Assembly: GCA_047495785.1 (NCBI GenBank)
Contig: JBLDXI010000024.1
Coordinates: forward strand, 3,472,001-3,536,000
Length of the DNA: 64,000 nucleotides
Origin: Lepidodermella squamata
Lineage: Eukaryota; Animalia; Gastrotricha
Direction of reading: 5' to 3'
Positions within the stretch are counted from its first letter, which is position 1; each line of letters begins with the position of its first letter. A program made the position numbers and the translations under genes. The notes beneath the pieces were generated by a model. The model worked only from the letters and a program-made list of their open reading frames with translations. It was not told the origin of the DNA and did no database searches. Positions 1 through 64,000 of this stretch are shown piece after piece.

Positions 1-801
1 CTGCCTGCTGGGAAGAAATCGAATCAGAGAAAGTAACACTTTTAGGGTGTCAATTTCTCCTATAATGTGAATGGGAATCCGTTGAAGAAATTCAAACCGA
101 GTGTGTTCCTATAGCCCATAGTCACTAATAATCGCCAGGGTTGACGGGTCAATTCGGTTCGAAAGCGTAAAAAATGAAAGATTCACTGGCTATTAATTTT
201 CAAAATTTCAAGTTTGAAATTTTAGTAGCTCCGTATCTATTAGGAACAAATACGGTAATGAGAATCCACGCATATGCCGTTAATAAATTTGACCGAGTGC
301 TCATTCAGGCTTGTCCAGACTAAAATCGGGTTAAATCCGGGTGTAATCAGGGCACGGAACACGGAACGCAAATACAACCTATTTAACGAGACGCGTCAGC
401 CTTAATTGCTCGAAGCTCTCTTCTAAAAATGCCTCGTGCGCTGTTATAAGGCACGTGAGTGTCTATAAAAATCAGACGTCTGTGACCATGCGTTATTTTT
501 CATTGTTTACTGCTCCATAGCTTGGATGAGATGATGAGGAACTCAAGCCTGTCACCAGCTGTTTATTTATAATTCGCTGCGACCGAGACGGCTAGACATG
601 TTTACCAATATGACGATCTTCGTGATTTGTTGAAAAAAAAACTACGCACCGCCTAGCATCGATTGAATCTACAGCAAAAACACAGACAGTTAATTACTAG
701 AGCGAAGATCATATTAGATTCATGCGCGTCCGTTTCAAGTTCACATCTATTATCCAATTTTGTTGAATTTGCCAATTTTAAATCTCGCTATTTAAGTTAT
801 T

Positions 802-3800
802 ATGGACTTGTCTGCAAAGTACAACGCTGAACATCAGCGAAATTCCAGTTCTAACATCTCATCGCCGCGTTCATCGAATTCAACCGCGCCAAGGTGCCCG
901 TTTATTAACGAATTTTTCGCCTCGTTGTACTCGCTGTACGCCGAGGGTCTCATGTGTGACGTCACGGTGGCGATTTCGCCCGAGCACCGGTTTAATGCCC
1001 ACCGCGTTGTGCTATCGGCGTCGAGTCCGTTCTTCCGGGCCATGTTTACTAACAACGCGCTGCTCGAGGCGCATTCGAATACGATCAACCTCGGCGGCAA
1101 TGTTGTCGATCCGCTGTCTTTCAAAATTATCCTCGACTACATGTACCAACGGCAACTGGATATCAACGAAGACAATGTTTGCCAGGTATGCCCTTTATCA
1201 TTTGAGCTCACGTGAGATAATTCGATTATAGGCATTTAATTTTCTGGATCTTGTAAAAGTTTAATTGCAAGCACCAGCGAACGCATGACGTCACTTGAGC
1301 AATCGACAACTGAGCAACCCTGTTATAATATTTCTTCAATTGAAAGCTTTACTTCTTAAGTTTGAATACCCTTTTTAGATCTAGGATTTGCTCGATTGTC
1401 GTTTTGCTCAGCGTCAATTGCGCAAATCATATATAGCGATTTTTTTTCCTACTTCAGCCTTTTCAGGTTTACATTTCTCATTTTGTTTAAAATCTTGAAT
1501 TAAATATTGGAGCGATTTTTACTAACGTACTGCCCGAAATGTTAGTCGGCTTCGTTTAAAAGTCGGCCTCAAATATAAGACGGGGTCCAAAGGTCATTCG
1601 AAATATGCAATGAAGGTCAGGCCTCAAAAAATGGTCAGATCTGGCACCTAGTTTCGGACAAAACCATTTTTTTTAGGGATTAAACAGTTTTATAACTAAG
1701 ACAATTATGGCATTTTGAATAAAGGTCGATAAGATGATTGCCGATTTATCTGCAAATTTCGGTGATTTTGCCATTTTTACCTGATTTTTGGCGATCCAAA
1801 ACTAACACAGTTGAAGTTTTCTAACGTAAATTTTTACGGAATTTAGAAGCTGTTAACATTTTTCGGTTATGCAATTCATACTTTTCCATGAAAATAATTA
1901 AACTACATAGGTCTCAATAGCTGATTGGCCGATTTAACGTGTAAATTTTTTGAGGTGTCTCTTGTTAGGCAAATGCTTCCATTTTTCTCCAAATCCTCTA
2001 TAACATTGACCTTTTTCATACCTAAACCGGATTCGGACCCCAAAATCGGTCCGGTTTATTCCTGTCCGGTTTAGATGTCCGTTTTAGACCATAAAATTAA
2101 AATTTGAAGTCCACACTTTCGGATCGAGCCACCCAAAATTAAATCGGCTCGGTTTAGACAGCTTTCGCTGTAATAGGACAATTAGCATTTAGCGGGTAAT
2201 TTTAGTCCCTCATTTGCATAGGGAGTTGCTAAGCTATTTACCTGCAAAGCCGAAGTGTCCAATGATACCCTGTACGAAGTAACGCTATCTTTAATCTAAA
2301 AAATGTTTTTGGGTGAATTTTTGTGAAGTTTTTTAAATTTTAGGATTAACAATTTTTTAAATATTTTGCGGGGTAATAAAAATGCATTATTTCCAATTTT
2401 TAGGAAAATTAATTTTCAACACCTCCAGCTGGCGTTATTGTTGGTAACACGAAAAATACTGATGATGTATTTGATAGGTTCTTCAAGACGCATGCTATTT
2501 ATTGATGCGTGACGTCGAGACGAAATGTTGCGAATTTTTGTCGCGCATTTTATCGCCGAAAAACGTCTTCGAACTGTTACACATCGCCGCCGTGCTATCA
2601 AGCTCAGCCCTCGCTGATCTCCTCGTCAAATTTCTCAGCCGGCAAGGCCTCGCCATTTTCACCCAAGTTCCAGATTTTTACGATATCGACCTTAATATTT
2701 TCCGTCAATTACTAACCGCCGGCATGGGCGGCTCGGTGACTGAAGAAGCGCTGCTGGAGATTGTCCTAAAATGGGTTAATCACGACTTAGCAACAAGGCA
2801 ATCTCATCTGAGCGATCTTCTAGGTCTAATTCGAATTCCGTTGGTCACGTCTGAAAAGTTTAAAACCGACCCGTTGATACAAGGCGACGAAATTTGCCGG
2901 CGTATATTCGAGCCGAGTAAAGAGTCGATATCAGACGCAGGGTGGCCAATAGCGCCTCGGGGCGGAACGGTGTTTTGCAACGCAGGTGAGAAATCGTGTC
3001 TCATTTTCTGGGTCAAATCTTTGAAATTATTTGTTTTTCACCAGCTGTTAATTTTCTATCGAATTACGAGCCATCGCGATCTCGATGGGCGAGCGATATT
3101 TGGGCGCCGTATAACATTAATTTAACCTCGGTCAGTCTGTTTTCGATGGACAACGTTACCCTGGGTGTTGTAGGCAGTGAAGCCAAGGAAAGCGTGTCCG
3201 AAGCTGAGGGTTTAAGTCTCGGAAGTACAGTGGTGAGATTTTCAGTTAATTTTATTTATTTAGGATTCCCAGCAAAATTCTTCAAGAATTTTTATTTAAT
3301 TCAAATTTTTAAATTATTTGAAAATTTCATAAATTTTTAAATTATTTGAAAATTTCATAAAATTTTAAATATTATTTTTTTTTTAATTTCACGATTTGAC
3401 GATTTATTCAATAAAGTTTTCAAAAGAATTTTTATTTTTTTTTTATTTTTCACGAATTTTCAAATTTTGTTTTAATTCAAGTTCAAATAGGTAATAGTTA
3501 TGGGTAAATTTTCAGGCTGTTTATGACTTGGCTAATAAAAAATGGCGCACCCTGCCTTCGTTAACCACAGCCCGGTGCCGACCGGCCGCTGTTGTAGTGC
3601 CCTATGCTGATCTCATTGTGGTTGCTGGCGGCGTTTCGCATTGGGACGACAACTTCATGGATCACAAGCCTATCAATACCTGCGAACTGCTTCACCTGTC
3701 CAAATCAGCATGGTGCACCTTCTCACCCCTGCCATGGGAAGGCGGCGACGGTGTCCGACTCGTTTCTGTACAAGACAAAATCTTCGCAATAGGTGAGAAA

Positions 3801-4331
3801 TCGAAAATTATTGCTGCGTAATTTAATAAAAAAATAAAATGCAAAAATTAAGGTGGTCACGTGATTAAGAATGGTCGCTTGTCGCCAGCTAATAACGTCT
3901 CATACATCTCAGTATCGCAAATTCTGGACCCTAACTTTGACGCTGTTCAAGATGCTCGATGGGCCGATGCATTGCCAATGACCGCCGGACGGTCGCATTG
4001 CGGCGCCGCCCTCGTCGGCGATCGCATCTACTGCGTCGGCGGCTCCGGCGCCCAGGGCGCTCTCAAAAGCGTCGAATGCTTCGATCCAGTTCGCCTGCAG
4101 TGGTTCGACACGCGGCCATTAAGTGCCGCAGTGCCTTTCGTAACAGCCGTGTCTTACGGCGGTCTACTGTGCTGTCTGCTGTCGTTTCAGAACGACGAAA
4201 GACCTGGACTGGCGCCGTATGAGGTCGTGACTTATGACCCGCGTGATAACCTGTGGCATATTGGTACATATCTCACGTCACCTTGCCGCATCGGCATCTC
4301 CTGCCCGTCGCTTGTCGTTGTTTCAGATTGA
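802..4331 (+). CDS. Kelch-like BTB-BACK-Kelch protein (5 exons, approx. 802-1185, 2478-2985, 3045-3232, 3516-3791, 3853-4331)
   Basis: BTB motif (CDVTV...FNAHRVVLSASSPFFRAMF), BACK region (EEALLEIVLKWVNHD...R..HL..LL..IR) and Kelch repeats (IVVAGG, IYCVGG...SVECFDP...W). GT-AG junctions keep the frame (VCQ|VLQDACYLLM). Confidence 0.9.
3303..3358. repeat. 28-bp AT-rich tandem duplication in Kelch intron
   Basis: aaatttttaaattatttgaaaatttcat occurs at 3303-3330 and 3331-3358. Confidence 0.8.
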
Positions 4332-4545
4332 TCAAAAACTCTTCTTCCGGTGTTGAGCGTTGAAAGTTGTTCCCTGTTTCCATGCGCTCCTGTTTTTCAT
4401 TAATCCCAAGTTTTCCTTGCGTGTCTTTCCAGAAGCGTGTCATGCCAATACTTTGCAATAATTTAAAATGAAGCAAATAAAAACCGTAATATTTCACCAT
4501 TTGTTTTATTGCTTTCAACCGGGTTATCGTGACAAAAAAAGTTAT

Positions 4546-6635
4546 TTAGCCAATGCGTCCTCCAGTAAGGGCTTGGTTTGTATCTGGAGCCGTGACAATC
4601 TCCAAAGGAGCAGGTGTTGGGGCAGGCGGCGGTACTCTCGTTCGCACTAGAAAGAATGAATTATAGAGGTAAGTAAAAGGACCATCAAGCTTACCAGGCT
4701 GGGCTGAAGCTCGTCGAGTCGTAGTTTCCATCTGTTCCATGCCGTTATTCGACCCATCAGCAGCAGTTTCAAACCATCCATTGGTCGTTGTAGTTGTTCT
4801 GCCTCGGCGAGTCGTTGTCGTCCTGCGGCGTGTTGTCGTAGTCGTGCTTTCGTCATCAACTTCGTTCACTGCTCGAATTTCAACCGCAGGCTCGGGGGTT
4901 GTTGGCGCCTGTGTTGTCGTTGTAACACGTGCATCGGCAACCGGATCTGGAGGCGGAAGTTTTTCGCCTCCGGTGATGACTGGGTACAGATTCCCGTCAC
5001 CACTATTCGGTTGGACGGCGTAGAAATCTCTCGGGGCATAATTCGTCAAATTTGTTGTTGTAGTGCCGTTGTCGCTCAAGCTGAAATACATATCGTTAAT
5101 AGGGGTGACTTTTAAGTCAAAAATCGAAGGTGCTATAGTAGAGACCCCATAAGTGGAGTACCGTTGGATAGACTGAAAGACAGGCTCCCGGGAAATCGCA
5201 TCTGAGGCGGATTCGGATGAGCAGCTGCGGAAGTTCTACCGAAAATCAGCAATTCTGAGAATTTTACCATAACTTTACCTGTGATTTCATGTCCCGTAAT
5301 ATAGTTTGTATCGATGTTCATTGCACACATCCAGACTGGCCATTTCTTAGGCTATCCAACGGTACCCCACTCATGGGATCTCTACGTACCCGTTTACGGT
5401 CGAACGTCACCACCAAGTTATGGTAAGTAGGTAATCGGCCATAAATTTTAAAAGAAAATTACCTGAAATAGAACAGTGATTTACTGTTGCCAACCGTTGA
5501 CGAAATCCAACTTAAAGCTTTGCAAACTCGAGCGTAGACGCCGTAGTAGCCAGCCTCTGCACACCCCTGTCCGTATGAAGTTACCCCCATCAACATGAAG
5601 TACCCGTATTTCGGGCAAGTCATCGGTCCACCCGAATCGCCTTGGCAAGTATCGACGCCGCCCTCTGCATAGCCTGTGCAGACTTTGACGTCGGTTATGC
5701 CCTGGCTAGAGCCAGCGTAAGCCTTTGAGCATGTTGCCGAGGATACGATAGGCATTTTCGCTTTCTGCAGGTATTGTGCAGCACTGCCGCCTTCTGACGT
5801 AGTACCCCAACCCGAAACAAAAGCTGTATCTCCAGCCTGGCTAGATTCGGAAAAAATGATTCATAATTTTGGTTAGGCCGGAAGTTCTTATCCAATTTGA
5901 CCCTTACCATTCGTCACTGCATGAGGCTGGCAAGCAAACAGGCTGTACAAGCCATGTCGAAAAGTCGAGGTCACCTGGCAAATCGACATTTCTAGTTTCT
6001 CCTTTCTTTGATCAATAGCAAGCTTACGTGGCATCTTCAGCAAGCAAAAGTCGTTGTCCATAGTCTTTGAGTTGTAATTTGGATTGGGTATGACTTGCGT
6101 GGCCGTCAGTGAGAATTCGCCGACGTCGGTTTTCGAAGCATCGTGGTCGGCGAAGTAGACGATGAAATCACTGGCGGTGCTTGATAGGACACAACAATGA
6201 GCGGCTGTGAGCACCCATTGCGAGTTGATAACCGATCCGCCACATAGGTAAGCCCGCTTAATGCTGAGCCGAACCTGATGGAAAAATGTAATCGTCAATC
6301 CATATATCGAAATCATAAAGGAATAGAGCATGAACCTGCCACGGAAATTCATTTTGCTGGGCTTGAACACCACCAACAATGCGGCCCTGGCCAGCATTCC
6401 AGTATTTTGAATGGCCGCAGCCAAGCGGGAAATTTTGCCCCGAAGAGAATCCGCTAGGACTCGGGGCTTGCGTAGCTGCACTGCCTAACTGGTTGTACTG
6501 ATCCGGGGCTAAATTTTGGTTCGGAGCCGGTCCAGTCGGGCTCTTGGCAGGTGATGGTGATGTACTACCTAAGCAAGCTTCACTTCCAGTGAATAGCACT
6601 GAAACAAGCACTGTAAGTACGCGAATACAATACAT
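4546..6635 (-). CDS. Secreted trypsin-like (S1A) serine protease with C-terminal Thr/Pro-rich extension, multi-exon
   Basis: Signal peptide MYCIRVLTVLVSVLFTGSEA, activation site R-IVGG, catalytic LTAAHC / DNDFCLLK / DTCQGDSGGP, and GVYARV. Splice ttcag|gt (~5463) to ag|c (~5080) joins the protease in frame to the Thr-rich exon. 3' end approximate. Confidence 0.88.
5136..5386. mobile_element. ~250-bp MITE-like element (Tc1/mariner-type ends) in protease intron
   Basis: Imperfect ~35-bp terminal inverted repeats gtagagaccccataagtggagtaccgttggatag (from 5138) and ctatccaacggtaccccactcatgggatctctac (to 5385), with TA on both flanks. Confidence 0.7.
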
Positions 6636-7325
6636 AATTGTTTTCACGAGCAGTTATTGAGAAGAATGTAGCAAGGATTTGATGCGTCTTGTTACATTTA
6701 ACCGTTTTTTCATATATCGTTGCCACTAACACGTATTTTTCACTCCTACTTGAAATCCGACGTATTAAAGCTGCACCCTGTGACGTTAGCCAACACGCTC
6801 CGTGGCACGTCTTTCCGTTTTGTTGGGGATTTGGAATTAGCTCAAGTTCTCCAGCGAAATGTAGGGTATTACACTCGCGATAGCAGGATTCCACAGAAAT
6901 TCTCCTACTATCAGTCATATTTTCGCTTGATTTCCATTTTCTTTTACTGACCCAGCGATCAAGCCAGCAACATTGCACTCATCAATAGTTTAGTTCAAGT
7001 CACATCCAATAAAAGGACTGCTTATTGAGATCCCATAAAGCCGGGTTCGTGTGCCATCTCCTTCGTTAAACAGTAACATTTCATAGCAAATTTCAAAGTT
7101 TTATTTGAATATCCATGCATTTCAATTTTTTATTTTTTCTTCTGGTAGCAGATTTGTTAAACAACAGCAAACCGGAATGAGATAATATTACAATAATGCG
7201 AAAAAGACCGTGTAACGACAAAAATAGTGAAAATATCAATTTAGCGGCGAAATGATAGATGAAAGCAGTAATTTGCATTTTTTGCCGTTACACGGTGAGA
7301 GAAAATACGGATATAATTAAAAAAA

Positions 7326-8057
7326 TCAGCGATATCCACCCTGGTGGCGTAAATTGTGTTGAGCAGCGCCATAAGACGGTTGAGGCGATGGTTGGGCCGG
7401 TGTTGAATCAAGGATGTTACCCAGAGACGCGTCATCCATATCCGTATCCATGTCACCGCCGCCCGTTCCAGGGCCTCCGGCTGCTGAATTCTGCTGGTTA
7501 AACGCCATGCGTTCGGATTTACTCATTTCACGGTAGCGGACGAGGAACAACTTGAGAGGTTCAATATACTGATCAAAACCGAGATTAGCCATTGCGTTTA
7601 TAATATCTTCAGCATTGATAGTCTTCCGCTTTTCTAGCGCGCATTTTTCGCTGGCTCTAGATTACATAAACGCTTGAATAATGTGAATAATATTTAATAC
7701 AAATATCTTACTCGCTGGTAATAAAACTTATGAATTCTGACACGCATTCCTGGCAGCATTCCTTGGCTTCTTTTGAGATCTTGCCGTTTTTCGGTACCAT
7801 GCTTTTCATAATTCGAGCGACATTGGCGATGGGTAGGAAGCGATCTTGCTCGCGAAGAGGAGTCGGTTCGGCAGATTTACTGTCCGCGGCGGCTACAAAA
7901 ATTCAAGTTAACAAGGATCCAAAATACTCATCTAAATAATCCTACCAGCTTGTTCAGCGACGAATTCAGCAAAAACTTCTTGCCCACTCTTCATACGACG
8001 CGATGGGCTGGAGTTTGACGTACCGGGTCGATCCAAATATTGGTTGGATTCGTCCAT
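7326..8057 (-). CDS. NFYB: Nuclear transcription factor Y subunit beta (exons 8057-7946, 7892-7712, 7656-7326)
   Basis: Spliced translation contains [19 protein letters not shown]...[58 protein letters not shown], the NF-YB histone fold. Confidence 0.95.
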
Positions 8058-8164
8058 TATTAGGTATTTCTTAAATAAATCCTAAACATAAGAGAGCGAC
8101 AATATTAAAACTGTAACAATATTTTTAGTCAATTGTTGAGCTTGAAATTTTGCACATTTTACTC

Positions 8165-8734
8165 TCAAATAATATTCTGCTCGTGACGCAAGAATTCTCC
8201 GACATCAGCTTGACGTAAGACAACAACAGCGCCTGGGTCCGCTTGACGGCATTCCGTGGCCGAACGAGCGGCTAGGCCGAATCCAATAGCAATGTCACCA
8301 CTGCTTGAGCCAGCTGATTGCGTCTGAGAGTAAACTATCACACCAGCCATCTTCGGGGTGTCTTCCGTAATTCTGGCAAGGCCAGCTTTAAAGCCATGCT
8401 GTCCGTAAAGGAAACGTTGAGCAGCTGACTCGCGAAGCCAAACTTTGTTCTTGGCATAAGGAGCCATGATTGATAGAGCGGTTATGTGAAGACGGAAAGT
8501 GTTGGTGTTTTTCGTGAATCGTCCGAGACAAGTTCCCACTGACAGCAAATGTTTCCGATCAATGTGAAGAGCGCGCTTCATCAGCGATTCAGAAATGTAG
8601 AAAACCCGATTGCGATGCATGCGCAGTGAATACACACCATCTGGCCTGTCTAGCAAGAGCTTGATATTGTCACCGATGTAAGTCGACAACTTGCTGAAGA
8701 CAGCACGCGTCTCAGCTTCAGTAAGAGGACGCAT
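8165..8734 (-). CDS. NIP7: 60S ribosome subunit biogenesis protein NIP7 (intronless)
   Basis: MRPLTEAETRAVFSKLSTYIGDN...FRLHITAL..MAPYAK.KVW...FLYG.H...PUA-like C-terminus QADVGEFLR.E. Confidence 0.95.
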   Translation of the reverse strand: MRPLTEAETRAVFSKLSTYIGDNIKLLLDRPDGVYSLRMHRNRVFYISESLMKRALHIDRKHLLSVGTCLGRFTKNTNTFRLHITALSIMAPYAKNKVWLRESAAQRFLYGQHGFKAGLARITEDTPKMAGVIVYSQTQSAGSSSGDIAIGFGLAARSATECRQADPGAVVVLRQADVGEFLRHEQNII

Positions 8735-9441
8735 TTTTTATTTATTTGATAATATCTACTGAATAAGAATTAGCAAATTAAGGGCAGGCTACAGAGAACA
8801 AATAGAGTAGGAAGAATTTCAAACCAAACCAAACTTTTCTAGAGAGTCAATTCGCGATTTTCTCACTAGCTCCATTTTAGCCCAAGTCCCTCCGGGCTCC
8901 GGGCGAGAAAAATCGTTAATTCGTGTACGTAAAAAAACACGTGTGTTATTTGCTGTCAACATGCTGCCAAAACTGCAAAAAAAGAGCGATCAACAGGCAA
9001 CCAGCGCAGATGCCGAACCAACAAGACTTCGGTTCTTACCAAAAGTAATCGATCGCAAAAATGCGAGAAGCGCGCTTCATTTTAAAAATATTATGACCGA
9101 TATTAATTTTATGGTGATACAGTATCATTCTGCGACCTATGAAAAAATTATATTGATCTACACATCTGATATTTTTCGGAAATATTTTGGCGCTATTCTT
9201 GTTTGGGCGCGCAAAAGTTGTAGCGTCGGTTTGTGGTCGGATTTGTGGTTATTCACCGCCAGCCGCATTAATGGCATGATTCATTCCACGTTGCTCTCTC
9301 ACGCTAGGGATATTTAAACACTATAGAAAGCTTGTTTCAGTTGCATTTTGCGATGGAAACACCTCTCTACATCAAAATGATTGATTTCTTTGTTTCTAGA
9401 TATATACATGGTAAATGCAGTATGTCTAATGATTTATTAAA
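8735..9441. promoter_or_regulatory. Probable bidirectional promoter between NIP7 (minus) and Josephin (plus)
   Basis: Only divergent intergenic gap between the two co-oriented gene runs. Positional inference only. Confidence 0.45.
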
Positions 9442-9987
9442 ATGGCAAGAAGTGACGATTCCGTAGAGATTTATCACGAGAAGCAGTCCCAAATGCTATG
9501 TGGACTTCATGCTTTGAACAATTTGCTGCAAAAGCGAGCTTTCAGCAAACATGACTTCGACGAGATTTGCAGCCGGTTAGCTCCGCGATCATCTGTCTTC
9601 AATCCTCATCGCAACTGGCTTGGCTTAGGTGATTATGACGTCAATGTGTTAACCATGGCCGTTGAATCTGCAGGATTCGAGCTATCATGGTTTGACAAGC
9701 GAAAGTCCGTCGATGACTTGAACCTATCTAATGTCATTGGCTTTCTATTAAATATTGCATCTAACGTGCAACTGGGAGCTTGCAGGCTTCCTGTTAAACG
9801 GCCGCATTGGATTGCAGTTAGATGGCTTTCGGAACCTCACAAGGCTTACTACAACCTCGATTCGAAGCTCTCAAAACCTCATCGCATTGGTTCAGATGAG
9901 ACTGATTTGAGAAAATATCTCGTACAGCAACTCGCGGACCAACGCGCTCAGCTGTTAGTAATTAAACAGCCCGAAGTCAAGCAGTGA
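9442..9987 (+). CDS. Josephin-domain deubiquitinase (JOSD1/2-like), intronless
   Basis: IYHEKQ...LCGLHALNN (catalytic Cys), GDYDVNV, HWIAVR (His), YYNLDSKL (Asp). Confidence 0.95.
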   Translation: MARSDDSVEIYHEKQSQMLCGLHALNNLLQKRAFSKHDFDEICSRLAPRSSVFNPHRNWLGLGDYDVNVLTMAVESAGFELSWFDKRKSVDDLNLSNVIGFLLNIASNVQLGACRLPVKRPHWIAVRWLSEPHKAYYNLDSKLSKPHRIGSDETDLRKYLVQQLADQRAQLLVIKQPEVKQ

Positions 9988-10126
9988 TGATTTTATAACT
10001 CGTCTCAATTTTATGCTCGCATGTGATAATTTACTTTTCAGTAGTTGAAATAAATTGTTAATTGGCAGATATTAAGTGGCGACCATATTACATTGAACTA
10101 TTTTTACTTTAGAACTGATTTAAATT

Positions 10127-11020
10127 ATGGCGTTGATAAGTCCTGCGGTCAGTTTATTGACTAATTAACTGTCATTATCAATTGTTATAATTTTCAGACG
10201 AAGCGCGCTGGAGCCACATTGTTGCCGTTCATTTTATCCTTCGCGGCTTATTTCAAATTCTACGGTGGTGCCGATAACGTTGACTTCGCCATTTATCCAC
10301 TTGCGAAGGCTTCTCCTATGGTTTCTTTACTTATCTTTGTTTACTTCAACAAACCTAAAAATGAGGAAGGGCAGAGCTATTCCAATCGAGTGTTTATGGG
10401 ACTTTTTGCATCACTCATTGGGGATATACTTATGATATTCGCTAAAACAGACAAGCGGTATTTAATTTATGGCATGGCAGTATTTGGAATAGCTCATTTT
10501 TTCTATCTGGCCGCATTTGGATTTAAACCATTCAGAGCGAAAATTTTCGCAGTTTGTTTCACTGGCTATGCGTGTAGCTTTCTATCTACAGCAGCGAAAC
10601 TTAGCCTGGGAATGAATATAGCACTAGCATCGTATGGGGCGATTTTAGCATGTATGGTCTGGCGAGCGTTGTCTCGAGCCGATAGCTTTGAGGATTTGTG
10701 GAAATTGCCTAATATATCTGCTGTCATAGGTTTGATTGAGCGGAACAGTCATTTTTGTGAAAAATATATATTTTTCCTTTTGAAGGCTCACTATTGTTCG
10801 CTGCTAGTGACACTATTTTGAGCCAGAAGATATTCAACAAGCCAGCCGATTTGACGACGGTTGAATTTATGCAGTTGGTCGTTATGTTGACCTATTATCT
10901 GGCCCAACTTGGTAAGATTAGAATTCCTGGGTAGCCAAAATTCACGTTTCCTAATTATTAGGTATTGCCCTATCGACCACCAAATCCAGCAAAAACTTTG
11001 AGAAGATTAAGAGAAAATAA
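10127..11020 (+). CDS. TMEM86/YhhN-family lysoplasmalogenase-like membrane protein, copy 1 (exons 10127-10147, 10198-10729, 10786-10911, 10962-11020)
   Basis: K..PM, GL..S.IGD, GM..F..AH..Y..AFG, M.WRA, G.LLF..SD, MLTYY.AQLGIALS: YhhN signatures. GT-AG introns in frame. Confidence 0.9.
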
Positions 11021-11104
11021 TTTATTGACGAGACACTGGCTTGCTTCGATTTTATTGATATCCGGTGATGATTTTTCCTAATATTCCCAAATAGATTTTT
11101 ACTC

Positions 11105-12664
11105 ATGGAATTTTTCGAGCATTACAAATATGTATTTTTGTACTCTGGAGTGGCTATTACATCCGCCTCCCTAGCCACTTATTACTGGGCATATTGCTAT
11201 GTAACGAAATACCGCAATATTTTCCGAGAGATGGGCCTTCCATACGTTAAACCAACAAGATGGCTCGGTACGTGGGGCGAATATTTACACGGCGAAAATT
11301 TCTTCGAGGCCGAGCAAGAACTTGTACGGAAACACGGCACGTTTTTCGGGATGTTCGAAGGCCGCCAGCCTACAATTATGGTCACGGAGCCCGAATTGAT
11401 CCGCCAAGTCTTGTTCAAAGACCACGAATCTTTCATAGATCACCGAAGCTATTTGAAGAGCCGAACACGGGCATTGGATTACGGTTTGACTGAACTGACT
11501 GGTAATAGGTGGAAACACGCGAGGCAAACTATCACCCCAGCTTTTACGCCGAATGCATTAAGGCGGATGACCCCTCTTATTCTGCAATCTGTCAAGCAAC
11601 TCGTTGCCAATATCGAGAAGCAGTGCGATTTGAACGAAGACAATGACATTAAGATGAACAGCGGCTGCTTCACCATGGATGTAATTGCTTCTGTTGCCTT
11701 TGGTATTGAGTTGGATTCTTTGAATAACCCGGATAATCCGTTTGTGGTAAATGCCCGAGCTGCATTTGCTAACGATAAGAAGTTAAAATACGTCATTACC
11801 TTGGTACTCTTATTTCCCGGGTTGTTCCAAATACTCATGAAGATGTCGTCTGATAAATCGAAAATGATGAAGCCGTTCGTCTTTTTCACGCAAATCACCG
11901 AGCAAGAAATGAAACGGCGACGTGATGAGAAAGTCGATCGACCTGATTTTCTGCAAATGACGATGAGCATGGAAAAGGACCCAGAGGATCCTCAGTACAA
12001 GGATTTCGTGGAAATAGACGAATTCGGCAAGAAATGGCTGAGAAATGGCTTGACTCACATGGAAATCATCGGGCAGGCGGTTCTGTTTTTCGTGGCTGGC
12101 TACGAAACGACGTCGAATGTTTTGGCTTTAACGCTGTTCGCCCTCAGTGAACACCCTGAATGCCAGGAAAAGTTGTATCAGGAAATCAAAGCGGCTTTGA
12201 AGGATGAAGATCCCAACATGGATTCCGTTCAAGATTTAAAATACCTCGAAATGTGCATCGATGAAACCCTGAGACTTTACGCCCCATTCATGAGGCTAGA
12301 ACGAGTCTGCACTAAGGATACACAGCTTGGAGGGTATCACATTCCCAAAGGCGTCGTAGTGCTTGTGCCGGTTAATGCTATCCATCATGACTCGAATGTT
12401 TGGTTCGAACCTGAAAAATTCGACCCTGAGCGCTTCGCCGATCCTGAAAACATTCCCCAACTGGGTTTCATGCCTTTCGGCCTTGGAAATCGTAACTGCA
12501 TTGGAATGAGACTTGCTTATTTGGAGCTTAAATTGGCTCTGGTCTGTTTGGTTCGAAGACTGAAGTTTTCAGTCTCGCCCAACTTGGAATTTCCGATAAA
12601 ATGGAAGCCGAGTCTTCTGCGAATAAACGCTAGTCCAATTTTGCTGAAAGCTGAATGTCGTTAA
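11105..12664 (+). CDS. Cytochrome P450, CYP3-clan-like, copy 1 (intronless CDS)
   Basis: N-terminal anchor, WKHAR, AGYETT, ETLR, PERF, FGLGNRNCIG heme motif. Confidence 0.96.
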   Translation: MEFFEHYKYVFLYSGVAITSASLATYYWAYCYVTKYRNIFREMGLPYVKPTRWLGTWGEYLHGENFFEAEQELVRKHGTFFGMFEGRQPTIMVTEPELIRQVLFKDHESFIDHRSYLKSRTRALDYGLTELTGNRWKHARQTITPAFTPNALRRMTPLILQSVKQLVANIEKQCDLNEDNDIKMNSGCFTMDVIASVAFGIELDSLNNPDNPFVVNARAAFANDKKLKYVITLVLLFPGLFQILMKMSSDKSKMMKPFVFFTQITEQEMKRRRDEKVDRPDFLQMTMSMEKDPEDPQYKDFVEIDEFGKKWLRNGLTHMEIIGQAVLFFVAGYETTSNVLALTLFALSEHPECQEKLYQEIKAALKDEDPNMDSVQDLKYLEMCIDETLRLYAPFMRLERVCTKDTQLGGYHIPKGVVVLVPVNAIHHDSNVWFEPEKFDPERFADPENIPQLGFMPFGLGNRNCIGMRLAYLELKLALVCLVRRLKFSVSPNLEFPIKWKPSLLRINASPILLKAECR

Positions 12665-13201
12665 ATTCACTCATGTCTTGACTGTCATTTATTTATTCCA
12701 GAAGGATCTTTCGCTTTTTTTCCCAAAGGTATTTTTTTATCTATCAAGCTAAGTTTTCGATTAAAGTTTCAATTCACTATTATTTTATTTCATAGGTTTT
12801 ATATAAAACATTTTTATGCGTTTCTGGTTACTTACGCTGCTCGGTCGTCCGCAAGTGGGGATGAAATTTTGTTACTTCCTCCTTGTTGATGTAAAAATGT
12901 AGCTCTCATCACGTGGAGTGGAAAAGGCATTATAACTAGTACCGAACAGCCACTCTTCATTTTCTTGAGTCTAGACCTTCGCAATTTAGTAAGGGAACAA
13001 TGCGTTTCAAGTTTCTTAATGGATTTAGATAGACCTTTTAGGAGAGTTTAAGGAATGAATATTCGATTAGTCAAGTCGAAAAGCGCTATCGATTTGTGTT
13101 GTTGATTTCACCACTATTACTTAGCCCCTGAATTTTTCTGAATTTTTGAACTCATGATTATTTTTCACCGATTGCCCAATTTTTTCTTATAGAAGTTGAA
13201 A

Positions 13202-14752
13202 ATGGATTTTTTTGAGAATTACAAGCACGTAGTTTTGTACTCCGGAGTGGTGATTGGCACCGTTACCCTTGCCACTTACTACTGGGCATATCGATATGTG
13301 ACGAAGTATCGCGATATATTCCGCGAAATGGGCCTTCCATATGTTGAGCCAACTAGGTGGCTCGGTTCATGGGGCTTGTATTTGGAGGGCGAAGACTACT
13401 TTGAAGTCGAGAAAGAGCTTATACGCAAACATGGCACATTTTTCGGGCTATTCGAAGGCCGCCAGCCGTCGATCATGATTTCAGAACCTGAACTGATTCG
13501 TCAGGTACTGTTCAAGGACAACGAGTCTTTCATGGATCGTCGAATTTACGTGCAAAGCCGATCCCGGGCATTGGATTTTGGCATAACCCAATTAACTGGG
13601 CAAAGGTGGAAACACGCTAGGCAAGCAATCACACCAGCGTTCACGCCAAATGCATTAAGGCGGATGACCCCTCTTGTGTTGCAATCTGTCAAGCAACTTG
13701 TGGCTAATATCGAGAAGCAGATAGATTTGAATGAAGATATTGACATCAAAAGGAATTGCGGTTGCTTCACTATGGATGTGATTGCCACTGTAGCCTTCGG
13801 CTTTGAGCTCGATTCGTTTAATAACCCGAACAATCCATTCGTAGAATATGCGCAGACTGCTTTTGCAATCGATCAACAAGTTATAACCATGTTGCTTTTG
13901 TTCCCTGGGTTGTTCCGTCTTCTCGGTAAAATGATGTCCGACACTTCGAAAATGATGAAACCATTCGCGTTTTTCACGAAAATCACCGAGGAAGAAATAA
14001 AACGACGACATGATGAGAAAGTCGATCGACCTGACTTCCTGCAAATGATCATGAATTTGGAGAAGGACCCTGAGGATCCTCAAAACAAGGAATTCTTGGA
14101 AGTTGACGAATTCGGGCTAAAATGGCTGACAAACGGTTTGACTCACCTGGAAGTTGTGGGGCAGGCGGTCCTGTTCTTTGCGGCTGGCAACGAGACAACG
14201 GCTAGCGTTTTGACCTTAACGCTGTTCGCCCTCAGTGAACACCCTGAATGCCAGGATAAGTTGTATCAGGAAATAAAAGTGGCTTTGAAGGATGAAGATC
14301 CCAACATGGATTCAGTTCAGGAGTTAAAATATTTGGAAATGTGTATCAATGAGACAATGCGACTTTACTGCCCTCTAACAAGGCTGGAGCGCGTCTGCGT
14401 CAAAGACACTCAAGTGGGAGGTTACCACATCCCCAAAGGTGTAGTTGTTCTTGTCCCGGCTAATGTTATTCAACATGATCCTCACATTTGGTCCGAGCCT
14501 GAGAAGTTCGACCCAGAACGATTTTCTGATTCCGAAAATATTCCTCAACTAGGATACATGCCCTTCGGCCTTGGAAATCGTAACTGCATTGGAATGAGAC
14601 TGGCTTATTTGGAGCTCAAATTTGCTCTGGTTTGTTTGATTCGAAAACTGAAGTTTTCGATCTCGCCTGATATGCCGACTCCGATTAAATGGAAGCATAG
14701 TCATTTGCGTGTTAATGCTACTCCCATCTTGCTGAAAGCAGAAAGTCGGTGA
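13202..14752 (+). CDS. Cytochrome P450, CYP3-clan-like, copy 2
   Basis: WKHAR, AGNETT, ETMR, PERF, FGLGNRNCIG. First ATG is at 13202. Confidence 0.96.
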   Translation: MDFFENYKHVVLYSGVVIGTVTLATYYWAYRYVTKYRDIFREMGLPYVEPTRWLGSWGLYLEGEDYFEVEKELIRKHGTFFGLFEGRQPSIMISEPELIRQVLFKDNESFMDRRIYVQSRSRALDFGITQLTGQRWKHARQAITPAFTPNALRRMTPLVLQSVKQLVANIEKQIDLNEDIDIKRNCGCFTMDVIATVAFGFELDSFNNPNNPFVEYAQTAFAIDQQVITMLLLFPGLFRLLGKMMSDTSKMMKPFAFFTKITEEEIKRRHDEKVDRPDFLQMIMNLEKDPEDPQNKEFLEVDEFGLKWLTNGLTHLEVVGQAVLFFAAGNETTASVLTLTLFALSEHPECQDKLYQEIKVALKDEDPNMDSVQELKYLEMCINETMRLYCPLTRLERVCVKDTQVGGYHIPKGVVVLVPANVIQHDPHIWSEPEKFDPERFSDSENIPQLGYMPFGLGNRNCIGMRLAYLELKFALVCLIRKLKFSISPDMPTPIKWKHSHLRVNATPILLKAESR

Positions 14753-15589
14753 ATGTAGTATTCGAGTTTCAGTGACAAATATTTATTCCAGAAGGATCTT
14801 TCGTTATTTTCTTTCGTCTTTCGTTTCCCAAAGGTATTGTTTTTTATCTGCTGGGCAAATTATCAAATAAATCTGCATTACTATTTTTTTTATTTTATAG
14901 GTTTTTTAAACGAATGTCACCACGTTTCGTCACCTTCTATTTCAGCCGCAATTTCGGTGAGCATTCATAGTAATCACAGCTCTTATATAAATTCAGATAT
15001 AGTCTGGCGGTGAATTACAAGTGATCGATTAAATGTTTTCTTCATCTTCTTCACGACGCACAGGTTCTTCTGAGCCTGTCGCGCAACGTCGAATATCCTT
15101 CTCATTTCTTCTGTGGCGCTGGCACCGTTCTTCAGTTTTCCAAGTGTAAAACCTGTTGGTAATCCCCGCAATGCAGATCTTGAATCCCAGTTTAGCGCGT
15201 TATTCTCTGCCAATTACGTGCTCATGTAACGGGCAGGGATAGCTAGAGTCAGGAACTCATAAGGTGTAAAGTATAATGCTCCAATCGCTAAAAGTGATAT
15301 CTCAATGAGCAATAACGTAGTTTATGACGTAACAGCTTCTTTTTTATTGAGCCTTTATTAACGGAATTCAGGAGAAAACGAGATTGTAGGCATGCTTCTT
15401 CATTTCCCCACCTTCAACTCAACTCAAAAATGACTGTTATAGAACACATCCTTATGGAATTTCTCGTAGTTGATCTCTTGGACTTTTTGTTGATCCTAAC
15501 TCATAGCAGCTAGTCGAATGATAAATTTCTTAATTTACATCGATGCTCAAATATAATTATGCTTTAATTTTGTCATTTAGTTGTTAAAC

Positions 15590-17158
15590 ATGGAATTTTT
15601 CGAAAATCACAAGCACTTATTTTTGTACTCCGGAGTGGTGATTGGCGCCGTTTCTTTAGCCACGTATTACTGGGCATATCGATATGTTACCAAATACCGA
15701 AACATTTTCCGAGAAATGGGCCTTCCATACGTTGAACCAACAACGTGGCTCGGTTCATGGGGCACGTATTTGGATGGCGAAGATTTCTTCGAAGTCGAAC
15801 AGGAGCTTGTCAAGAAACACGGCAAATTTTTCGGGCTATTCGAAGGCCGTCAGCCTTCGATAATGGTTTCAGAACCTGACTTGATTCGCCAGGTCTTGAT
15901 TAAAGACCACGAATCCTACATCGATCGGCGGAATTTCGTGCAAAGCCGAAGTCGCCCGTTGGACTTTGGACTAACTATGTTAACTGGACAAAGGTGGAAG
16001 CATGTTAGACAAACGATCACTCCGGCATTTACGCCAAATGCGTTGAGGCGAATGACGCCACTTGTATTGCAATCTGTTAAGCAGCTTGTCGCTAACATCG
16101 AGAAGCAGTGCGATTTGAACGAGGACATTGACATAAAAATGAATTGCGGCTGCTTTACGATGGATGTGATTGCTTCCGTCGCCTTCGGCATTGAACTCGA
16201 CTCTTTGAATAACCCGAACAATCCGTTTGTCGAAAACGCTCGAGCTGCGTTTTCGAACGATATTACAAAAGGATCGATGAAATATTTCGTAATGTTAGTA
16301 TTCATGTTTCCTGGTATGTTTAATCTTCTCAACAAACTAACGTCGGACAACTCTAAATTGATGAAGCCGTTCGTGTTTTTCCATAAAATTACCGAACAGG
16401 AAATGAAGCGTAGACGCGATGAGAACGTTGATCGACCCGATTTCCTTCAAATGACGATGAATTTGGAAAAGGATCCAGAAGATCCGCAACACAAGGATTT
16501 CGTAGAAATCGACGAATTCGGCCAGAAATGGCTGAGAAATGGGTTGACTCACATGGAAATAATTGGACAGGCGGTTCTTTTCTTTGCTGCTGGCTACGAG
16601 ACTACGGCTAATGTTCTGGCTTTAACTCTTTTCGCCCTTAGCAAGCATCCGGAGTGTCAGGATAAATTGTATCAGGAGATCAAGGCAGCTCTTAAGGATG
16701 AAGATCCCAACATGGATTCCGTTCAGGATTTGAAATACCTTGAAATGTGCATCAACGAGACAATGCGAATTTACTGCCCTCTTACGAGGCTTGAACGCTC
16801 TTGTACAAAGGACACTCAACTGGGAGGCTACCATATCCCTAAAGGTGTTGTAGTTCTCGTCCCGGCTAATGCTATTCAACACGATCCTAACGTTTGGGAC
16901 GAGCCTGAGAAGTTCGACCCTGAACGATTTGCTGATCCGGAAAATATTCCTCAACTAGGTTACATGCCTTTTGGACTTGGAAATCGAAACTGCATTGGAA
17001 TGAGGCTGGCCTATCTGGAGTTGAAGCTAGCCTTAGTTTGTCTGGTTCGGCAACTCAAATTTTCGATCTCTCCCAACATGCCTATTCCGATCAAATGGAA
17101 GATGAGTGCTTTGCGCATGAACGCAACTCCGATTTTGCTGAAAGCTGAGCGCCGATAA
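15590..17158 (+). CDS. Cytochrome P450, CYP3-clan-like, copy 3
   Basis: WKHVR, AGYETT, ETMR, PERF, FGLGNRNCIG. First ATG is at 15590. Confidence 0.96.
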   Translation: MEFFENHKHLFLYSGVVIGAVSLATYYWAYRYVTKYRNIFREMGLPYVEPTTWLGSWGTYLDGEDFFEVEQELVKKHGKFFGLFEGRQPSIMVSEPDLIRQVLIKDHESYIDRRNFVQSRSRPLDFGLTMLTGQRWKHVRQTITPAFTPNALRRMTPLVLQSVKQLVANIEKQCDLNEDIDIKMNCGCFTMDVIASVAFGIELDSLNNPNNPFVENARAAFSNDITKGSMKYFVMLVFMFPGMFNLLNKLTSDNSKLMKPFVFFHKITEQEMKRRRDENVDRPDFLQMTMNLEKDPEDPQHKDFVEIDEFGQKWLRNGLTHMEIIGQAVLFFAAGYETTANVLALTLFALSKHPECQDKLYQEIKAALKDEDPNMDSVQDLKYLEMCINETMRIYCPLTRLERSCTKDTQLGGYHIPKGVVVLVPANAIQHDPNVWDEPEKFDPERFADPENIPQLGYMPFGLGNRNCIGMRLAYLELKLALVCLVRQLKFSISPNMPIPIKWKMSALRMNATPILLKAERR

Positions 17159-17348
17159 ATCCAATTTTTGGGCATGACAACTGTTTATTCCAGATTTGCT
17201 AATTATGACAATCTTGAAATTGAATGCGGTTTTTCTTATTAATTTGACAGATTTTCAATTTCTCATTTGCTAGACGAAATCGACTTATTTACCGGTGAAA
17301 CTTTTCCAATAAATCATCTTTTTCTGATTTTTAGATATTTTTTAAATA

Positions 17349-17490
17349 ATGGATGTGTTAACTTTTGGAAGCGCTAGTTTATGCCCAGTTCTACTGGCTA
17401 TTTTTTGCCTGCCGCCCGCCTCTCGAGATTCCAGTCTGCCTTGTAAGACTGGACTCCCTCAATGATCCGATAGCGTGGTCCGGAATTTCG
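17349..17490 (+). pseudogene. Degenerate 5' stub of a copy-6-type P450
   Basis: Follows ag|atatt like copy 6. Reads MDVLTFG...LAIF...RD...GLPQ*; ccgatagcgtggtccgga aligns by eye with copy-6 ccgaagccttggtctgga. Contains indels and a stop. Confidence 0.65.
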
Positions 17491-17696
17491 GAATCCTTGC
17501 CTTGGCTTACGTTTGATTGGCTTGATTGGCGTACCTTGATTGGCTTACGTTTAAACTAATTGCCTTTATTCTTTCAGTGGTTTTAAAAGGTTGTTCGGCG
17601 TGGCGTGACAAGAGCTGATTGTTAGAAGCGCGAACACCACGGTGGAACGGTGTGTGACAAGTTGTAAGAGGGGTAAACATGGTCGCCCAAATATTA

Positions 17697-18120
17697 CCGT
17701 AGTTACCGAAATACTAACCCGGGCTTATGCAAAAATGATACCTCGAAAAATGGGGAAAAGTAGGCTACTATTCAAGACTAGGCTTCTATTTGAGATAGGC
17801 TTATGCAACGAAGACGTAGCATAATTTTGCGTGTTTCAGTATCAAAACTCATCAAATTTTTCGTTACTAGCTATTACCCAGGTCGCCTAATAGCTGAAAA
17901 TAAGGAGCGCCACAACAAAAATCATCGTAAGTCGCAGATTATCAAACATCTTCAGGCATTTTTCGTTGTTAAAACCTTTAAGCTCGGGAGAGCCCACATG
18001 CCGTAATAGCCTAGGCTACTATTCGAGATAGGACTATGCATCGAAGAATTCCAATTTACCTAGGCTTCTAAACGAGACAGGCTTCTAAACGAGGGGAGGC
18101 TTATATTTCGGTAACTACGG
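17697..18120. mobile_element. 424-bp MITE, Tc1/mariner (pogo/Tigger-like ends)
   Basis: TA|ccgtagttaccgaaata ... tatttcggtaactacgg|TA: 17-bp perfect TIR with TA TSD. Internal ~17-bp repeats (aggcttctaaacgag / aggctactattcgag). Confidence 0.85.
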
Positions 18121-18442
18121 TATATTTCGCCAAATTTATTCTCCACATAAAAAATTATGAAAAGTGATAGGATACCCTGTAACTCTGCGTTGAAGCATCT
18201 CGAAGAATGCATATCATCGGCGTCGTTCTTTGGTCCGGAGCATTGCTCTGCATTCGCCCAGCTCCGTTTCGCCAATAACGAACATGCTAATTCTCACATG
18301 TTCCCTTGTACCTACGTGCATTCCATACCGCGTTACTTGCTTATAGGACAAAGACGATAGGAACAATTAAAATAGACGATCTATCCAACTTGAATCGAGA
18401 CGCTACTAAACTTCTGATCTGATTTTTCAAATAGCTGTTAAA

Positions 18443-20011
18443 ATGGAATTTTTCGTTAACAACAAACGCATCTTTCTGTATACTGGAGTGGCCATTGGAT
18501 CCGTCTCCCTAGCCACGTATTACTTGGCGTATCGATATGTGATGAAGTACCGCAATATCTTCCGCGAAATGGGCCTTCCATACGTGGAACCAACAACGTG
18601 GCTTGGTTCATGGGGCGCGTATTTGGAGGGCGAAGACTTTTTCGAAGTTGAGCGTGATCTCATCGCAAAACATGGCAACTTCTTTGGGATGTTCGAAGGC
18701 CGTCAGCCTGCGATTATGGTTTCAGAACCGGATTTGATTCGGCAAGTGCTGTTCAAGGACCACGAATCTTACATGGATCGGCGAACTTTTCTGAAAAGCC
18801 GAAGTCGGGCGTTAGATTACGGTTTAACCGAATTGACTGGTAATAGGTGGAAACACGCGAGGCAAACTATCACCCCAGCTTTTACGCCGAATGCATTAAG
18901 GCGGATGACCCCTCTTATTCTGCAATCTGTCAAGCAACTCGTTGCCAATATCGAGAAGCAGTGCGATTTGAACGAAGACAATGACATCAAAGTGAACAGC
19001 GGCTGCTATTCTATGGATGTAATTGCTTCTGTAGCATTTGGTATTGAACTGGATTCGCTGAATAACCCGAACAATCCGTTTGTTGAAAATGCCCGCGCTG
19101 CGTTTTCGAACGATGTCACGAAAGGATCTATGAAATATATCGTAATTCTGGTATTTTCATTCCCTGGTTTGTTTAATCTTCTCAACCAAATGACATCCGA
19201 TAGTTCAGCATTGATGAAGCCGTTCGTGTTTTTCACGCAAATCACCAAGCAAGAAATGAAACGGCGACGTGATGAGAAAGTTGATCGACCCGATTTCCTT
19301 CAAATGACGATGAATTTAGAAAAGGACCCCGAGGATCCCGAACATAAAGATTTCGTAGAAATTGACGAATTCGGCCAGAAATGGCTGAGAAATGGGTTGA
19401 CTCACATGGAAATCATTGGGCAGGCGGTTCTGTTTTTCGCGGCTGGATACGAAACGACGTCAAATGTTTTGGCTCAAATGCTTTTCGCTCTTAGCATGCA
19501 CCCTGAATGTCAGCAAAAGCTGTATCAGGAGATCAAGGCAGCTCTTAAGGATGAAGATCCAAACATGGATTCCGTTCAAGAGTTGAAATACCTTGAAATG
19601 TGCATTAATGAGACAATGCGACTTCACTGCCCTGTTTCAAGGCTTGAACGTACCTGTACTAAGGACACTCAACTGGGAGGTTTCCATATTCCCCAAGGAA
19701 TCGCTGTTTTTATCCCGGCTAATGCCATTCAGCATGACCCTAACATTTGGAATGAACCTGAGAAGTTTGAACCTGAACGATTTGCTGACCCTGAGCGTGT
19801 ACCTCAGTTTGGCTTTATGCCTTTCGGACTTGGAAATCGCAACTGCATTGGAATGAGGCTGGCCTATTTGGAGCTGAAGCTAGCCTTAGTTTGTTTGGTT
19901 CGGCAACTCAAATTTTCGATCTCGCCAAATATGCCGATTCCGGTTAAATGGAAGCCGAGTCCTTTGCGCATGAATGCCACTCCGATTTTGCTGAAGGCTG
20001 AGCACCGATGA
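18443..20011 (+). CDS. Cytochrome P450, CYP3-clan-like, copy 4
   Basis: WKHAR, AGYETT, ETMR, PERF, FGLGNRNCIG. Confidence 0.96.
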   Translation: MEFFVNNKRIFLYTGVAIGSVSLATYYLAYRYVMKYRNIFREMGLPYVEPTTWLGSWGAYLEGEDFFEVERDLIAKHGNFFGMFEGRQPAIMVSEPDLIRQVLFKDHESYMDRRTFLKSRSRALDYGLTELTGNRWKHARQTITPAFTPNALRRMTPLILQSVKQLVANIEKQCDLNEDNDIKVNSGCYSMDVIASVAFGIELDSLNNPNNPFVENARAAFSNDVTKGSMKYIVILVFSFPGLFNLLNQMTSDSSALMKPFVFFTQITKQEMKRRRDEKVDRPDFLQMTMNLEKDPEDPEHKDFVEIDEFGQKWLRNGLTHMEIIGQAVLFFAAGYETTSNVLAQMLFALSMHPECQQKLYQEIKAALKDEDPNMDSVQELKYLEMCINETMRLHCPVSRLERTCTKDTQLGGFHIPQGIAVFIPANAIQHDPNIWNEPEKFEPERFADPERVPQFGFMPFGLGNRNCIGMRLAYLELKLALVCLVRQLKFSISPNMPIPVKWKPSPLRMNATPILLKAEHR

Positions 20012-20416
20012 ACTGTCTTCTCCGGCTTGGCAATCAACTTTGTATTCCGGATAGGCTAATACTTAATTACAATCACAACTTTTTATAGATTTTTCTGATA
20101 ATTGTGCAATTTTTCGGAGTTTCCATCGATTTTTTCGCTGACCTGTTAGAATATTTCTCGTATAATCGGCATGCCTTACATTGATCCGAAGCTGTGATAT
20201 GGAACATTTTGGTCTTTTTTTGGCGAATCCTTGAAAGTAATAGCTTTGCTTTTTTAACTCTTTCAGTTTTCATAGCGAATTTTTCTAAAATTTTCTTTAT
20301 TTTATTTTCTATGTTATTTGCAGTATTTGGGTATTCCTAATAGAACCAACCAACGATATTTTTAGCATTTTCAGGCCATTCTTGTTTGAGATCTTTTTTG
20401 TAAGCGTCAGTCAATT

Positions 20417-20485
20417 GTGGACATGTTACTAATTGGTATTCTATCAATTTTATTCGTAATAATAATTGTTTCGCGTATTTCGTAC
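20417..20485 (+). pseudogene. Possible relic P450 N-terminal anchor (copy-6 type)
   Basis: DMLLIGILSILFVIIIVSRISY resembles copy-6 MFDLSIFGILIVIFLVIYFIAYRY and lies just after the post-copy-4 acceptor. Confidence 0.35.
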
Positions 20486-20893
20486 GTTTTGGGGTTTCGG
20501 GGGAAACAGGAGTTGATGTTCTGGACCCCCATCGAAACTACCTCTCATTTTATACTGCCAGTCAAGATAACTATTTTCGTAAGCGTAATCCAGTTTTTTT
20601 ACTTGCAATGTTGTGAAAAATGCAAATGCCTTGACCTTATGATTTGCTAATTTTTGCGAAAAATAAAATAGTATTACAGTATTTCACCATAAAAGAGACG
20701 TTGCTTTGTGTACCACGAAGAAACTCTCTGGAGTATTTTAAACTGGCATTGATTATTCGGCACATGCCCATTCCGAAAGGACCATATTATTGGCAAAAGC
20801 TTTCATTATACTCCTATTTTCATGTCATAAGAGTTAATTATTTGAAAAATACTGACTCCTATTAGGATGGTGTGATGACAAATCTTGACCAGG

Positions 20894-21100
20894 TCAACAT
20901 TTCATAGGTTTAGGTTTGCCATCCTGCAGCGATGCGGCCATCCACCTATCTCTGTCTTGCGCTTGCTCTCTCGCTTCGACCCGCGTCATGCCTAGATCCG
21001 TCACGTCTCGCTCTCGATCTCCCTGCCCTTCTCTACCGATGCTGGCCTCAAGGTCGTCCCTTCCCTCCTTAGCATTAAGGTCGCCCATACCGAAAGTCAT
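20894..21100 (-). mobile_element. Internally deleted RTE-clade LINE remnant
   Basis: Translation joins an APE-endonuclease motif (MGDLNAK.G....IG..G.G.R) directly to an RTE-type ORF C-terminus (DLGMTRVEAREQAQDRDRW). Confidence 0.65.
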
Positions 21101-21164
21101 GTTAAGTACTGATTTGCAGCATCTCGTTACAACTAAACATCTGCTCTATTTTTTCATATAGGTC

Positions 21165-22727
21165 ATGGAATTTTTTGATAACTACAAACGAATTTTTTTG
21201 TACACTGGAGTGGCCATTGGATCCATCTCCCTAGCTACGTATTACTTGGCATATCGATATGTGACGAAGTATCGCAATGTTTTCCGAGAAATGGGCCTCC
21301 CATACGTTGAACCTACAACGTGGCTCGGTTCATGGGGCGCGTATTTGGAGGGCGAAGATTTTTTCGAAGTAGAGCGAGATCTTATCGCAAAACATGGCAA
21401 CTTCTTTGGGATGTTCGAAGGTCGTCAGCCTGCGATTATGGTCTCAGAGCCGGATTTGATCCGCCAAGTCTTGATTAAAGACCACGAATCGTACTTGGAC
21501 CGTCGAAATTTCACGCAAACCCGACTTCGAGCATTGGATTTCGGCCTAACTATGCTAACTGGTCAAAGATGGAAACACGTTAGGCAAATGGTCACCCCGG
21601 CTTTCACGCCGAATGCATTAAGGCGGATGACCCCTCTTATTTTGCAATCTGTCAAGCAACTCGTTGTAAACATCGAGAAGCAGTGTGGCGAAGACATTGA
21701 CATTAAGATGAATTGCAGCTGTTTTACTATGGATGTGATTGCTTCCGTGGCGTTTGGGATCGAACTGGATTCTTTGAATAACCCGAACAATCCGTTTGTG
21801 GAAAATGGTAGAGCTGCTTTTTCGACTGATATCACGAAAGGATCAATGAAATATTTTGCGATTCTGGTATTTTCTTTTCCTGGATTGTTTCGACTAATCA
21901 ACACAATGACGTCCGATTCGTCGAAATTTATGAAGCCGTACGTGTTTTTCCATAAAATTACTGAGCAGGAAATGAAGCGTAGACGCGATGAGAAGGTTGA
22001 TCGTCCTGATTTTATTCAAATGACGATGAATTTGGAAAAGGACCCTGAGGATCCTCAGTACAAAGATTTCGTGGAAATCGACGAATTCGGACTAAAATGG
22101 GTGAGAAATGGGTTGACTCACATGGAAATCATCGGGCAGGCGGTTCTATTTTTCGCGGCTGGCTACGAGACTACGGCCTTAACTCTGGCCTTAACGCTGT
22201 TCGCCCTTAGTGAACATCCTGAATGCCAAGAAAAGTTGTATGAGGAAATCAAAGCGGCTTTAAAGGATGAAGATCCCAACATGGATTCTGTTCAAGAGTT
22301 GAAATACCTCGAAATGGTCATCAATGAAACCCTGAGACTTTACTGCCCTGTTTCACGGTTGGAACGTACTTGTACTAAGGAAACCCAACTAGGGGGCTAC
22401 CGCATCCCTCATGGTGTCTTCGTTTTTATCCCGGCCAATGCCATACAGCATGATCCTACCATTTGGGACGAACCTGAAAAATTCGACCCGGAACGTTTCG
22501 CTGATCCTGAACACGTTCCTCAGCTGGGTTTTATGCCTTTCGGGCTTGGAAATCGAAATTGCATTGGAATGAGACTGGCATATCTGGAGATAAAATTGGC
22601 TCTTGTTTGTTTGATTCGCCAATTTAAATTTTCGGTCTCGCCGAACATGCCCGTTCCGATTAAATGGAAGCCTTTTGCCTTACGTATAAACGACAGTCCT
22701 ATTCAGCTGAGAGCTGAGCGCCGATAA
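21165..22727 (+). CDS. Cytochrome P450, CYP3-clan-like, copy 5
   Basis: WKHVR, AGYETT, ETLR, PERF, FGLGNRNCIG. Confidence 0.96.
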   Translation: MEFFDNYKRIFLYTGVAIGSISLATYYLAYRYVTKYRNVFREMGLPYVEPTTWLGSWGAYLEGEDFFEVERDLIAKHGNFFGMFEGRQPAIMVSEPDLIRQVLIKDHESYLDRRNFTQTRLRALDFGLTMLTGQRWKHVRQMVTPAFTPNALRRMTPLILQSVKQLVVNIEKQCGEDIDIKMNCSCFTMDVIASVAFGIELDSLNNPNNPFVENGRAAFSTDITKGSMKYFAILVFSFPGLFRLINTMTSDSSKFMKPYVFFHKITEQEMKRRRDEKVDRPDFIQMTMNLEKDPEDPQYKDFVEIDEFGLKWVRNGLTHMEIIGQAVLFFAAGYETTALTLALTLFALSEHPECQEKLYEEIKAALKDEDPNMDSVQELKYLEMVINETLRLYCPVSRLERTCTKETQLGGYRIPHGVFVFIPANAIQHDPTIWDEPEKFDPERFADPEHVPQLGFMPFGLGNRNCIGMRLAYLEIKLALVCLIRQFKFSVSPNMPVPIKWKPFALRINDSPIQLRAERR

Positions 22728-22927
22728 CTTTTATTTTTTAAAGTTGACAGTCTGCTTGTTACTTCGAATTGACCATCATAAAATTTGATTTTTTTTGCTG
22801 ATTTTTTGCCGTATTTTCCAAATGTTCTCTTATGCCAGATAATACCTATTTTGCGGTTTACCGGTGCTTTTTTTATTTTCCAATAAATAAACGTTTTTCT
22901 GATTTTTTCTAGATATTATATTCAGAA

Positions 22928-24469
22928 ATGTTTGATTTGTCAATTTTCGGAATTTTAATCGTCATTTTTCTGGTTATTTATTTCATTGCCTACCGATATG
23001 TCCATGCTCGTCGAGATTTTTTCCGTAATATCGGAATGCCTCACATCGCCCCGAAGCCTTGGTCTGGAACTTGGGCGGCGTATTTAGACGGCGACGATTT
23101 TTTCGAAGTCGAACGCAATCTCGTTCGCGAAAACGGGCCCTTTTTCGGCTTTTTCGAAGGCCGAAGCCCTGTTATCGTGATTTCCGACCCTGAACTTATC
23201 CGCCAGGTCACCTTAAAAGACCACGAATCATTTATCGATCGTCGAAATCTGGTAACTAGCCGCAGGAGTGCGCTAGATTTCGGCGTGGCAAATTTAACCG
23301 GCTCAAGGTGGAAAAATGTTCGAAGGCAAATCACGCCGGCTTTCACTCCGAATTCGATGCGAAAAATCGAACCACTCGTTTTAAAAGCCGTCAAGCAATT
23401 GGTTGACAATTTGGAGAAGCATTGCGACAGCAGCACTGATGTTGACGTGAAGCACTACGCCGGCTGCTTTACCTTAGACACAATCGCTTCGGTCGCATTT
23501 GGGCTAGACATTGATTCTTCAAACAACCCAGATAATGAATTTGTAAAAAATGTCCGATCAGCGTTTTCGGTGAATTTCGCTAAAGGCGGCTTGAGGTATT
23601 TCCTTTACATAGTTTTCATGTTTCCGGCCGTTTTTTCGCTGATGGTCAGAATTTTCGGGTCGAAAATGATGAAACCTTTCGTATTTTTTTCGCAAGTCGT
23701 TGAACAAGAAATTAAGCGAAGACGCGAAAATTGCGTCGAGCGGCCTGATTTTTTGCAGATGGTAATCGGTTTGGAAAAAGATCCGAACGATCCGAATTTT
23801 CGGGATTTTCTTGAATACGACGAATTCGGCCTGCCGTGGTTGAAAAATGGCCTAACTCGAATGGAAATTTTAGGCCAATCCGTGCTATTTTTCGCAGCTG
23901 GTTACGAAACTACGGCTAGTACGCTGTCCTCTGCCCTATTACTACTGAGTCAAAATCCAGATTGCCAGGAAAAATTGTATCAAGAAATTAAGGCGGCTTT
24001 CAAAAATAACGAAGATCCAACGTTGGATTCAATTCACGATTTGAAATATTTGGAAATGTGTATAAATGAAACCATGCGAGTGATGAGTTCATTTTTACGG
24101 CTAGAAAGGACTTGTACGAAAGACACTCAGTTGGGTGGGTATCAAATACCGAAAGGAATTGCGGTTCTAGTGCCGATAAGTGCTATTCACCAAGATCCGA
24201 ATTTGTGGCATGAGCCCGAACGATTTGACCCGGAGCGATTTGCCAACCCGGAAAATATCCCGCCATTTGCTTTCATGCCGTTCGGGGTCGGAAATCGAAG
24301 CTGTATCGGCATGAGATTGGCTATGCTCGAGCTTAAATTGGCTCTGGTTTGCCTGTTAAGGCGGATGCGATTTTCGGTCTCGCCAGATATGACATTTCCT
24401 ATCAAGTGGCGACCAGCTGGTTTGCGTATCAATGAGACTCCGATTTTACTTCGGGCGGAATTTCGATGA
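22928..24469 (+). CDS. Cytochrome P450, CYP3-clan-like, copy 6 (most divergent paralogue)
   Basis: WKNVR, AGYETT, ETMR, PERF, FGVGNRSCIG. Distinct N-terminus. Confidence 0.96.
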   Translation: MFDLSIFGILIVIFLVIYFIAYRYVHARRDFFRNIGMPHIAPKPWSGTWAAYLDGDDFFEVERNLVRENGPFFGFFEGRSPVIVISDPELIRQVTLKDHESFIDRRNLVTSRRSALDFGVANLTGSRWKNVRRQITPAFTPNSMRKIEPLVLKAVKQLVDNLEKHCDSSTDVDVKHYAGCFTLDTIASVAFGLDIDSSNNPDNEFVKNVRSAFSVNFAKGGLRYFLYIVFMFPAVFSLMVRIFGSKMMKPFVFFSQVVEQEIKRRRENCVERPDFLQMVIGLEKDPNDPNFRDFLEYDEFGLPWLKNGLTRMEILGQSVLFFAAGYETTASTLSSALLLLSQNPDCQEKLYQEIKAAFKNNEDPTLDSIHDLKYLEMCINETMRVMSSFLRLERTCTKDTQLGGYQIPKGIAVLVPISAIHQDPNLWHEPERFDPERFANPENIPPFAFMPFGVGNRSCIGMRLAMLELKLALVCLLRRMRFSVSPDMTFPIKWRPAGLRINETPILLRAEFR

Positions 24470-24561
24470 TTATTTCAACTTACGTGCTTTCATTTGAATT
24501 TATTTTAAAATTGAATTTTCCATAATTTATTTGCTATTTTTCTAGATTTTTATACGGTAAA

Positions 24562-24689
24562 ATGAAGCTTGTTTTTCGGCAACTTCAGGGCGCTGAAAAG
24601 CCGTTGGATTTTGACCCGTCCGAAACAATCTCAAATGTTAAAAAATGTCATTCCAGTTGCCTATCTCTTGAAAAGGAAAATTTTGAAGG
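24562..24689 (+). pseudogene. UBL4A exon-1 pseudogene
   Basis: Near-identical to 27625-27778 but with a +1 A frameshift and two deletions. No exon 2 follows. Confidence 0.85.
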
Positions 24690-25297
24690 GTACCTCAATT
24701 TTGTTTTTTCTTGAAAATATCGAGTTTTTCTAAAAAATTCAACAATTAAAAAATTTTAAATTTTAAATTTTTTAAACGAAATTATAATTTTAATCAATTC
24801 AAAATTGAAATATTTTATTTTTTAATTTTTGAGTTAATTTGGGACGAGCCGGAGCTCTCTGACCCCGATTTCACTATGGTTGGTAGCTCTATTTATCCAA
24901 GAATTCTTAAGTTTATTTAATTTGGCAATGTCCTGTACGACAAAGAGACGACATGATGCGTTCAATGCGATTTTTAATGCCATGATTCTCACTTTTCCAC
25001 AATCAAGTTTTTTGCTATATTTTGGAAAAGCTTGATACCGGTTATTCTTATTTTTGAACCGGATGACTTTATTTTCAAACGAGTGGAAGATGTTGGAACC
25101 GGTTTCTATTGATAAACTTTTGTTTTTCATTTTTTCGGTATTTTAGCAGAAGTTATCAATATTTTGGCCTTTGAGAAATTAAAGTGTTGCTTTTCCCTTT
25201 TTAAATTTCGCTCTTTTATGCTGAATATGTTTCCTTATGCAGATGCATTCCTTAAATTATTGTTAATCTAACTTTTGTATAACCCTAGATATTTGCG

Positions 25298-26866
25298 ATG
25301 GAATTTTTCGAAAATCACAAAGGCGCTATTTTGTACTCCGGAGTTGCCATAGGAGCTTTTTCCTTGGCTTCTTACTACCTGGCTTACCGATACGCCACAA
25401 AATATCGCGGCATATTCCGCGAAATCGGGATACCCTACGTTGAACCTACTACCTGGCTCGGTTCACTAGGCACCTACTTCGAGGGGGAGAATTTCTTCGA
25501 AGTTGAGCAAGAATTGATTCGTAAAAACGGCAAATTCTTCGGCCTATTCGAAGGCCGTTATCCATCCATTATGGTCGCCGAGCCTGAACTTATCCGGCAG
25601 GTTCTTTTGAAAGACCACGAATCTTTCATGGACCGGCGAGTTTTGATAAAAAGCCGATCTCGACCTGTTGAATATGGCCTAACAGTGTTAACTGGTCAAA
25701 GGTGGAAACACGTTCGCCAAGCTATAACCCCGGCTTTCACGCCAAATGCGTTGAGGCGGATGACTCCTTTGGTTTTACAATCTGTTGAGCAACTCGTAGC
25801 TAATATCGAGAAGCAATGCGATTTAAACGAAGATATCGATATCAAGATGAATTGTGGATGCTTCACTATGGACGTGATCGCTTCGGTTGCTTTCGGAATC
25901 GAACTTGATTCGTTGAATAATCCGAATAATCCGTTTGTCGAAAACGCTCGAGCTGCGTTTGCCGTTGATTTCACGAAAGGAGCGATGAAGTACTTCATCA
26001 TGATGATATTCGTTTTCCCACATTTGTTCGCTTTTCTGAACAATTTATCGGGCAATAATTCGGCCTTCATGAAGCCTTTCGTGTTTTTCACGAAAATTAC
26101 TGAGCAAGAAATGAGGCGAAGGCGCGAACAAAAAATTGAGCGACCTGATTTTCTTCAAATGACAATGTTACTAGAAAAAGACCCTGAGGATCCGCAGAAT
26201 AAGGATTTTGTCGAAGTCGATGAATTCGGGCAGAAATGGCTGAGAAACGGGTTGACTCATATGGAAATTGTGGGACAGGCCGTTCTCTTCTTCGCAGCTG
26301 GTTATGAAACTACGGCTAATATTCTGGCACTAACCCTTTACGCCTTGAGCAAGCACCCTGAATGTCAAGAGAAGTTGTACGAAGAAGTCATAGCAAATTT
26401 GAAAAATGACGCTCCCACCATGGATTCAGTTCAGGAATTTAAATATCTCGAAATGTGCATAAATGAAACCATGCGACTTTATTGTCCGCTTTCAAGGCTT
26501 GAAAGGATCTGTACAAAGGAAACACAACTGGGTGGTTATCGCATCCCTAAGGACATGGCCATCCTTGTCCCGGCTAATGCGATCCAGCTGGATCCAAATA
26601 TCTGGTATGAGCCGGAGAAATTCGACCCTGAGCGATTTTCTGACCCCGAACGAATTCCCCAGCTCGGCTTCATGCCGTTTGGTCTCGGAAATCGAAATTG
26701 CATTGGGATGAGACTGGCTTACTTAGAACTGAAACTCGCCCTGGTTTGCCTGGTTCGAAAATTGAAGTTTTCGATTTCGCCGAATATGGAAGAACCTATC
26801 AAGTGGAAAGTCAGCGCTTTACGAATGAATGCGACTCCAATTTTACTTAAAGCTGAGCGAAGATAA
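25298..26866 (+). CDS. Cytochrome P450, CYP3-clan-like, copy 7
   Basis: WKHVR, AGYETT, ETMR, PERF, FGLGNRNCIG. Confidence 0.96.
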   Translation: MEFFENHKGAILYSGVAIGAFSLASYYLAYRYATKYRGIFREIGIPYVEPTTWLGSLGTYFEGENFFEVEQELIRKNGKFFGLFEGRYPSIMVAEPELIRQVLLKDHESFMDRRVLIKSRSRPVEYGLTVLTGQRWKHVRQAITPAFTPNALRRMTPLVLQSVEQLVANIEKQCDLNEDIDIKMNCGCFTMDVIASVAFGIELDSLNNPNNPFVENARAAFAVDFTKGAMKYFIMMIFVFPHLFAFLNNLSGNNSAFMKPFVFFTKITEQEMRRRREQKIERPDFLQMTMLLEKDPEDPQNKDFVEVDEFGQKWLRNGLTHMEIVGQAVLFFAAGYETTANILALTLYALSKHPECQEKLYEEVIANLKNDAPTMDSVQEFKYLEMCINETMRLYCPLSRLERICTKETQLGGYRIPKDMAILVPANAIQLDPNIWYEPEKFDPERFSDPERIPQLGFMPFGLGNRNCIGMRLAYLELKLALVCLVRKLKFSISPNMEEPIKWKVSALRMNATPILLKAERR

Positions 26867-27028
26867 CTTGAATCATCGAATTTTTAACAATGATTTTTCT
26901 TTGATCTATTTTTCCTCGTGATTATTTCTATTTTTTCTGCGTCTGAGAATAACCGGTATTTTTAATCTAAGTTGAACCGCTTTTTACATGGTTTAGTCAT
27001 TGTAATTATTTTGTAGAACTTTCTAATA

Positions 27029-27318
27029 ATGAAGCTAGTATTCCGCCAACTGCAGGGCGCTGAGAAGCCGTTGGAATTTGAACCATCTGAGTCGATCTCA
27101 AATGTCAAAAACGTGATTTCCGAACAATTCAGCATTCCGGTTTCAAATTTGAAGCTTCTGTTATAAGGCAAAATTTTGAAATGTAATTTTCCGTTGAATT
27201 TTGCGAAATTTGAAAAAAATTCATTCGATTTTCCTCAGATACCGATGCGGTTGCCTCGTGTGGTTTTGCTGAGAATGACAAAGTGAAGGTTGTCGGTCAG
27301 CCGACTCGGGCCCGTTAG
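27029..27318 (+). pseudogene. Older UBL4A pseudogene (exon 1, intron, truncated exon 2)
   Basis: MKLVFRQLQGAEKPLEFEPSESISNVKNVISEQFSIPVSNLKLLL*GKILK with in-frame TAA at 27164-27166. Exon 2 ends at ...VVGQPTRAR*. Confidence 0.85.
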
Positions 27319-27442
27319 CGTTTCGGTATAAGTCTCCATTCGACGGTAAGCCTTTTACCGCAGCACACAAACAAGGTTACCTTAATGCTCGTGCGGTAAA
27401 ACTAACGCCGCCTCGTATGTTAATTTTTACCGCACGCTCATA

Positions 27443-27532
27443 TCGCCTGATATGAAATTTCCTATCAAGTGGCGACCAGCCGGTTTGCGAATCAATGAGA
27501 CTCCGATTTTACTTCGCGCCGAATTTCGATGA
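27443..27532 (+). pseudogene. 3' fragment of a copy-6 P450 duplicate
   Basis: SPDMKFPIKWRPAGLRINETPILLRAEFR* matches 24380-24469 and is followed by the same 3' UTR and UBL4A start. Confidence 0.9.
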
Positions 27533-27624
27533 TTATTTCAACTTACGAGCTTTCTTTTGAATTTATTTGAAAATTGAATTCTCCATAATTTATTTGCTAT
27601 TTCTCTAGATTTTTATACGGTAAA

Positions 27625-28282
27625 ATGAAGCTTGTTTTTCGGCAACTTCAGGGCGCTGAAAAGCCGTTGGATTTTGACCCGTCCGAAACAATCTCAAATG
27701 TTAAAAATGTCATCTCAGAACAATTTCACATTCCAGTTGCCAATCTGAAGCTGCTCTTGAAAGGGAAAATTTTGAAAGGTACTACAATTTTGATTTTTTC
27801 TTGAATATTTAAATTTTTTTAAAAATTCGAAAATGCAATGACTTTAAATTTTAAATTTGTTAATTTCGAATTTGAATTTTGAATTTTTGAATTTTAAATT
27901 TTTTTCAGTTTTCATATATTTTTTTATTAAATTTTAAATTTTATTGCAGTTCCAATATTTCAGGATTTTTAATTATCTTTTCAATTTTTCAGATTCTGAT
28001 ACTGTTGCATCGAGTGGGTTGGTTGAAAATGACAAAGTGACCGTAGTCGGCCAAGCGACTCGGGCCGCCACATTCTCGCAAGTTCTTCAGCGCATCGCCG
28101 CGAAGCACGTGGGCGAAGAAAAAGCGACGCAAGTGCGTTCGCAGTTCGATCAACTGCTCGAGCGCCGCATCGCCCAGATGAGCATCGACGACATTGAACG
28201 CCTGGTTCGTAAGCTCGACGGCGGTGATAAATCGCAGAAATCGCAGCCGCCAGCATCCACGACATCGCCCATGCGGACCTAG
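27625..28282 (+). CDS. UBL4A: Ubiquitin-like protein 4A (Get5/UBL4A) (exons 27625-27778, 27993-28282)
   Basis: N-terminal UBL (MKLVFRQLQG...LKLLLKGKILKD) plus a C-terminal helix MSIDDIERLV matching the UBL4A TUGS motif (LTLDDIERL). Confidence 0.8.
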
Positions 28283-29316
28283 TTGTTTTTTTTTGGGTTG
28301 AACGCGGCTAATTGGAAAATTATTGTAATTAATAAAAATTGTCTTTGCAATGTAATCTTTTTCTGTGAATAAATCGGAAAATAAATGGTGTTATTCAGAC
28401 CTGTTATTGCTATTATTTTGAATTCTACAATGTGTCCTTTTTGAGTAAAACGCAGTCGAAGAAAATACACGCGGATATGAGCCAATGTCCCAATTCATGG
28501 CCAGAAAAATAAAAAATGCAATGAGACTGGTTATTATGCAATTAGTCGGAATAAAATATCAGGAAAAATTTGGTTCAGCGGTGGAAAATATACAGAAAAT
28601 TACCAAACCAGTTACAATTGGTTTTTTCGGGTTTTATTCTCTGTTCAATTTCGAATTTTTCGGCAAAATCGCGGGTGCAGCAAAGTAGGTTCAATTGTAT
28701 AAAAATAGAGAAATGGCGGTGGCAAATTTTGTATTTACATATCTAAAAAATTAATAGTGAAAAAAGAGATGAACTTTTGTTGACGTCGCTGCAAAATACA
28801 AAAAATTGATGTTAGCTAGAACATATGATTTTTATGAATGACATAAGTGTTCTGCTGATCGCAGAAGAAAAATACCAACCGCTGCTAAAGAGGTCATTTC
28901 GAATTTTGAATTTTCAGCGACAATGACCTTTTGACCTTGTAAAATAAAAATAAAGCAAATAAAGCAAAAATTAGGCGGTTTTTAGTGGAGCCGCCGCGCT
29001 TCAACAGCCACAATCGGCTGAATCGAAGGAGGAGCAGGGAAGGAATAGCTCCGGCTCGGCATTGAACCAGCGAGCAGCGATATTATTCAGCTCAAAAAAA
29101 TCCCACTTGCTCAACTCACCTGTACGCAGGAATGTTATCAATGTATCCCTTGCCTCGCTTCTTTCGAATTTTAATGAAAAACTGTTGTACCTTGTAAGAG
29201 TATCAACGACGACAACAATAAAAACAACACACAATTTCTTGTTATTCTGTTTTTATTATTCTTAGATTTCTTGTGTGATTTTACTTTTTTCTCAATTATC
29301 ATGTGATCATCAATAA

Positions 29317-29976
29317 GCCTGCATTAGCAATAACAACCAAACCGCCGTTGCTGTCGTGCTGTTTGCGCCTGACACATTCGGACCCAACTCGCAGGTTTTT
29401 GCCGTGTGGCTGGCCATTGGTATTCGAGCGTTCCTCGAGACGACGCTGTTCGACATCATGGCAAACATCCGTGGTCGATTCGTGACCCTCGAGCACATGC
29501 GGGTAAGGCTGCGGCGGGCCATCAGACGGCTAGACAGCAACTTCATTCGCGAACATTGCCCAGCCAACATCAACGTTACGCTGTTGTCCCAACCAAGCGA
29601 CGTAGCCATGCACAGCGTCATTGGTGTGTGGCAATGGTGCCAAGTGTTTGCGATCAACTCGTGCGACAGCGCCGCGTTCCTCCACCACAAGTCCGCCGCT
29701 TAAACGGCCAGGCTGACCTACATCGACAGCACGCAGTCAATGTACGAGGACATCTCCCTCGAGGCCAAATTCATGAATCGCGATCCGCATGCCGAAGGCT
29801 CGATTATGTACGACTCGCTCACCTCTGCAACAAATCACAGCGGCCGCGAGGCCCTTCTCGAGCATATGCTCTTCGATGCTCTCAGAAACTTCCGAGGTGC
29901 GCGAATTCGGGCTGTACACGTGCACTTCATCATCGAACGAGCAATGCGACGCATCGATCCGGCGAGCTGGTCATAA
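29317..29976 (+). pseudogene. GC-rich orphan reading frame with 39-aa internal repeat, interrupted by one TAA (29701-29703)
   Basis: ORFs 29356-29703 and 29740-29976 are in the same frame and share an ungapped 16/39-identical repeat. Confidence 0.6.
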
Positions 29977-32446
29977 TGATAAGATAACAACGATGCATCT
30001 ACAACAACGGCAAACGCATCGCTCGGGAGAGTTGGACTTCTTCTACGTCTAATTCTACTGTGAGCAGATGCTTCTTTGCTGCCTCGAGCCGACAAAATGT
30101 AATCATTCCAATATAGGCATGGCGGCATGTGCTCGATGAACAATACGAGCTGGCGGCTGGCCTGACACCATCGCGGAGGATATAAAATGAAAATACGCAC
30201 CCAGTCGTTATTGCCCGGCCGATTTCCGGCTGATAGTGTTCTAAGTCTAATGTCTAATGCGAGTTTTTTAATGCTCCATCCTGCCATTCAACAGCAACTG
30301 CAACAGGAAGCTGAAGTATGCAGTAATCAACGAAAACGTGAGACCAATCGCCATCGTCCGCCGCTCTGGGCCCGGGCGCCGCTTGTCGACTTCGATGGTA
30401 ACCAATTGTAAACAAAATATCTATTCAATTGTGAGAAGCAGAATAATAAATAATCATAATAATATTCAAGCGGTGATTTTGTCGCTGGTGATTTTGATGC
30501 GCGCTTCGATTTTCATGGATTAAAATAAAATAAAAAATCAGACAATTATTACGAATTAAGAACAAAAATCTAGGAGCAACGCAAAATTTGAAAAAATTTG
30601 TATTTCGACCTGGAAATTTTGTGGCAAATTGTGAGATTTCTTTTCTTATAAAAATAATTTTCACTAACTGGGTGATTAGATAGGGAGGGTCATTCTGCCA
30701 TTGTTTGCCGTAGAAAAAATCTATCGCTAACAATCGAATCGAAAACGGGAAAAATAACTCGATGCCCTTTATAACTAGAAGAGGTCAGGAATTTTCCGCG
30801 CACTTTTACTGAATTTTATGATATATCGAGGTACTTAGGCCAGAGGTAGAACAAAATGGTATCAATATGTACCGTTGTCAATTAGGAATGGTAAAAAATG
30901 TAAATTTGTAGCGAAAATTTTATTGGCTTTTATTGGCAACGGCCGCCAAAGATATATGAATGGCGGAAGCGGATAGCTGGTGGAAGAGCACCAAAATTAG
31001 ATGCGAATTCGCGAATTCATCAATCTCGCAAAAATATTTGCCAAGTCGACGATTAAAATCGTGAGAATTCTAGCATTTAGGAAACCGTGTTTTTAACGAA
31101 TTCTTAAAGAAAAATTAAGGAAGATTTTAGTTGCGAGCGCATCTACCGACTGGTGTTTTATACTGAGCAGTTACACATCAGAGGAAGGTAACAGGTAACA
31201 ATTCAATTAAAACGTGATTATTTCGTGATTCATTCATGCGTGCCCTTGACGCAGTGCGTGCGTGTCACTTTGTTTACCGCCGCATTCCAGGTGTTTCTGC
31301 TAATCTTGCGTGTGTAAAGGAGCTGACTCGTCTGACTGTTCGCCGACGGCCTGACTTGAATAAGACGAAGCCGCTCTTTTCAGGCGTTGTGGCCGTGACT
31401 TGATAAAGAATAGTAGTCATTAGGCCGGAAACCTTGCGACTAAAACGAAGCTTGATATACTCTGAGGCCTGAGGCTAATAGTCTTAAGCCTAAGGCTGGA
31501 AACGCTTCAACAATCAGTAGATGGAGCGCTATCTAAAGTCAGCTTCTTAAAAGGTTTTTATTATAAAAATATAAATGAATCATGAATGTTCAATAATGAC
31601 ATCAAATTTCAGCTCCTGTCATCATAATTTCAGCTAAAATTCAAAATTCGCCGTAAAATATACCGACTCAAATTCGAAATGAAAAAAAAACGAGACTGGG
31701 GATGGATAAAGTTTGCAGCAATTTTTCCATCTCGGATCTTCATCTGAGTTTGTGCGAAAAAATGTAACTGAAACAAGCATCAATCCAAACAGCTAAGTAT
31801 TGCTGATCATTACGCACCACATTTGTTTATAGACTTTCGCTTCTCGTCGAAGGAGAAGCCCAAGAAATCGCCCGAAGGCTCATTGAATGTTCCCACGCAC
31901 GGAAATCTTTAGTAAAAGGCGAAAGATTTGTACGTTTTGCGCGGAAACCAGAGTACTCTATAGCCCTTTTTCTTTTGACTCCCTTTTCAAATTGGCAACG
32001 GATGTGACAGCAACTTTATTAGCATATTCAAAAAAACAAGGTTTCTTTTCCATTTTGTTTATGTTTTTTCAGGCAACGGTGTTTTTACTTTGAACGGGCG
32101 GGATGTTAATAATCATAATAAAGTAATAAAAAGAGGCGAACACAATTTACTGTTGATGATTTACATTTTTCGCCATACACAGACTGTTATGACTCTTGAT
32201 AATTTTGAAGATGCTGCAAACCCCAGTTTTCACTTGTCAGGTGCATGCGAATTAGTATTACATTTACCGCGCAGCCAATCAAATGAAAAAGGGTGTTTGG
32301 GCTTCATTTTTTATTGCTTTCAGGGTTGATAATAGCGGGGTACCTCATAAATCTGCACGAATAGGTATATTCGACGCTCCTGTCTACAGAAAATTCGAGA
32401 ACATACAAATATGGCCGAAAAAATTGTTATAAAATATCTGATAAAT

Positions 32447-32537
32447 TTCTAGAAAATTCCGCTCATGGGAATTTTCTAGAATTTTCCATGCCGCCATATT
32501 CCCGATTTTTCTAGAATTTTCTCCTCCGACTTTATAA
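32447..32537 (+). promoter_or_regulatory. Three heat-shock elements plus TATA box
   Basis: TTCtaGAAaaTTC (32447), GAAttTTCtaGAAttTTC (32469), TTCtaGAAttTTC (32509) and TATAA (32533) upstream of HSP20. Confidence 0.9.
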
Positions 32538-32666
32538 GGCGCTAAATTCTGCTTGTTAATCGTGTACATTTCTCAAGCCTGAACTACGAAATCAAGATTA
32601 ACTATCAGCTTCGTTGCAATTTCATTTTTTTCCGCTATTGCCTGATCGAATTTCTACAGCATCAAA

Positions 32667-33296
32667 ATGAGCTTTTGGCTAACGAGCTATTCTCGCCCAA
32701 CCGTTGTCGACTGGCCGTCGCTGGTCTGTGATGACCACCTGGCCGACTTGGCGCTGTCGAATTTCCTCGACTACGACCGCTCGTTCGAGGCCCTCGGCCA
32801 CGAGATGAACCGCCTGCGCCGCAACATGGACCGCAATTTCCGCGCCTCGCAGCAGCAACTGGCGAGCGCCCTCAACAACATGGCGACGCGGCCGGGCAGT
32901 CTGCTGGAGCACCGCAGCCTGGTGAACCCGATCGAGACGGACGCGGAGGGCAACCGGCGGCTGAAGTGCACCTTCGACCTGCGGCACTTCAAGCCCGAGG
33001 AGGTGAACGTGACGCTGGACTCGAAGCAGCGCTGCATCAAGGTCGAGGCGAGCCACGAGACCACGGACGAGCAGAACCGGGCGAGCGTGAAGCGCCACTA
33101 CCTGCGCCACCTGTACCTGCCCGACGACGCCAGCATCGACCCGGCCAAGCTGGAGCTGCAGTCGAGCATGAGCCACGACGGCCAGCTCAGCATCGAGGCC
33201 CCGCTGCCGAAGCTGCCCAAGGTCGAGGCTCCACCCCAGCAACAGCAGCAGCAGGCCATTGCCGCTCCGACTCCAATCACTGTCAATCGCATCTGA
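32667..33296 (+). CDS. Small heat-shock protein (HSP20/alpha-crystallin), intronless
   Basis: FDLRHFKPEEVNV...IKVEASHE...R...LPDD......L.SSMSHDGQLSIEAP alpha-crystallin domain, C-terminal ITV motif, upstream HSEs. Confidence 0.93.
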   Translation: MSFWLTSYSRPTVVDWPSLVCDDHLADLALSNFLDYDRSFEALGHEMNRLRRNMDRNFRASQQQLASALNNMATRPGSLLEHRSLVNPIETDAEGNRRLKCTFDLRHFKPEEVNVTLDSKQRCIKVEASHETTDEQNRASVKRHYLRHLYLPDDASIDPAKLELQSSMSHDGQLSIEAPLPKLPKVEAPPQQQQQQAIAAPTPITVNRI

Positions 33297-34000
33297 AATG
33301 TCGGCAGTCATGAAAATTCGCAATCAATATCAAAATTGACTGAATTTTGCTTGAATTAACTGTAGCGCTTGTTATCTCTTCAGTGCTTCTGTAATATAGT
33401 CATGAGATATTTCGGTGATTTTTCAATAAAATATGTTTCCATGAACGTGAGCGTTAAATTTATATTTATTTATAGGCCAAATCTTGAAATGCCGGGAGCT
33501 TTGAAATCTCAAAAGAGATAGGACATGGCACCTTCACAAACTCGATAGATCAACGAGGATGAGCAAAACCTAGTTGAATCGCCGTTTCATTACTCGAGTT
33601 CACTTTACTCCAGTAATGTTTTAAAATCGGTCAAAAGGAGAGAAACCCAAAGCGTCGCCCATCTTAATTTCACGTGTCGCGCTTTGTTTACTTTGCGCAC
33701 AACTTTTAGTTTTGCGCGACGTTTCGAATTAATTTGCACTACCGGGTCAAAAGAATCGGCTATCATCTTTGCTATCAATGTACTGTTGGCTTTTGCTTTT
33801 TTCTGAGCTTATTGCTGATAAAGTCTATCGCTAATGATAATAATACGATAATACTCAAATTATTATACCTGGAAAGTTATTCATTATATTAGCATAAAAA
33901 CTAACAATTTTGCTGCTAACATTTGAGTTGAAAGCCAGTCTGCTTAATATTTCTTTTGGTTTGTCCAAGTTGAGAATTTTCTCTACCCAAAGATATAAAC

Positions 34001-34120
34001 TCCGGTAACTATTTGATTTTGATTTTGTGATATTGGATGGTCGTGCAACTTAGACTTCGAATTCTCTCGCCTTTTTCGACCCAAAAAATATCGGAAAATC
34101 AGAATAAAATAGTTACCGGA
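34001..34120. repeat. 120-bp imperfect foldback (mini-MITE-like)
   Basis: tccggtaactattt...tgatatt pairs with aatatcg...aaatagttaccgga. Confidence 0.65.
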
Positions 34121-34691
34121 CACATTTTTTATATCGTCATTTAGAGACATGGATAAACCGATTTTTATATGATTTTAAACAATTTCCGTGTGAGTTGCCG
34201 CGGGAGAATGGCAGTTTTGCCGAAAATTCCAAAAATATCAACATTCAAAAAATAATGCTAGAAAATTAATGCGGTCTGATTCGATATACCGTGAAATCTG
34301 GTATTTACCTCAAATAATTTAAAAAGAGAGTATTTCAGATGATTCACATAACATATCATTTTCTTTATTCGTCAGCACTTTTGAGATTGGATGATTGGAT
34401 GATTGATTGGATGAGATTGAGATCGGTCTGTCTATTTTAAAAAATAGTTCATTTTATAATGGGCGGTAAGGACGTTGGGTGATCAAAAAAGAGATCGCGT
34501 GCCGCGCTTTTTGCAATAGCAGCTCGAAAAAATTCACGATAGAAAGATCGCTTGCTTCCTATCCGCTACAATGTTGTCAATAGGTTCAGGTTTAGCACGA
34601 GGTTCCCTGCTAAGCAAATCATTTCTCATCCTATATAATTTGGATATTTTACAGAAATCTTAAAACTCTAATTTTTGCTGTTGCTAGAAAA

Positions 34692-35606
34692 ATGGCTACT
34701 GCTGAGTCAATGGTAACAAATCTTAAGTAATTTTATTCAAGCAGAAACTTCGATATGTCTTTATAGGCTAGACGCGTAGGTCCACCTATCCTGCCCTTTC
34801 TACTGGCATTTGGTTACTACATGAAAGTTTACGGCGGCACTGTGTTTCCAGGTCGAATAGACTTTGCCGCCGCGTTATTCGCCCCGATGCTAGCCTTGAT
34901 CGGCTTCGTCTATTGGCAACGCAAGAACTGCGCTGGAACTTCGCCTCAGTACTCTAAATGGATCCTAACCGGTCTATTGGCATCATTGCTCGGTGATGCT
35001 TTCATGATGTTCGCGAAAACTAACGTCCAATCCCTTATCTGTGGTATGGTCGCTTTCGGAGCCGCTCATTGTTGTTACATCACAGCTTTCGGCCTGAAAC
35101 CTTTCCGCGAGAAAATATTCGCGCTTGTCTTCGGCGTCTATGGCCTCATTACCTTCATCCAGTCGGGGAAACTTGATGTCACCATGACAATTGCTGTTGC
35201 GTCTTACGGCCTGCTACTAGCAAGCATGGTTTGGCGAGCTTTGTCGCGAGTTCGCAACTGGAGCGATTTTTGGACATGGACAAAGCTTTGCGCAGTTTTA
35301 GGTCGATAAAAATGAAAAACTTTATTCTTATTTTTTTAATAATTTTTCATCTTAGGTTCCCTGTCATTTGCCATAAGTGATTCGATTATAAGCGAGCGCC
35401 AATTCAACCAGTCAGATCCCGCAGATATGGAAAAATCCCAAATCGTTATTATGATCACTTACTATCTTGGCCAACTCGGTGGGTCTATAAGAAATATTTG
35501 GTCTTTCATTTTCATAAATATCTTTTTCCTTCCAGGTATCGCCCTTTCCGTTGTGGATTCACACGAAGTCGTTGGGAAATTCACTTCAGCTTTCAAGAGA
35601 AAATAG
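34692..35606 (+). CDS. TMEM86/YhhN lysoplasmalogenase-like, copy 2 (exons 34692-34712, 34767-35301, 35356-35478, 35536-35606)
   Basis: Same 4-exon structure and motifs as copy 1 (LGDAF, AH..Y..AFG, MVWRA, ISDS, MITYYLGQLGIALS). Confidence 0.9.
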
Positions 35607-36538
35607 TCAATTTCGAAATGGAAAATAATGCAATATTACACACTGTGAATAATTTAATAATAACAGCATTTGTTTGGGCTTGTGACTGGCTCATGCCGAT
35701 AATGATAGAATTTTCCCCGTATTTTTATCACCCACCTTGATCTTCGGCGAATGAAAATGAGCTCGAAATGAGAACTTCGAAAACAAAAAATGATCGAAAT
35801 AAAATACCGTAAACCAGTACAACTTTGAACACGATAAAAATGCATTATTTCTACTGGGATAATTTTAAGGATAAAGGTTTACCTGACAGTGTTCGCATTT
35901 CCGATCGAGCGTAGTGTCCCACCATATGTAAACTATGATCATGATATTATCTCTAGCGTTTAATTACAAGTATCGTTTCGGATCTCGGATCGGACTGAAG
36001 CCGGGAAAAGATCTTGAATTTAGGTACAGTAGCGCGGGGCGACCAACTGTGGAAACTCTTGGCTTTACACTATAGTCTCGTTGAGGTGGATTATCAATTA
36101 AAATTCAATAATCATGGACAACAAGAGTGGTTGCCAGCAGCTGTGGAAAAAGAGATGGGACATGGCTGGATCCACAAATTCGAAATAATTTACTGCAATA
36201 GGTTCAACATAGGTCAAAAGTTTCAGCTATCATCTTTGTTATCAATGTGCTGTTTGCGTTTGATTTTTTCTGAGCTTGCTGATATAAAGTCTGTCGCTAA
36301 TGATAATAATACGATAATACTCAAGCTATAATACCTGGCGTGGCAATGGATAGTTTTTTCATTGATATTAACATTAAGTAAACTTGGAAAAAACTTGCTG
36401 CTACAAAGCCGGCCTGCTTTTTATTTTTTACCTGAGTCATACGATTAACCATGGAAATCTCTTATTTTTTAAAGCTCAGGTTTAGACCGAAATTGCCAGC
36501 TCCCAGAAATCTTAAAACTATAACTTTTACTGCTATTA

Positions 36539-37449
36539 ATGGCTACTGCTGAATCTATGGTAAGACATTTTAGTCATTTCATTCAAGCAGAAACTTCGAC
36601 ATGCATTTAGGCCAGGCGCGTAGGTCCGCCCATCCTGCCCTTTCTACTGGCATTTGGTTTCTACTTCAAAGTTTACGGCGGCGCTGAATTGCCAGGGCGT
36701 ATAGATTATATCGCCGCAAAAATCGCCCCGATGATGGCCTTGATGGGCTTTGTCTATTGGCAACGCAAGAACTGCGCCGGAACTTCGCCTCAGTTCTCTA
36801 AATGGGTGCTTATCGGTCTATTCCTATCATCATTCGGTGATGTTTTCATGATTTACGGGAAAACTAACGTCCAAGCTCTCATCTGTGGTATGGTCGCTTT
36901 CGGAGCTGCTCATGGCTGCTACATGGCAGCATTCGGCCTGAAACCTTTCCGCGAGAAAATTTTCGCGCTTTGCTTCGGTCTATACGGCCTCATTTTCTTT
37001 ATTCAGTCGGGGAAACTTGATTTCACCATGAAAATTGCTGTTGCCTCGTACGGTCTGGTACTGGTGAGCATGGTTTGGCGAGCTTTGGCGCGAGTTCGCA
37101 GCTCGAGTGATATTTGGACATGGACGAAGCTGTGCGCAGTTTTAGGTCGGTAAAAATGAAAAACGTCGTAGTTTTATTTAAAGAATTGTTCTATTAGGTT
37201 CCCTATCGTTTGCTATAAGTGATTCGATTTTAAGCGAGCGCCTTTTCAACCAGTCTGAAGCCGCAGCTCTGGAAAAATTTCAAGTCGTTGTCATGATCAC
37301 TTATTATCTGGGTCAACTTGGTGAGGCTGAATAGGGCCTTGTTTCTCTCTTTTTTCATGAAAATTCATATAATTTTAGGTATCGCCCTTTCCGTTGTGGA
37401 TTCACATGAAGTCATTGGAAAATTCACTTCGGCTTTCAAAAGAAAATAA
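36539..37449 (+). CDS. TMEM86/YhhN lysoplasmalogenase-like, copy 3 (tandem duplicate of copy 2)
   Basis: MATAESM exon 1, FGDVF, MVWRA, ISDS, ITYYLGQLGIALS. High similarity to copy 2 including introns. Confidence 0.9.
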
Positions 37450-39194
37450 TTTGGAGAATGGGAAGTATTAATGACTATCCAGTATAGTTCGAACGAGCAA
37501 TCGATTAACTTTTTATGAATGTTTTACATTAGATTCACACGTAACTACGAACCCGACTAAGAATGCATTACGATGATGTCACTATTCCTAATTATTCAAT
37601 AATAAAACAGACGCTAGCAACTCTCCCTATCCAGTTTACTCGGCTACTAGCTACTAGCATCAGTTCCACATGCTGATCTGATTCTGTGCTCCAGGTGTGC
37701 TCCATGAGGGACTGCTATTTGAACGTTTTCGAAAATTTCCGATGAACTTATAAGAGTTGAGGAAACCATGAAGAACAGAAAGAAGCGATCCGAATTTTGA
37801 AGCACTTCCTCGCTGACTGAACTGAAGGAGTCCGCCGTACAATATTAATCATGCCCATTAATCATGTCCAAGCTACGCCTAAAGCAATGAAACGTAAAAT
37901 GCACCTTTAACCGATGAAATCATAGCCGCTCAATGCTACGGCCCCAGTTCTAGGACGCCCACAGGCGTTCAGGGTTACCGTGCTCTTCCTATGGCGTCTG
38001 ATCTTCTAAGGATGACGATTTGATCTAAGGGATGAATTTTGACTAAAGAAGATGCGCTGAATCCAAATCTGCAATCAGATCTAACACACCTATCACAGAA
38101 GTGAAGCAAAGTGGGTCATGAGGGTGTGGGTGTCCATAGCAGTTGTTGGAGGTAACCCTACCACTTTGGAGGTAACCTAACCCTACCTGAAAATGCAAAT
38201 ATGGAAGAACTGTTATAAAAATTGTCAGCTAGGGTGATCACGATGCGGCGATTTCGAATCTGAAATCAGAACTTGATTATCTGTTACAGATCCCGAGATA
38301 TGAATTCAGAGCTAACTATATGCCTGCAGCCCCACAGCCCGTCGTCCCGCGGTGGGGCCGCAGAGATGCATTAAAACAGGGAAAAATTATTTTTATTTAA
38401 TAATTTTATTTATTAACTTAAAATATAATTTTTCTGAGTAAATTAATTAAAATGTAATGCATTTAAAGCGGGTATTTTGCCTCTAAAGTACGACCAATCA
38501 GGAACGTCGATGAGGCGAATGTAGCGCCCCAGTCGCCGCGGTTTAAGATTTTTTGAATCTAAAAGCATGCGATAAAAAAATCCTCGTTAATTGTGAAATA
38601 CTTTAAAATTTTTATTTACGTATAGTTTTAGCGGCGAAATTGTTATTTTTAAATTGCTTCAATGAGTAATGTGGAGGTTGCAATTTGGTCAGCTGATCTT
38701 GATGTGCAACATGTGATCCCACCGCACCTAACCCTTCGCCAAGTTGGATGGATGTCGACAGGGTCCTGCTATTGGGCTGATACGAGATTCTACCTGGATT
38801 CGGCAGCCTGGTTTTCTAGAGTTAGAGATCGGATTCTACTTCTAACTGGATAGAAATTTTTGTTGAAGCTCAAAGCGGCCGAGTAAGTATTTTAAGAGTA
38901 AGCAGTAAGCACTGCGGCCTGTAGACTAGGTATTCGTCAATAAAAGTTCTCGTATTTGAATGTGGAGGAATCGATAGTGGGTAGCCAGCACACCTTCAAA
39001 TCTTCCCAACCTGTCATCATCATCATGAGTGAACATTAGACAAAGTGATATTGGGCATTAGACGAATGTATTTTGCATAGGTATGTGAAGAGAGCCGTCA
39101 GTCCTGTCCTCAGCCTGTTGTCGACTACTTACCTACTTTTTTACTTATTTTAATTCTCATATTAAAACATGTATGATAGGTTTTAACTTTCGAA

Positions 39195-41824
39195 ATGGCA
39201 AGTATCATTAGTGGCCCTGGGAATGTGCAGTTACCTCCGGCAAGCCACGTTAAACGTGTCGTTGTGACTATCCCGCCCGAAGTTTCTCAGCCATTTTACT
39301 TCGATACCTCCAAGCCAATCTTCGAAATTGTGCAATCATTCTGCGAAAGTCATGGAGTGCAGGACTACGTGAATTACAGTTTCAAATTCTCTGACAGTGG
39401 TCGATATATCACGGAGAAGAACAAACACTCAGTCACAGGAGGTCAATTTCTAACCCTGTGTGAGTCGAGTTTGACCGTCGCCAATCGATTGACATTTGAG
39501 ATGCGGCGAGAATCAACACAGAGTGAGCGGATAAGCCAACTGCTGCAAATGCTGAGGACATCTGAATCAGCCCCAGATTTAGACGAGGACGGTTTCGCGC
39601 AGCATTTCGCTTCCCAGCAAGGTATCGCCGATCTGAACCAAATCGTCGCGACCAAATCAGTGAGCCATGTCACCGCCACAGCGTTGCAATGCCTTGTTCA
39701 AATATTCAAAATTTTGGATTGCTCCAAATACGGCGATTCTGGCTTAATCGCTACAGTATGCAGTGAACTTCAGAAAAATCGGCAGAAAATTGAGCCGAAT
39801 TCTTTTACCGCGAATTACATCGCATCTTCATTCCAGTTACTGAGCACATTTTTAGAACAAAATGTTGCTGAGATCTGCAACTCTTTTCCGGCGAATATTC
39901 ATTTTGTTGCCGCGACTTATTTGGAGCCCAACTGCTGTTCTGAAATTGTGCTATCAGTGCTGATGTTTCTAAATAAATTTCTCGACCACCACCCTGATGA
40001 ATTGACGTTTCTTCTCGACGGCAAGCCGCCTACTTGCATCAATTTGCGAAAAGCCTTGAGTGATATTCTACATTTAATCGGCAGCCAGAAAGCAATTTCT
40101 GCGCAAGCTTCGGATCTCATGCGAAGAATTGCAGATAGAGAAGCTTGCGATTGGGCTGATATCTCCAATTTATCTGAAAAAATTGCTGAAAAGTCGGGAA
40201 CAATTCAAACGTTGATATATAATCTCACTGGTTTGAAAGAGCCCTGTATTCCATTCAACAAAATGGCTGGTTATGACTTGATTTTACCGAGAGAAACCGA
40301 TTTTGGTAAAATCGATATCTCATCGTTAATGGCACTGTCTTCCCTCGAATATTTATTGGTTAATTGGCGAGATTTTACGGCTGATTTGAAGTTGTACAAC
40401 TTGGAAGTGGCTGATAATTGCAAAATTCCACTCGGTCGCTTAGCCGTTGAAATTTGCCGCCACGTTTATCATCGGCATTTTTCGAAAAGCGACTTTGCTC
40501 TCGGCACTATTCGACTCGTTTTCTGCGCAGCATCGCCTGATCCTGTTAACGAATCGTCTTATGATCTGCTTTTTGCTAAAGTTTGATTTTACTTGATTTT
40601 ACTAAGGTTTAATTATCGGCCTGCTTTTCGAAGTTGGTATTTTTTGGCAAAAATCGAAAAGTTGAGCAAATATAATCCTAGTAGCACTTGGGTAGAATTG
40701 GCAACTAAAATCAGCTAGGGGAATTTTCAATTAAACATTTCAAAAACCGGCAGTCCGATGGTATTATGAAGTTTGCCTAACGTTTCAGGGTGGGGAACTC
40801 TATTTTTCTATTCATTTTTCTATTCTTTCGAATATTTGATGTTGATTAATTTAATTGTTCTAGCTGTTGGATGTCGCTGTTTCAACATGGAAGCTAACTG
40901 AAGGCGGCAAGACGCCATTCGACCGCGTTATCGCAATAATCCGCGATCAAATCGACGCAATATTCGCGCAACCGTTGAAATCGTCCAACGAGGCTGAATT
41001 CGACGAAATTCTTCAGCGGCAGTCTTACAGTAGAATGCGCCAATGTTGGCTGCAGCAACAAGTCGATGGCCTCGAGAAAGTTCGACTAGGCGAAATTGGC
41101 CGCCGTTTGGAGGCTATTTTCGAGCCGCACGCGTTTGATTTGATCAAAAAGCAACGATTAGCCGTTTTATCGCTCGGGAAATCGTTTCTGAAAATTCCGA
41201 AAACTCAACCGCCTGAGTGGCCGTGTCGTTACTTCAAATTACAGGCGAATCGAACAGAACTCGCCTATCAAGATTTGGAGGAGAACTCGTCGTCTGTTGC
41301 GCCGCGGACGCTGCAGTATAGCATTGCTTGTGGGGATATTAAGGATATTATGGAGGGAGAGCAGTTGGCGAGGCCGCCGAAGAATGTTGATCTGGCGACG
41401 GTTTTTGGAATGCATCGCGTGTTGCCTAAGGATTCGGAGACCGAGTCGACGGATCGCGATGAGAAAACGTTCTTTCAAGCGCCCGATGTGAGGACTTGCC
41501 TGATGTGGAAGGACGGGCTGCGGTTATTCATCGATCCAAGCATTTCCAAGGTAAGAATTGAAAAATTCGAAAATTTTCAATTTTTGCGGAACCAAATTTA
41601 ATATATTTAAAAAATATTTCGTTATTGAAAAAAATCACACATAATTTTAAAAATCATGTTAAAAATCATAATTTTAATAGGAAAAATTGTCGAAAGATTT
41701 TCGGCTCGAAGTCGAAACTGTGGTGCAGTTGGAAATTCTCACTCGTCTATCAGAGCTTGGAGATTTTGCGGCGACACCAGTTAATTTGCCGGTCGACTTT
41801 TTCCGGCCACCTGATGACTGCTGA
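39195..41824 (+). CDS. Divergent ELMO/CED-12 family protein (exons 39195-40580, 40864-41550, 41681-41824)
   Basis: N-terminal RBD-like YSFKFSD..RYITEKNK. PH region LIKKQRL..L..G..F...YFKL.....L.Y.D.EE...I...DIK....G...APD.....W.DGL. Final helix E......LEI..RL..L. Confidence 0.8.
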
Positions 41825-42590
41825 CAAAAAAAACTATTCAAGGATCTTCTTGGTGCATTTTTATCTTCTGCTTTCGACAAAATAACGCATTATTTTATAA
41901 TTTATTGATGAATCATTCCAGTTTTCCAACTTTTGAGCATGCTGCTTTGAGCAAAAATAAATGATATATTCGAGTTTTAAAAACTGTGTCTCGTCCGGTG
42001 AAAATGTATCAAAATGGTTGCTTAACTAGCAAAAATTTTAATGAAAAAAAAATGAAAAGAAAAATGAGCCAACTAAAATTACCATGCCATTTACAAACGA
42101 TTTTTTTTTGTTTCGTGCATTTCGCCAATTTCCAGGTACTCAAACTATAGCGAAAGTCCCTTACAAAGATTGCCAAATGCGATATGCCTCACACCAGCTG
42201 CTTTGATAATAGCCCGAAGAGATGAAAGTCTGATGCAAATAGATGCTAATTCTTCTCTGACTTTTTGATGGTAACCCTTTATAACTCACACCTGTTCAAA
42301 CGGAAGGCACATCATAGATGTTGGAATTGGTGGAGACGCAGACTTGTTAATTTGAAGGGAGTAAGAAGAGAAGAATCGTCATCTCAATTGCGCAGTCAGT
42401 GAAAACTCGTACAATTGTCGAAAAAATGGAATCGAATCTTATTTCTGGTCAACTGTATGCTCCTTGCTCGCATGACTCTGCAGTTTTTTTACGCTTGAAT
42501 CCGCGAGATATTCAATGTTAACTTGAATTCAATCGGTGGCTTTCAGATTAAGTTGCAAAAATGCTGAGAAGGGGACGAGATAGGGGCTCT

Positions 42591-42887
42591 CAGGGGCGTA
42601 ACCAGCTGATTGTTTTGGTTGTTCAAGCAACTACCAAAATGAAAACACAAAAACCCTATTTTCGGCCTATAAGCGTTGGGTTATAGGCTTGGGCCTTATA
42701 TTCGGCTTGTTTTCTCTAGAAAATGACTCGAATGTCTTATAACGTGAACGTGGAGGAAATGTTTACCGCGCTTGAAATTTTTCCAATTTAAAATCGGCAC
42801 TCGTAGACCTTGGATTCTCCATGAAAAACTGAATTTTTCACTCACAGATCCATAAATTCCAAAAACTTTCCTGGTGACGCCCCCCTG
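42591..42887. mobile_element. ~300-bp hAT-type MITE
   Basis: TIR caggggcgtaaccag / ctggtgacgcccccctg. Flanks ggggctct and tcggctct (6/8 match, decayed 8-bp TSD). Confidence 0.65.
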
Positions 42888-43187
42888 TCGGCTCTTCTTT
42901 ATGCTTTAGCCGGAAAAAAATTCATCTTTATTAACCTGGAATCCGCTCTCAGGCATCCAACATTATGCAATTGCGATTCCTTATCCGGAATATACTTTGG
43001 TTCGATTCTTGAAATATGGCAACAATTAAAACATTACAACCCGTTTGTCATAGCTGATTAATAATTTATTCAATTTTTAACAAAAAGCACATGCTGCTCT
43101 GAGAAATGGTAAAAAAAGAAATCTCCGAGTTAGTAAATAATCAAATGTTCTTTGTTTGAATCACAACAATAAGTCATTTTTTGTCTA

Positions 43188-43820
43188 TTAAAGCCACGGG
43201 TCGTAATCGTCAGTTTCGCAGGTCATCAGCAGGGTGCACTCGATGGATTCAGTCGAAACCGGCTCAACTTTCTCACTCTTCACATGTTCCACGAGATCGA
43301 TGTGTTCCTCGAGCTGGCGCTTCGTTTTGAAAGAAAGATCGCACAAATCGCACTTGAATTTGAAATTCTCTGTTTTAAATAAGAAAATCAGTGAAAAAAT
43401 TGGTGCAACTGAAAAATAATTACTGTGTTCGCTGTAGTGTTTGTCCAATCGATAGCGCGTCGTGTAACTTTCACTGCAGTGGACGCAAGCATAAGGCCGG
43501 GTGCTTTTCTTCTTCGATCGCTTCATAGCATCAGAATAGTGACGATGGCTGCGCAAATCTTCGATAGAACTGAAATTCTTCTTGCAAATTCCACAACTGT
43601 AATACTGATCCGGGCCTACAGTGTAGAATTTAGTAGGATCTGCTGATTCGGATGTCTGGTTGCAGTTGCTTTCGCCAGGTTCGGTCGAGTTTTCATTGCC
43701 GGCTGTTTCGTAAAAATTCGAGAAAAGCGGCACCTTCACGCCGTCGATGCTCAATGACGACTGTGATGTTCGAGCTTGTTCATTCGAGCATTCGCTAAGA
43801 ATGCTTTTCTCAGGTTTCAT
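43188..43820 (-). CDS. Small C2H2 zinc-finger protein (probable 54-nt intron 43423-43370)
   Basis: Three fingers: YSCGICKKNF.....L..H, YACVHC...Y.....L..H...H, FKCDLC...F.....L..H....H. Confidence 0.85.
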   Translation of the reverse strand: MKPEKSILSECSNEQARTSQSSLSIDGVKVPLFSNFYETAGNENSTEPGESNCNQTSESADPTKFYTVGPDQYYSCGICKKNFSSIEDLRSHRHYSDAMKRSKKKSTRPYACVHCSESYTTRYRLDKHYSEHSNYFSVAPIFSLIFLFKTENFKFKCDLCDLSFKTKRQLEEHIDLVEHVKSEKVEPVSTESIECTLLMTCETDDYDPWL

Positions 43821-44837
43821 TGCTTTTCTATAATCAAAGAAATCTAGTACTATTCAAAACAAAGTTGATAATAAAAATGGTTAAATAAGATGGTTCTCAT
43901 GAATCATTTCCATCGCAATCTGAAGCGTTTTCCCTCGCTGTTTACGGTTAGAAACAGCTCGGACTACGGGTCAGCGTGCTTGTCGAACGAATTGATCCAC
44001 ACGCAAAGGGATCTAGCACTTAGCGCCCTCTTTAGGCCGCACTTATTTCTACCGGCTAGTTCATGTTAAAATCCCATCAACCTCAAGAAACATCTCAAGC
44101 TGTCAAGAAAGCACATCCACAATAATAGAGCAGAGCAATAAATATGAGCAAAAGCAGAATCATGACATTTTAATATTGCTTTGCAAGACTTATGGAACAG
44201 TGGCGTAAGTACAACACAACAAAGCGTGGTAGTAGTATTAGTGCTCATGCATTATCAACATTTCACTGCGTGGCAGGGGAGGCTGCGAGTTCCACCACTC
44301 CAATGTTCGCGGTTTGCGGCAGCTTCTTTCGGACGTGTAAGACCATTTTCGCAATCGCTTCCAGTCGGCAATTCGGGTAGGCAATAAACAGGGGATCTGC
44401 TATTTGTAGGATCATTGCTCCAGCCGTCAGTCAGGTCCTTCGTTTTTCCTTCGTTTTCCTTTCTGTCAGCGTGACACGCACTCTGCCGAGATGTTTCCTG
44501 TTATGAGTTATGCCGAGCGCCGAGGCTTGCGAAGCGCATGACCAATGACCAGAATATCGCCACTTAGCATGCGTCCCATGCGAAAATCAGTGAAGGCACC
44601 GATCAGCTGATATCGCCGGACGAATTTTGAATTCCGCGCCTAACTTTTCTAAAATGTTTAATAACATTTATAAAATTCCAAAAATCAGTAAACATTATTT
44701 AAATTTTATTGGGGTGAAGAACATTGCGGTAAATTTTCAAAAAATGTCCGGAATGATCTGGAATTCCAGTTTAAAATAGTGGCCCTGCGGTATTTTCAGT
44801 TACGTCATTACAGCAAGTTATGATGTAATATAATCAC

Positions 44838-44873
44838 GAAGATTCTAGAAAATTCCATGCCACATCTATTTAA
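44838..44873 (+). promoter_or_regulatory. Heat-shock element and TATA-like box
   Basis: GAAgaTTCtaGAAaaTTC at 44838-44855 and TATTTAA at 44867, upstream of the sHSP. Confidence 0.85.
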
Positions 44874-45071
44874 GCCCTTCGCTTGGGTATTGGTTTATGA
44901 TTATTGGTTAGTAGGTACTTCTTATACAAACTTACATCTGAATTGATTCCTGATTGATCCGCACTAAGGTTGTTTAGTTCTGTCACCAACTACTTCGCGA
45001 ACCGAGAATTCCTGTGGCTAATCGATCCTTGTTTTCTATTTTTCATTTAGAAAGTGATTTACGTTTGTAAA

Positions 45072-45725
45072 ATGAATCGTTTGCTCATGATTTCGCGAAG
45101 TGCACCTAAGCTTGCGTACTTGGCTCGCGGTGTTCAGCCTTCGCCGCGCTTGTTCTCTTCATCGGCTATTACGGCAGGTCGACACAACCTTCAGATTTTT
45201 CGCGATCCGTTCTTTTCTGGGCCCCCGGCTGTCACTGACGTGTTTCGAGCCATGGAAAAGACAATGCGAGATTTGGAGAGCAATTTCTTCCGCCCAGCTT
45301 TCTCGCCGTGGCGTGCCCTAGCCAATACTAAGGAGGTTCTGGAAGATTTCCCCGAAGTCAAGTACACAAGCAAGGATTTCACCATTAAACTCAACGTTTC
45401 GAAGTTTGTCGACGGCGATTTGAAATGCGAGGTGGTCGACAATAACACTCTGCGCATCAAAGGCAGTCATGAGATCAAGTCTGGCGAACATGGCTATGCT
45501 AAGCAGGAAATGACGCGCGAATTCTCCATCCCCGACGATGTCGATGTCGAATCACTGCAAACCAACCTGTCGGATGACGGTCTTCTCACGATTTCAGCCA
45601 GAGTCAAAGGCAATCAGGCCGCCGAATCTCGCAGGGAGATCAAAATCGAGAAGCCGCCTAAATTGAACAATTCAGCCTCGGCAACTAACGGACAACCAAG
45701 CGAACAGCCAAAAAAAGCTGACTAA
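45072..45725 (+). CDS. Small heat-shock protein with probable mitochondrial presequence
   Basis: Arg/Ser/Leu-rich acid-free N-terminus (MNRLLMISRS...PRLFSSS). Alpha-crystallin core (L.VSKF....L......LRIKGSHE...REFSIPDDVD...L..NLSDDGLLTISA) and IKI motif. Confidence 0.9.
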   Translation: MNRLLMISRSAPKLAYLARGVQPSPRLFSSSAITAGRHNLQIFRDPFFSGPPAVTDVFRAMEKTMRDLESNFFRPAFSPWRALANTKEVLEDFPEVKYTSKDFTIKLNVSKFVDGDLKCEVVDNNTLRIKGSHEIKSGEHGYAKQEMTREFSIPDDVDVESLQTNLSDDGLLTISARVKGNQAAESRREIKIEKPPKLNNSASATNGQPSEQPKKAD

Positions 45726-45987
45726 TCGTTCTCTTTCCGCATGATTTACTCTAACTGTGCTCTAGTGATAACTGAATTAGGCTTAGTGCTAGTTTCAAAC
45801 CAATAAAACAATAATTTCGCGTAACTTGAAATCGTTTATTGCGAAGGTTAAAATCGTCAATAGGAAGCGCTGACTTGAAATAGGCCACGGTCAGCATGCG
45901 ATAGATTCATTAAAAAAGTCAGCAAAATCAATTAATCTACTGACATGGATAAAAATACGCAGGCTCCAACAAAAAAATGCAATTCAA

Positions 45988-46446
45988 TTAATTCACCGGT
46001 GACGAGTGCTTCGTGTTAAAAACTTTACAGATCGCTGCGTACCAAGACTTCCACCTCGGCAAAATCTCAAACCGCCGCCGATTTTTCGAGTGACTCGATT
46101 TTCCACGATTTAACGAAGAGTTGAGGCTTTCGGATGACTGAGTTGAAACCGCACTGTCTGAACAGCTACACGACGAAAGATCATAAGATTTGGCACCATC
46201 GACACGATTTGCAGAAAGACATTGGAAGCGCTCGGAGTTCGATGATTTTGAGAAATCAAAACAAGCGGAATCAACCACGTTGCGAGCAACAGGTGCTGCG
46301 AACGATGGATTGTGAATGGTGAGATGCAAAATGAGATTTAAATCTAAACACAACACAGTCAAGAAAGCTTAATCAAATGAAAATAACTGACCTTGGTTGA
46401 CACCTAGCCGGCATGATCGAGCTGAACTCGTCAACGGGTCATTCAT
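45988..46446 (-). CDS. Hypothetical two-exon protein (46446-46392, 46343-45988)
   Basis: Acceptor-preceded ATG and a 48-nt GT-AG intron joining in frame (VNQ-D-LNL) to the Ser-rich ORF. No recognisable domain. Confidence 0.45.
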
Positions 46447-46542
46447 GCATTAAAAATCGATCTTGTCAAGATTTTACATAAAAATCTAAACAAGTAAACG
46501 AGAGCATATTAAATTTTCCGAACCTCAACAATTGTATAAAAA

Positions 46543-47056
46543 TTATTTTTCAACATCTTGACGCCTCTTTTTGGCGCGATTGAAGCCCTTCCGAAAAGCG
46601 GTTTTTGCAACCGGTTCTTCAGGCTTCGGACCACCAGCCCAAAATGAATTCAACGCATCTAGAAAGAGCGGCTCAATAAACAGGCAAAAACAACTTGAAA
46701 ATAAACCTACTTGAGACTACTTTGTCATTCATTGTAAGAAAAAACCTATTCACCATTGGCGTCCGCTGATCCATTTTAAACGAAGTCATCGGTTTGTGAA
46801 ATCGAAGCTTTGATTCTTCTTTTTGCAGAGGCTTTTGCTTAGATAAGGAGAACGCTTCCTTGGCTTCATCGTGCTCCATCTTCTCATCTTGAGCTTCAAG
46901 AATCGGCGCAACTGTCGGGTCTTCATCAGCTACATCGAAGCCGAATTTAAAAGTAGATGACGCAGCATCGGGAGCTGCTTCGGCCGAATTTCGCGCTTTT
47001 TTGGACTTGAACACGTCCACCAAGGCTTCGCGATCAATATGGGCCTCTGACTTCAT
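46543..47056 (-). CDS. Small protein resembling the NOL8 C-terminal region (two exons; may have upstream exons)
   Basis: Spliced C-terminus RFFLTMNDKVVSNALNSFW...FRKGFNRAKKRRQDVEK* recalls the NOL8 FFF..ND.....FW...K..KR tail. Similarity from memory only. Confidence 0.5.
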
Positions 47057-48972
47057 TTCAACAATTTCCTAGAAACACGTTGGTTTAGTAGAGAGTATGC
47101 GTCGGCTTCTGGCTACAATGAGGATTATTCAGCAGCGTAAAGCTGAAAACTGACCAAGGGAGAAGGGAGATGCTTGTTACGTAGTAAAATTACAATAATG
47201 ATTCCTCTGTTTCGTGAAAATAAACACGAAGTCTCCCAATACCTCTAGACAATAGATAAGCTATTTCGCCGTTAATAGTCTCACAAGTAAATAACAACAT
47301 TTATCAACTGTGGAGAGGAAACTAAGAGGCTTGTAGCTGCAGATTGTAAAGCAAAGTATTCGACTAGCATTGTGAGTCCACTGAGTATGAAATTTAGCCA
47401 CTCCAAATTCTACAAATATACAGCATTTGTGATCTGATTGCGGGTGGATTATGACCAAAGAAATACTAAGGTAATTTTTGCAATCACCGCTAACAAACGT
47501 CAAGCTGTCGACTCTGAATCTCGCCATCAGCGATAAGCGGTTGTAGTTCAACCTGATGAAAATGGAAGTATGTAATCAAGAGGTGGACTGTCTGAATAAG
47601 AGGATTTCAACACTTAGTTCGAGGGAATACATACTTGATAGTACGTAACGCATTTTAGTGTTTCAGATGAAGTTCTGGCAAACGTCAGTGCTAGAAAATT
47701 TGACCAATACCAATCACAAATTTGGCTATGACATTAAGATCAACACTTCGCCAAGTGATCCATCGCAGCACTCCTGGCCATATTAAACCCGGTTCAAGTT
47801 GTGTGTTGTGGTCGAAGAATGAAGAATCAACGGCATCAATCGACTTGCAAGTTTAATACTCGCAATATGAAGCGAAAATGCAGTATTCAGTTAGCAGGCG
47901 TGAGGCGAGTCATGACCAAAGTTCCGCTTAACACAAACCCAAAGTACTCAGTACTGTAAGTATGTCTCAGGACTTCGCAATCGACCGAGAACTCTGCGCA
48001 TCGCACCTGATTTAAAAATATATCATGCGGCATTCAGTTTTGAAAAATTTCGAAAGCATATATTAGGGCATTTTTATACGTTGAATCGGCATTATTTTTC
48101 AAGGTCATTATTTATCCTGCAAGCCCGCGCGCTTTCGTGTGACTTTTTTGGGGTGATCTTTCTGCGAATCCAGGTGGCTTTTCAAAGGGCATTCCGGAGC
48201 CCGGAACCAGGAACCGGAAACCGGGAATCTGGAGACGTAAGCCTGAAGTTTGAAGTTGACCCGATTTCCGAGCCTTCTTAAGAGAGCTACCACTTCGTTG
48301 TGGCTTGTGGTCTGCGAGCCACGTGCGATACGTGATACTAATTTTTTCCAGTTTCATCTCTTGAATCCTTGACTTTGCCGAAGCCTTGCAGTCCGATTTC
48401 TGCTACATTGTTGGGTTTTATTGAAACTTGGTTGTGTCTCGGATTTTGCTTTTTTCGCACAGGGGCTACGTTTCGTGATGAATCACTTGATGAATTTCGG
48501 CTTGTCCCATTTCTCAAAGTTATTAAATGCGTTTTGGACTTTTTAATACGCCATCTATCGTCCCGATTTTGGTCAGATGAATCAAATATCGAACTTTTCG
48601 CACTGTTTTCAGGCGCATGGCGGCATCACAAGGTTCTCCAGTGATATTGTAAATTTTGTTGGTTTGGCAGCCACTGGGAACTGTAATTTGTGCTTTAATT
48701 GCCGCCTAGGGGGAAATCATTGGAGAGATGATAGACATGATAGACAGAGTCGGCAAATTCTCATTAACCTTGAACTGCCGATGAAAAGGTTGGTTTCTAC
48801 CTCTGCCACTTACTTTCGCTTGGATTAAATGCGTAAATAATGCCGGTTAAACATCAACAGTTTCATGTTCGTTATCGGGACTCATCTTAACAATTATCAT
48901 AATGCACATCTAGAGCCAGCTTCTTTTACTTTCATGAGTTAACATGTTTTTAGGCTTTGAGCATTAATTAAA

Positions 48973-51114
48973 ATGGAAAGCGAGGAACCTCGACGTAAAG
49001 TGCCCAAGGCGATGAAGGTAAAGAACAAGATGCCGGCTCCGATTCAAATCACAGCCGAGCAGCTCCTACGTGAAGCCAAAGAACGTGAGTTGGAAATTCG
49101 AGCTCCGCCACCGAAGCAGAAAATCACCGATCCCGATGAATTGGCTGAATTTCGCCTGCGAAAGCGCAAGGAGTTTGAAGATGCGATTCGTAAAAACCGC
49201 ATGGCTATCGGCAACTGGCTGCGATACGCTGCGTTCGAAGAACAGCAAGGCGAACTTGCTAGAGCCCGAAGTGTAATCGAACGCGCCCTCGATGTCGACC
49301 ATCGCAACATTCAAATTTGGCTGCGATACGCCGAGATGGAACTTCGAAACCGCCAAGTTAACCATGCAAGAAACGTATTCGACCGTGCTATCGCGATTTT
49401 ACCTCGAGCTAATCAATTCTGGTACAAATATGTTTACATGGAGGAAATGTTGGAGAACATTGCCGGTTGCCGGCAGGTCTTCGAACGCTGGATGGAATGG
49501 CAGCCGGATGAACAAGCGTGGAATTCTTACATCAACTTCGAACTTCGCCAGAATGAACCCAGCCGTGTTCGTAACATCTACGAACGTTTCGTCCTTGTTC
49601 ATATGGAGGTGAAAAACTGGGTTCGGTACGCTAAGTTCGAGGAGAAGTTCACTGATGTCGCATCAGCTCGTCGCATTTACGAGCGAGCTGTTGATTTCTT
49701 CGGCGGAGAAGGCACTGGCCTTGAACTCGACATGGATCTACTGATGGCATTTGCGAAGTTCGAAGAGCACCAGCGCGAATTCGAACGCGCTCGCGCTATT
49801 TACAAATTCACGCTAGACCACATTCAGAACGATCGCGAGAAATGCGAAGTAGTTTATAACAAACTGTCAGCACTGGAAAAACGTTTCGGCGAACGGTCTG
49901 CGATTGAAGATGTCGTGTTGTCTAAGCGGAAATTTCAGTACGAAGAGCAATTGCGTGAAAATTCGCATAATTACGACGCTTGGTTTGACTATTTGCGCCT
50001 AGCCGAGTCGAATCAGTGGCCAACCGATCAAGTTCGTGATTTATTTGAAAGAGCCGTTGCTGCTGTCCCGTTAGCGGCTGAAAAGCGGTACTGGCGCCGC
50101 TATATCTACCTCTGGATTAAATACGCGTTATATGAAGAATTGGTTGTGAACGATCCAGAGCGGACAAGATCTGTTTACCAAGCCGCCTTGAAAATTATCC
50201 CTCACAAAAAGTTCACCTTCGCGAAACTATGGCTGATGTACGCGCATTTTGAGGTGAGGCAAAAAGACGTTGCTGCCGCGAGAAAAGCGTTGGGAACTGC
50301 AATTGGCATGTGCCCGAAAGAGAAGCTATTTCGAGGTTACATCGAGCTCGAAGTCCGGCTTCGAGAGTTCGACCGTTGCCGCCGTTTATACGAAAAACTG
50401 CTGGAATTTAATCCTGAAAATTGTGCGGCTTGGGTGCGATTTGCTGAGTTGGAATCAGCCCTCGGCGACTACGAGCGAACCCGGGCAATTTATGAATTAG
50501 CCGTCGATCAACCTCGGCTTGACATGCCTGAGTTGGCGTGGAAGGCCTACATTGACTTCGAGACTGCGCAGAACGAGTGGGATAAAGCTCGTGACTTGTA
50601 TCGGCGGTTACTCGTGAAAACGGACCATTCCAAAGTTTGGCTGTCGTACGCGAGATTCGAGTTGCAAGTCGATGAAACTGAGCAGTCGATTGAAAGGGCT
50701 CGAAAGGTGTTCGAAGAGGCTAGCCAAGCAATGCGGCAGAAAATGACTGGGTTCAATGCTGGTCAGGCTGAACCTGGCGTTATCGAGCAACGCGTCTCTA
50801 TTCTCGAAAATTGGCTTCGATTTGAAGAAGCTCACTTGCCTGAAAATTCGTCGTCTACCGAAAATCTGGACAAAGTTCGGAAACTACAGCCAGAGCGCGT
50901 GAAAAGGCGTAGGAAGATCACGCTAGAAGATGGCGAAGACGGTGGTTGGGAGGAGTATTGGGACTATGTGTTCCCTGAGGATGAAGCCGCAAAACCGCAC
51001 TTGCGACTGCTCGCTGCTGCGAAAAAATGGCGCGAGAAGAAACTGGTCATGCCCGAAGCGCAAAATTCGCAACCCGACGACGGCGAATCGCGCCAGGAGA
51101 ATGACAATAATTAA
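48973..51114 (+). CDS. CRNKL1: Crooked neck-like splicing factor (HAT repeats), intronless
   Basis: KVKNKMPAPIQITAEQLLREAKE...FEDAIRKNR, HAT repeats, GWEEYWDYVFPEDE...L.LL..AKKW. Confidence 0.97.
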   Translation: MESEEPRRKVPKAMKVKNKMPAPIQITAEQLLREAKERELEIRAPPPKQKITDPDELAEFRLRKRKEFEDAIRKNRMAIGNWLRYAAFEEQQGELARARSVIERALDVDHRNIQIWLRYAEMELRNRQVNHARNVFDRAIAILPRANQFWYKYVYMEEMLENIAGCRQVFERWMEWQPDEQAWNSYINFELRQNEPSRVRNIYERFVLVHMEVKNWVRYAKFEEKFTDVASARRIYERAVDFFGGEGTGLELDMDLLMAFAKFEEHQREFERARAIYKFTLDHIQNDREKCEVVYNKLSALEKRFGERSAIEDVVLSKRKFQYEEQLRENSHNYDAWFDYLRLAESNQWPTDQVRDLFERAVAAVPLAAEKRYWRRYIYLWIKYALYEELVVNDPERTRSVYQAALKIIPHKKFTFAKLWLMYAHFEVRQKDVAAARKALGTAIGMCPKEKLFRGYIELEVRLREFDRCRRLYEKLLEFNPENCAAWVRFAELESALGDYERTRAIYELAVDQPRLDMPELAWKAYIDFETAQNEWDKARDLYRRLLVKTDHSKVWLSYARFELQVDETEQSIERARKVFEEASQAMRQKMTGFNAGQAEPGVIEQRVSILENWLRFEEAHLPENSSSTENLDKVRKLQPERVKRRRKITLEDGEDGGWEEYWDYVFPEDEAAKPHLRLLAAAKKWREKKLVMPEAQNSQPDDGESRQENDNN

Positions 51115-51292
51115 CGCTCTTTCATCATGATCAATTTTTTTCCCGTTGTTCAAGCTCAGAAAGAAATTAACCACGCTGTTCTTTATTAATCGCAATCTTT
51201 TTTAATCTCGTTTGATGACGCTGAAAAATTACGTCATTTTTTATTAAGGCGGATTTTTGTAATTTTTAGCTCAATTTTTTAAAAGTTGAGAT

Positions 51293-54200
51293 ATGGCTCA
51301 GTCTTTCTTGCGCCCGTCGCGCCTTCTGCTGCGCCACGCTCGGTTTTTGAACCTCCAGGAGTATGCCAGCAAGGGTTTGATGGCGGAAAACGGGTTGAAC
51401 GTTCAGCGATTCCGCATGGCTGAAAATGTCGACCAGGCGAAGGAAGTTGCGAAGACTTTCAAGGTGCGCGAGTACGTCATCAAGGCGCAGATTTTGGCCG
51501 GCGGTCGCGGCAAGGGCACGTTCTCGAACGGCTTCAAGGGCGGCGTCCATCTGACGAAAAAGTAATTTTTTTTATTCCTGAACTTGATTAGGTATTTGAT
51601 ATTCAAGTTGTTTTCTTTCACCCTGATTTCCTCGATTTTATCGAAATTAGAGCTAACAGCTATGGGTTTATAAAGAATTTTGGGTATTGGGCATTTCTTA
51701 CGATTTCAGCTCCTCGAGGCTCTCTGCGTAGAGTGGCAAAATCTATGAGATCTATCGAATTTGTTGTAAATTGTCCCTAGTGATGAAGATTTTCTTAATC
51801 GAAACGAAAAATCAATCAATTTTTCATTCAATTGCCTCAAGTTCTGTCGAAATCCAAATTCGAATAGGAAACTAATTGAAATCGATTCGGAATTCATCAA
51901 TTCAATAAAATTACTCAAATTAAGTTCATATCGATTGATTTTTGTCAGCAAGAGCTTTGAAGTGCCCCGATCAAGAAATCCGGTATGCACGGCAATTGAT
52001 TCACCAGTAACAATTTTGCGAAGATACACTGCCCTAAAAGTTGAGAAAATAAGATAATATTATGGGTCGGGTGTCCAGAATTCAAGATCATCAATAGATC
52101 AATAGATCCTACAAGTTTAAATTCAATTTAATCCATTCGTAAGAACTGCACATCCACTCAACCTTTTATCTGCCAATTTTTTCTTGAAACTTGCAACTAA
52201 ATTTTTTTATCTAAGAACAGCTTTTCAGCCTCGATAAGGTCTGATAAAACATGTCCCCGTTTTGATTATTAGGCCGGAGGAAGTCGCCAAGTTGGTCAGC
52301 AGCATGTTGGGCCACAAGTTGGTCACGAAACAGACTCCGCCTGATGGTGTCCTCGTGCAGAAGGTCATGATCGCCGAGGCTCTGGACATTGCCCGCGAAA
52401 CGTACGTCGCCATCATCATGGACCGCGACTCTGGCGGTCCCGTCCTCGTTTGCAGCCCCATCGGCGGTATGGACATTGAGGAAGTGGCTGAGAAGAACCC
52501 GGCCGCGATCTTCAAGCTGCCGATCAACATCGAAAAGGGCCTGTCGAAGGAGGACGCGCTGAAAATGGCGAAGAACCTCAAGTTTGAGGGCAAGAAGGCT
52601 GAAACCGCCGCTGATCAAATTCAAAAGTTGTACCACCTGTTTTTGAAGGTCGACGCGACCCAGGTTGAAATCAACCCGTTCGGCGAGACTCCTGATGGTC
52701 AAGGTTGGACAATTTCACTCAAAAAATTTTCTGATTTCATTTTGATGGTTTTTAGTTGTCTGCTTTGATGCGAAGATCAACTTCGATGATAATTCCGAGT
52801 TCCGTCAGAAGGAAGTTCACAAGCTGGACGATATGTCCGAGTCGGACCCGCGTGAAGTTGCGGCCGCCGCTGCTCGTTTGAACTACATTGGCATGGATGG
52901 AAATATTGCCTGCTTGGGTAAGATTTATTTTTCGAATTGATCTGCCTTAACGGTCCTCAATTGGACGCGCGCGGGGTATTTTTCAATTTTTTGCTGAAAA
53001 GAGCGTTCATTTTTCATGTCTTTCAATTTTTAATAATTAATCGACTTGATTTTTTTTTCAATTTTCCAAAAGAACTTTCAAAGTTATTGGGATTTTTTCT
53101 TCAAATCAATTCTGCTAATCTATTGAAATTGATTCAAAATTGTTTAGGATTGCCATTTCGCCATAGTTATCGGGCTTACGCTGATATATTCTTGATGCAT
53201 ATCCTAAGAAAGCACAAGAAAAGAATCAACAGTAGTGCTGATTGGATGTATTGAAAATTCGATTTGCGGAACAAACTGGGTCCCATTTTTCCTACTGATT
53301 CCTCCTTCAAGTTAGGCCCCACAAACTGACAGATCAAGTACTGCGACTTGAATATCGTTTCTACCTTTTGTGACCTGAGAAAACAAGACACTTGATGCGA
53401 GATCGTATTGAGAACGCCCTCGTTACACTAGCGAGTGGTTGTCTACGTGGCGTGCAGGTAGCGTTTCCGGATTAAGTTTCCTCTCCCCTCGCTTTTTTGC
53501 GTTCGCCAATTGCGCCGGCGCTTGTGTCAATTCACTTCTCGATGACGCTAATTGCGAAAAGCAAGCGACCCGGTCAGCAGCCGCCTATTTGCTTAGCATT
53601 ACACTCTAGGATACTGCTACATGCATTGTCTCGTCCTGCGCATATTATGGTTGGCTGGCCGGTTGGTTGGTTACCTCGGGGTGTTTGCCTTTGTTAATAA
53701 CAACAACAATGCGGCCGTTCGTTCATGAAAGCAGTTACGACGAGTGATTACGATGATTATTAGCCAATCGATCCGGGTCGCGCCGTCGTAATGAAAAAGG
53801 CGCGCGTCTCTCATGTGGGGCGCGCCTGAAGAGGCCGCAACGAGTGCGCGCTGCGTTAAAAAAACCTACACAGCAGCAGTAGCTTTATATCTGCGTGAAT
53901 TATGCGTAGATGATGATGATGAGGATTGTGTGATTATTTTGTGGCTTGGCCGCGCAGCTGCTGTGCTCGCGAGAATGAATAATCTAAATGCAATATACGC
54001 GATATTCCCGCTTGGCCTGCTTTCATACATATATATGTGTATGTGCACTACAACTGACCAATGTAATTTAGGTCCGTCATAGTAGTAGCAGAGTCATAAC
54101 TAGACACAACTGCTGTAAAGCTGCGTGTGTTTTGTCAAGTGAAAGCGGCCGTTAATCTTGTAATGTCACCTGTCACGCGTCTCATTTTCCGGCCTAATCG

Positions 54201-54737
54201 TAAATTTTTTAACGAGGCGCTCAAAGCAGAATACATAAAAATGAGTAATAAAATGTAAGCGCAATTATGATATCACGCGACACGTGTGCGATAAGATTGT
54301 TGTTGTTTTGACGAAATCAGTTTGCACCTTTTTCAAATGTTGTATTACTACTTTCAGTCAATGGCGCCGGTCTTGCCATGGCGACTATGGACATGATTCA
54401 CCTGCACGGCGCTGAGCCGGCTAATTTCTTGGACGTCGGCGGTAACGTGAAAGAAGACCAGGTCGCCGATGCTTTCCGCATCATTTCGTCGGATAAGCAG
54501 GTCAAGGCTATTCTGGTCAACATTTTCGGCGGTATCGTCAACTGCGCGACTATTGCGAACGGTATCACGAATGCCTGCCGCAAAATTGGTCTTAAACTGC
54601 CGCTCGTTGTCCGCCTTGAAGGCACTAATGTGAATGAAGCGAAGAAAATCCTGGCCAATAGCGGCCTGCCGATCATCTCGGCTGTTGATTTGGACGATGC
54701 TGCTACAAAAGCTGTTGCTGCCATTGCTGCTAAGTAA
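51293..54737 (+). CDS. SUCLG2: Succinate-CoA ligase GDP-forming beta subunit (exons 51293-51561, 52273-52703, 52756-52917, 54358-54737)
   Basis: [54 protein letters not shown] (GDP-type rather than the SUCLA2 IMRCD). Confidence 0.95.
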
Positions 54738-55092
54738 TTATAAAACTAAAACATTCCGGAAACCGGTTGCCCCTGTGCGCTAATGATTAAAGACTGATAA
54801 TATGTGTATCGTGATGTGCTTATCTTTTCGCTGATATTTGTTGAGGTGAAACCAAGTAAATCGGTAATAAACGTGCGGGATATTCGTTCATGAGGTTGTT
54901 CCCGTAATTCAGCCCAAACCATTGCCTGGAGTATGATTATTATTTTTTAATAAACTGGTCAGAGGATTTGAAGGCTTTTTCGATCAGCTTTTTCAGTCAC
55001 ACTTGACATTGGACAAGGCGGAAGCTACAGAGAATCAGATTCCTGATTTGTGGAGAGTTCAACTCTGAAAAAGAAAAACCATCTTTCTTTGC

Positions 55093-56775
55093 AGTGTTTG
55101 CCTGGTATTCACGAAATCTGCGACGCAGGAACGATAGGCATTTGATGGCCGGGAAATGTATTTTACCCAGCTCTAGGAAGCAACAACTGAGGTGGATGAG
55201 ATGAATCTAAGCTCCGGGAGGAAGCTAAACCTAGCCATCGAGTAATAAAGGCAATCTGAAGGCACAAGGGAGAACTAAAATAAATGACGAACGGAGCCGA
55301 CAAATATAAAACACGCGATTCATTATTTAATTGACGTGTCGTAATCGGCCAAGAAAAACATCTCAATCAGTTATTCCGTGTTGGTTCATTTCTTCAATTC
55401 ATGCTCGAAATTCGTTTTCTTCCCTCTCTCTGTCACACGAACATGGTTTCATTTCATTGCCCTCATCACGCAGAATATCAACGGAACATAATTTATTACC
55501 GCCGCGATATCAATTCGCGGAAGAAACAGGCGTTGATATCAGCTGAGAACAATGGCCTGAAAACAAAGAAAACCAGGTTCGCCGGACGAAAATAGCGCCA
55601 AATCCAGTATAAACGTATATAGCATGTCAAGGCCATAAAATAAAATTCTCAAATAAATAAATCTTGCTCTTATAAATTGTTACTAATTATTTTTGAATGA
55701 CTAGCGTATTATTTTGACGGAGATTTTCTGCCTCAAAACTCCAACTATTTCCCCAAGAAATTGCACTTTCTCCAGTGTTTGTGTCCTCACAATGTAAGGT
55801 ACTCTTTGCCAACTCTCTCGTCTACGTCAAAACATTCAAGCCAAATGGCAAGGTGTTACCCCGTTAGTTTGCTAGTTTTCTCGGCCAACATGTTTTGCTG
55901 CAGTCATCCCTTGTTGTCACCATTCTACCTGTCACCAGCAGAAGTCTCTAGCAACAAGGGATGACTGCAGCAAAACATGTTGGCCGAGAAAACTAGCAAA
56001 CTAACGGGGTAACACCTTGCCATTTGGCTTGAATGTTTTGACGTAGACGAGAGAGTTGGCAAAGAGTACCTTACATTGTGAGGACACAAACACTGGAGAA
56101 AGTGCAATTTCTTGGGGAAATAGTTGGAGTTTTGAGGCAGAAAATCTCCGTCAAAATAATACGCTAGTCATTCAAAAATAATTAGTAACAATTTATAAGA
56201 GCAAGATTTATTTATTTGAGAATTTTATTTTATGGCCTTGACATGCTATATACGTTTATACTGGATTTGGCGCTATTTTCGTCCGGCGAACCTGGTTTTC
56301 TTTGTTTTCAGGCCATTGTTCTCAGCTGATATCAACGCCTGTTTCTTCCGCGAATTGATATCGCGGCGGTAATAAATTATGTTCCGTTGATATTCTGCGT
56401 GATGAGGGCAATGAAATGAAACCATGTTCGTGTGACAGAGAGAGGGAAGAAAACGAATTTCGAGCATGAATTGAAGAAATGAACCAACACGGAATAACTG
56501 ATTGAGATGTTTTTCTTGGCCGATTACGACACGTCAATTAAATAATGAATCGCGTGTTTTATATTTGTCGGCTCCGTTCGTCATTTATTTTAGTTCTCCC
56601 TTGTGCCTTCAGATTGCCTTTATTACTCGATGGCTAGGTTTAGCTTCCTCCCGGAGCTTAGATTCATCTCATCCACCTCAGTTGTTGCTTCCTAGAGCTG
56701 GGTAAAATACATTTCCCGGCCATCAAATGCCTATCGTTCCTGCGTCGCAGATTTCGTGAATACCAGGCAAACACT
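55093..56775. repeat. Large palindrome: 824-bp arms (55093-55916, 55952-56775) with 35-bp spacer
   Basis: Arms are reverse complements with no mismatch noticed. Mirrored identical ORFs in the track (paired coordinates sum to 111868). Confidence 0.97.
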
Positions 56776-59046
56776 TGGCTAGTTCCGAGAGGGCGTTGCG
56801 AACGAGGCGGCGAATCGCATCGGCCTTGTGCGTAGTCGGCACCAACACGTGCTCCAGCGTGAAGATAAACTTGGCCATCTCCGTCGTCATGAACTCGATG
56901 TTGATGCCGAGGAAGGAGTACCGAGCGCGCGAGGACCAAATATCGCAGTAGGCTGCAAAACAAAACAAAATTGTAAGTTTATGTGTCAATCATCACGAAA
57001 ATGAAAGAAAACATACCCGAGAAAGCGACGGCCTCGCGGAAGATGGCCACGCACTGCGACATGAGCGCGTCGAGCAGCTCGTTCTGCTGATTGATAACGG
57101 TGCGAACATCGGGCAGCTTGAGTTCGGCATTGCCGGCGGCAGATCTAACACAGACGGCGAACATGTTCGACTCGCAGCGGCCCGTGATTGTGTAGACCGG
57201 TGCGTAATTGACGGCCGAGTAAAGCGCCATCGACACGACAAGAGGCGGTGGTGATGCACTGGGCGCGCCAACTGCCAGGTTGCCGTCGCTTGCCGCCACC
57301 AGAGCCGGCTGCTCTGTCTTGGTCTTGTCCTTGAGCCAGGCGCCATGTTTCTCACGGAAATGACGCAGCGGTACTGACGAGAACGCGCCTTTGACTGCAA
57401 CCAGCCGCTGCTTGCACGTGACCTCGGTGCCGCTGCTAGTCAGTTTGACGACCTGGCATTCGACGCGATACCTGTCCTTCGGTAGGACTGCCAGGATTTT
57501 GACGTTATCGATCAGCAGTTGATTCTTCGTGAGACTTGCGATCGGCGGCACTGGCTTGTTGAGTAGCGTTGACGATTCAGATGACGATTCGGACGACGAC
57601 GGCCCGGATGACGTGGAAGACTGCGACGAATCGTCGATGATGACTAGTGCAGGTGGTGCTGGCATGAGATGTCAAAATTGATTGAAAGCTAAGTAGTGCT
57701 GAGTGATGTTTGATACTTCAGGTAGAATGAGTCCCGCAATTTATACCTGTCTCTGGGCAAAAGCGGCCAATCGCGTGTTGTTGCATATTATTACCGGTTT
57801 ATTGTTCTCGGGATTACCGGCCAATGGGATTAACAGCTCGATTATTAGCTAATTATTAACTTCCTTAAACGCGTTCTTATTCGTCCAGGTGAGTTAATTG
57901 CGCGCGCGCTCCCATTCTTCTATTGTTAAGGAGGCGAGCGCGCGCGCGTGCCTCGATGAGAGTCAAGGCGCGCTCGAGTCATTGGTGTTAATGCGTGCGC
58001 CTGTCACTCACCTCCGACGTGAGCAAGAACAACCGTTTGGTTCCTGTTTTCAACCGGTTCAAATTTGACGTAGTAATTACTCATGATCTGCGCGAGTCAC
58101 TTCTATCTTTACTTGTATTCCTGCTGCCTTGTGAGTAATATAGAGGAGATGAAGCTTGCGCGCGCACACAGCGAGAGCTGTGCGACCGCGCACGTTTTCT
58201 TGAGGTAACTTTTTTGCTATAAGGAATTTCGGAGAGATTTTTGCAGATTCAGAAAGCTCGACTCAAAATACAGTCGCTCATGTTTTCATTTTTAGAATTA
58301 TCTCTTGTCAAATTTGAGCGCTCGAGCTCAAACGTCGAAAAATCACAAAATCTAGCTAAAATTACCCCTTTTCAGACGCCCAGCGCTTAGTTGCAGTAAA
58401 CTTAATTGAAAAAATAAAAACATGAGCGACCGTAATTTGAGCCGAATTTTTCGAATCTGCAAAAATTTCTCCGAAATTCCTTATAACAAAAAAGTTACCT
58501 CAAGAAAACCAAACCCCACTTTTTAGATCAGTAAATCATACAGCGCGCTGGTCGCACAATAGCCCTATACAATTGCGTGCGCGCGCGCGCAAGCTTCATC
58601 TCCTCTATATTACTCACAAGCCTGCTGCAGCGATGATAGATGAAAATTTGACGGAAAAATCAGGCGGCATATATGACACATTTACTTCCATCCAATTAAA
58701 AGTTGTGTGCTTTGATTTGCTTTGAATTGCTTTGTTTTGTTTTGTTTTGAGCTTTGGAAAAACCAAAGCAACGCCAAAACAGGAGGTGTGTTTTGATTTG
58801 TTTTAAATCGCTTTGTTTTGTTTTGTTTTGAGCTTTGAAAAAACCAAATCAACGTCAAAATTGGAGGTGTGTTTTATCTTTGCTTTGATCAAAACTACGT
58901 CAAAACCAAAGCACTGCATTGAACTTTCAAAACAAGCCAAATCAAAACATGATCGGGTCAAAACAAACATTTTCAAAACAAAAACACGTTTTTATTCGTC
59001 AAAACAGTCAAAACTCAAACCAAATCAAACCAAATCCCTATCACTG
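56775..59046 (-). mobile_element. 5' part of hAT transposon (5' TIR, subterminal repeats, truncated transposase)
   Basis: TIR cagtgatagggatttggtttgatttg starts at 59046 (minus strand). caaaac/gttttg subterminal repeats. 57730-56775 is the reverse complement of 60776-61731. Confidence 0.88.
58128..58620. mobile_element. 493-bp foldback MITE with 8-bp TSD nested in the hAT 5' region
   Basis: TIR cttgtgagtaatatagaggagatgaagcttgcgcgcgc at both ends, further ~100-bp internal inverted repeat, TSD cctgctgc at 58120-58127 and 58621-58628. Confidence 0.92.
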
Positions 59047-60102
59047 CTCTTTGATGAATGTATACACCGTCGTAGTGTACTCGCCATCTTTCACTGGAAT
59101 AATCATTTTTTACGGCAAATAAATAACGCCTAAGTAGTCAGAAATCGACATCATAAATTTGACAATGTGGATGAACAAATTTGCTATTGCGACGCTGATA
59201 GAGTATATGGCTGAAAGAATGATCGAAGAACATTTGATGGCTACGCTTGATGATATCGTGGTAGATTATGTCGCATCTCAACCAGAGGCTTAGTTGAAAT
59301 TCAAGATTGACTGCTGAACAGCAACCAGCAACGTTGATCGAAGCAACAAACATCGCATCGCGAAGGACGCTCAAATTTCTCAAAATCAATTTTTTCATAA
59401 AACATTTATATAACAAGGTTTCGCAAGTATCGATAATTAAAAGAAAAATTGTTCAAGATCTGCGCGGTAAACTATCCTCTCGCTCTGTCCCTAAATGGGC
59501 TGCGAAAACGACGCTCGTCCTTGGTAACGACGTCAGCAGCGCTGGAAAATGATCCTTGGAGGAATAGTGACAACGATAGTGCGCGCTGATAAAGAGCAGT
59601 GCTCACTCCATCTCTATTCCTCCAAAAAGTGATCGGAATCTGGTGGTTATCTAGTTCTGTCATTGTTTCTTATTGGTAGTTAGCTGCGAAATACATAAGA
59701 GAGATAGATTAGATTTACCGGTCACTAGAGGACAGTTGCTGAGCTGTAACTGACAGATTGTAACTTAGTGTACCGTATAAAAATGAATACTAGTACATAG
59801 CGAATTTAATCATCGAGCCTTGATGACTAGAACTAGGCTTCTCAACACCTAATTCTTCGGGGGCCGCGACTCCCTGTTTGAGAAGCCCTGGACTAGAAGC
59901 TCTCGATTCAAGCCCTTGAGGCTCGAGGCGTTTCATTTGTTTTTCAAGCTCTCTGATCATCGAAACTCCACCTTTCATTTTATGTTTTACCGATAGAAGT
60001 ATAGATATTTACGTTTCTTGGACAAATTACAAATTGCATCATTTTCATGAAAGATTGTCGATTTTTGAATTGTTAATAGTCGTTTTAAGCGATTGTAAAG
60101 CC

Positions 60103-60765
60103 ATGGAACTAAGCTCTTCAAATGATAATTCATGTAACATTGATATCGACGCAGTAAATGACCTCATTTCGTCGCCCGGCGATGAAGGCATAGTCATGCT
60201 GGAAACTGTATTCGGCGGGATAGCAGCACTGGCCGAAAAACTCGACACATCTCTGACGTACGGCATTTCCGGCGACGAGCAAGACATCAAGTCACGCCAG
60301 GAGCTCTTCGGTCGCAACGTATATCGAGACTGTGACGTGCCAGATTTGAAAACATTGGCCAGAATGTTTGCATTTGAGGCTGGCGTAACTATTGCCGGAA
60401 CAATTTTCACCTATCCTTTATTCAAAATCCAAATCCCGTTCTTGGAAGAAAGTAAAGAATTTATAAATTTGCTCAATTTGTAGTCAAACTGATTGATTTC
60501 TTCAGGATTTAAAGAGAACATGATTGAAAGCTACTACGGCTGGGTATCCCGAAAACTAGCTGTCGAGCGCCAAATTGAATTTGAGACGACAACGATGTAC
60601 AATGTGGTTCGCGGCGGTGAAATAACTCGCATTCCAGTGTGTGAGATTGTAGTCGGTGATATTCAACTCATCGAAGCTGGTGAGGAACTGTTAGCTGATG
60701 GTATTCTCATCGAAGGAACGGACGATCTTGCCGTTCACCGGGGCGGTTTAACCGGTGATGATTAA
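60103..60765 (+). pseudogene. Truncated PMCA-like P-type ATPase N-terminal fragment (exons 60103-60451, 60506-60765)
   Basis: GG...LA.KL.TS...GISGD..D...R...FG.N (cation ATPase N) and VVRGG....IPV.EIVVGDI..I..G..L.ADGILI.G (actuator). TGES is replaced by TGDD, followed by a stop. Confidence 0.8.
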
Positions 60766-60775
60766 ACCGGTGAGG

Positions 60776-63700
60776 TCATTCTACCTGAAGTATCAAACAT
60801 CACTCAGCACTACTTAGCTTTCAATCAATTTTGACATCTCATGCCAGCACCACCTGCACTAGTCATCATCGACGATTCGTCGCAGTCTTCCACGTCATCC
60901 GGGCCGTCGTCGTCCGAATCGTCATCTGAATCGTCAACGCTACTCAACAAGCCAGTGCCGCCGATCGCAAGTCTCACGAAGAATCAACTGCTGATCGATA
61001 ACGTCAAAATCCTGGCAGTCCTACCGAAGGACAGGTATCGCGTCGAATGCCAGGTCGTCAAACTGACTAGCAGCGGCACCGAGGTCACGTGCAAGCAGCG
61101 GCTGGTTGCAGTCAAAGGCGCGTTCTCGTCAGTACCGCTGCGTCATTTCCGTGAGAAACATGGCGCCTGGCTCAAGGACAAGACCAAGACAGAGCAGCCG
61201 GCTCTGGTGGCGGCAAGCGACGGCAACCTGGCAGTTGGCGCGCCCAGTGCATCACCACCGCCTCTTGTCGTGTCGATGGCGCTTTACTCGGCCGTCAATT
61301 ACGCACCGGTCTACACAATCACGGGCCGCTGCGAGTCGAACATGTTCGCCGTCTGTGTTAGATCTGCCGCCGGCAATGCCGAACTCAAGCTGCCCGATGT
61401 TCGCACCGTTATCAATCAGCAGAACGAGCTGCTCGACGCGCTCATGTCGCAGTGCGTGGCCATCTTCCGCGAGGCCGTCGCTTTCTCGGGTATGTTTTCT
61501 TTCATTTTCGTGATGATTGACACATAAACTTACAATTTTGTTTTGTTTTGCAGCCTACTGCGATATTTGGTCCTCGCGCGCTCGGTACTCCTTCCTCGGC
61601 ATCAACATCGAGTTCATGACGACGGAGATGGCCAAGTTTATCTTCACGCTGGAGCACGTGTTGGTGCCGACTACGCACAAGGCCGATGCGATTCGCCGCC
61701 TCGTTCGCAACGCCCTCTCGGAACTAGCCAACAAGCTGCCGCCGGCCGCAACTAAGCCAGCTCTGCTTCGTCTCGGCGCCGACAACGGTACCAACGTCCG
61801 CCGCGCTCTACTCGACGCCGCCGCCGAAGAAGACCTCCCGTTCGGCATCGGCTTCGGCAACGACTTCTCCGAAATCGAAGGAGAGCCAGAAGAAGAATTC
61901 AAGTAAGCTTTCTGTTTTCTCTCATTTTTTCGGCTTTCTCCCTTCTTTCCTATTCGAAATTATATTTATATGCGTCTTTTGCTTTTGTCGTTGCAGGTTG
62001 GCTGACGAAGAAATTGATTTGCTTGCCGGTGCAACAACTGCCGACGAAGGCCCGGCTGTTGTCGACGACGACGACGTGCCACTCGCCCGTCTCCGCCGCG
62101 TTGATGACAACCCCGATCGTTCAAGCGAAATCGCCGAAGCTCTGGCCGCTGACGTTTCCGGCTTCGACACGACCAAGAAGACGCCCGCGGACTCGACGGC
62201 CAACAAGCGGGTAACCCGGTATTTGCCGGACGTTTGTCACTGCTCGTCTTTGGCACTGCGCTACGGCATCAAGCACTCGGCTGCCGCCCGCTCGTTGCTG
62301 GCTAAGCTTCAGCGGTTCAACACCGCGCTTCGCTGCGAAAAATGGAGCAACGCCATTCGCGAGGCTGGCCACAACCAAGCTGTTCTCGACTTCGCAGTTC
62401 GCTGGTCGACGCTGCGTTCGCTGCTGCTGTCTGCGATCAAGCTGCTGCCTGTCGTCGAACAATTGCAGACCAGCCAGGCCGGCTTGCCGCCGCTCGGCGT
62501 CACCATCACCGCCGGCGATGTCACCAACGCAACGCAGCTGCTGGCGATCGTCACGGTCATCACCGACCTAATTCTCAACTTTCAGGTAATTTTTACCTCT
62601 TTTCTATGTTCCTGGCTCTCTTTCCATCTACATTTTGAATTAGTCCGAGGAATAATCGATGTTTTTGTTATTTTTAGGTTCGTGATGCTCATTGTGGCAT
62701 CGTGCCAGTCGCGGTCCGCAACGCCATGCTGACGCTTCGAGACGACGCTGCCTTCCAGTTTTACTTCAAGACGCTGCGCGGCGACATCCACGACCAGCTG
62801 GAGAAGCGCTTCAAGGTGTTCTTCGACGACGAGCTCGTCACGTTAGCGAGTTTCCTCGATCTGCGCCTGCGCCACATGTCGACGGTGCCTTCCGAGCAGG
62901 CGAAGGCTATCATGGCGTCACACCTCGACCTCGTCGCCTCGCCTCTGGACGTAGCGCCAACCGCCGCCGTCGCCGATCAGCACCGAAAGCGTTTCAAGGT
63001 GGCCACCATCGCCGAACCTGTCCAGCGCTCTTCATCGCCGATTGAAGCCGAGATGGCCGCGTTCATGGCCGTGGAGCCGCTCGCTGAACCGACGGCGCCC
63101 GAGGACGACTTCTCGCCCAATCGCGTCTCGTGGGGCGACTGCGCGCCCGTCTACGCCTGGTTCCGTAAGCATCGCACAACTTTCCCCCTTTTTTTTCGTT
63201 TTGCGATTTTAGCATTTTCCATTCCGGCGTCGTTTTCGGAGATTGAACGCGTTTTTTCGTGTTCATCTTACGCCGACGCCGCTCGAAAGAGCGCCCAAAA
63301 TCCTACTAAAATTCGGCGTGACGTTCTTCTCAATCGGAATTTCGCCTACCTTCAGAAGGCTGGAAAATTGCCATTTTCGCAGTGGCGATTCCATTGAGGA
63401 GAACGTCTCGCTCGGTTTTCTGTTTTTTCGTTTTGTGGCTAAATTTTAAGCATTTTTCCGCCAAATTTTTCCATTTTTAGTCCGTGTTGTGCGATGCTTG
63501 CGTATCAGTAACGGATCAGTGTTATTAATCGTTGCGCTTCTTATGTTATATTCTATTGTATTCTATGATATTGTTATATAAGCGCTGGATTCGCGAAGCC
63601 GCGGCTTGTTTTGCATTAAAATAAAAATCGGCGGTTTTCTAAATGTTGTGTTTTGATTTGTTTTGAGGTTTGAGTTTTGTTTTGGTTTTCAGCTTTGTTT

Positions 63701-63903
63701 TGTTTTGAATCAAAACAAAAACAAAAGCATATTTCCGAATTTGTTTTGAATTTTCAAAACATTCCAAAACTTGCTTTGAAAATTTCCCGTTTTGGTTTGA
63801 AAAGTTTTGATTTCAAAAGTTGAAGTTTTGTTTTGACCAAGTTTTATTTGAGCAAGCCGTGTTTTGCTTTGAGGAATCAAATCAAACCAAATCCCTTACA
63901 CTG
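60776..63903 (+). mobile_element. hAT transposon body and 3' end lacking its own 5' TIR
   Basis: Contains the transposase and gttttg subterminal repeats. Ends caaatcaaaccaaatcccttacactg (63903), matching the TIR at 59046. Confidence 0.9.
60841..63397 (+). CDS. hAT-superfamily transposase, apparently intact (exons 60841-61489, 61554-61902, 61997-62585, 62678-63397)
   Basis: BED-like C..C..H....H, catalytic DIWSS, ADNGTNV, C/D-x-x-H motif (DVCH), VRWST, ASFLDLR and IPASFSEIERVFS (dimerisation domain, catalytic E). Splices keep the frame. Confidence 0.9.
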
Positions 63904-64000
63904 TTAACTGAGGTTTTGTGCCATTCTCTTTAGGTTTGCACTTAAATAGCCATTGAATAAGTAGCTGATCAGCTGACAATACAAGATGTCGTCGCCTAGC

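Follow-up and report, generated by a model that had tools for sequence, protein, structure and literature searches.

The analyzed window, a 64-kb stretch of forward-strand DNA from Lepidodermella squamata, contains a run of ten genes on a single strand (+): a Josephin-domain deubiquitinase gene, a TMEM86/YhhN gene, seven intronless clan-3 P450 genes (CYP1 to CYP7), and UBL4A. Open reading frames and Pfam identities bear out an earlier sequence-only reading of this run as ten co-oriented genes with a seven-P450 array. We found no Pfam-supported gene on the opposite strand between the ten genes. The divergent neighbor of the run is NIP7 (ORF at 8165-8734, − strand; Pfam pre-PUA_NIP7, 4e-24, and UPF0113, 4e-15), and the 707-nt NIP7–Josephin interval (8735-9441) is the sole obvious place for a promoter at the head of the run. 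Conservation of the gene order was looked for in relatives and found in none.

The Josephin gene (JOSD; 9442-9987, +; Pfam Josephin, 3e-25) has no intron, and its top outside matches are to josephin-2, at 50-54%. TMEM86, of the lysoplasmalogenase type, spans 10127-11020 (+) in four exons (10127-10147, 10198-10727, 10784-10911, and 10962-11020), with a Pfam YhhN match of 1e-22 on the exon-2 ORF. The working UBL4A gene (27625-28282, +) has two exons (27625-27778 and 27993-28282). Searched singly rather than as a joined protein, exon 1 matches ubiquitin at 4e-10, and exon 2 matches Tugs at 4e-06 with a score of 27.3 bits, slightly below the 27.7-bit cut-off. The domain make-up of UBL4A/GET5, an N-terminal ubiquitin-like domain and a C-terminal, BAG6-tethering Tugs domain, is present. 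TMEM86 introns 1 and 2 are removed in RNA contigs from run X1, with GT..AG ends; TMEM86 intron 3 and stop codon, as well as the UBL4A splice sites, were assigned from sequence.

The P450 genes lie head to tail on the + strand at 11105-12664 (CYP1; Pfam p450, 2e-101), 13202-14752 (CYP2), 15590-17158 (CYP3), 18443-20011 (CYP4), 21165-22727 (CYP5), 22928-24469 (CYP6), and 25298-26866 (CYP7). Each encodes a P450 fold (Pfam PF00067, 1e-96 to 1e-103), and the heme-binding FxxGxRxCxG motif (FGLGNRNCIG in CYP1) and the I-helix AGxETT motif are intact in all seven. Every P450 ORF is uninterrupted, though neighboring genes carry introns. Among named proteins, mollusc CYP3A-like sequences and vertebrate thromboxane synthase match best (32-39% identity), and the best unnamed match reaches 43%; as expected of clan 3, the closest relatives with a name belong to the CYP3 or CYP5 family. 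The seven genes form one clade with CYP6 as its divergent, basal paralogue (59-63% amino acid identity to the others). Between paralogues, dS is at least 0.9 and thus saturated, with omega values of 0.04-0.15.

The array is best read as the product of an old tandem expansion, specific to this lineage, in which an intronless clan-3 (CYP3/CYP5-like) P450 gene multiplied. Clan-3 P450s are known for lineage-specific tandem arrays of the CYP3, CYP6, CYP9, and CYP13 type, and the array per se is an ordinary P450 expansion: like those arrays, it comprises one head-to-tail clade under strong purifying selection that is closest to CYP3A and thromboxane synthase. Unlike them, every copy here is intronless beside intron-bearing neighbors, housekeeping genes flank the array at operon-like distances, and scars show en bloc duplication of a CYP–UBL4A junction.

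We next considered the sites preceding the start codons. The sequence-only reading had listed an AG after a U-rich tract ahead of every P450, TMEM86, and UBL4A start codon, and all nine positions check out: each is an AG following a T-rich tract, 3-17 nt upstream of the ATG. Under a strict acceptor definition, such a site lies 3-17 nt upstream at seven of the ten gene starts; the corresponding background is 4.5% for all ATGs across the window and 10.6% for gap positions. The P450 sites are not independent of one another, because the genes are paralogous; about 35 nt around the acceptor are kept among them in spite of saturated dS. Acceptor AGs lie at 13191-13192 (CYP2), 15579-15580 (CYP3), 18433-18434 (CYP4), 21160-21161 (CYP5), 22911-22912 (CYP6), and 25287-25288 (CYP7). 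The acceptor-like AGs of CYP1 (11093-11094, where RNA coverage is zero) and working UBL4A (27607-27608, 16 nt before the ATG), both on the + strand, were likewise read from the DNA.

RNA contigs assembled from run X1 were mapped over 9350-15349. A 664-nt contig covers the Josephin gene with 0 differences; it matches the genome from 9398 and is preceded by 17 non-genomic letters, joined exactly at an acceptor AG (9398-9399, +) located 42 nt before the ATG. These 17 letters are absent from both strands of the window at up to 2 mismatches, the window holds no small SL RNA gene with a donor and an Sm site, and a metagenome scan for the 17-mer gave chance matches only. Leader trans-splicing is real at this locus, as seen on the Josephin message only. 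The TMEM86 contig starts precisely at its acceptor (AG 10111-10112, +), 14 nt before the ATG at 10127, and shows no leader letters. Its start at 10111 follows from the 36 letters to the left of intron 1, and bin depths agree exactly. Since the leader sits on Josephin, the first gene past the divergent promoter region, leaders and acceptors do not mark downstream operon genes here. The same has been noted for organisms without a specialized SL2, in which a leader does not identify downstream operon genes (SLOPPR paper, PMC7986045).

CYP1 and CYP2 are expressed, as RNA contigs are present for both (0 differences for CYP1). Coverage is absent over the last TMEM86 exon and the CYP1 5' end, and the CYP2 contig begins past its ATG. 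No X1 contig in 9350-15349 bridges 10045-10110, 11021-11104, or 12665-13201; contigs drop rare forms, and the stretches of zero contig depth at 10950-11149 and 12550-12749 are holes that can prove nothing. The gaps preceding CYP2 and CYP3 do contain low-depth contigs (depth 1-5, versus 30-145 in coding sequence), which may stem from DNA carry-over or from another transcript. One gap contig bears an insertion allele at 12954-12959.

The spacing of the genes falls into two classes. The Josephin–TMEM86, TMEM86–CYP1, and CYP5–CYP6 spacers measure exactly 139, 84, and 200 nt, the values first reported. A further 92-nt spacer had been taken to link CYP6 to UBL4A; it is present twice, between CYP6 and a truncated UBL4A pseudo-copy and between a 90-nt CYP6 relic and working UBL4A, and does not link CYP6 to the working gene. 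Spacers with too little room for a promoter are found at four junctions (139, 84, 200, and 92 nt), and the other five P450–P450 gaps, at 537, 837, 1284, 1153, and 828 nt, are longer. The CYP7–UBL4A gap is 758 nt.

Several short spacers also contain processing signals. A Josephin AATAAA (10049-10054, +) lies 57 nt before the TMEM86 acceptor, and the CYP1 acceptor lies 73 nt beyond the TMEM86 stop codon. Within the CYP5–CYP6 spacer (22728-22927, +), AATAAATAAA at 22882-22891 stands ~20 nt upstream of the CYP6 acceptor; this is the most operon-like junction within the array. For each of CYP1, CYP2, and CYP3, an AATAAA or ATTAAA signal follows the stop codon by 96-150 nt and precedes the next acceptor by 400-1100 nt. 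A candidate GTTAAT donor at 10057, 56 nt ahead of the TMEM86 acceptor, would define an intron of normal local length (~50-56 nt in X1 contigs). The claim that the short gaps hold no convincing donor is accordingly not strictly true; no X1 contig uses this possible site.

Some of the DNA in the long gaps is not regulatory but represents scars of duplication. Downstream of CYP3, at 17159-17370 (+), alignment identifies a copy of the CYP5–CYP6 spacer that retains its AATAAA and acceptor, as well as a degenerate CYP6-like start (blastn, 75-86% to 22876-22952); the 3' flank, signal, and acceptor are conserved downstream of both CYP3 and CYP5. UBL4A pseudo-copy A (24562-24840, +), 92 nt past CYP6, has a frameshift and a deletion in exon 1 and ends abruptly within the intron. 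Pseudo-copy B (27029-27312, +) follows CYP7 by 162 nt; an acceptor AG of its own precedes it at 27015-27016, codon 46 is a stop, and the copy ends abruptly in exon 2. Compared with exon 1 of the real gene, copy B shows silent differences at 21 codons and 6 residue changes, meaning that it once was a working gene and evolved under constraint. A relic of the last 90 nt of CYP6 lies at 27443-27532 (+; blastn; tblastn, 88% over 33 amino acids), and this relic and the 92-nt spacer that follows share 94% identity with 24380-24562. Overall, the CYP–UBL4A junction has been copied three times.

We favor, with evenly divided confidence, an old tandem expansion of P450 genes in a genome that uses leader splicing, with operon-type coupling confined to the short spacers. 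A P450 gene would have multiplied between Josephin–TMEM86 and UBL4A in a compact, leader-adding invertebrate genome, each gene retaining a short conserved acceptor before its ATG to which either the leader or a candidate 5' UTR exon would be joined. Transcription would begin in the NIP7/Josephin divergent region. Josephin and TMEM86, probably with CYP1, would form one precursor, cut by polyadenylation and trans-splicing 40-75 nt apart, and the CYP5–CYP6 and CYP–UBL4A junctions would be built likewise. Operon coupling at these short spacers (Josephin–TMEM86–CYP1, CYP5–CYP6, and CYP–UBL4A) is plausible. The gaps of 0.5-1.3 kb most likely reflect separate start sites followed by an outron, perhaps with some read-through. 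We infer every polycistronic step, as well as leader use at the P450s and UBL4A.

Might the coupling instead extend across the whole run? The sequence-only reading proposed an 18-kb, ten-gene operon under a single promoter. In such a model, a precursor of ~19 kb would start upstream of Josephin and be resolved by the leader at nine acceptors, and the array could grow inside the operon because a tandem copy would not have to bring a promoter with it. The single strand with no Pfam-supported opposite-strand gene in between, the acceptor at every gene, and the low-depth gap contigs fit such a precursor, with the caveat given above on what those contigs may be. The long gaps are partly CYP6 5' and UBL4A relics and not obvious promoters (no promoter has been shown in any of them), and in the 758-nt gap upstream of UBL4A, a housekeeping gene, only pseudogene debris is found. 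Nor do long gaps exclude read-through, because the median operon spacer in Trichuris is 517 nt (PMC7986045). We nevertheless consider a single promoter unlikely because of the long gaps, five of nine at 0.5-1.3 kb, and because seven of the ten genes are tandem duplicates. Tandem copies are co-oriented automatically, leaving only four independent units; in addition, CYP1 to CYP3 have poly(A) signals well ahead of the next acceptor, and no bridging X1 contig was found over 9350-15349. A second proposal, in which an upstream genomic leader exon is cis-spliced to mutually exclusive terminal exons, each a whole coding sequence, suits the single-exon P450s with an acceptor in front. This mechanism is excluded for Josephin within the window by the absence of its leader letters and is highly implausible overall: Josephin and TMEM86 are separate contigs with separate acceptors, and local introns are tens of nucleotides rather than kilobases long.

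The locus may alternatively contain no operon, each gene having its own promoter and start; at the acceptor, leader trans-splicing of a monocistronic RNA or ordinary cis-splicing would remove a short outron or an intron in the 5' UTR, and the short spacers would then hold compact promoters, or promoters would lie within the 3' end of the preceding gene. The leader on Josephin, a first gene, shows that trans-splicing here requires no operon, and the lack of a bridging contig in 9350-15349 agrees with this account. GTTAAT at 10057 would supply a 56-nt intron into the TMEM86 acceptor, and working UBL4A retains the CYP6 3' 90 nt and 92-nt spacer at 94% identity, possibly a compact promoter carried along. 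Against it, stop-to-acceptor spacers of 73-125 nt also house the upstream 3' UTR and poly(A) signal, leaving almost no promoter room, and the TMEM86 contig has its 5' break exactly at its acceptor AG, as at the Josephin leader junction. We regard separate promoters throughout as possible but doubtful.

Coupling at the short spacers resembles the SL operons of nematodes and flatworms (C. elegans SL2-type, S. mansoni, Macrostomum lignano), in which unrelated same-strand genes are joined, the next ATG has an unpaired acceptor close upstream, and a poly(A) signal precedes that acceptor by tens of nucleotides. Published operon spacers are ~100 nt in C. elegans, and for S. mansoni the median is 99 nt (PMC7986045, PMC12582326), and the spacers of 73-185 nt here match both. 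The leader here is also found on a first or monocistronic gene, as is SL1 in nematodes. Unlike in those operons, the contigs over 9350-15349 show no polycistronic RNA and no downstream-gene leader; no specialized SL2-type leader is known here, and most array junctions are 0.5-1.3 kb. Tunicate operons (Ciona, Oikopleura) similarly use a single leader for operons and single genes, so that only spacing tells the classes apart (PMC7986045); their spacers are ~1-60 nt, versus 73 nt from stop codon to acceptor for the shortest here.

Our literature search found no paper on leader splicing in gastrotrichs, and if the short-spacer pairs are true operons, this would be a documented locus for a leader-splicing/operon system in a poorly studied animal lineage. 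It is improbable that the P450 family grew inside a leader-resolved operon, with copies carrying only an acceptor and poly(A) signal and being expressed at once from the Josephin promoter. If true, the array would be one or a few long polycistrons tying an inducible-type detoxification family to housekeeping genes, and the downstream-gene relics at breakpoints (CYP6 5', UBL4A) would be its footprints. What sets this locus apart is a gene family that expanded between operon-like junctions and left datable scars; it may offer a natural experiment on whether tandem duplication comes cheaply inside operons, where copies would be promoter-free.

Open reading frames and Pfam matches bear out the claim of ten co-oriented genes, all on the plus strand within 9442-28282. 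The run opens with an intronless Josephin-domain deubiquitinase (9442-9987; Pfam 3e-25), continues with a TMEM86/YhhN-type membrane protein (exons 10127-10147, 10198-10727, 10784-10911 and 10962-11020; 1e-22 for the large exon), and closes with UBL4A (exon 1, 27625-27778, ubiquitin 4e-10; exon 2, 27993-28282, Tugs 4e-06); the TMEM86 and UBL4A matches were obtained with single exons as queries. Between them lie seven uninterrupted P450 reading frames of 513-522 aa: CYP1 (11105-12664), CYP2 (13202-14752), CYP3 (15590-17158), CYP4 (18443-20011), CYP5 (21165-22727), CYP6 (22928-24469) and CYP7 (25298-26866), with Pfam p450 matches of 1e-96 to 1e-103. Upstream of Josephin, NIP7 (8165-8734) lies on the minus strand at a distance of 707 nt, which makes this interval the natural location of a promoter. 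The studied region is also flanked by a trypsin-like protease fragment (5888-6481, minus strand, 4e-20) and a small heat-shock protein gene (HSP20; 32667-33296, plus strand, 8e-11). A full-length U5 spliceosomal snRNA gene (31839-31956, minus strand; Rfam RF00020, 91.7 bits, E 1e-14) lies about 3.5 kb 3' of UBL4A, outside the ten-gene run, and was the only match of the Rfam search.

For RNA evidence we used assembled contigs from X1 and X2, the only two public sequencing runs that contain this DNA, over 9350-15349, a segment chosen for its two tightest gene junctions; such contigs lose rare forms, and we did not use gene-to-gene differences in depth as evidence. X2 covers introns and gaps equally at about 1% divergence, and is DNA from another strain or haplotype. 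X1 behaves as RNA: TMEM86 introns 10148-10197 and 10728-10783 are spliced out with GT..AG ends. The X1 contig of Josephin is 664 nt long, matches 9398-10044 with 0 differences, and carries 17 additional 5' letters, AATTTGATTTGTGTCTA, its leader ending in ...TTTGTGTCTA(AG). These 17 letters are absent from both strands of the 64-kb window with up to 2 mismatches allowed. Josephin thus acquires its leader by trans-splicing to the AG acceptor at 9398-9399, a mechanism known from nematodes, flatworms and tunicates. A leader exon spliced in cis, the alternative raised in the sequence-only reading, is excluded for Josephin within the window by the absence of these letters, and we consider it scarcely credible for the locus.

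The X1 contig over TMEM86 intron 1 extends 36 letters to the left of that intron, placing the contig start at 10111 in exact agreement with the bin depths. This position is the A of TMEM86's predicted acceptor AG, and the Josephin contig shows the same offset. The break is indirect evidence that the sequence before the AG varies between molecules, as leader variants or unspliced RNA. Among the contigs over 9350-15349, that of Josephin carries a non-genomic leader (17 letters), and that of TMEM86 came without reported leader letters. CYP1 and CYP2 are expressed, judging from their X1 contigs, with X1 coverage lacking at the last exon of TMEM86 and at the 5' ends of CYP1 and CYP2. Depth is 0 in bins 10950-11149 and 12550-12749, which take in the TMEM86-CYP1 spacer, the start of the CYP1-CYP2 gap and some coding sequence, and coverage holes of this kind prove nothing. 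Contigs at depth 1-5 in the gaps upstream of CYP2 and CYP3 could derive from precursor RNA, from a different transcript or from carried-over DNA.

X1 contigs, one of the low-depth ones among them, also show an insertion allele between CYP1 and CYP2 at 12954-12959. The loose ends to its left and right have TGTTTTTA in common; this looks like the target-site duplication of a mobile element missing from the window and from X2. Two further X1 contigs link opposite strands, at 14708/14899 (depth 11.4) and 15216/15319 (depth 6.8). Either these are fold-back molecules or they arose as cDNA artefacts close to where CYP2 is probably polyadenylated (AATAAA at 14866); no long inverted repeat matching these positions was found.

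Scanned against metagenomes, the 17-letter leader gave at least 120 matches, almost all in gut or environmental bacteria, and we regard these as chance, with no donor following the leader among the matches listed. The literature searched contained no study of gastrotrich leader splicing. In Schistosoma mansoni the leader has the 3' sequence ...CTTGTGATTTGTTGCATG (PMC4694641 Table 2, PMC7986045). This sequence has the 8-mer TGATTTGT in common with the leader here, as far as the 3' part of the latter is visible (AATTTGATTTGTGTCTA, then AG), a match with a chance probability that we roughly estimate at 0.01-0.02. If this genome is that of a gastrotrich, a phylum that some phylogenies place as sister to flatworms, the match hints at a common origin of the two leaders.

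All nine AGs listed in the sequence-only reading indeed follow T-rich tracts, 3-17 nt upstream of a start codon. Under a strict definition, an acceptor is present at 7 of the 10 gene starts, compared with 4.5% of window ATGs and 10.6% of gap positions. This enrichment exceeds chance, with the P450 acceptors not independent of one another because the genes are paralogous. Similarity upstream of the P450 paralogues ends about 35 nt 5' of the acceptor. Since this acceptor block persists despite saturated dS, as does the 3' flank that contains the poly(A) signal, both are probably under selection.

The short spacers of 139, 84 and 200 nt proposed from the sequence are exact. At Josephin-TMEM86, an AATAAA at 10049 lies 57 nt upstream of the acceptor; at TMEM86-CYP1, 73 nt separate the stop codon from the acceptor; and at CYP5-CYP6, AATAAATAAA lies about 20 nt upstream of the acceptor. 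The 92-nt spacer described between CYP6 and UBL4A is real but links no two working genes; it is present twice, after CYP6 and before the working UBL4A. The remaining P450-P450 gaps measure 537, 837, 1284, 1153 and 828 nt; CYP7 and UBL4A are 758 nt apart. The poly(A) signals of CYP1, CYP2 and CYP3 lie 96-150 nt past the stop codon, with the next acceptor hundreds of nucleotides further on.

The array also carries scars of its duplications, all on the plus strand. A truncated and frameshifted UBL4A pseudo-copy (A; 24562-24840) begins 92 nt past CYP6. Directly ahead of the working UBL4A, the last 90 nt of CYP6 recur as a relic (27443-27532) followed by the second 92-nt spacer, and together the two are 94% identical to 24380-24562. 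Pseudo-copy B (27029-27312), 162 nt past CYP7 and with its own acceptor, differs from exon 1 of the real UBL4A by 21 silent codon differences and 6 replacements, including one stop. This excess of silent changes indicates that it was long a working gene, and therefore that CYP and UBL4A were duplicated as a two-gene unit. Directly 3' of CYP3, 17159-17370 is a repeat of the spacer between CYP5 and CYP6, including the AATAAA and the acceptor, together with a degenerate CYP6-like start; related sequence also occupies roughly the first 130 nt 3' of CYP4. Such relics of downstream genes are the expected residue of tandem duplication with the right breakpoint inside the downstream gene, so the long gaps are partly debris and not necessarily regulatory DNA. 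A search of these gaps for decayed whole P450 genes returned short relics only. Between pseudo-copy B and the CYP6 relic lies an unexplained piece of about 120 nt (27320-27442) in which TTACCGCA / TGCGGTAA is present three times (27356, 27393, 27428), twice in direct and once in inverted orientation; breakpoint filler, the footprint of a small element or a cluster of binding sites could each account for it.

No promoter was recognised in the long gaps, where reading frames gave no Pfam match and sequences had no further copies within the window. Two short minus-strand reading frames, 14983-15213 (76 aa, CYP2-CYP3 gap) and 20894-21100 (68 aa, CYP4-CYP5 gap), had a by-eye likeness to transposon relics (a transposase HTH region; a LINE ORF2 tail), which finds no support in these searches; low-depth X1 contigs overlie the first. 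ACCGGT palindromes show a mild enrichment too weak to use (5 in array gaps against 1.4 expected). All five within the array (17291, 22860, 25037, 25098, 26952) fall in gaps, two at matching places in the homologous CYP3 and CYP5 3' flanks and two 200-261 nt upstream of CYP7; the motif could be regulatory, in numbers too small to say.

Among named proteins, the P450s are closest to CYP3A-like proteins of molluscs and to thromboxane synthase of vertebrates (32-39% identity); the top match overall (43%) comes from a metagenome contig, as an ORF that is unnamed and lacks introns. Taking the P450 and Josephin searches together, the nearest proteins share 43-54% identity. The seven form one clade in which CYP6 is basal and the other six lie close together, with amino acid identities of 75-85% among the six and 59-63% to CYP6. 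All seven retain intact haem-binding and I-helix motifs, with saturated dS (at least 0.9) and omega values of 0.04-0.15. By these measures the copies are old, working duplicates in a lineage-specific clan-3 expansion. The nearest relatives, in ENA metagenome ERZ23486787 (L001 452-2095, 43% over full length; L002 1425-3024, 52% over half), contain no introns or almost none, suggesting an intron loss older than the expansion. Neither TMEM86 nor UBL4A lies beside these relatives (43-52%), whose neighbours differ, and Josephin relatives on longer contigs are without YhhN or P450 neighbours. Gene-order conservation was not found among relatives, a look-alike search of the locus was also empty, and exact-protein look-ups of CYP1 and Josephin returned no database record.

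How far these genes are co-transcribed turns largely on spacing. Josephin, the first gene after the divergent promoter region, itself has a leader, so neither leader nor acceptor marks a downstream operon gene. Where an organism lacks a specialised SL2, monocistronic genes also receive leaders, and spacing alone separates the classes (PMC7986045). Operon spacers are about 100 nt in C. elegans, with a median of 99 nt in S. mansoni (PMC7986045, PMC12582326), and the four short junctions here (Josephin-TMEM86, TMEM86-CYP1, CYP5-CYP6 and the 92-nt CYP-UBL4A spacer) match them. No X1 contig bridges a gap within 9350-15349, in an assembly that drops rare forms. That the locus holds no operon at all, each gene having its own promoter, is somewhat unlikely.

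A single operon of all ten genes, driven from one upstream promoter as the sequence-only reading had it, would span about 19 kb. Read-through of the longer gaps is conceivable, since the median operon spacer in Trichuris is 517 nt (PMC7986045) and the gaps are partly debris. However, five gaps of 0.5-1.3 kb are too long by spacing, and CYP1, CYP2 and CYP3 have their own poly(A) signals far upstream of the next acceptor. Moreover, tandem copies share their orientation by origin, so co-orientation adds little and four independent units remain. We consider the whole-run operon improbable. The most likely picture, at about even chances, is that the P450 family expanded in tandem long ago in a genome with leader splicing, that genes are coupled as in operons at the short spacers alone, and that the long gaps contain separate starts. 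The interest of the locus lies in a gene family that has grown between operon-like junctions and left its scars behind, and it makes testable the idea that operons allow tandem copies to be expressed without a promoter of their own.
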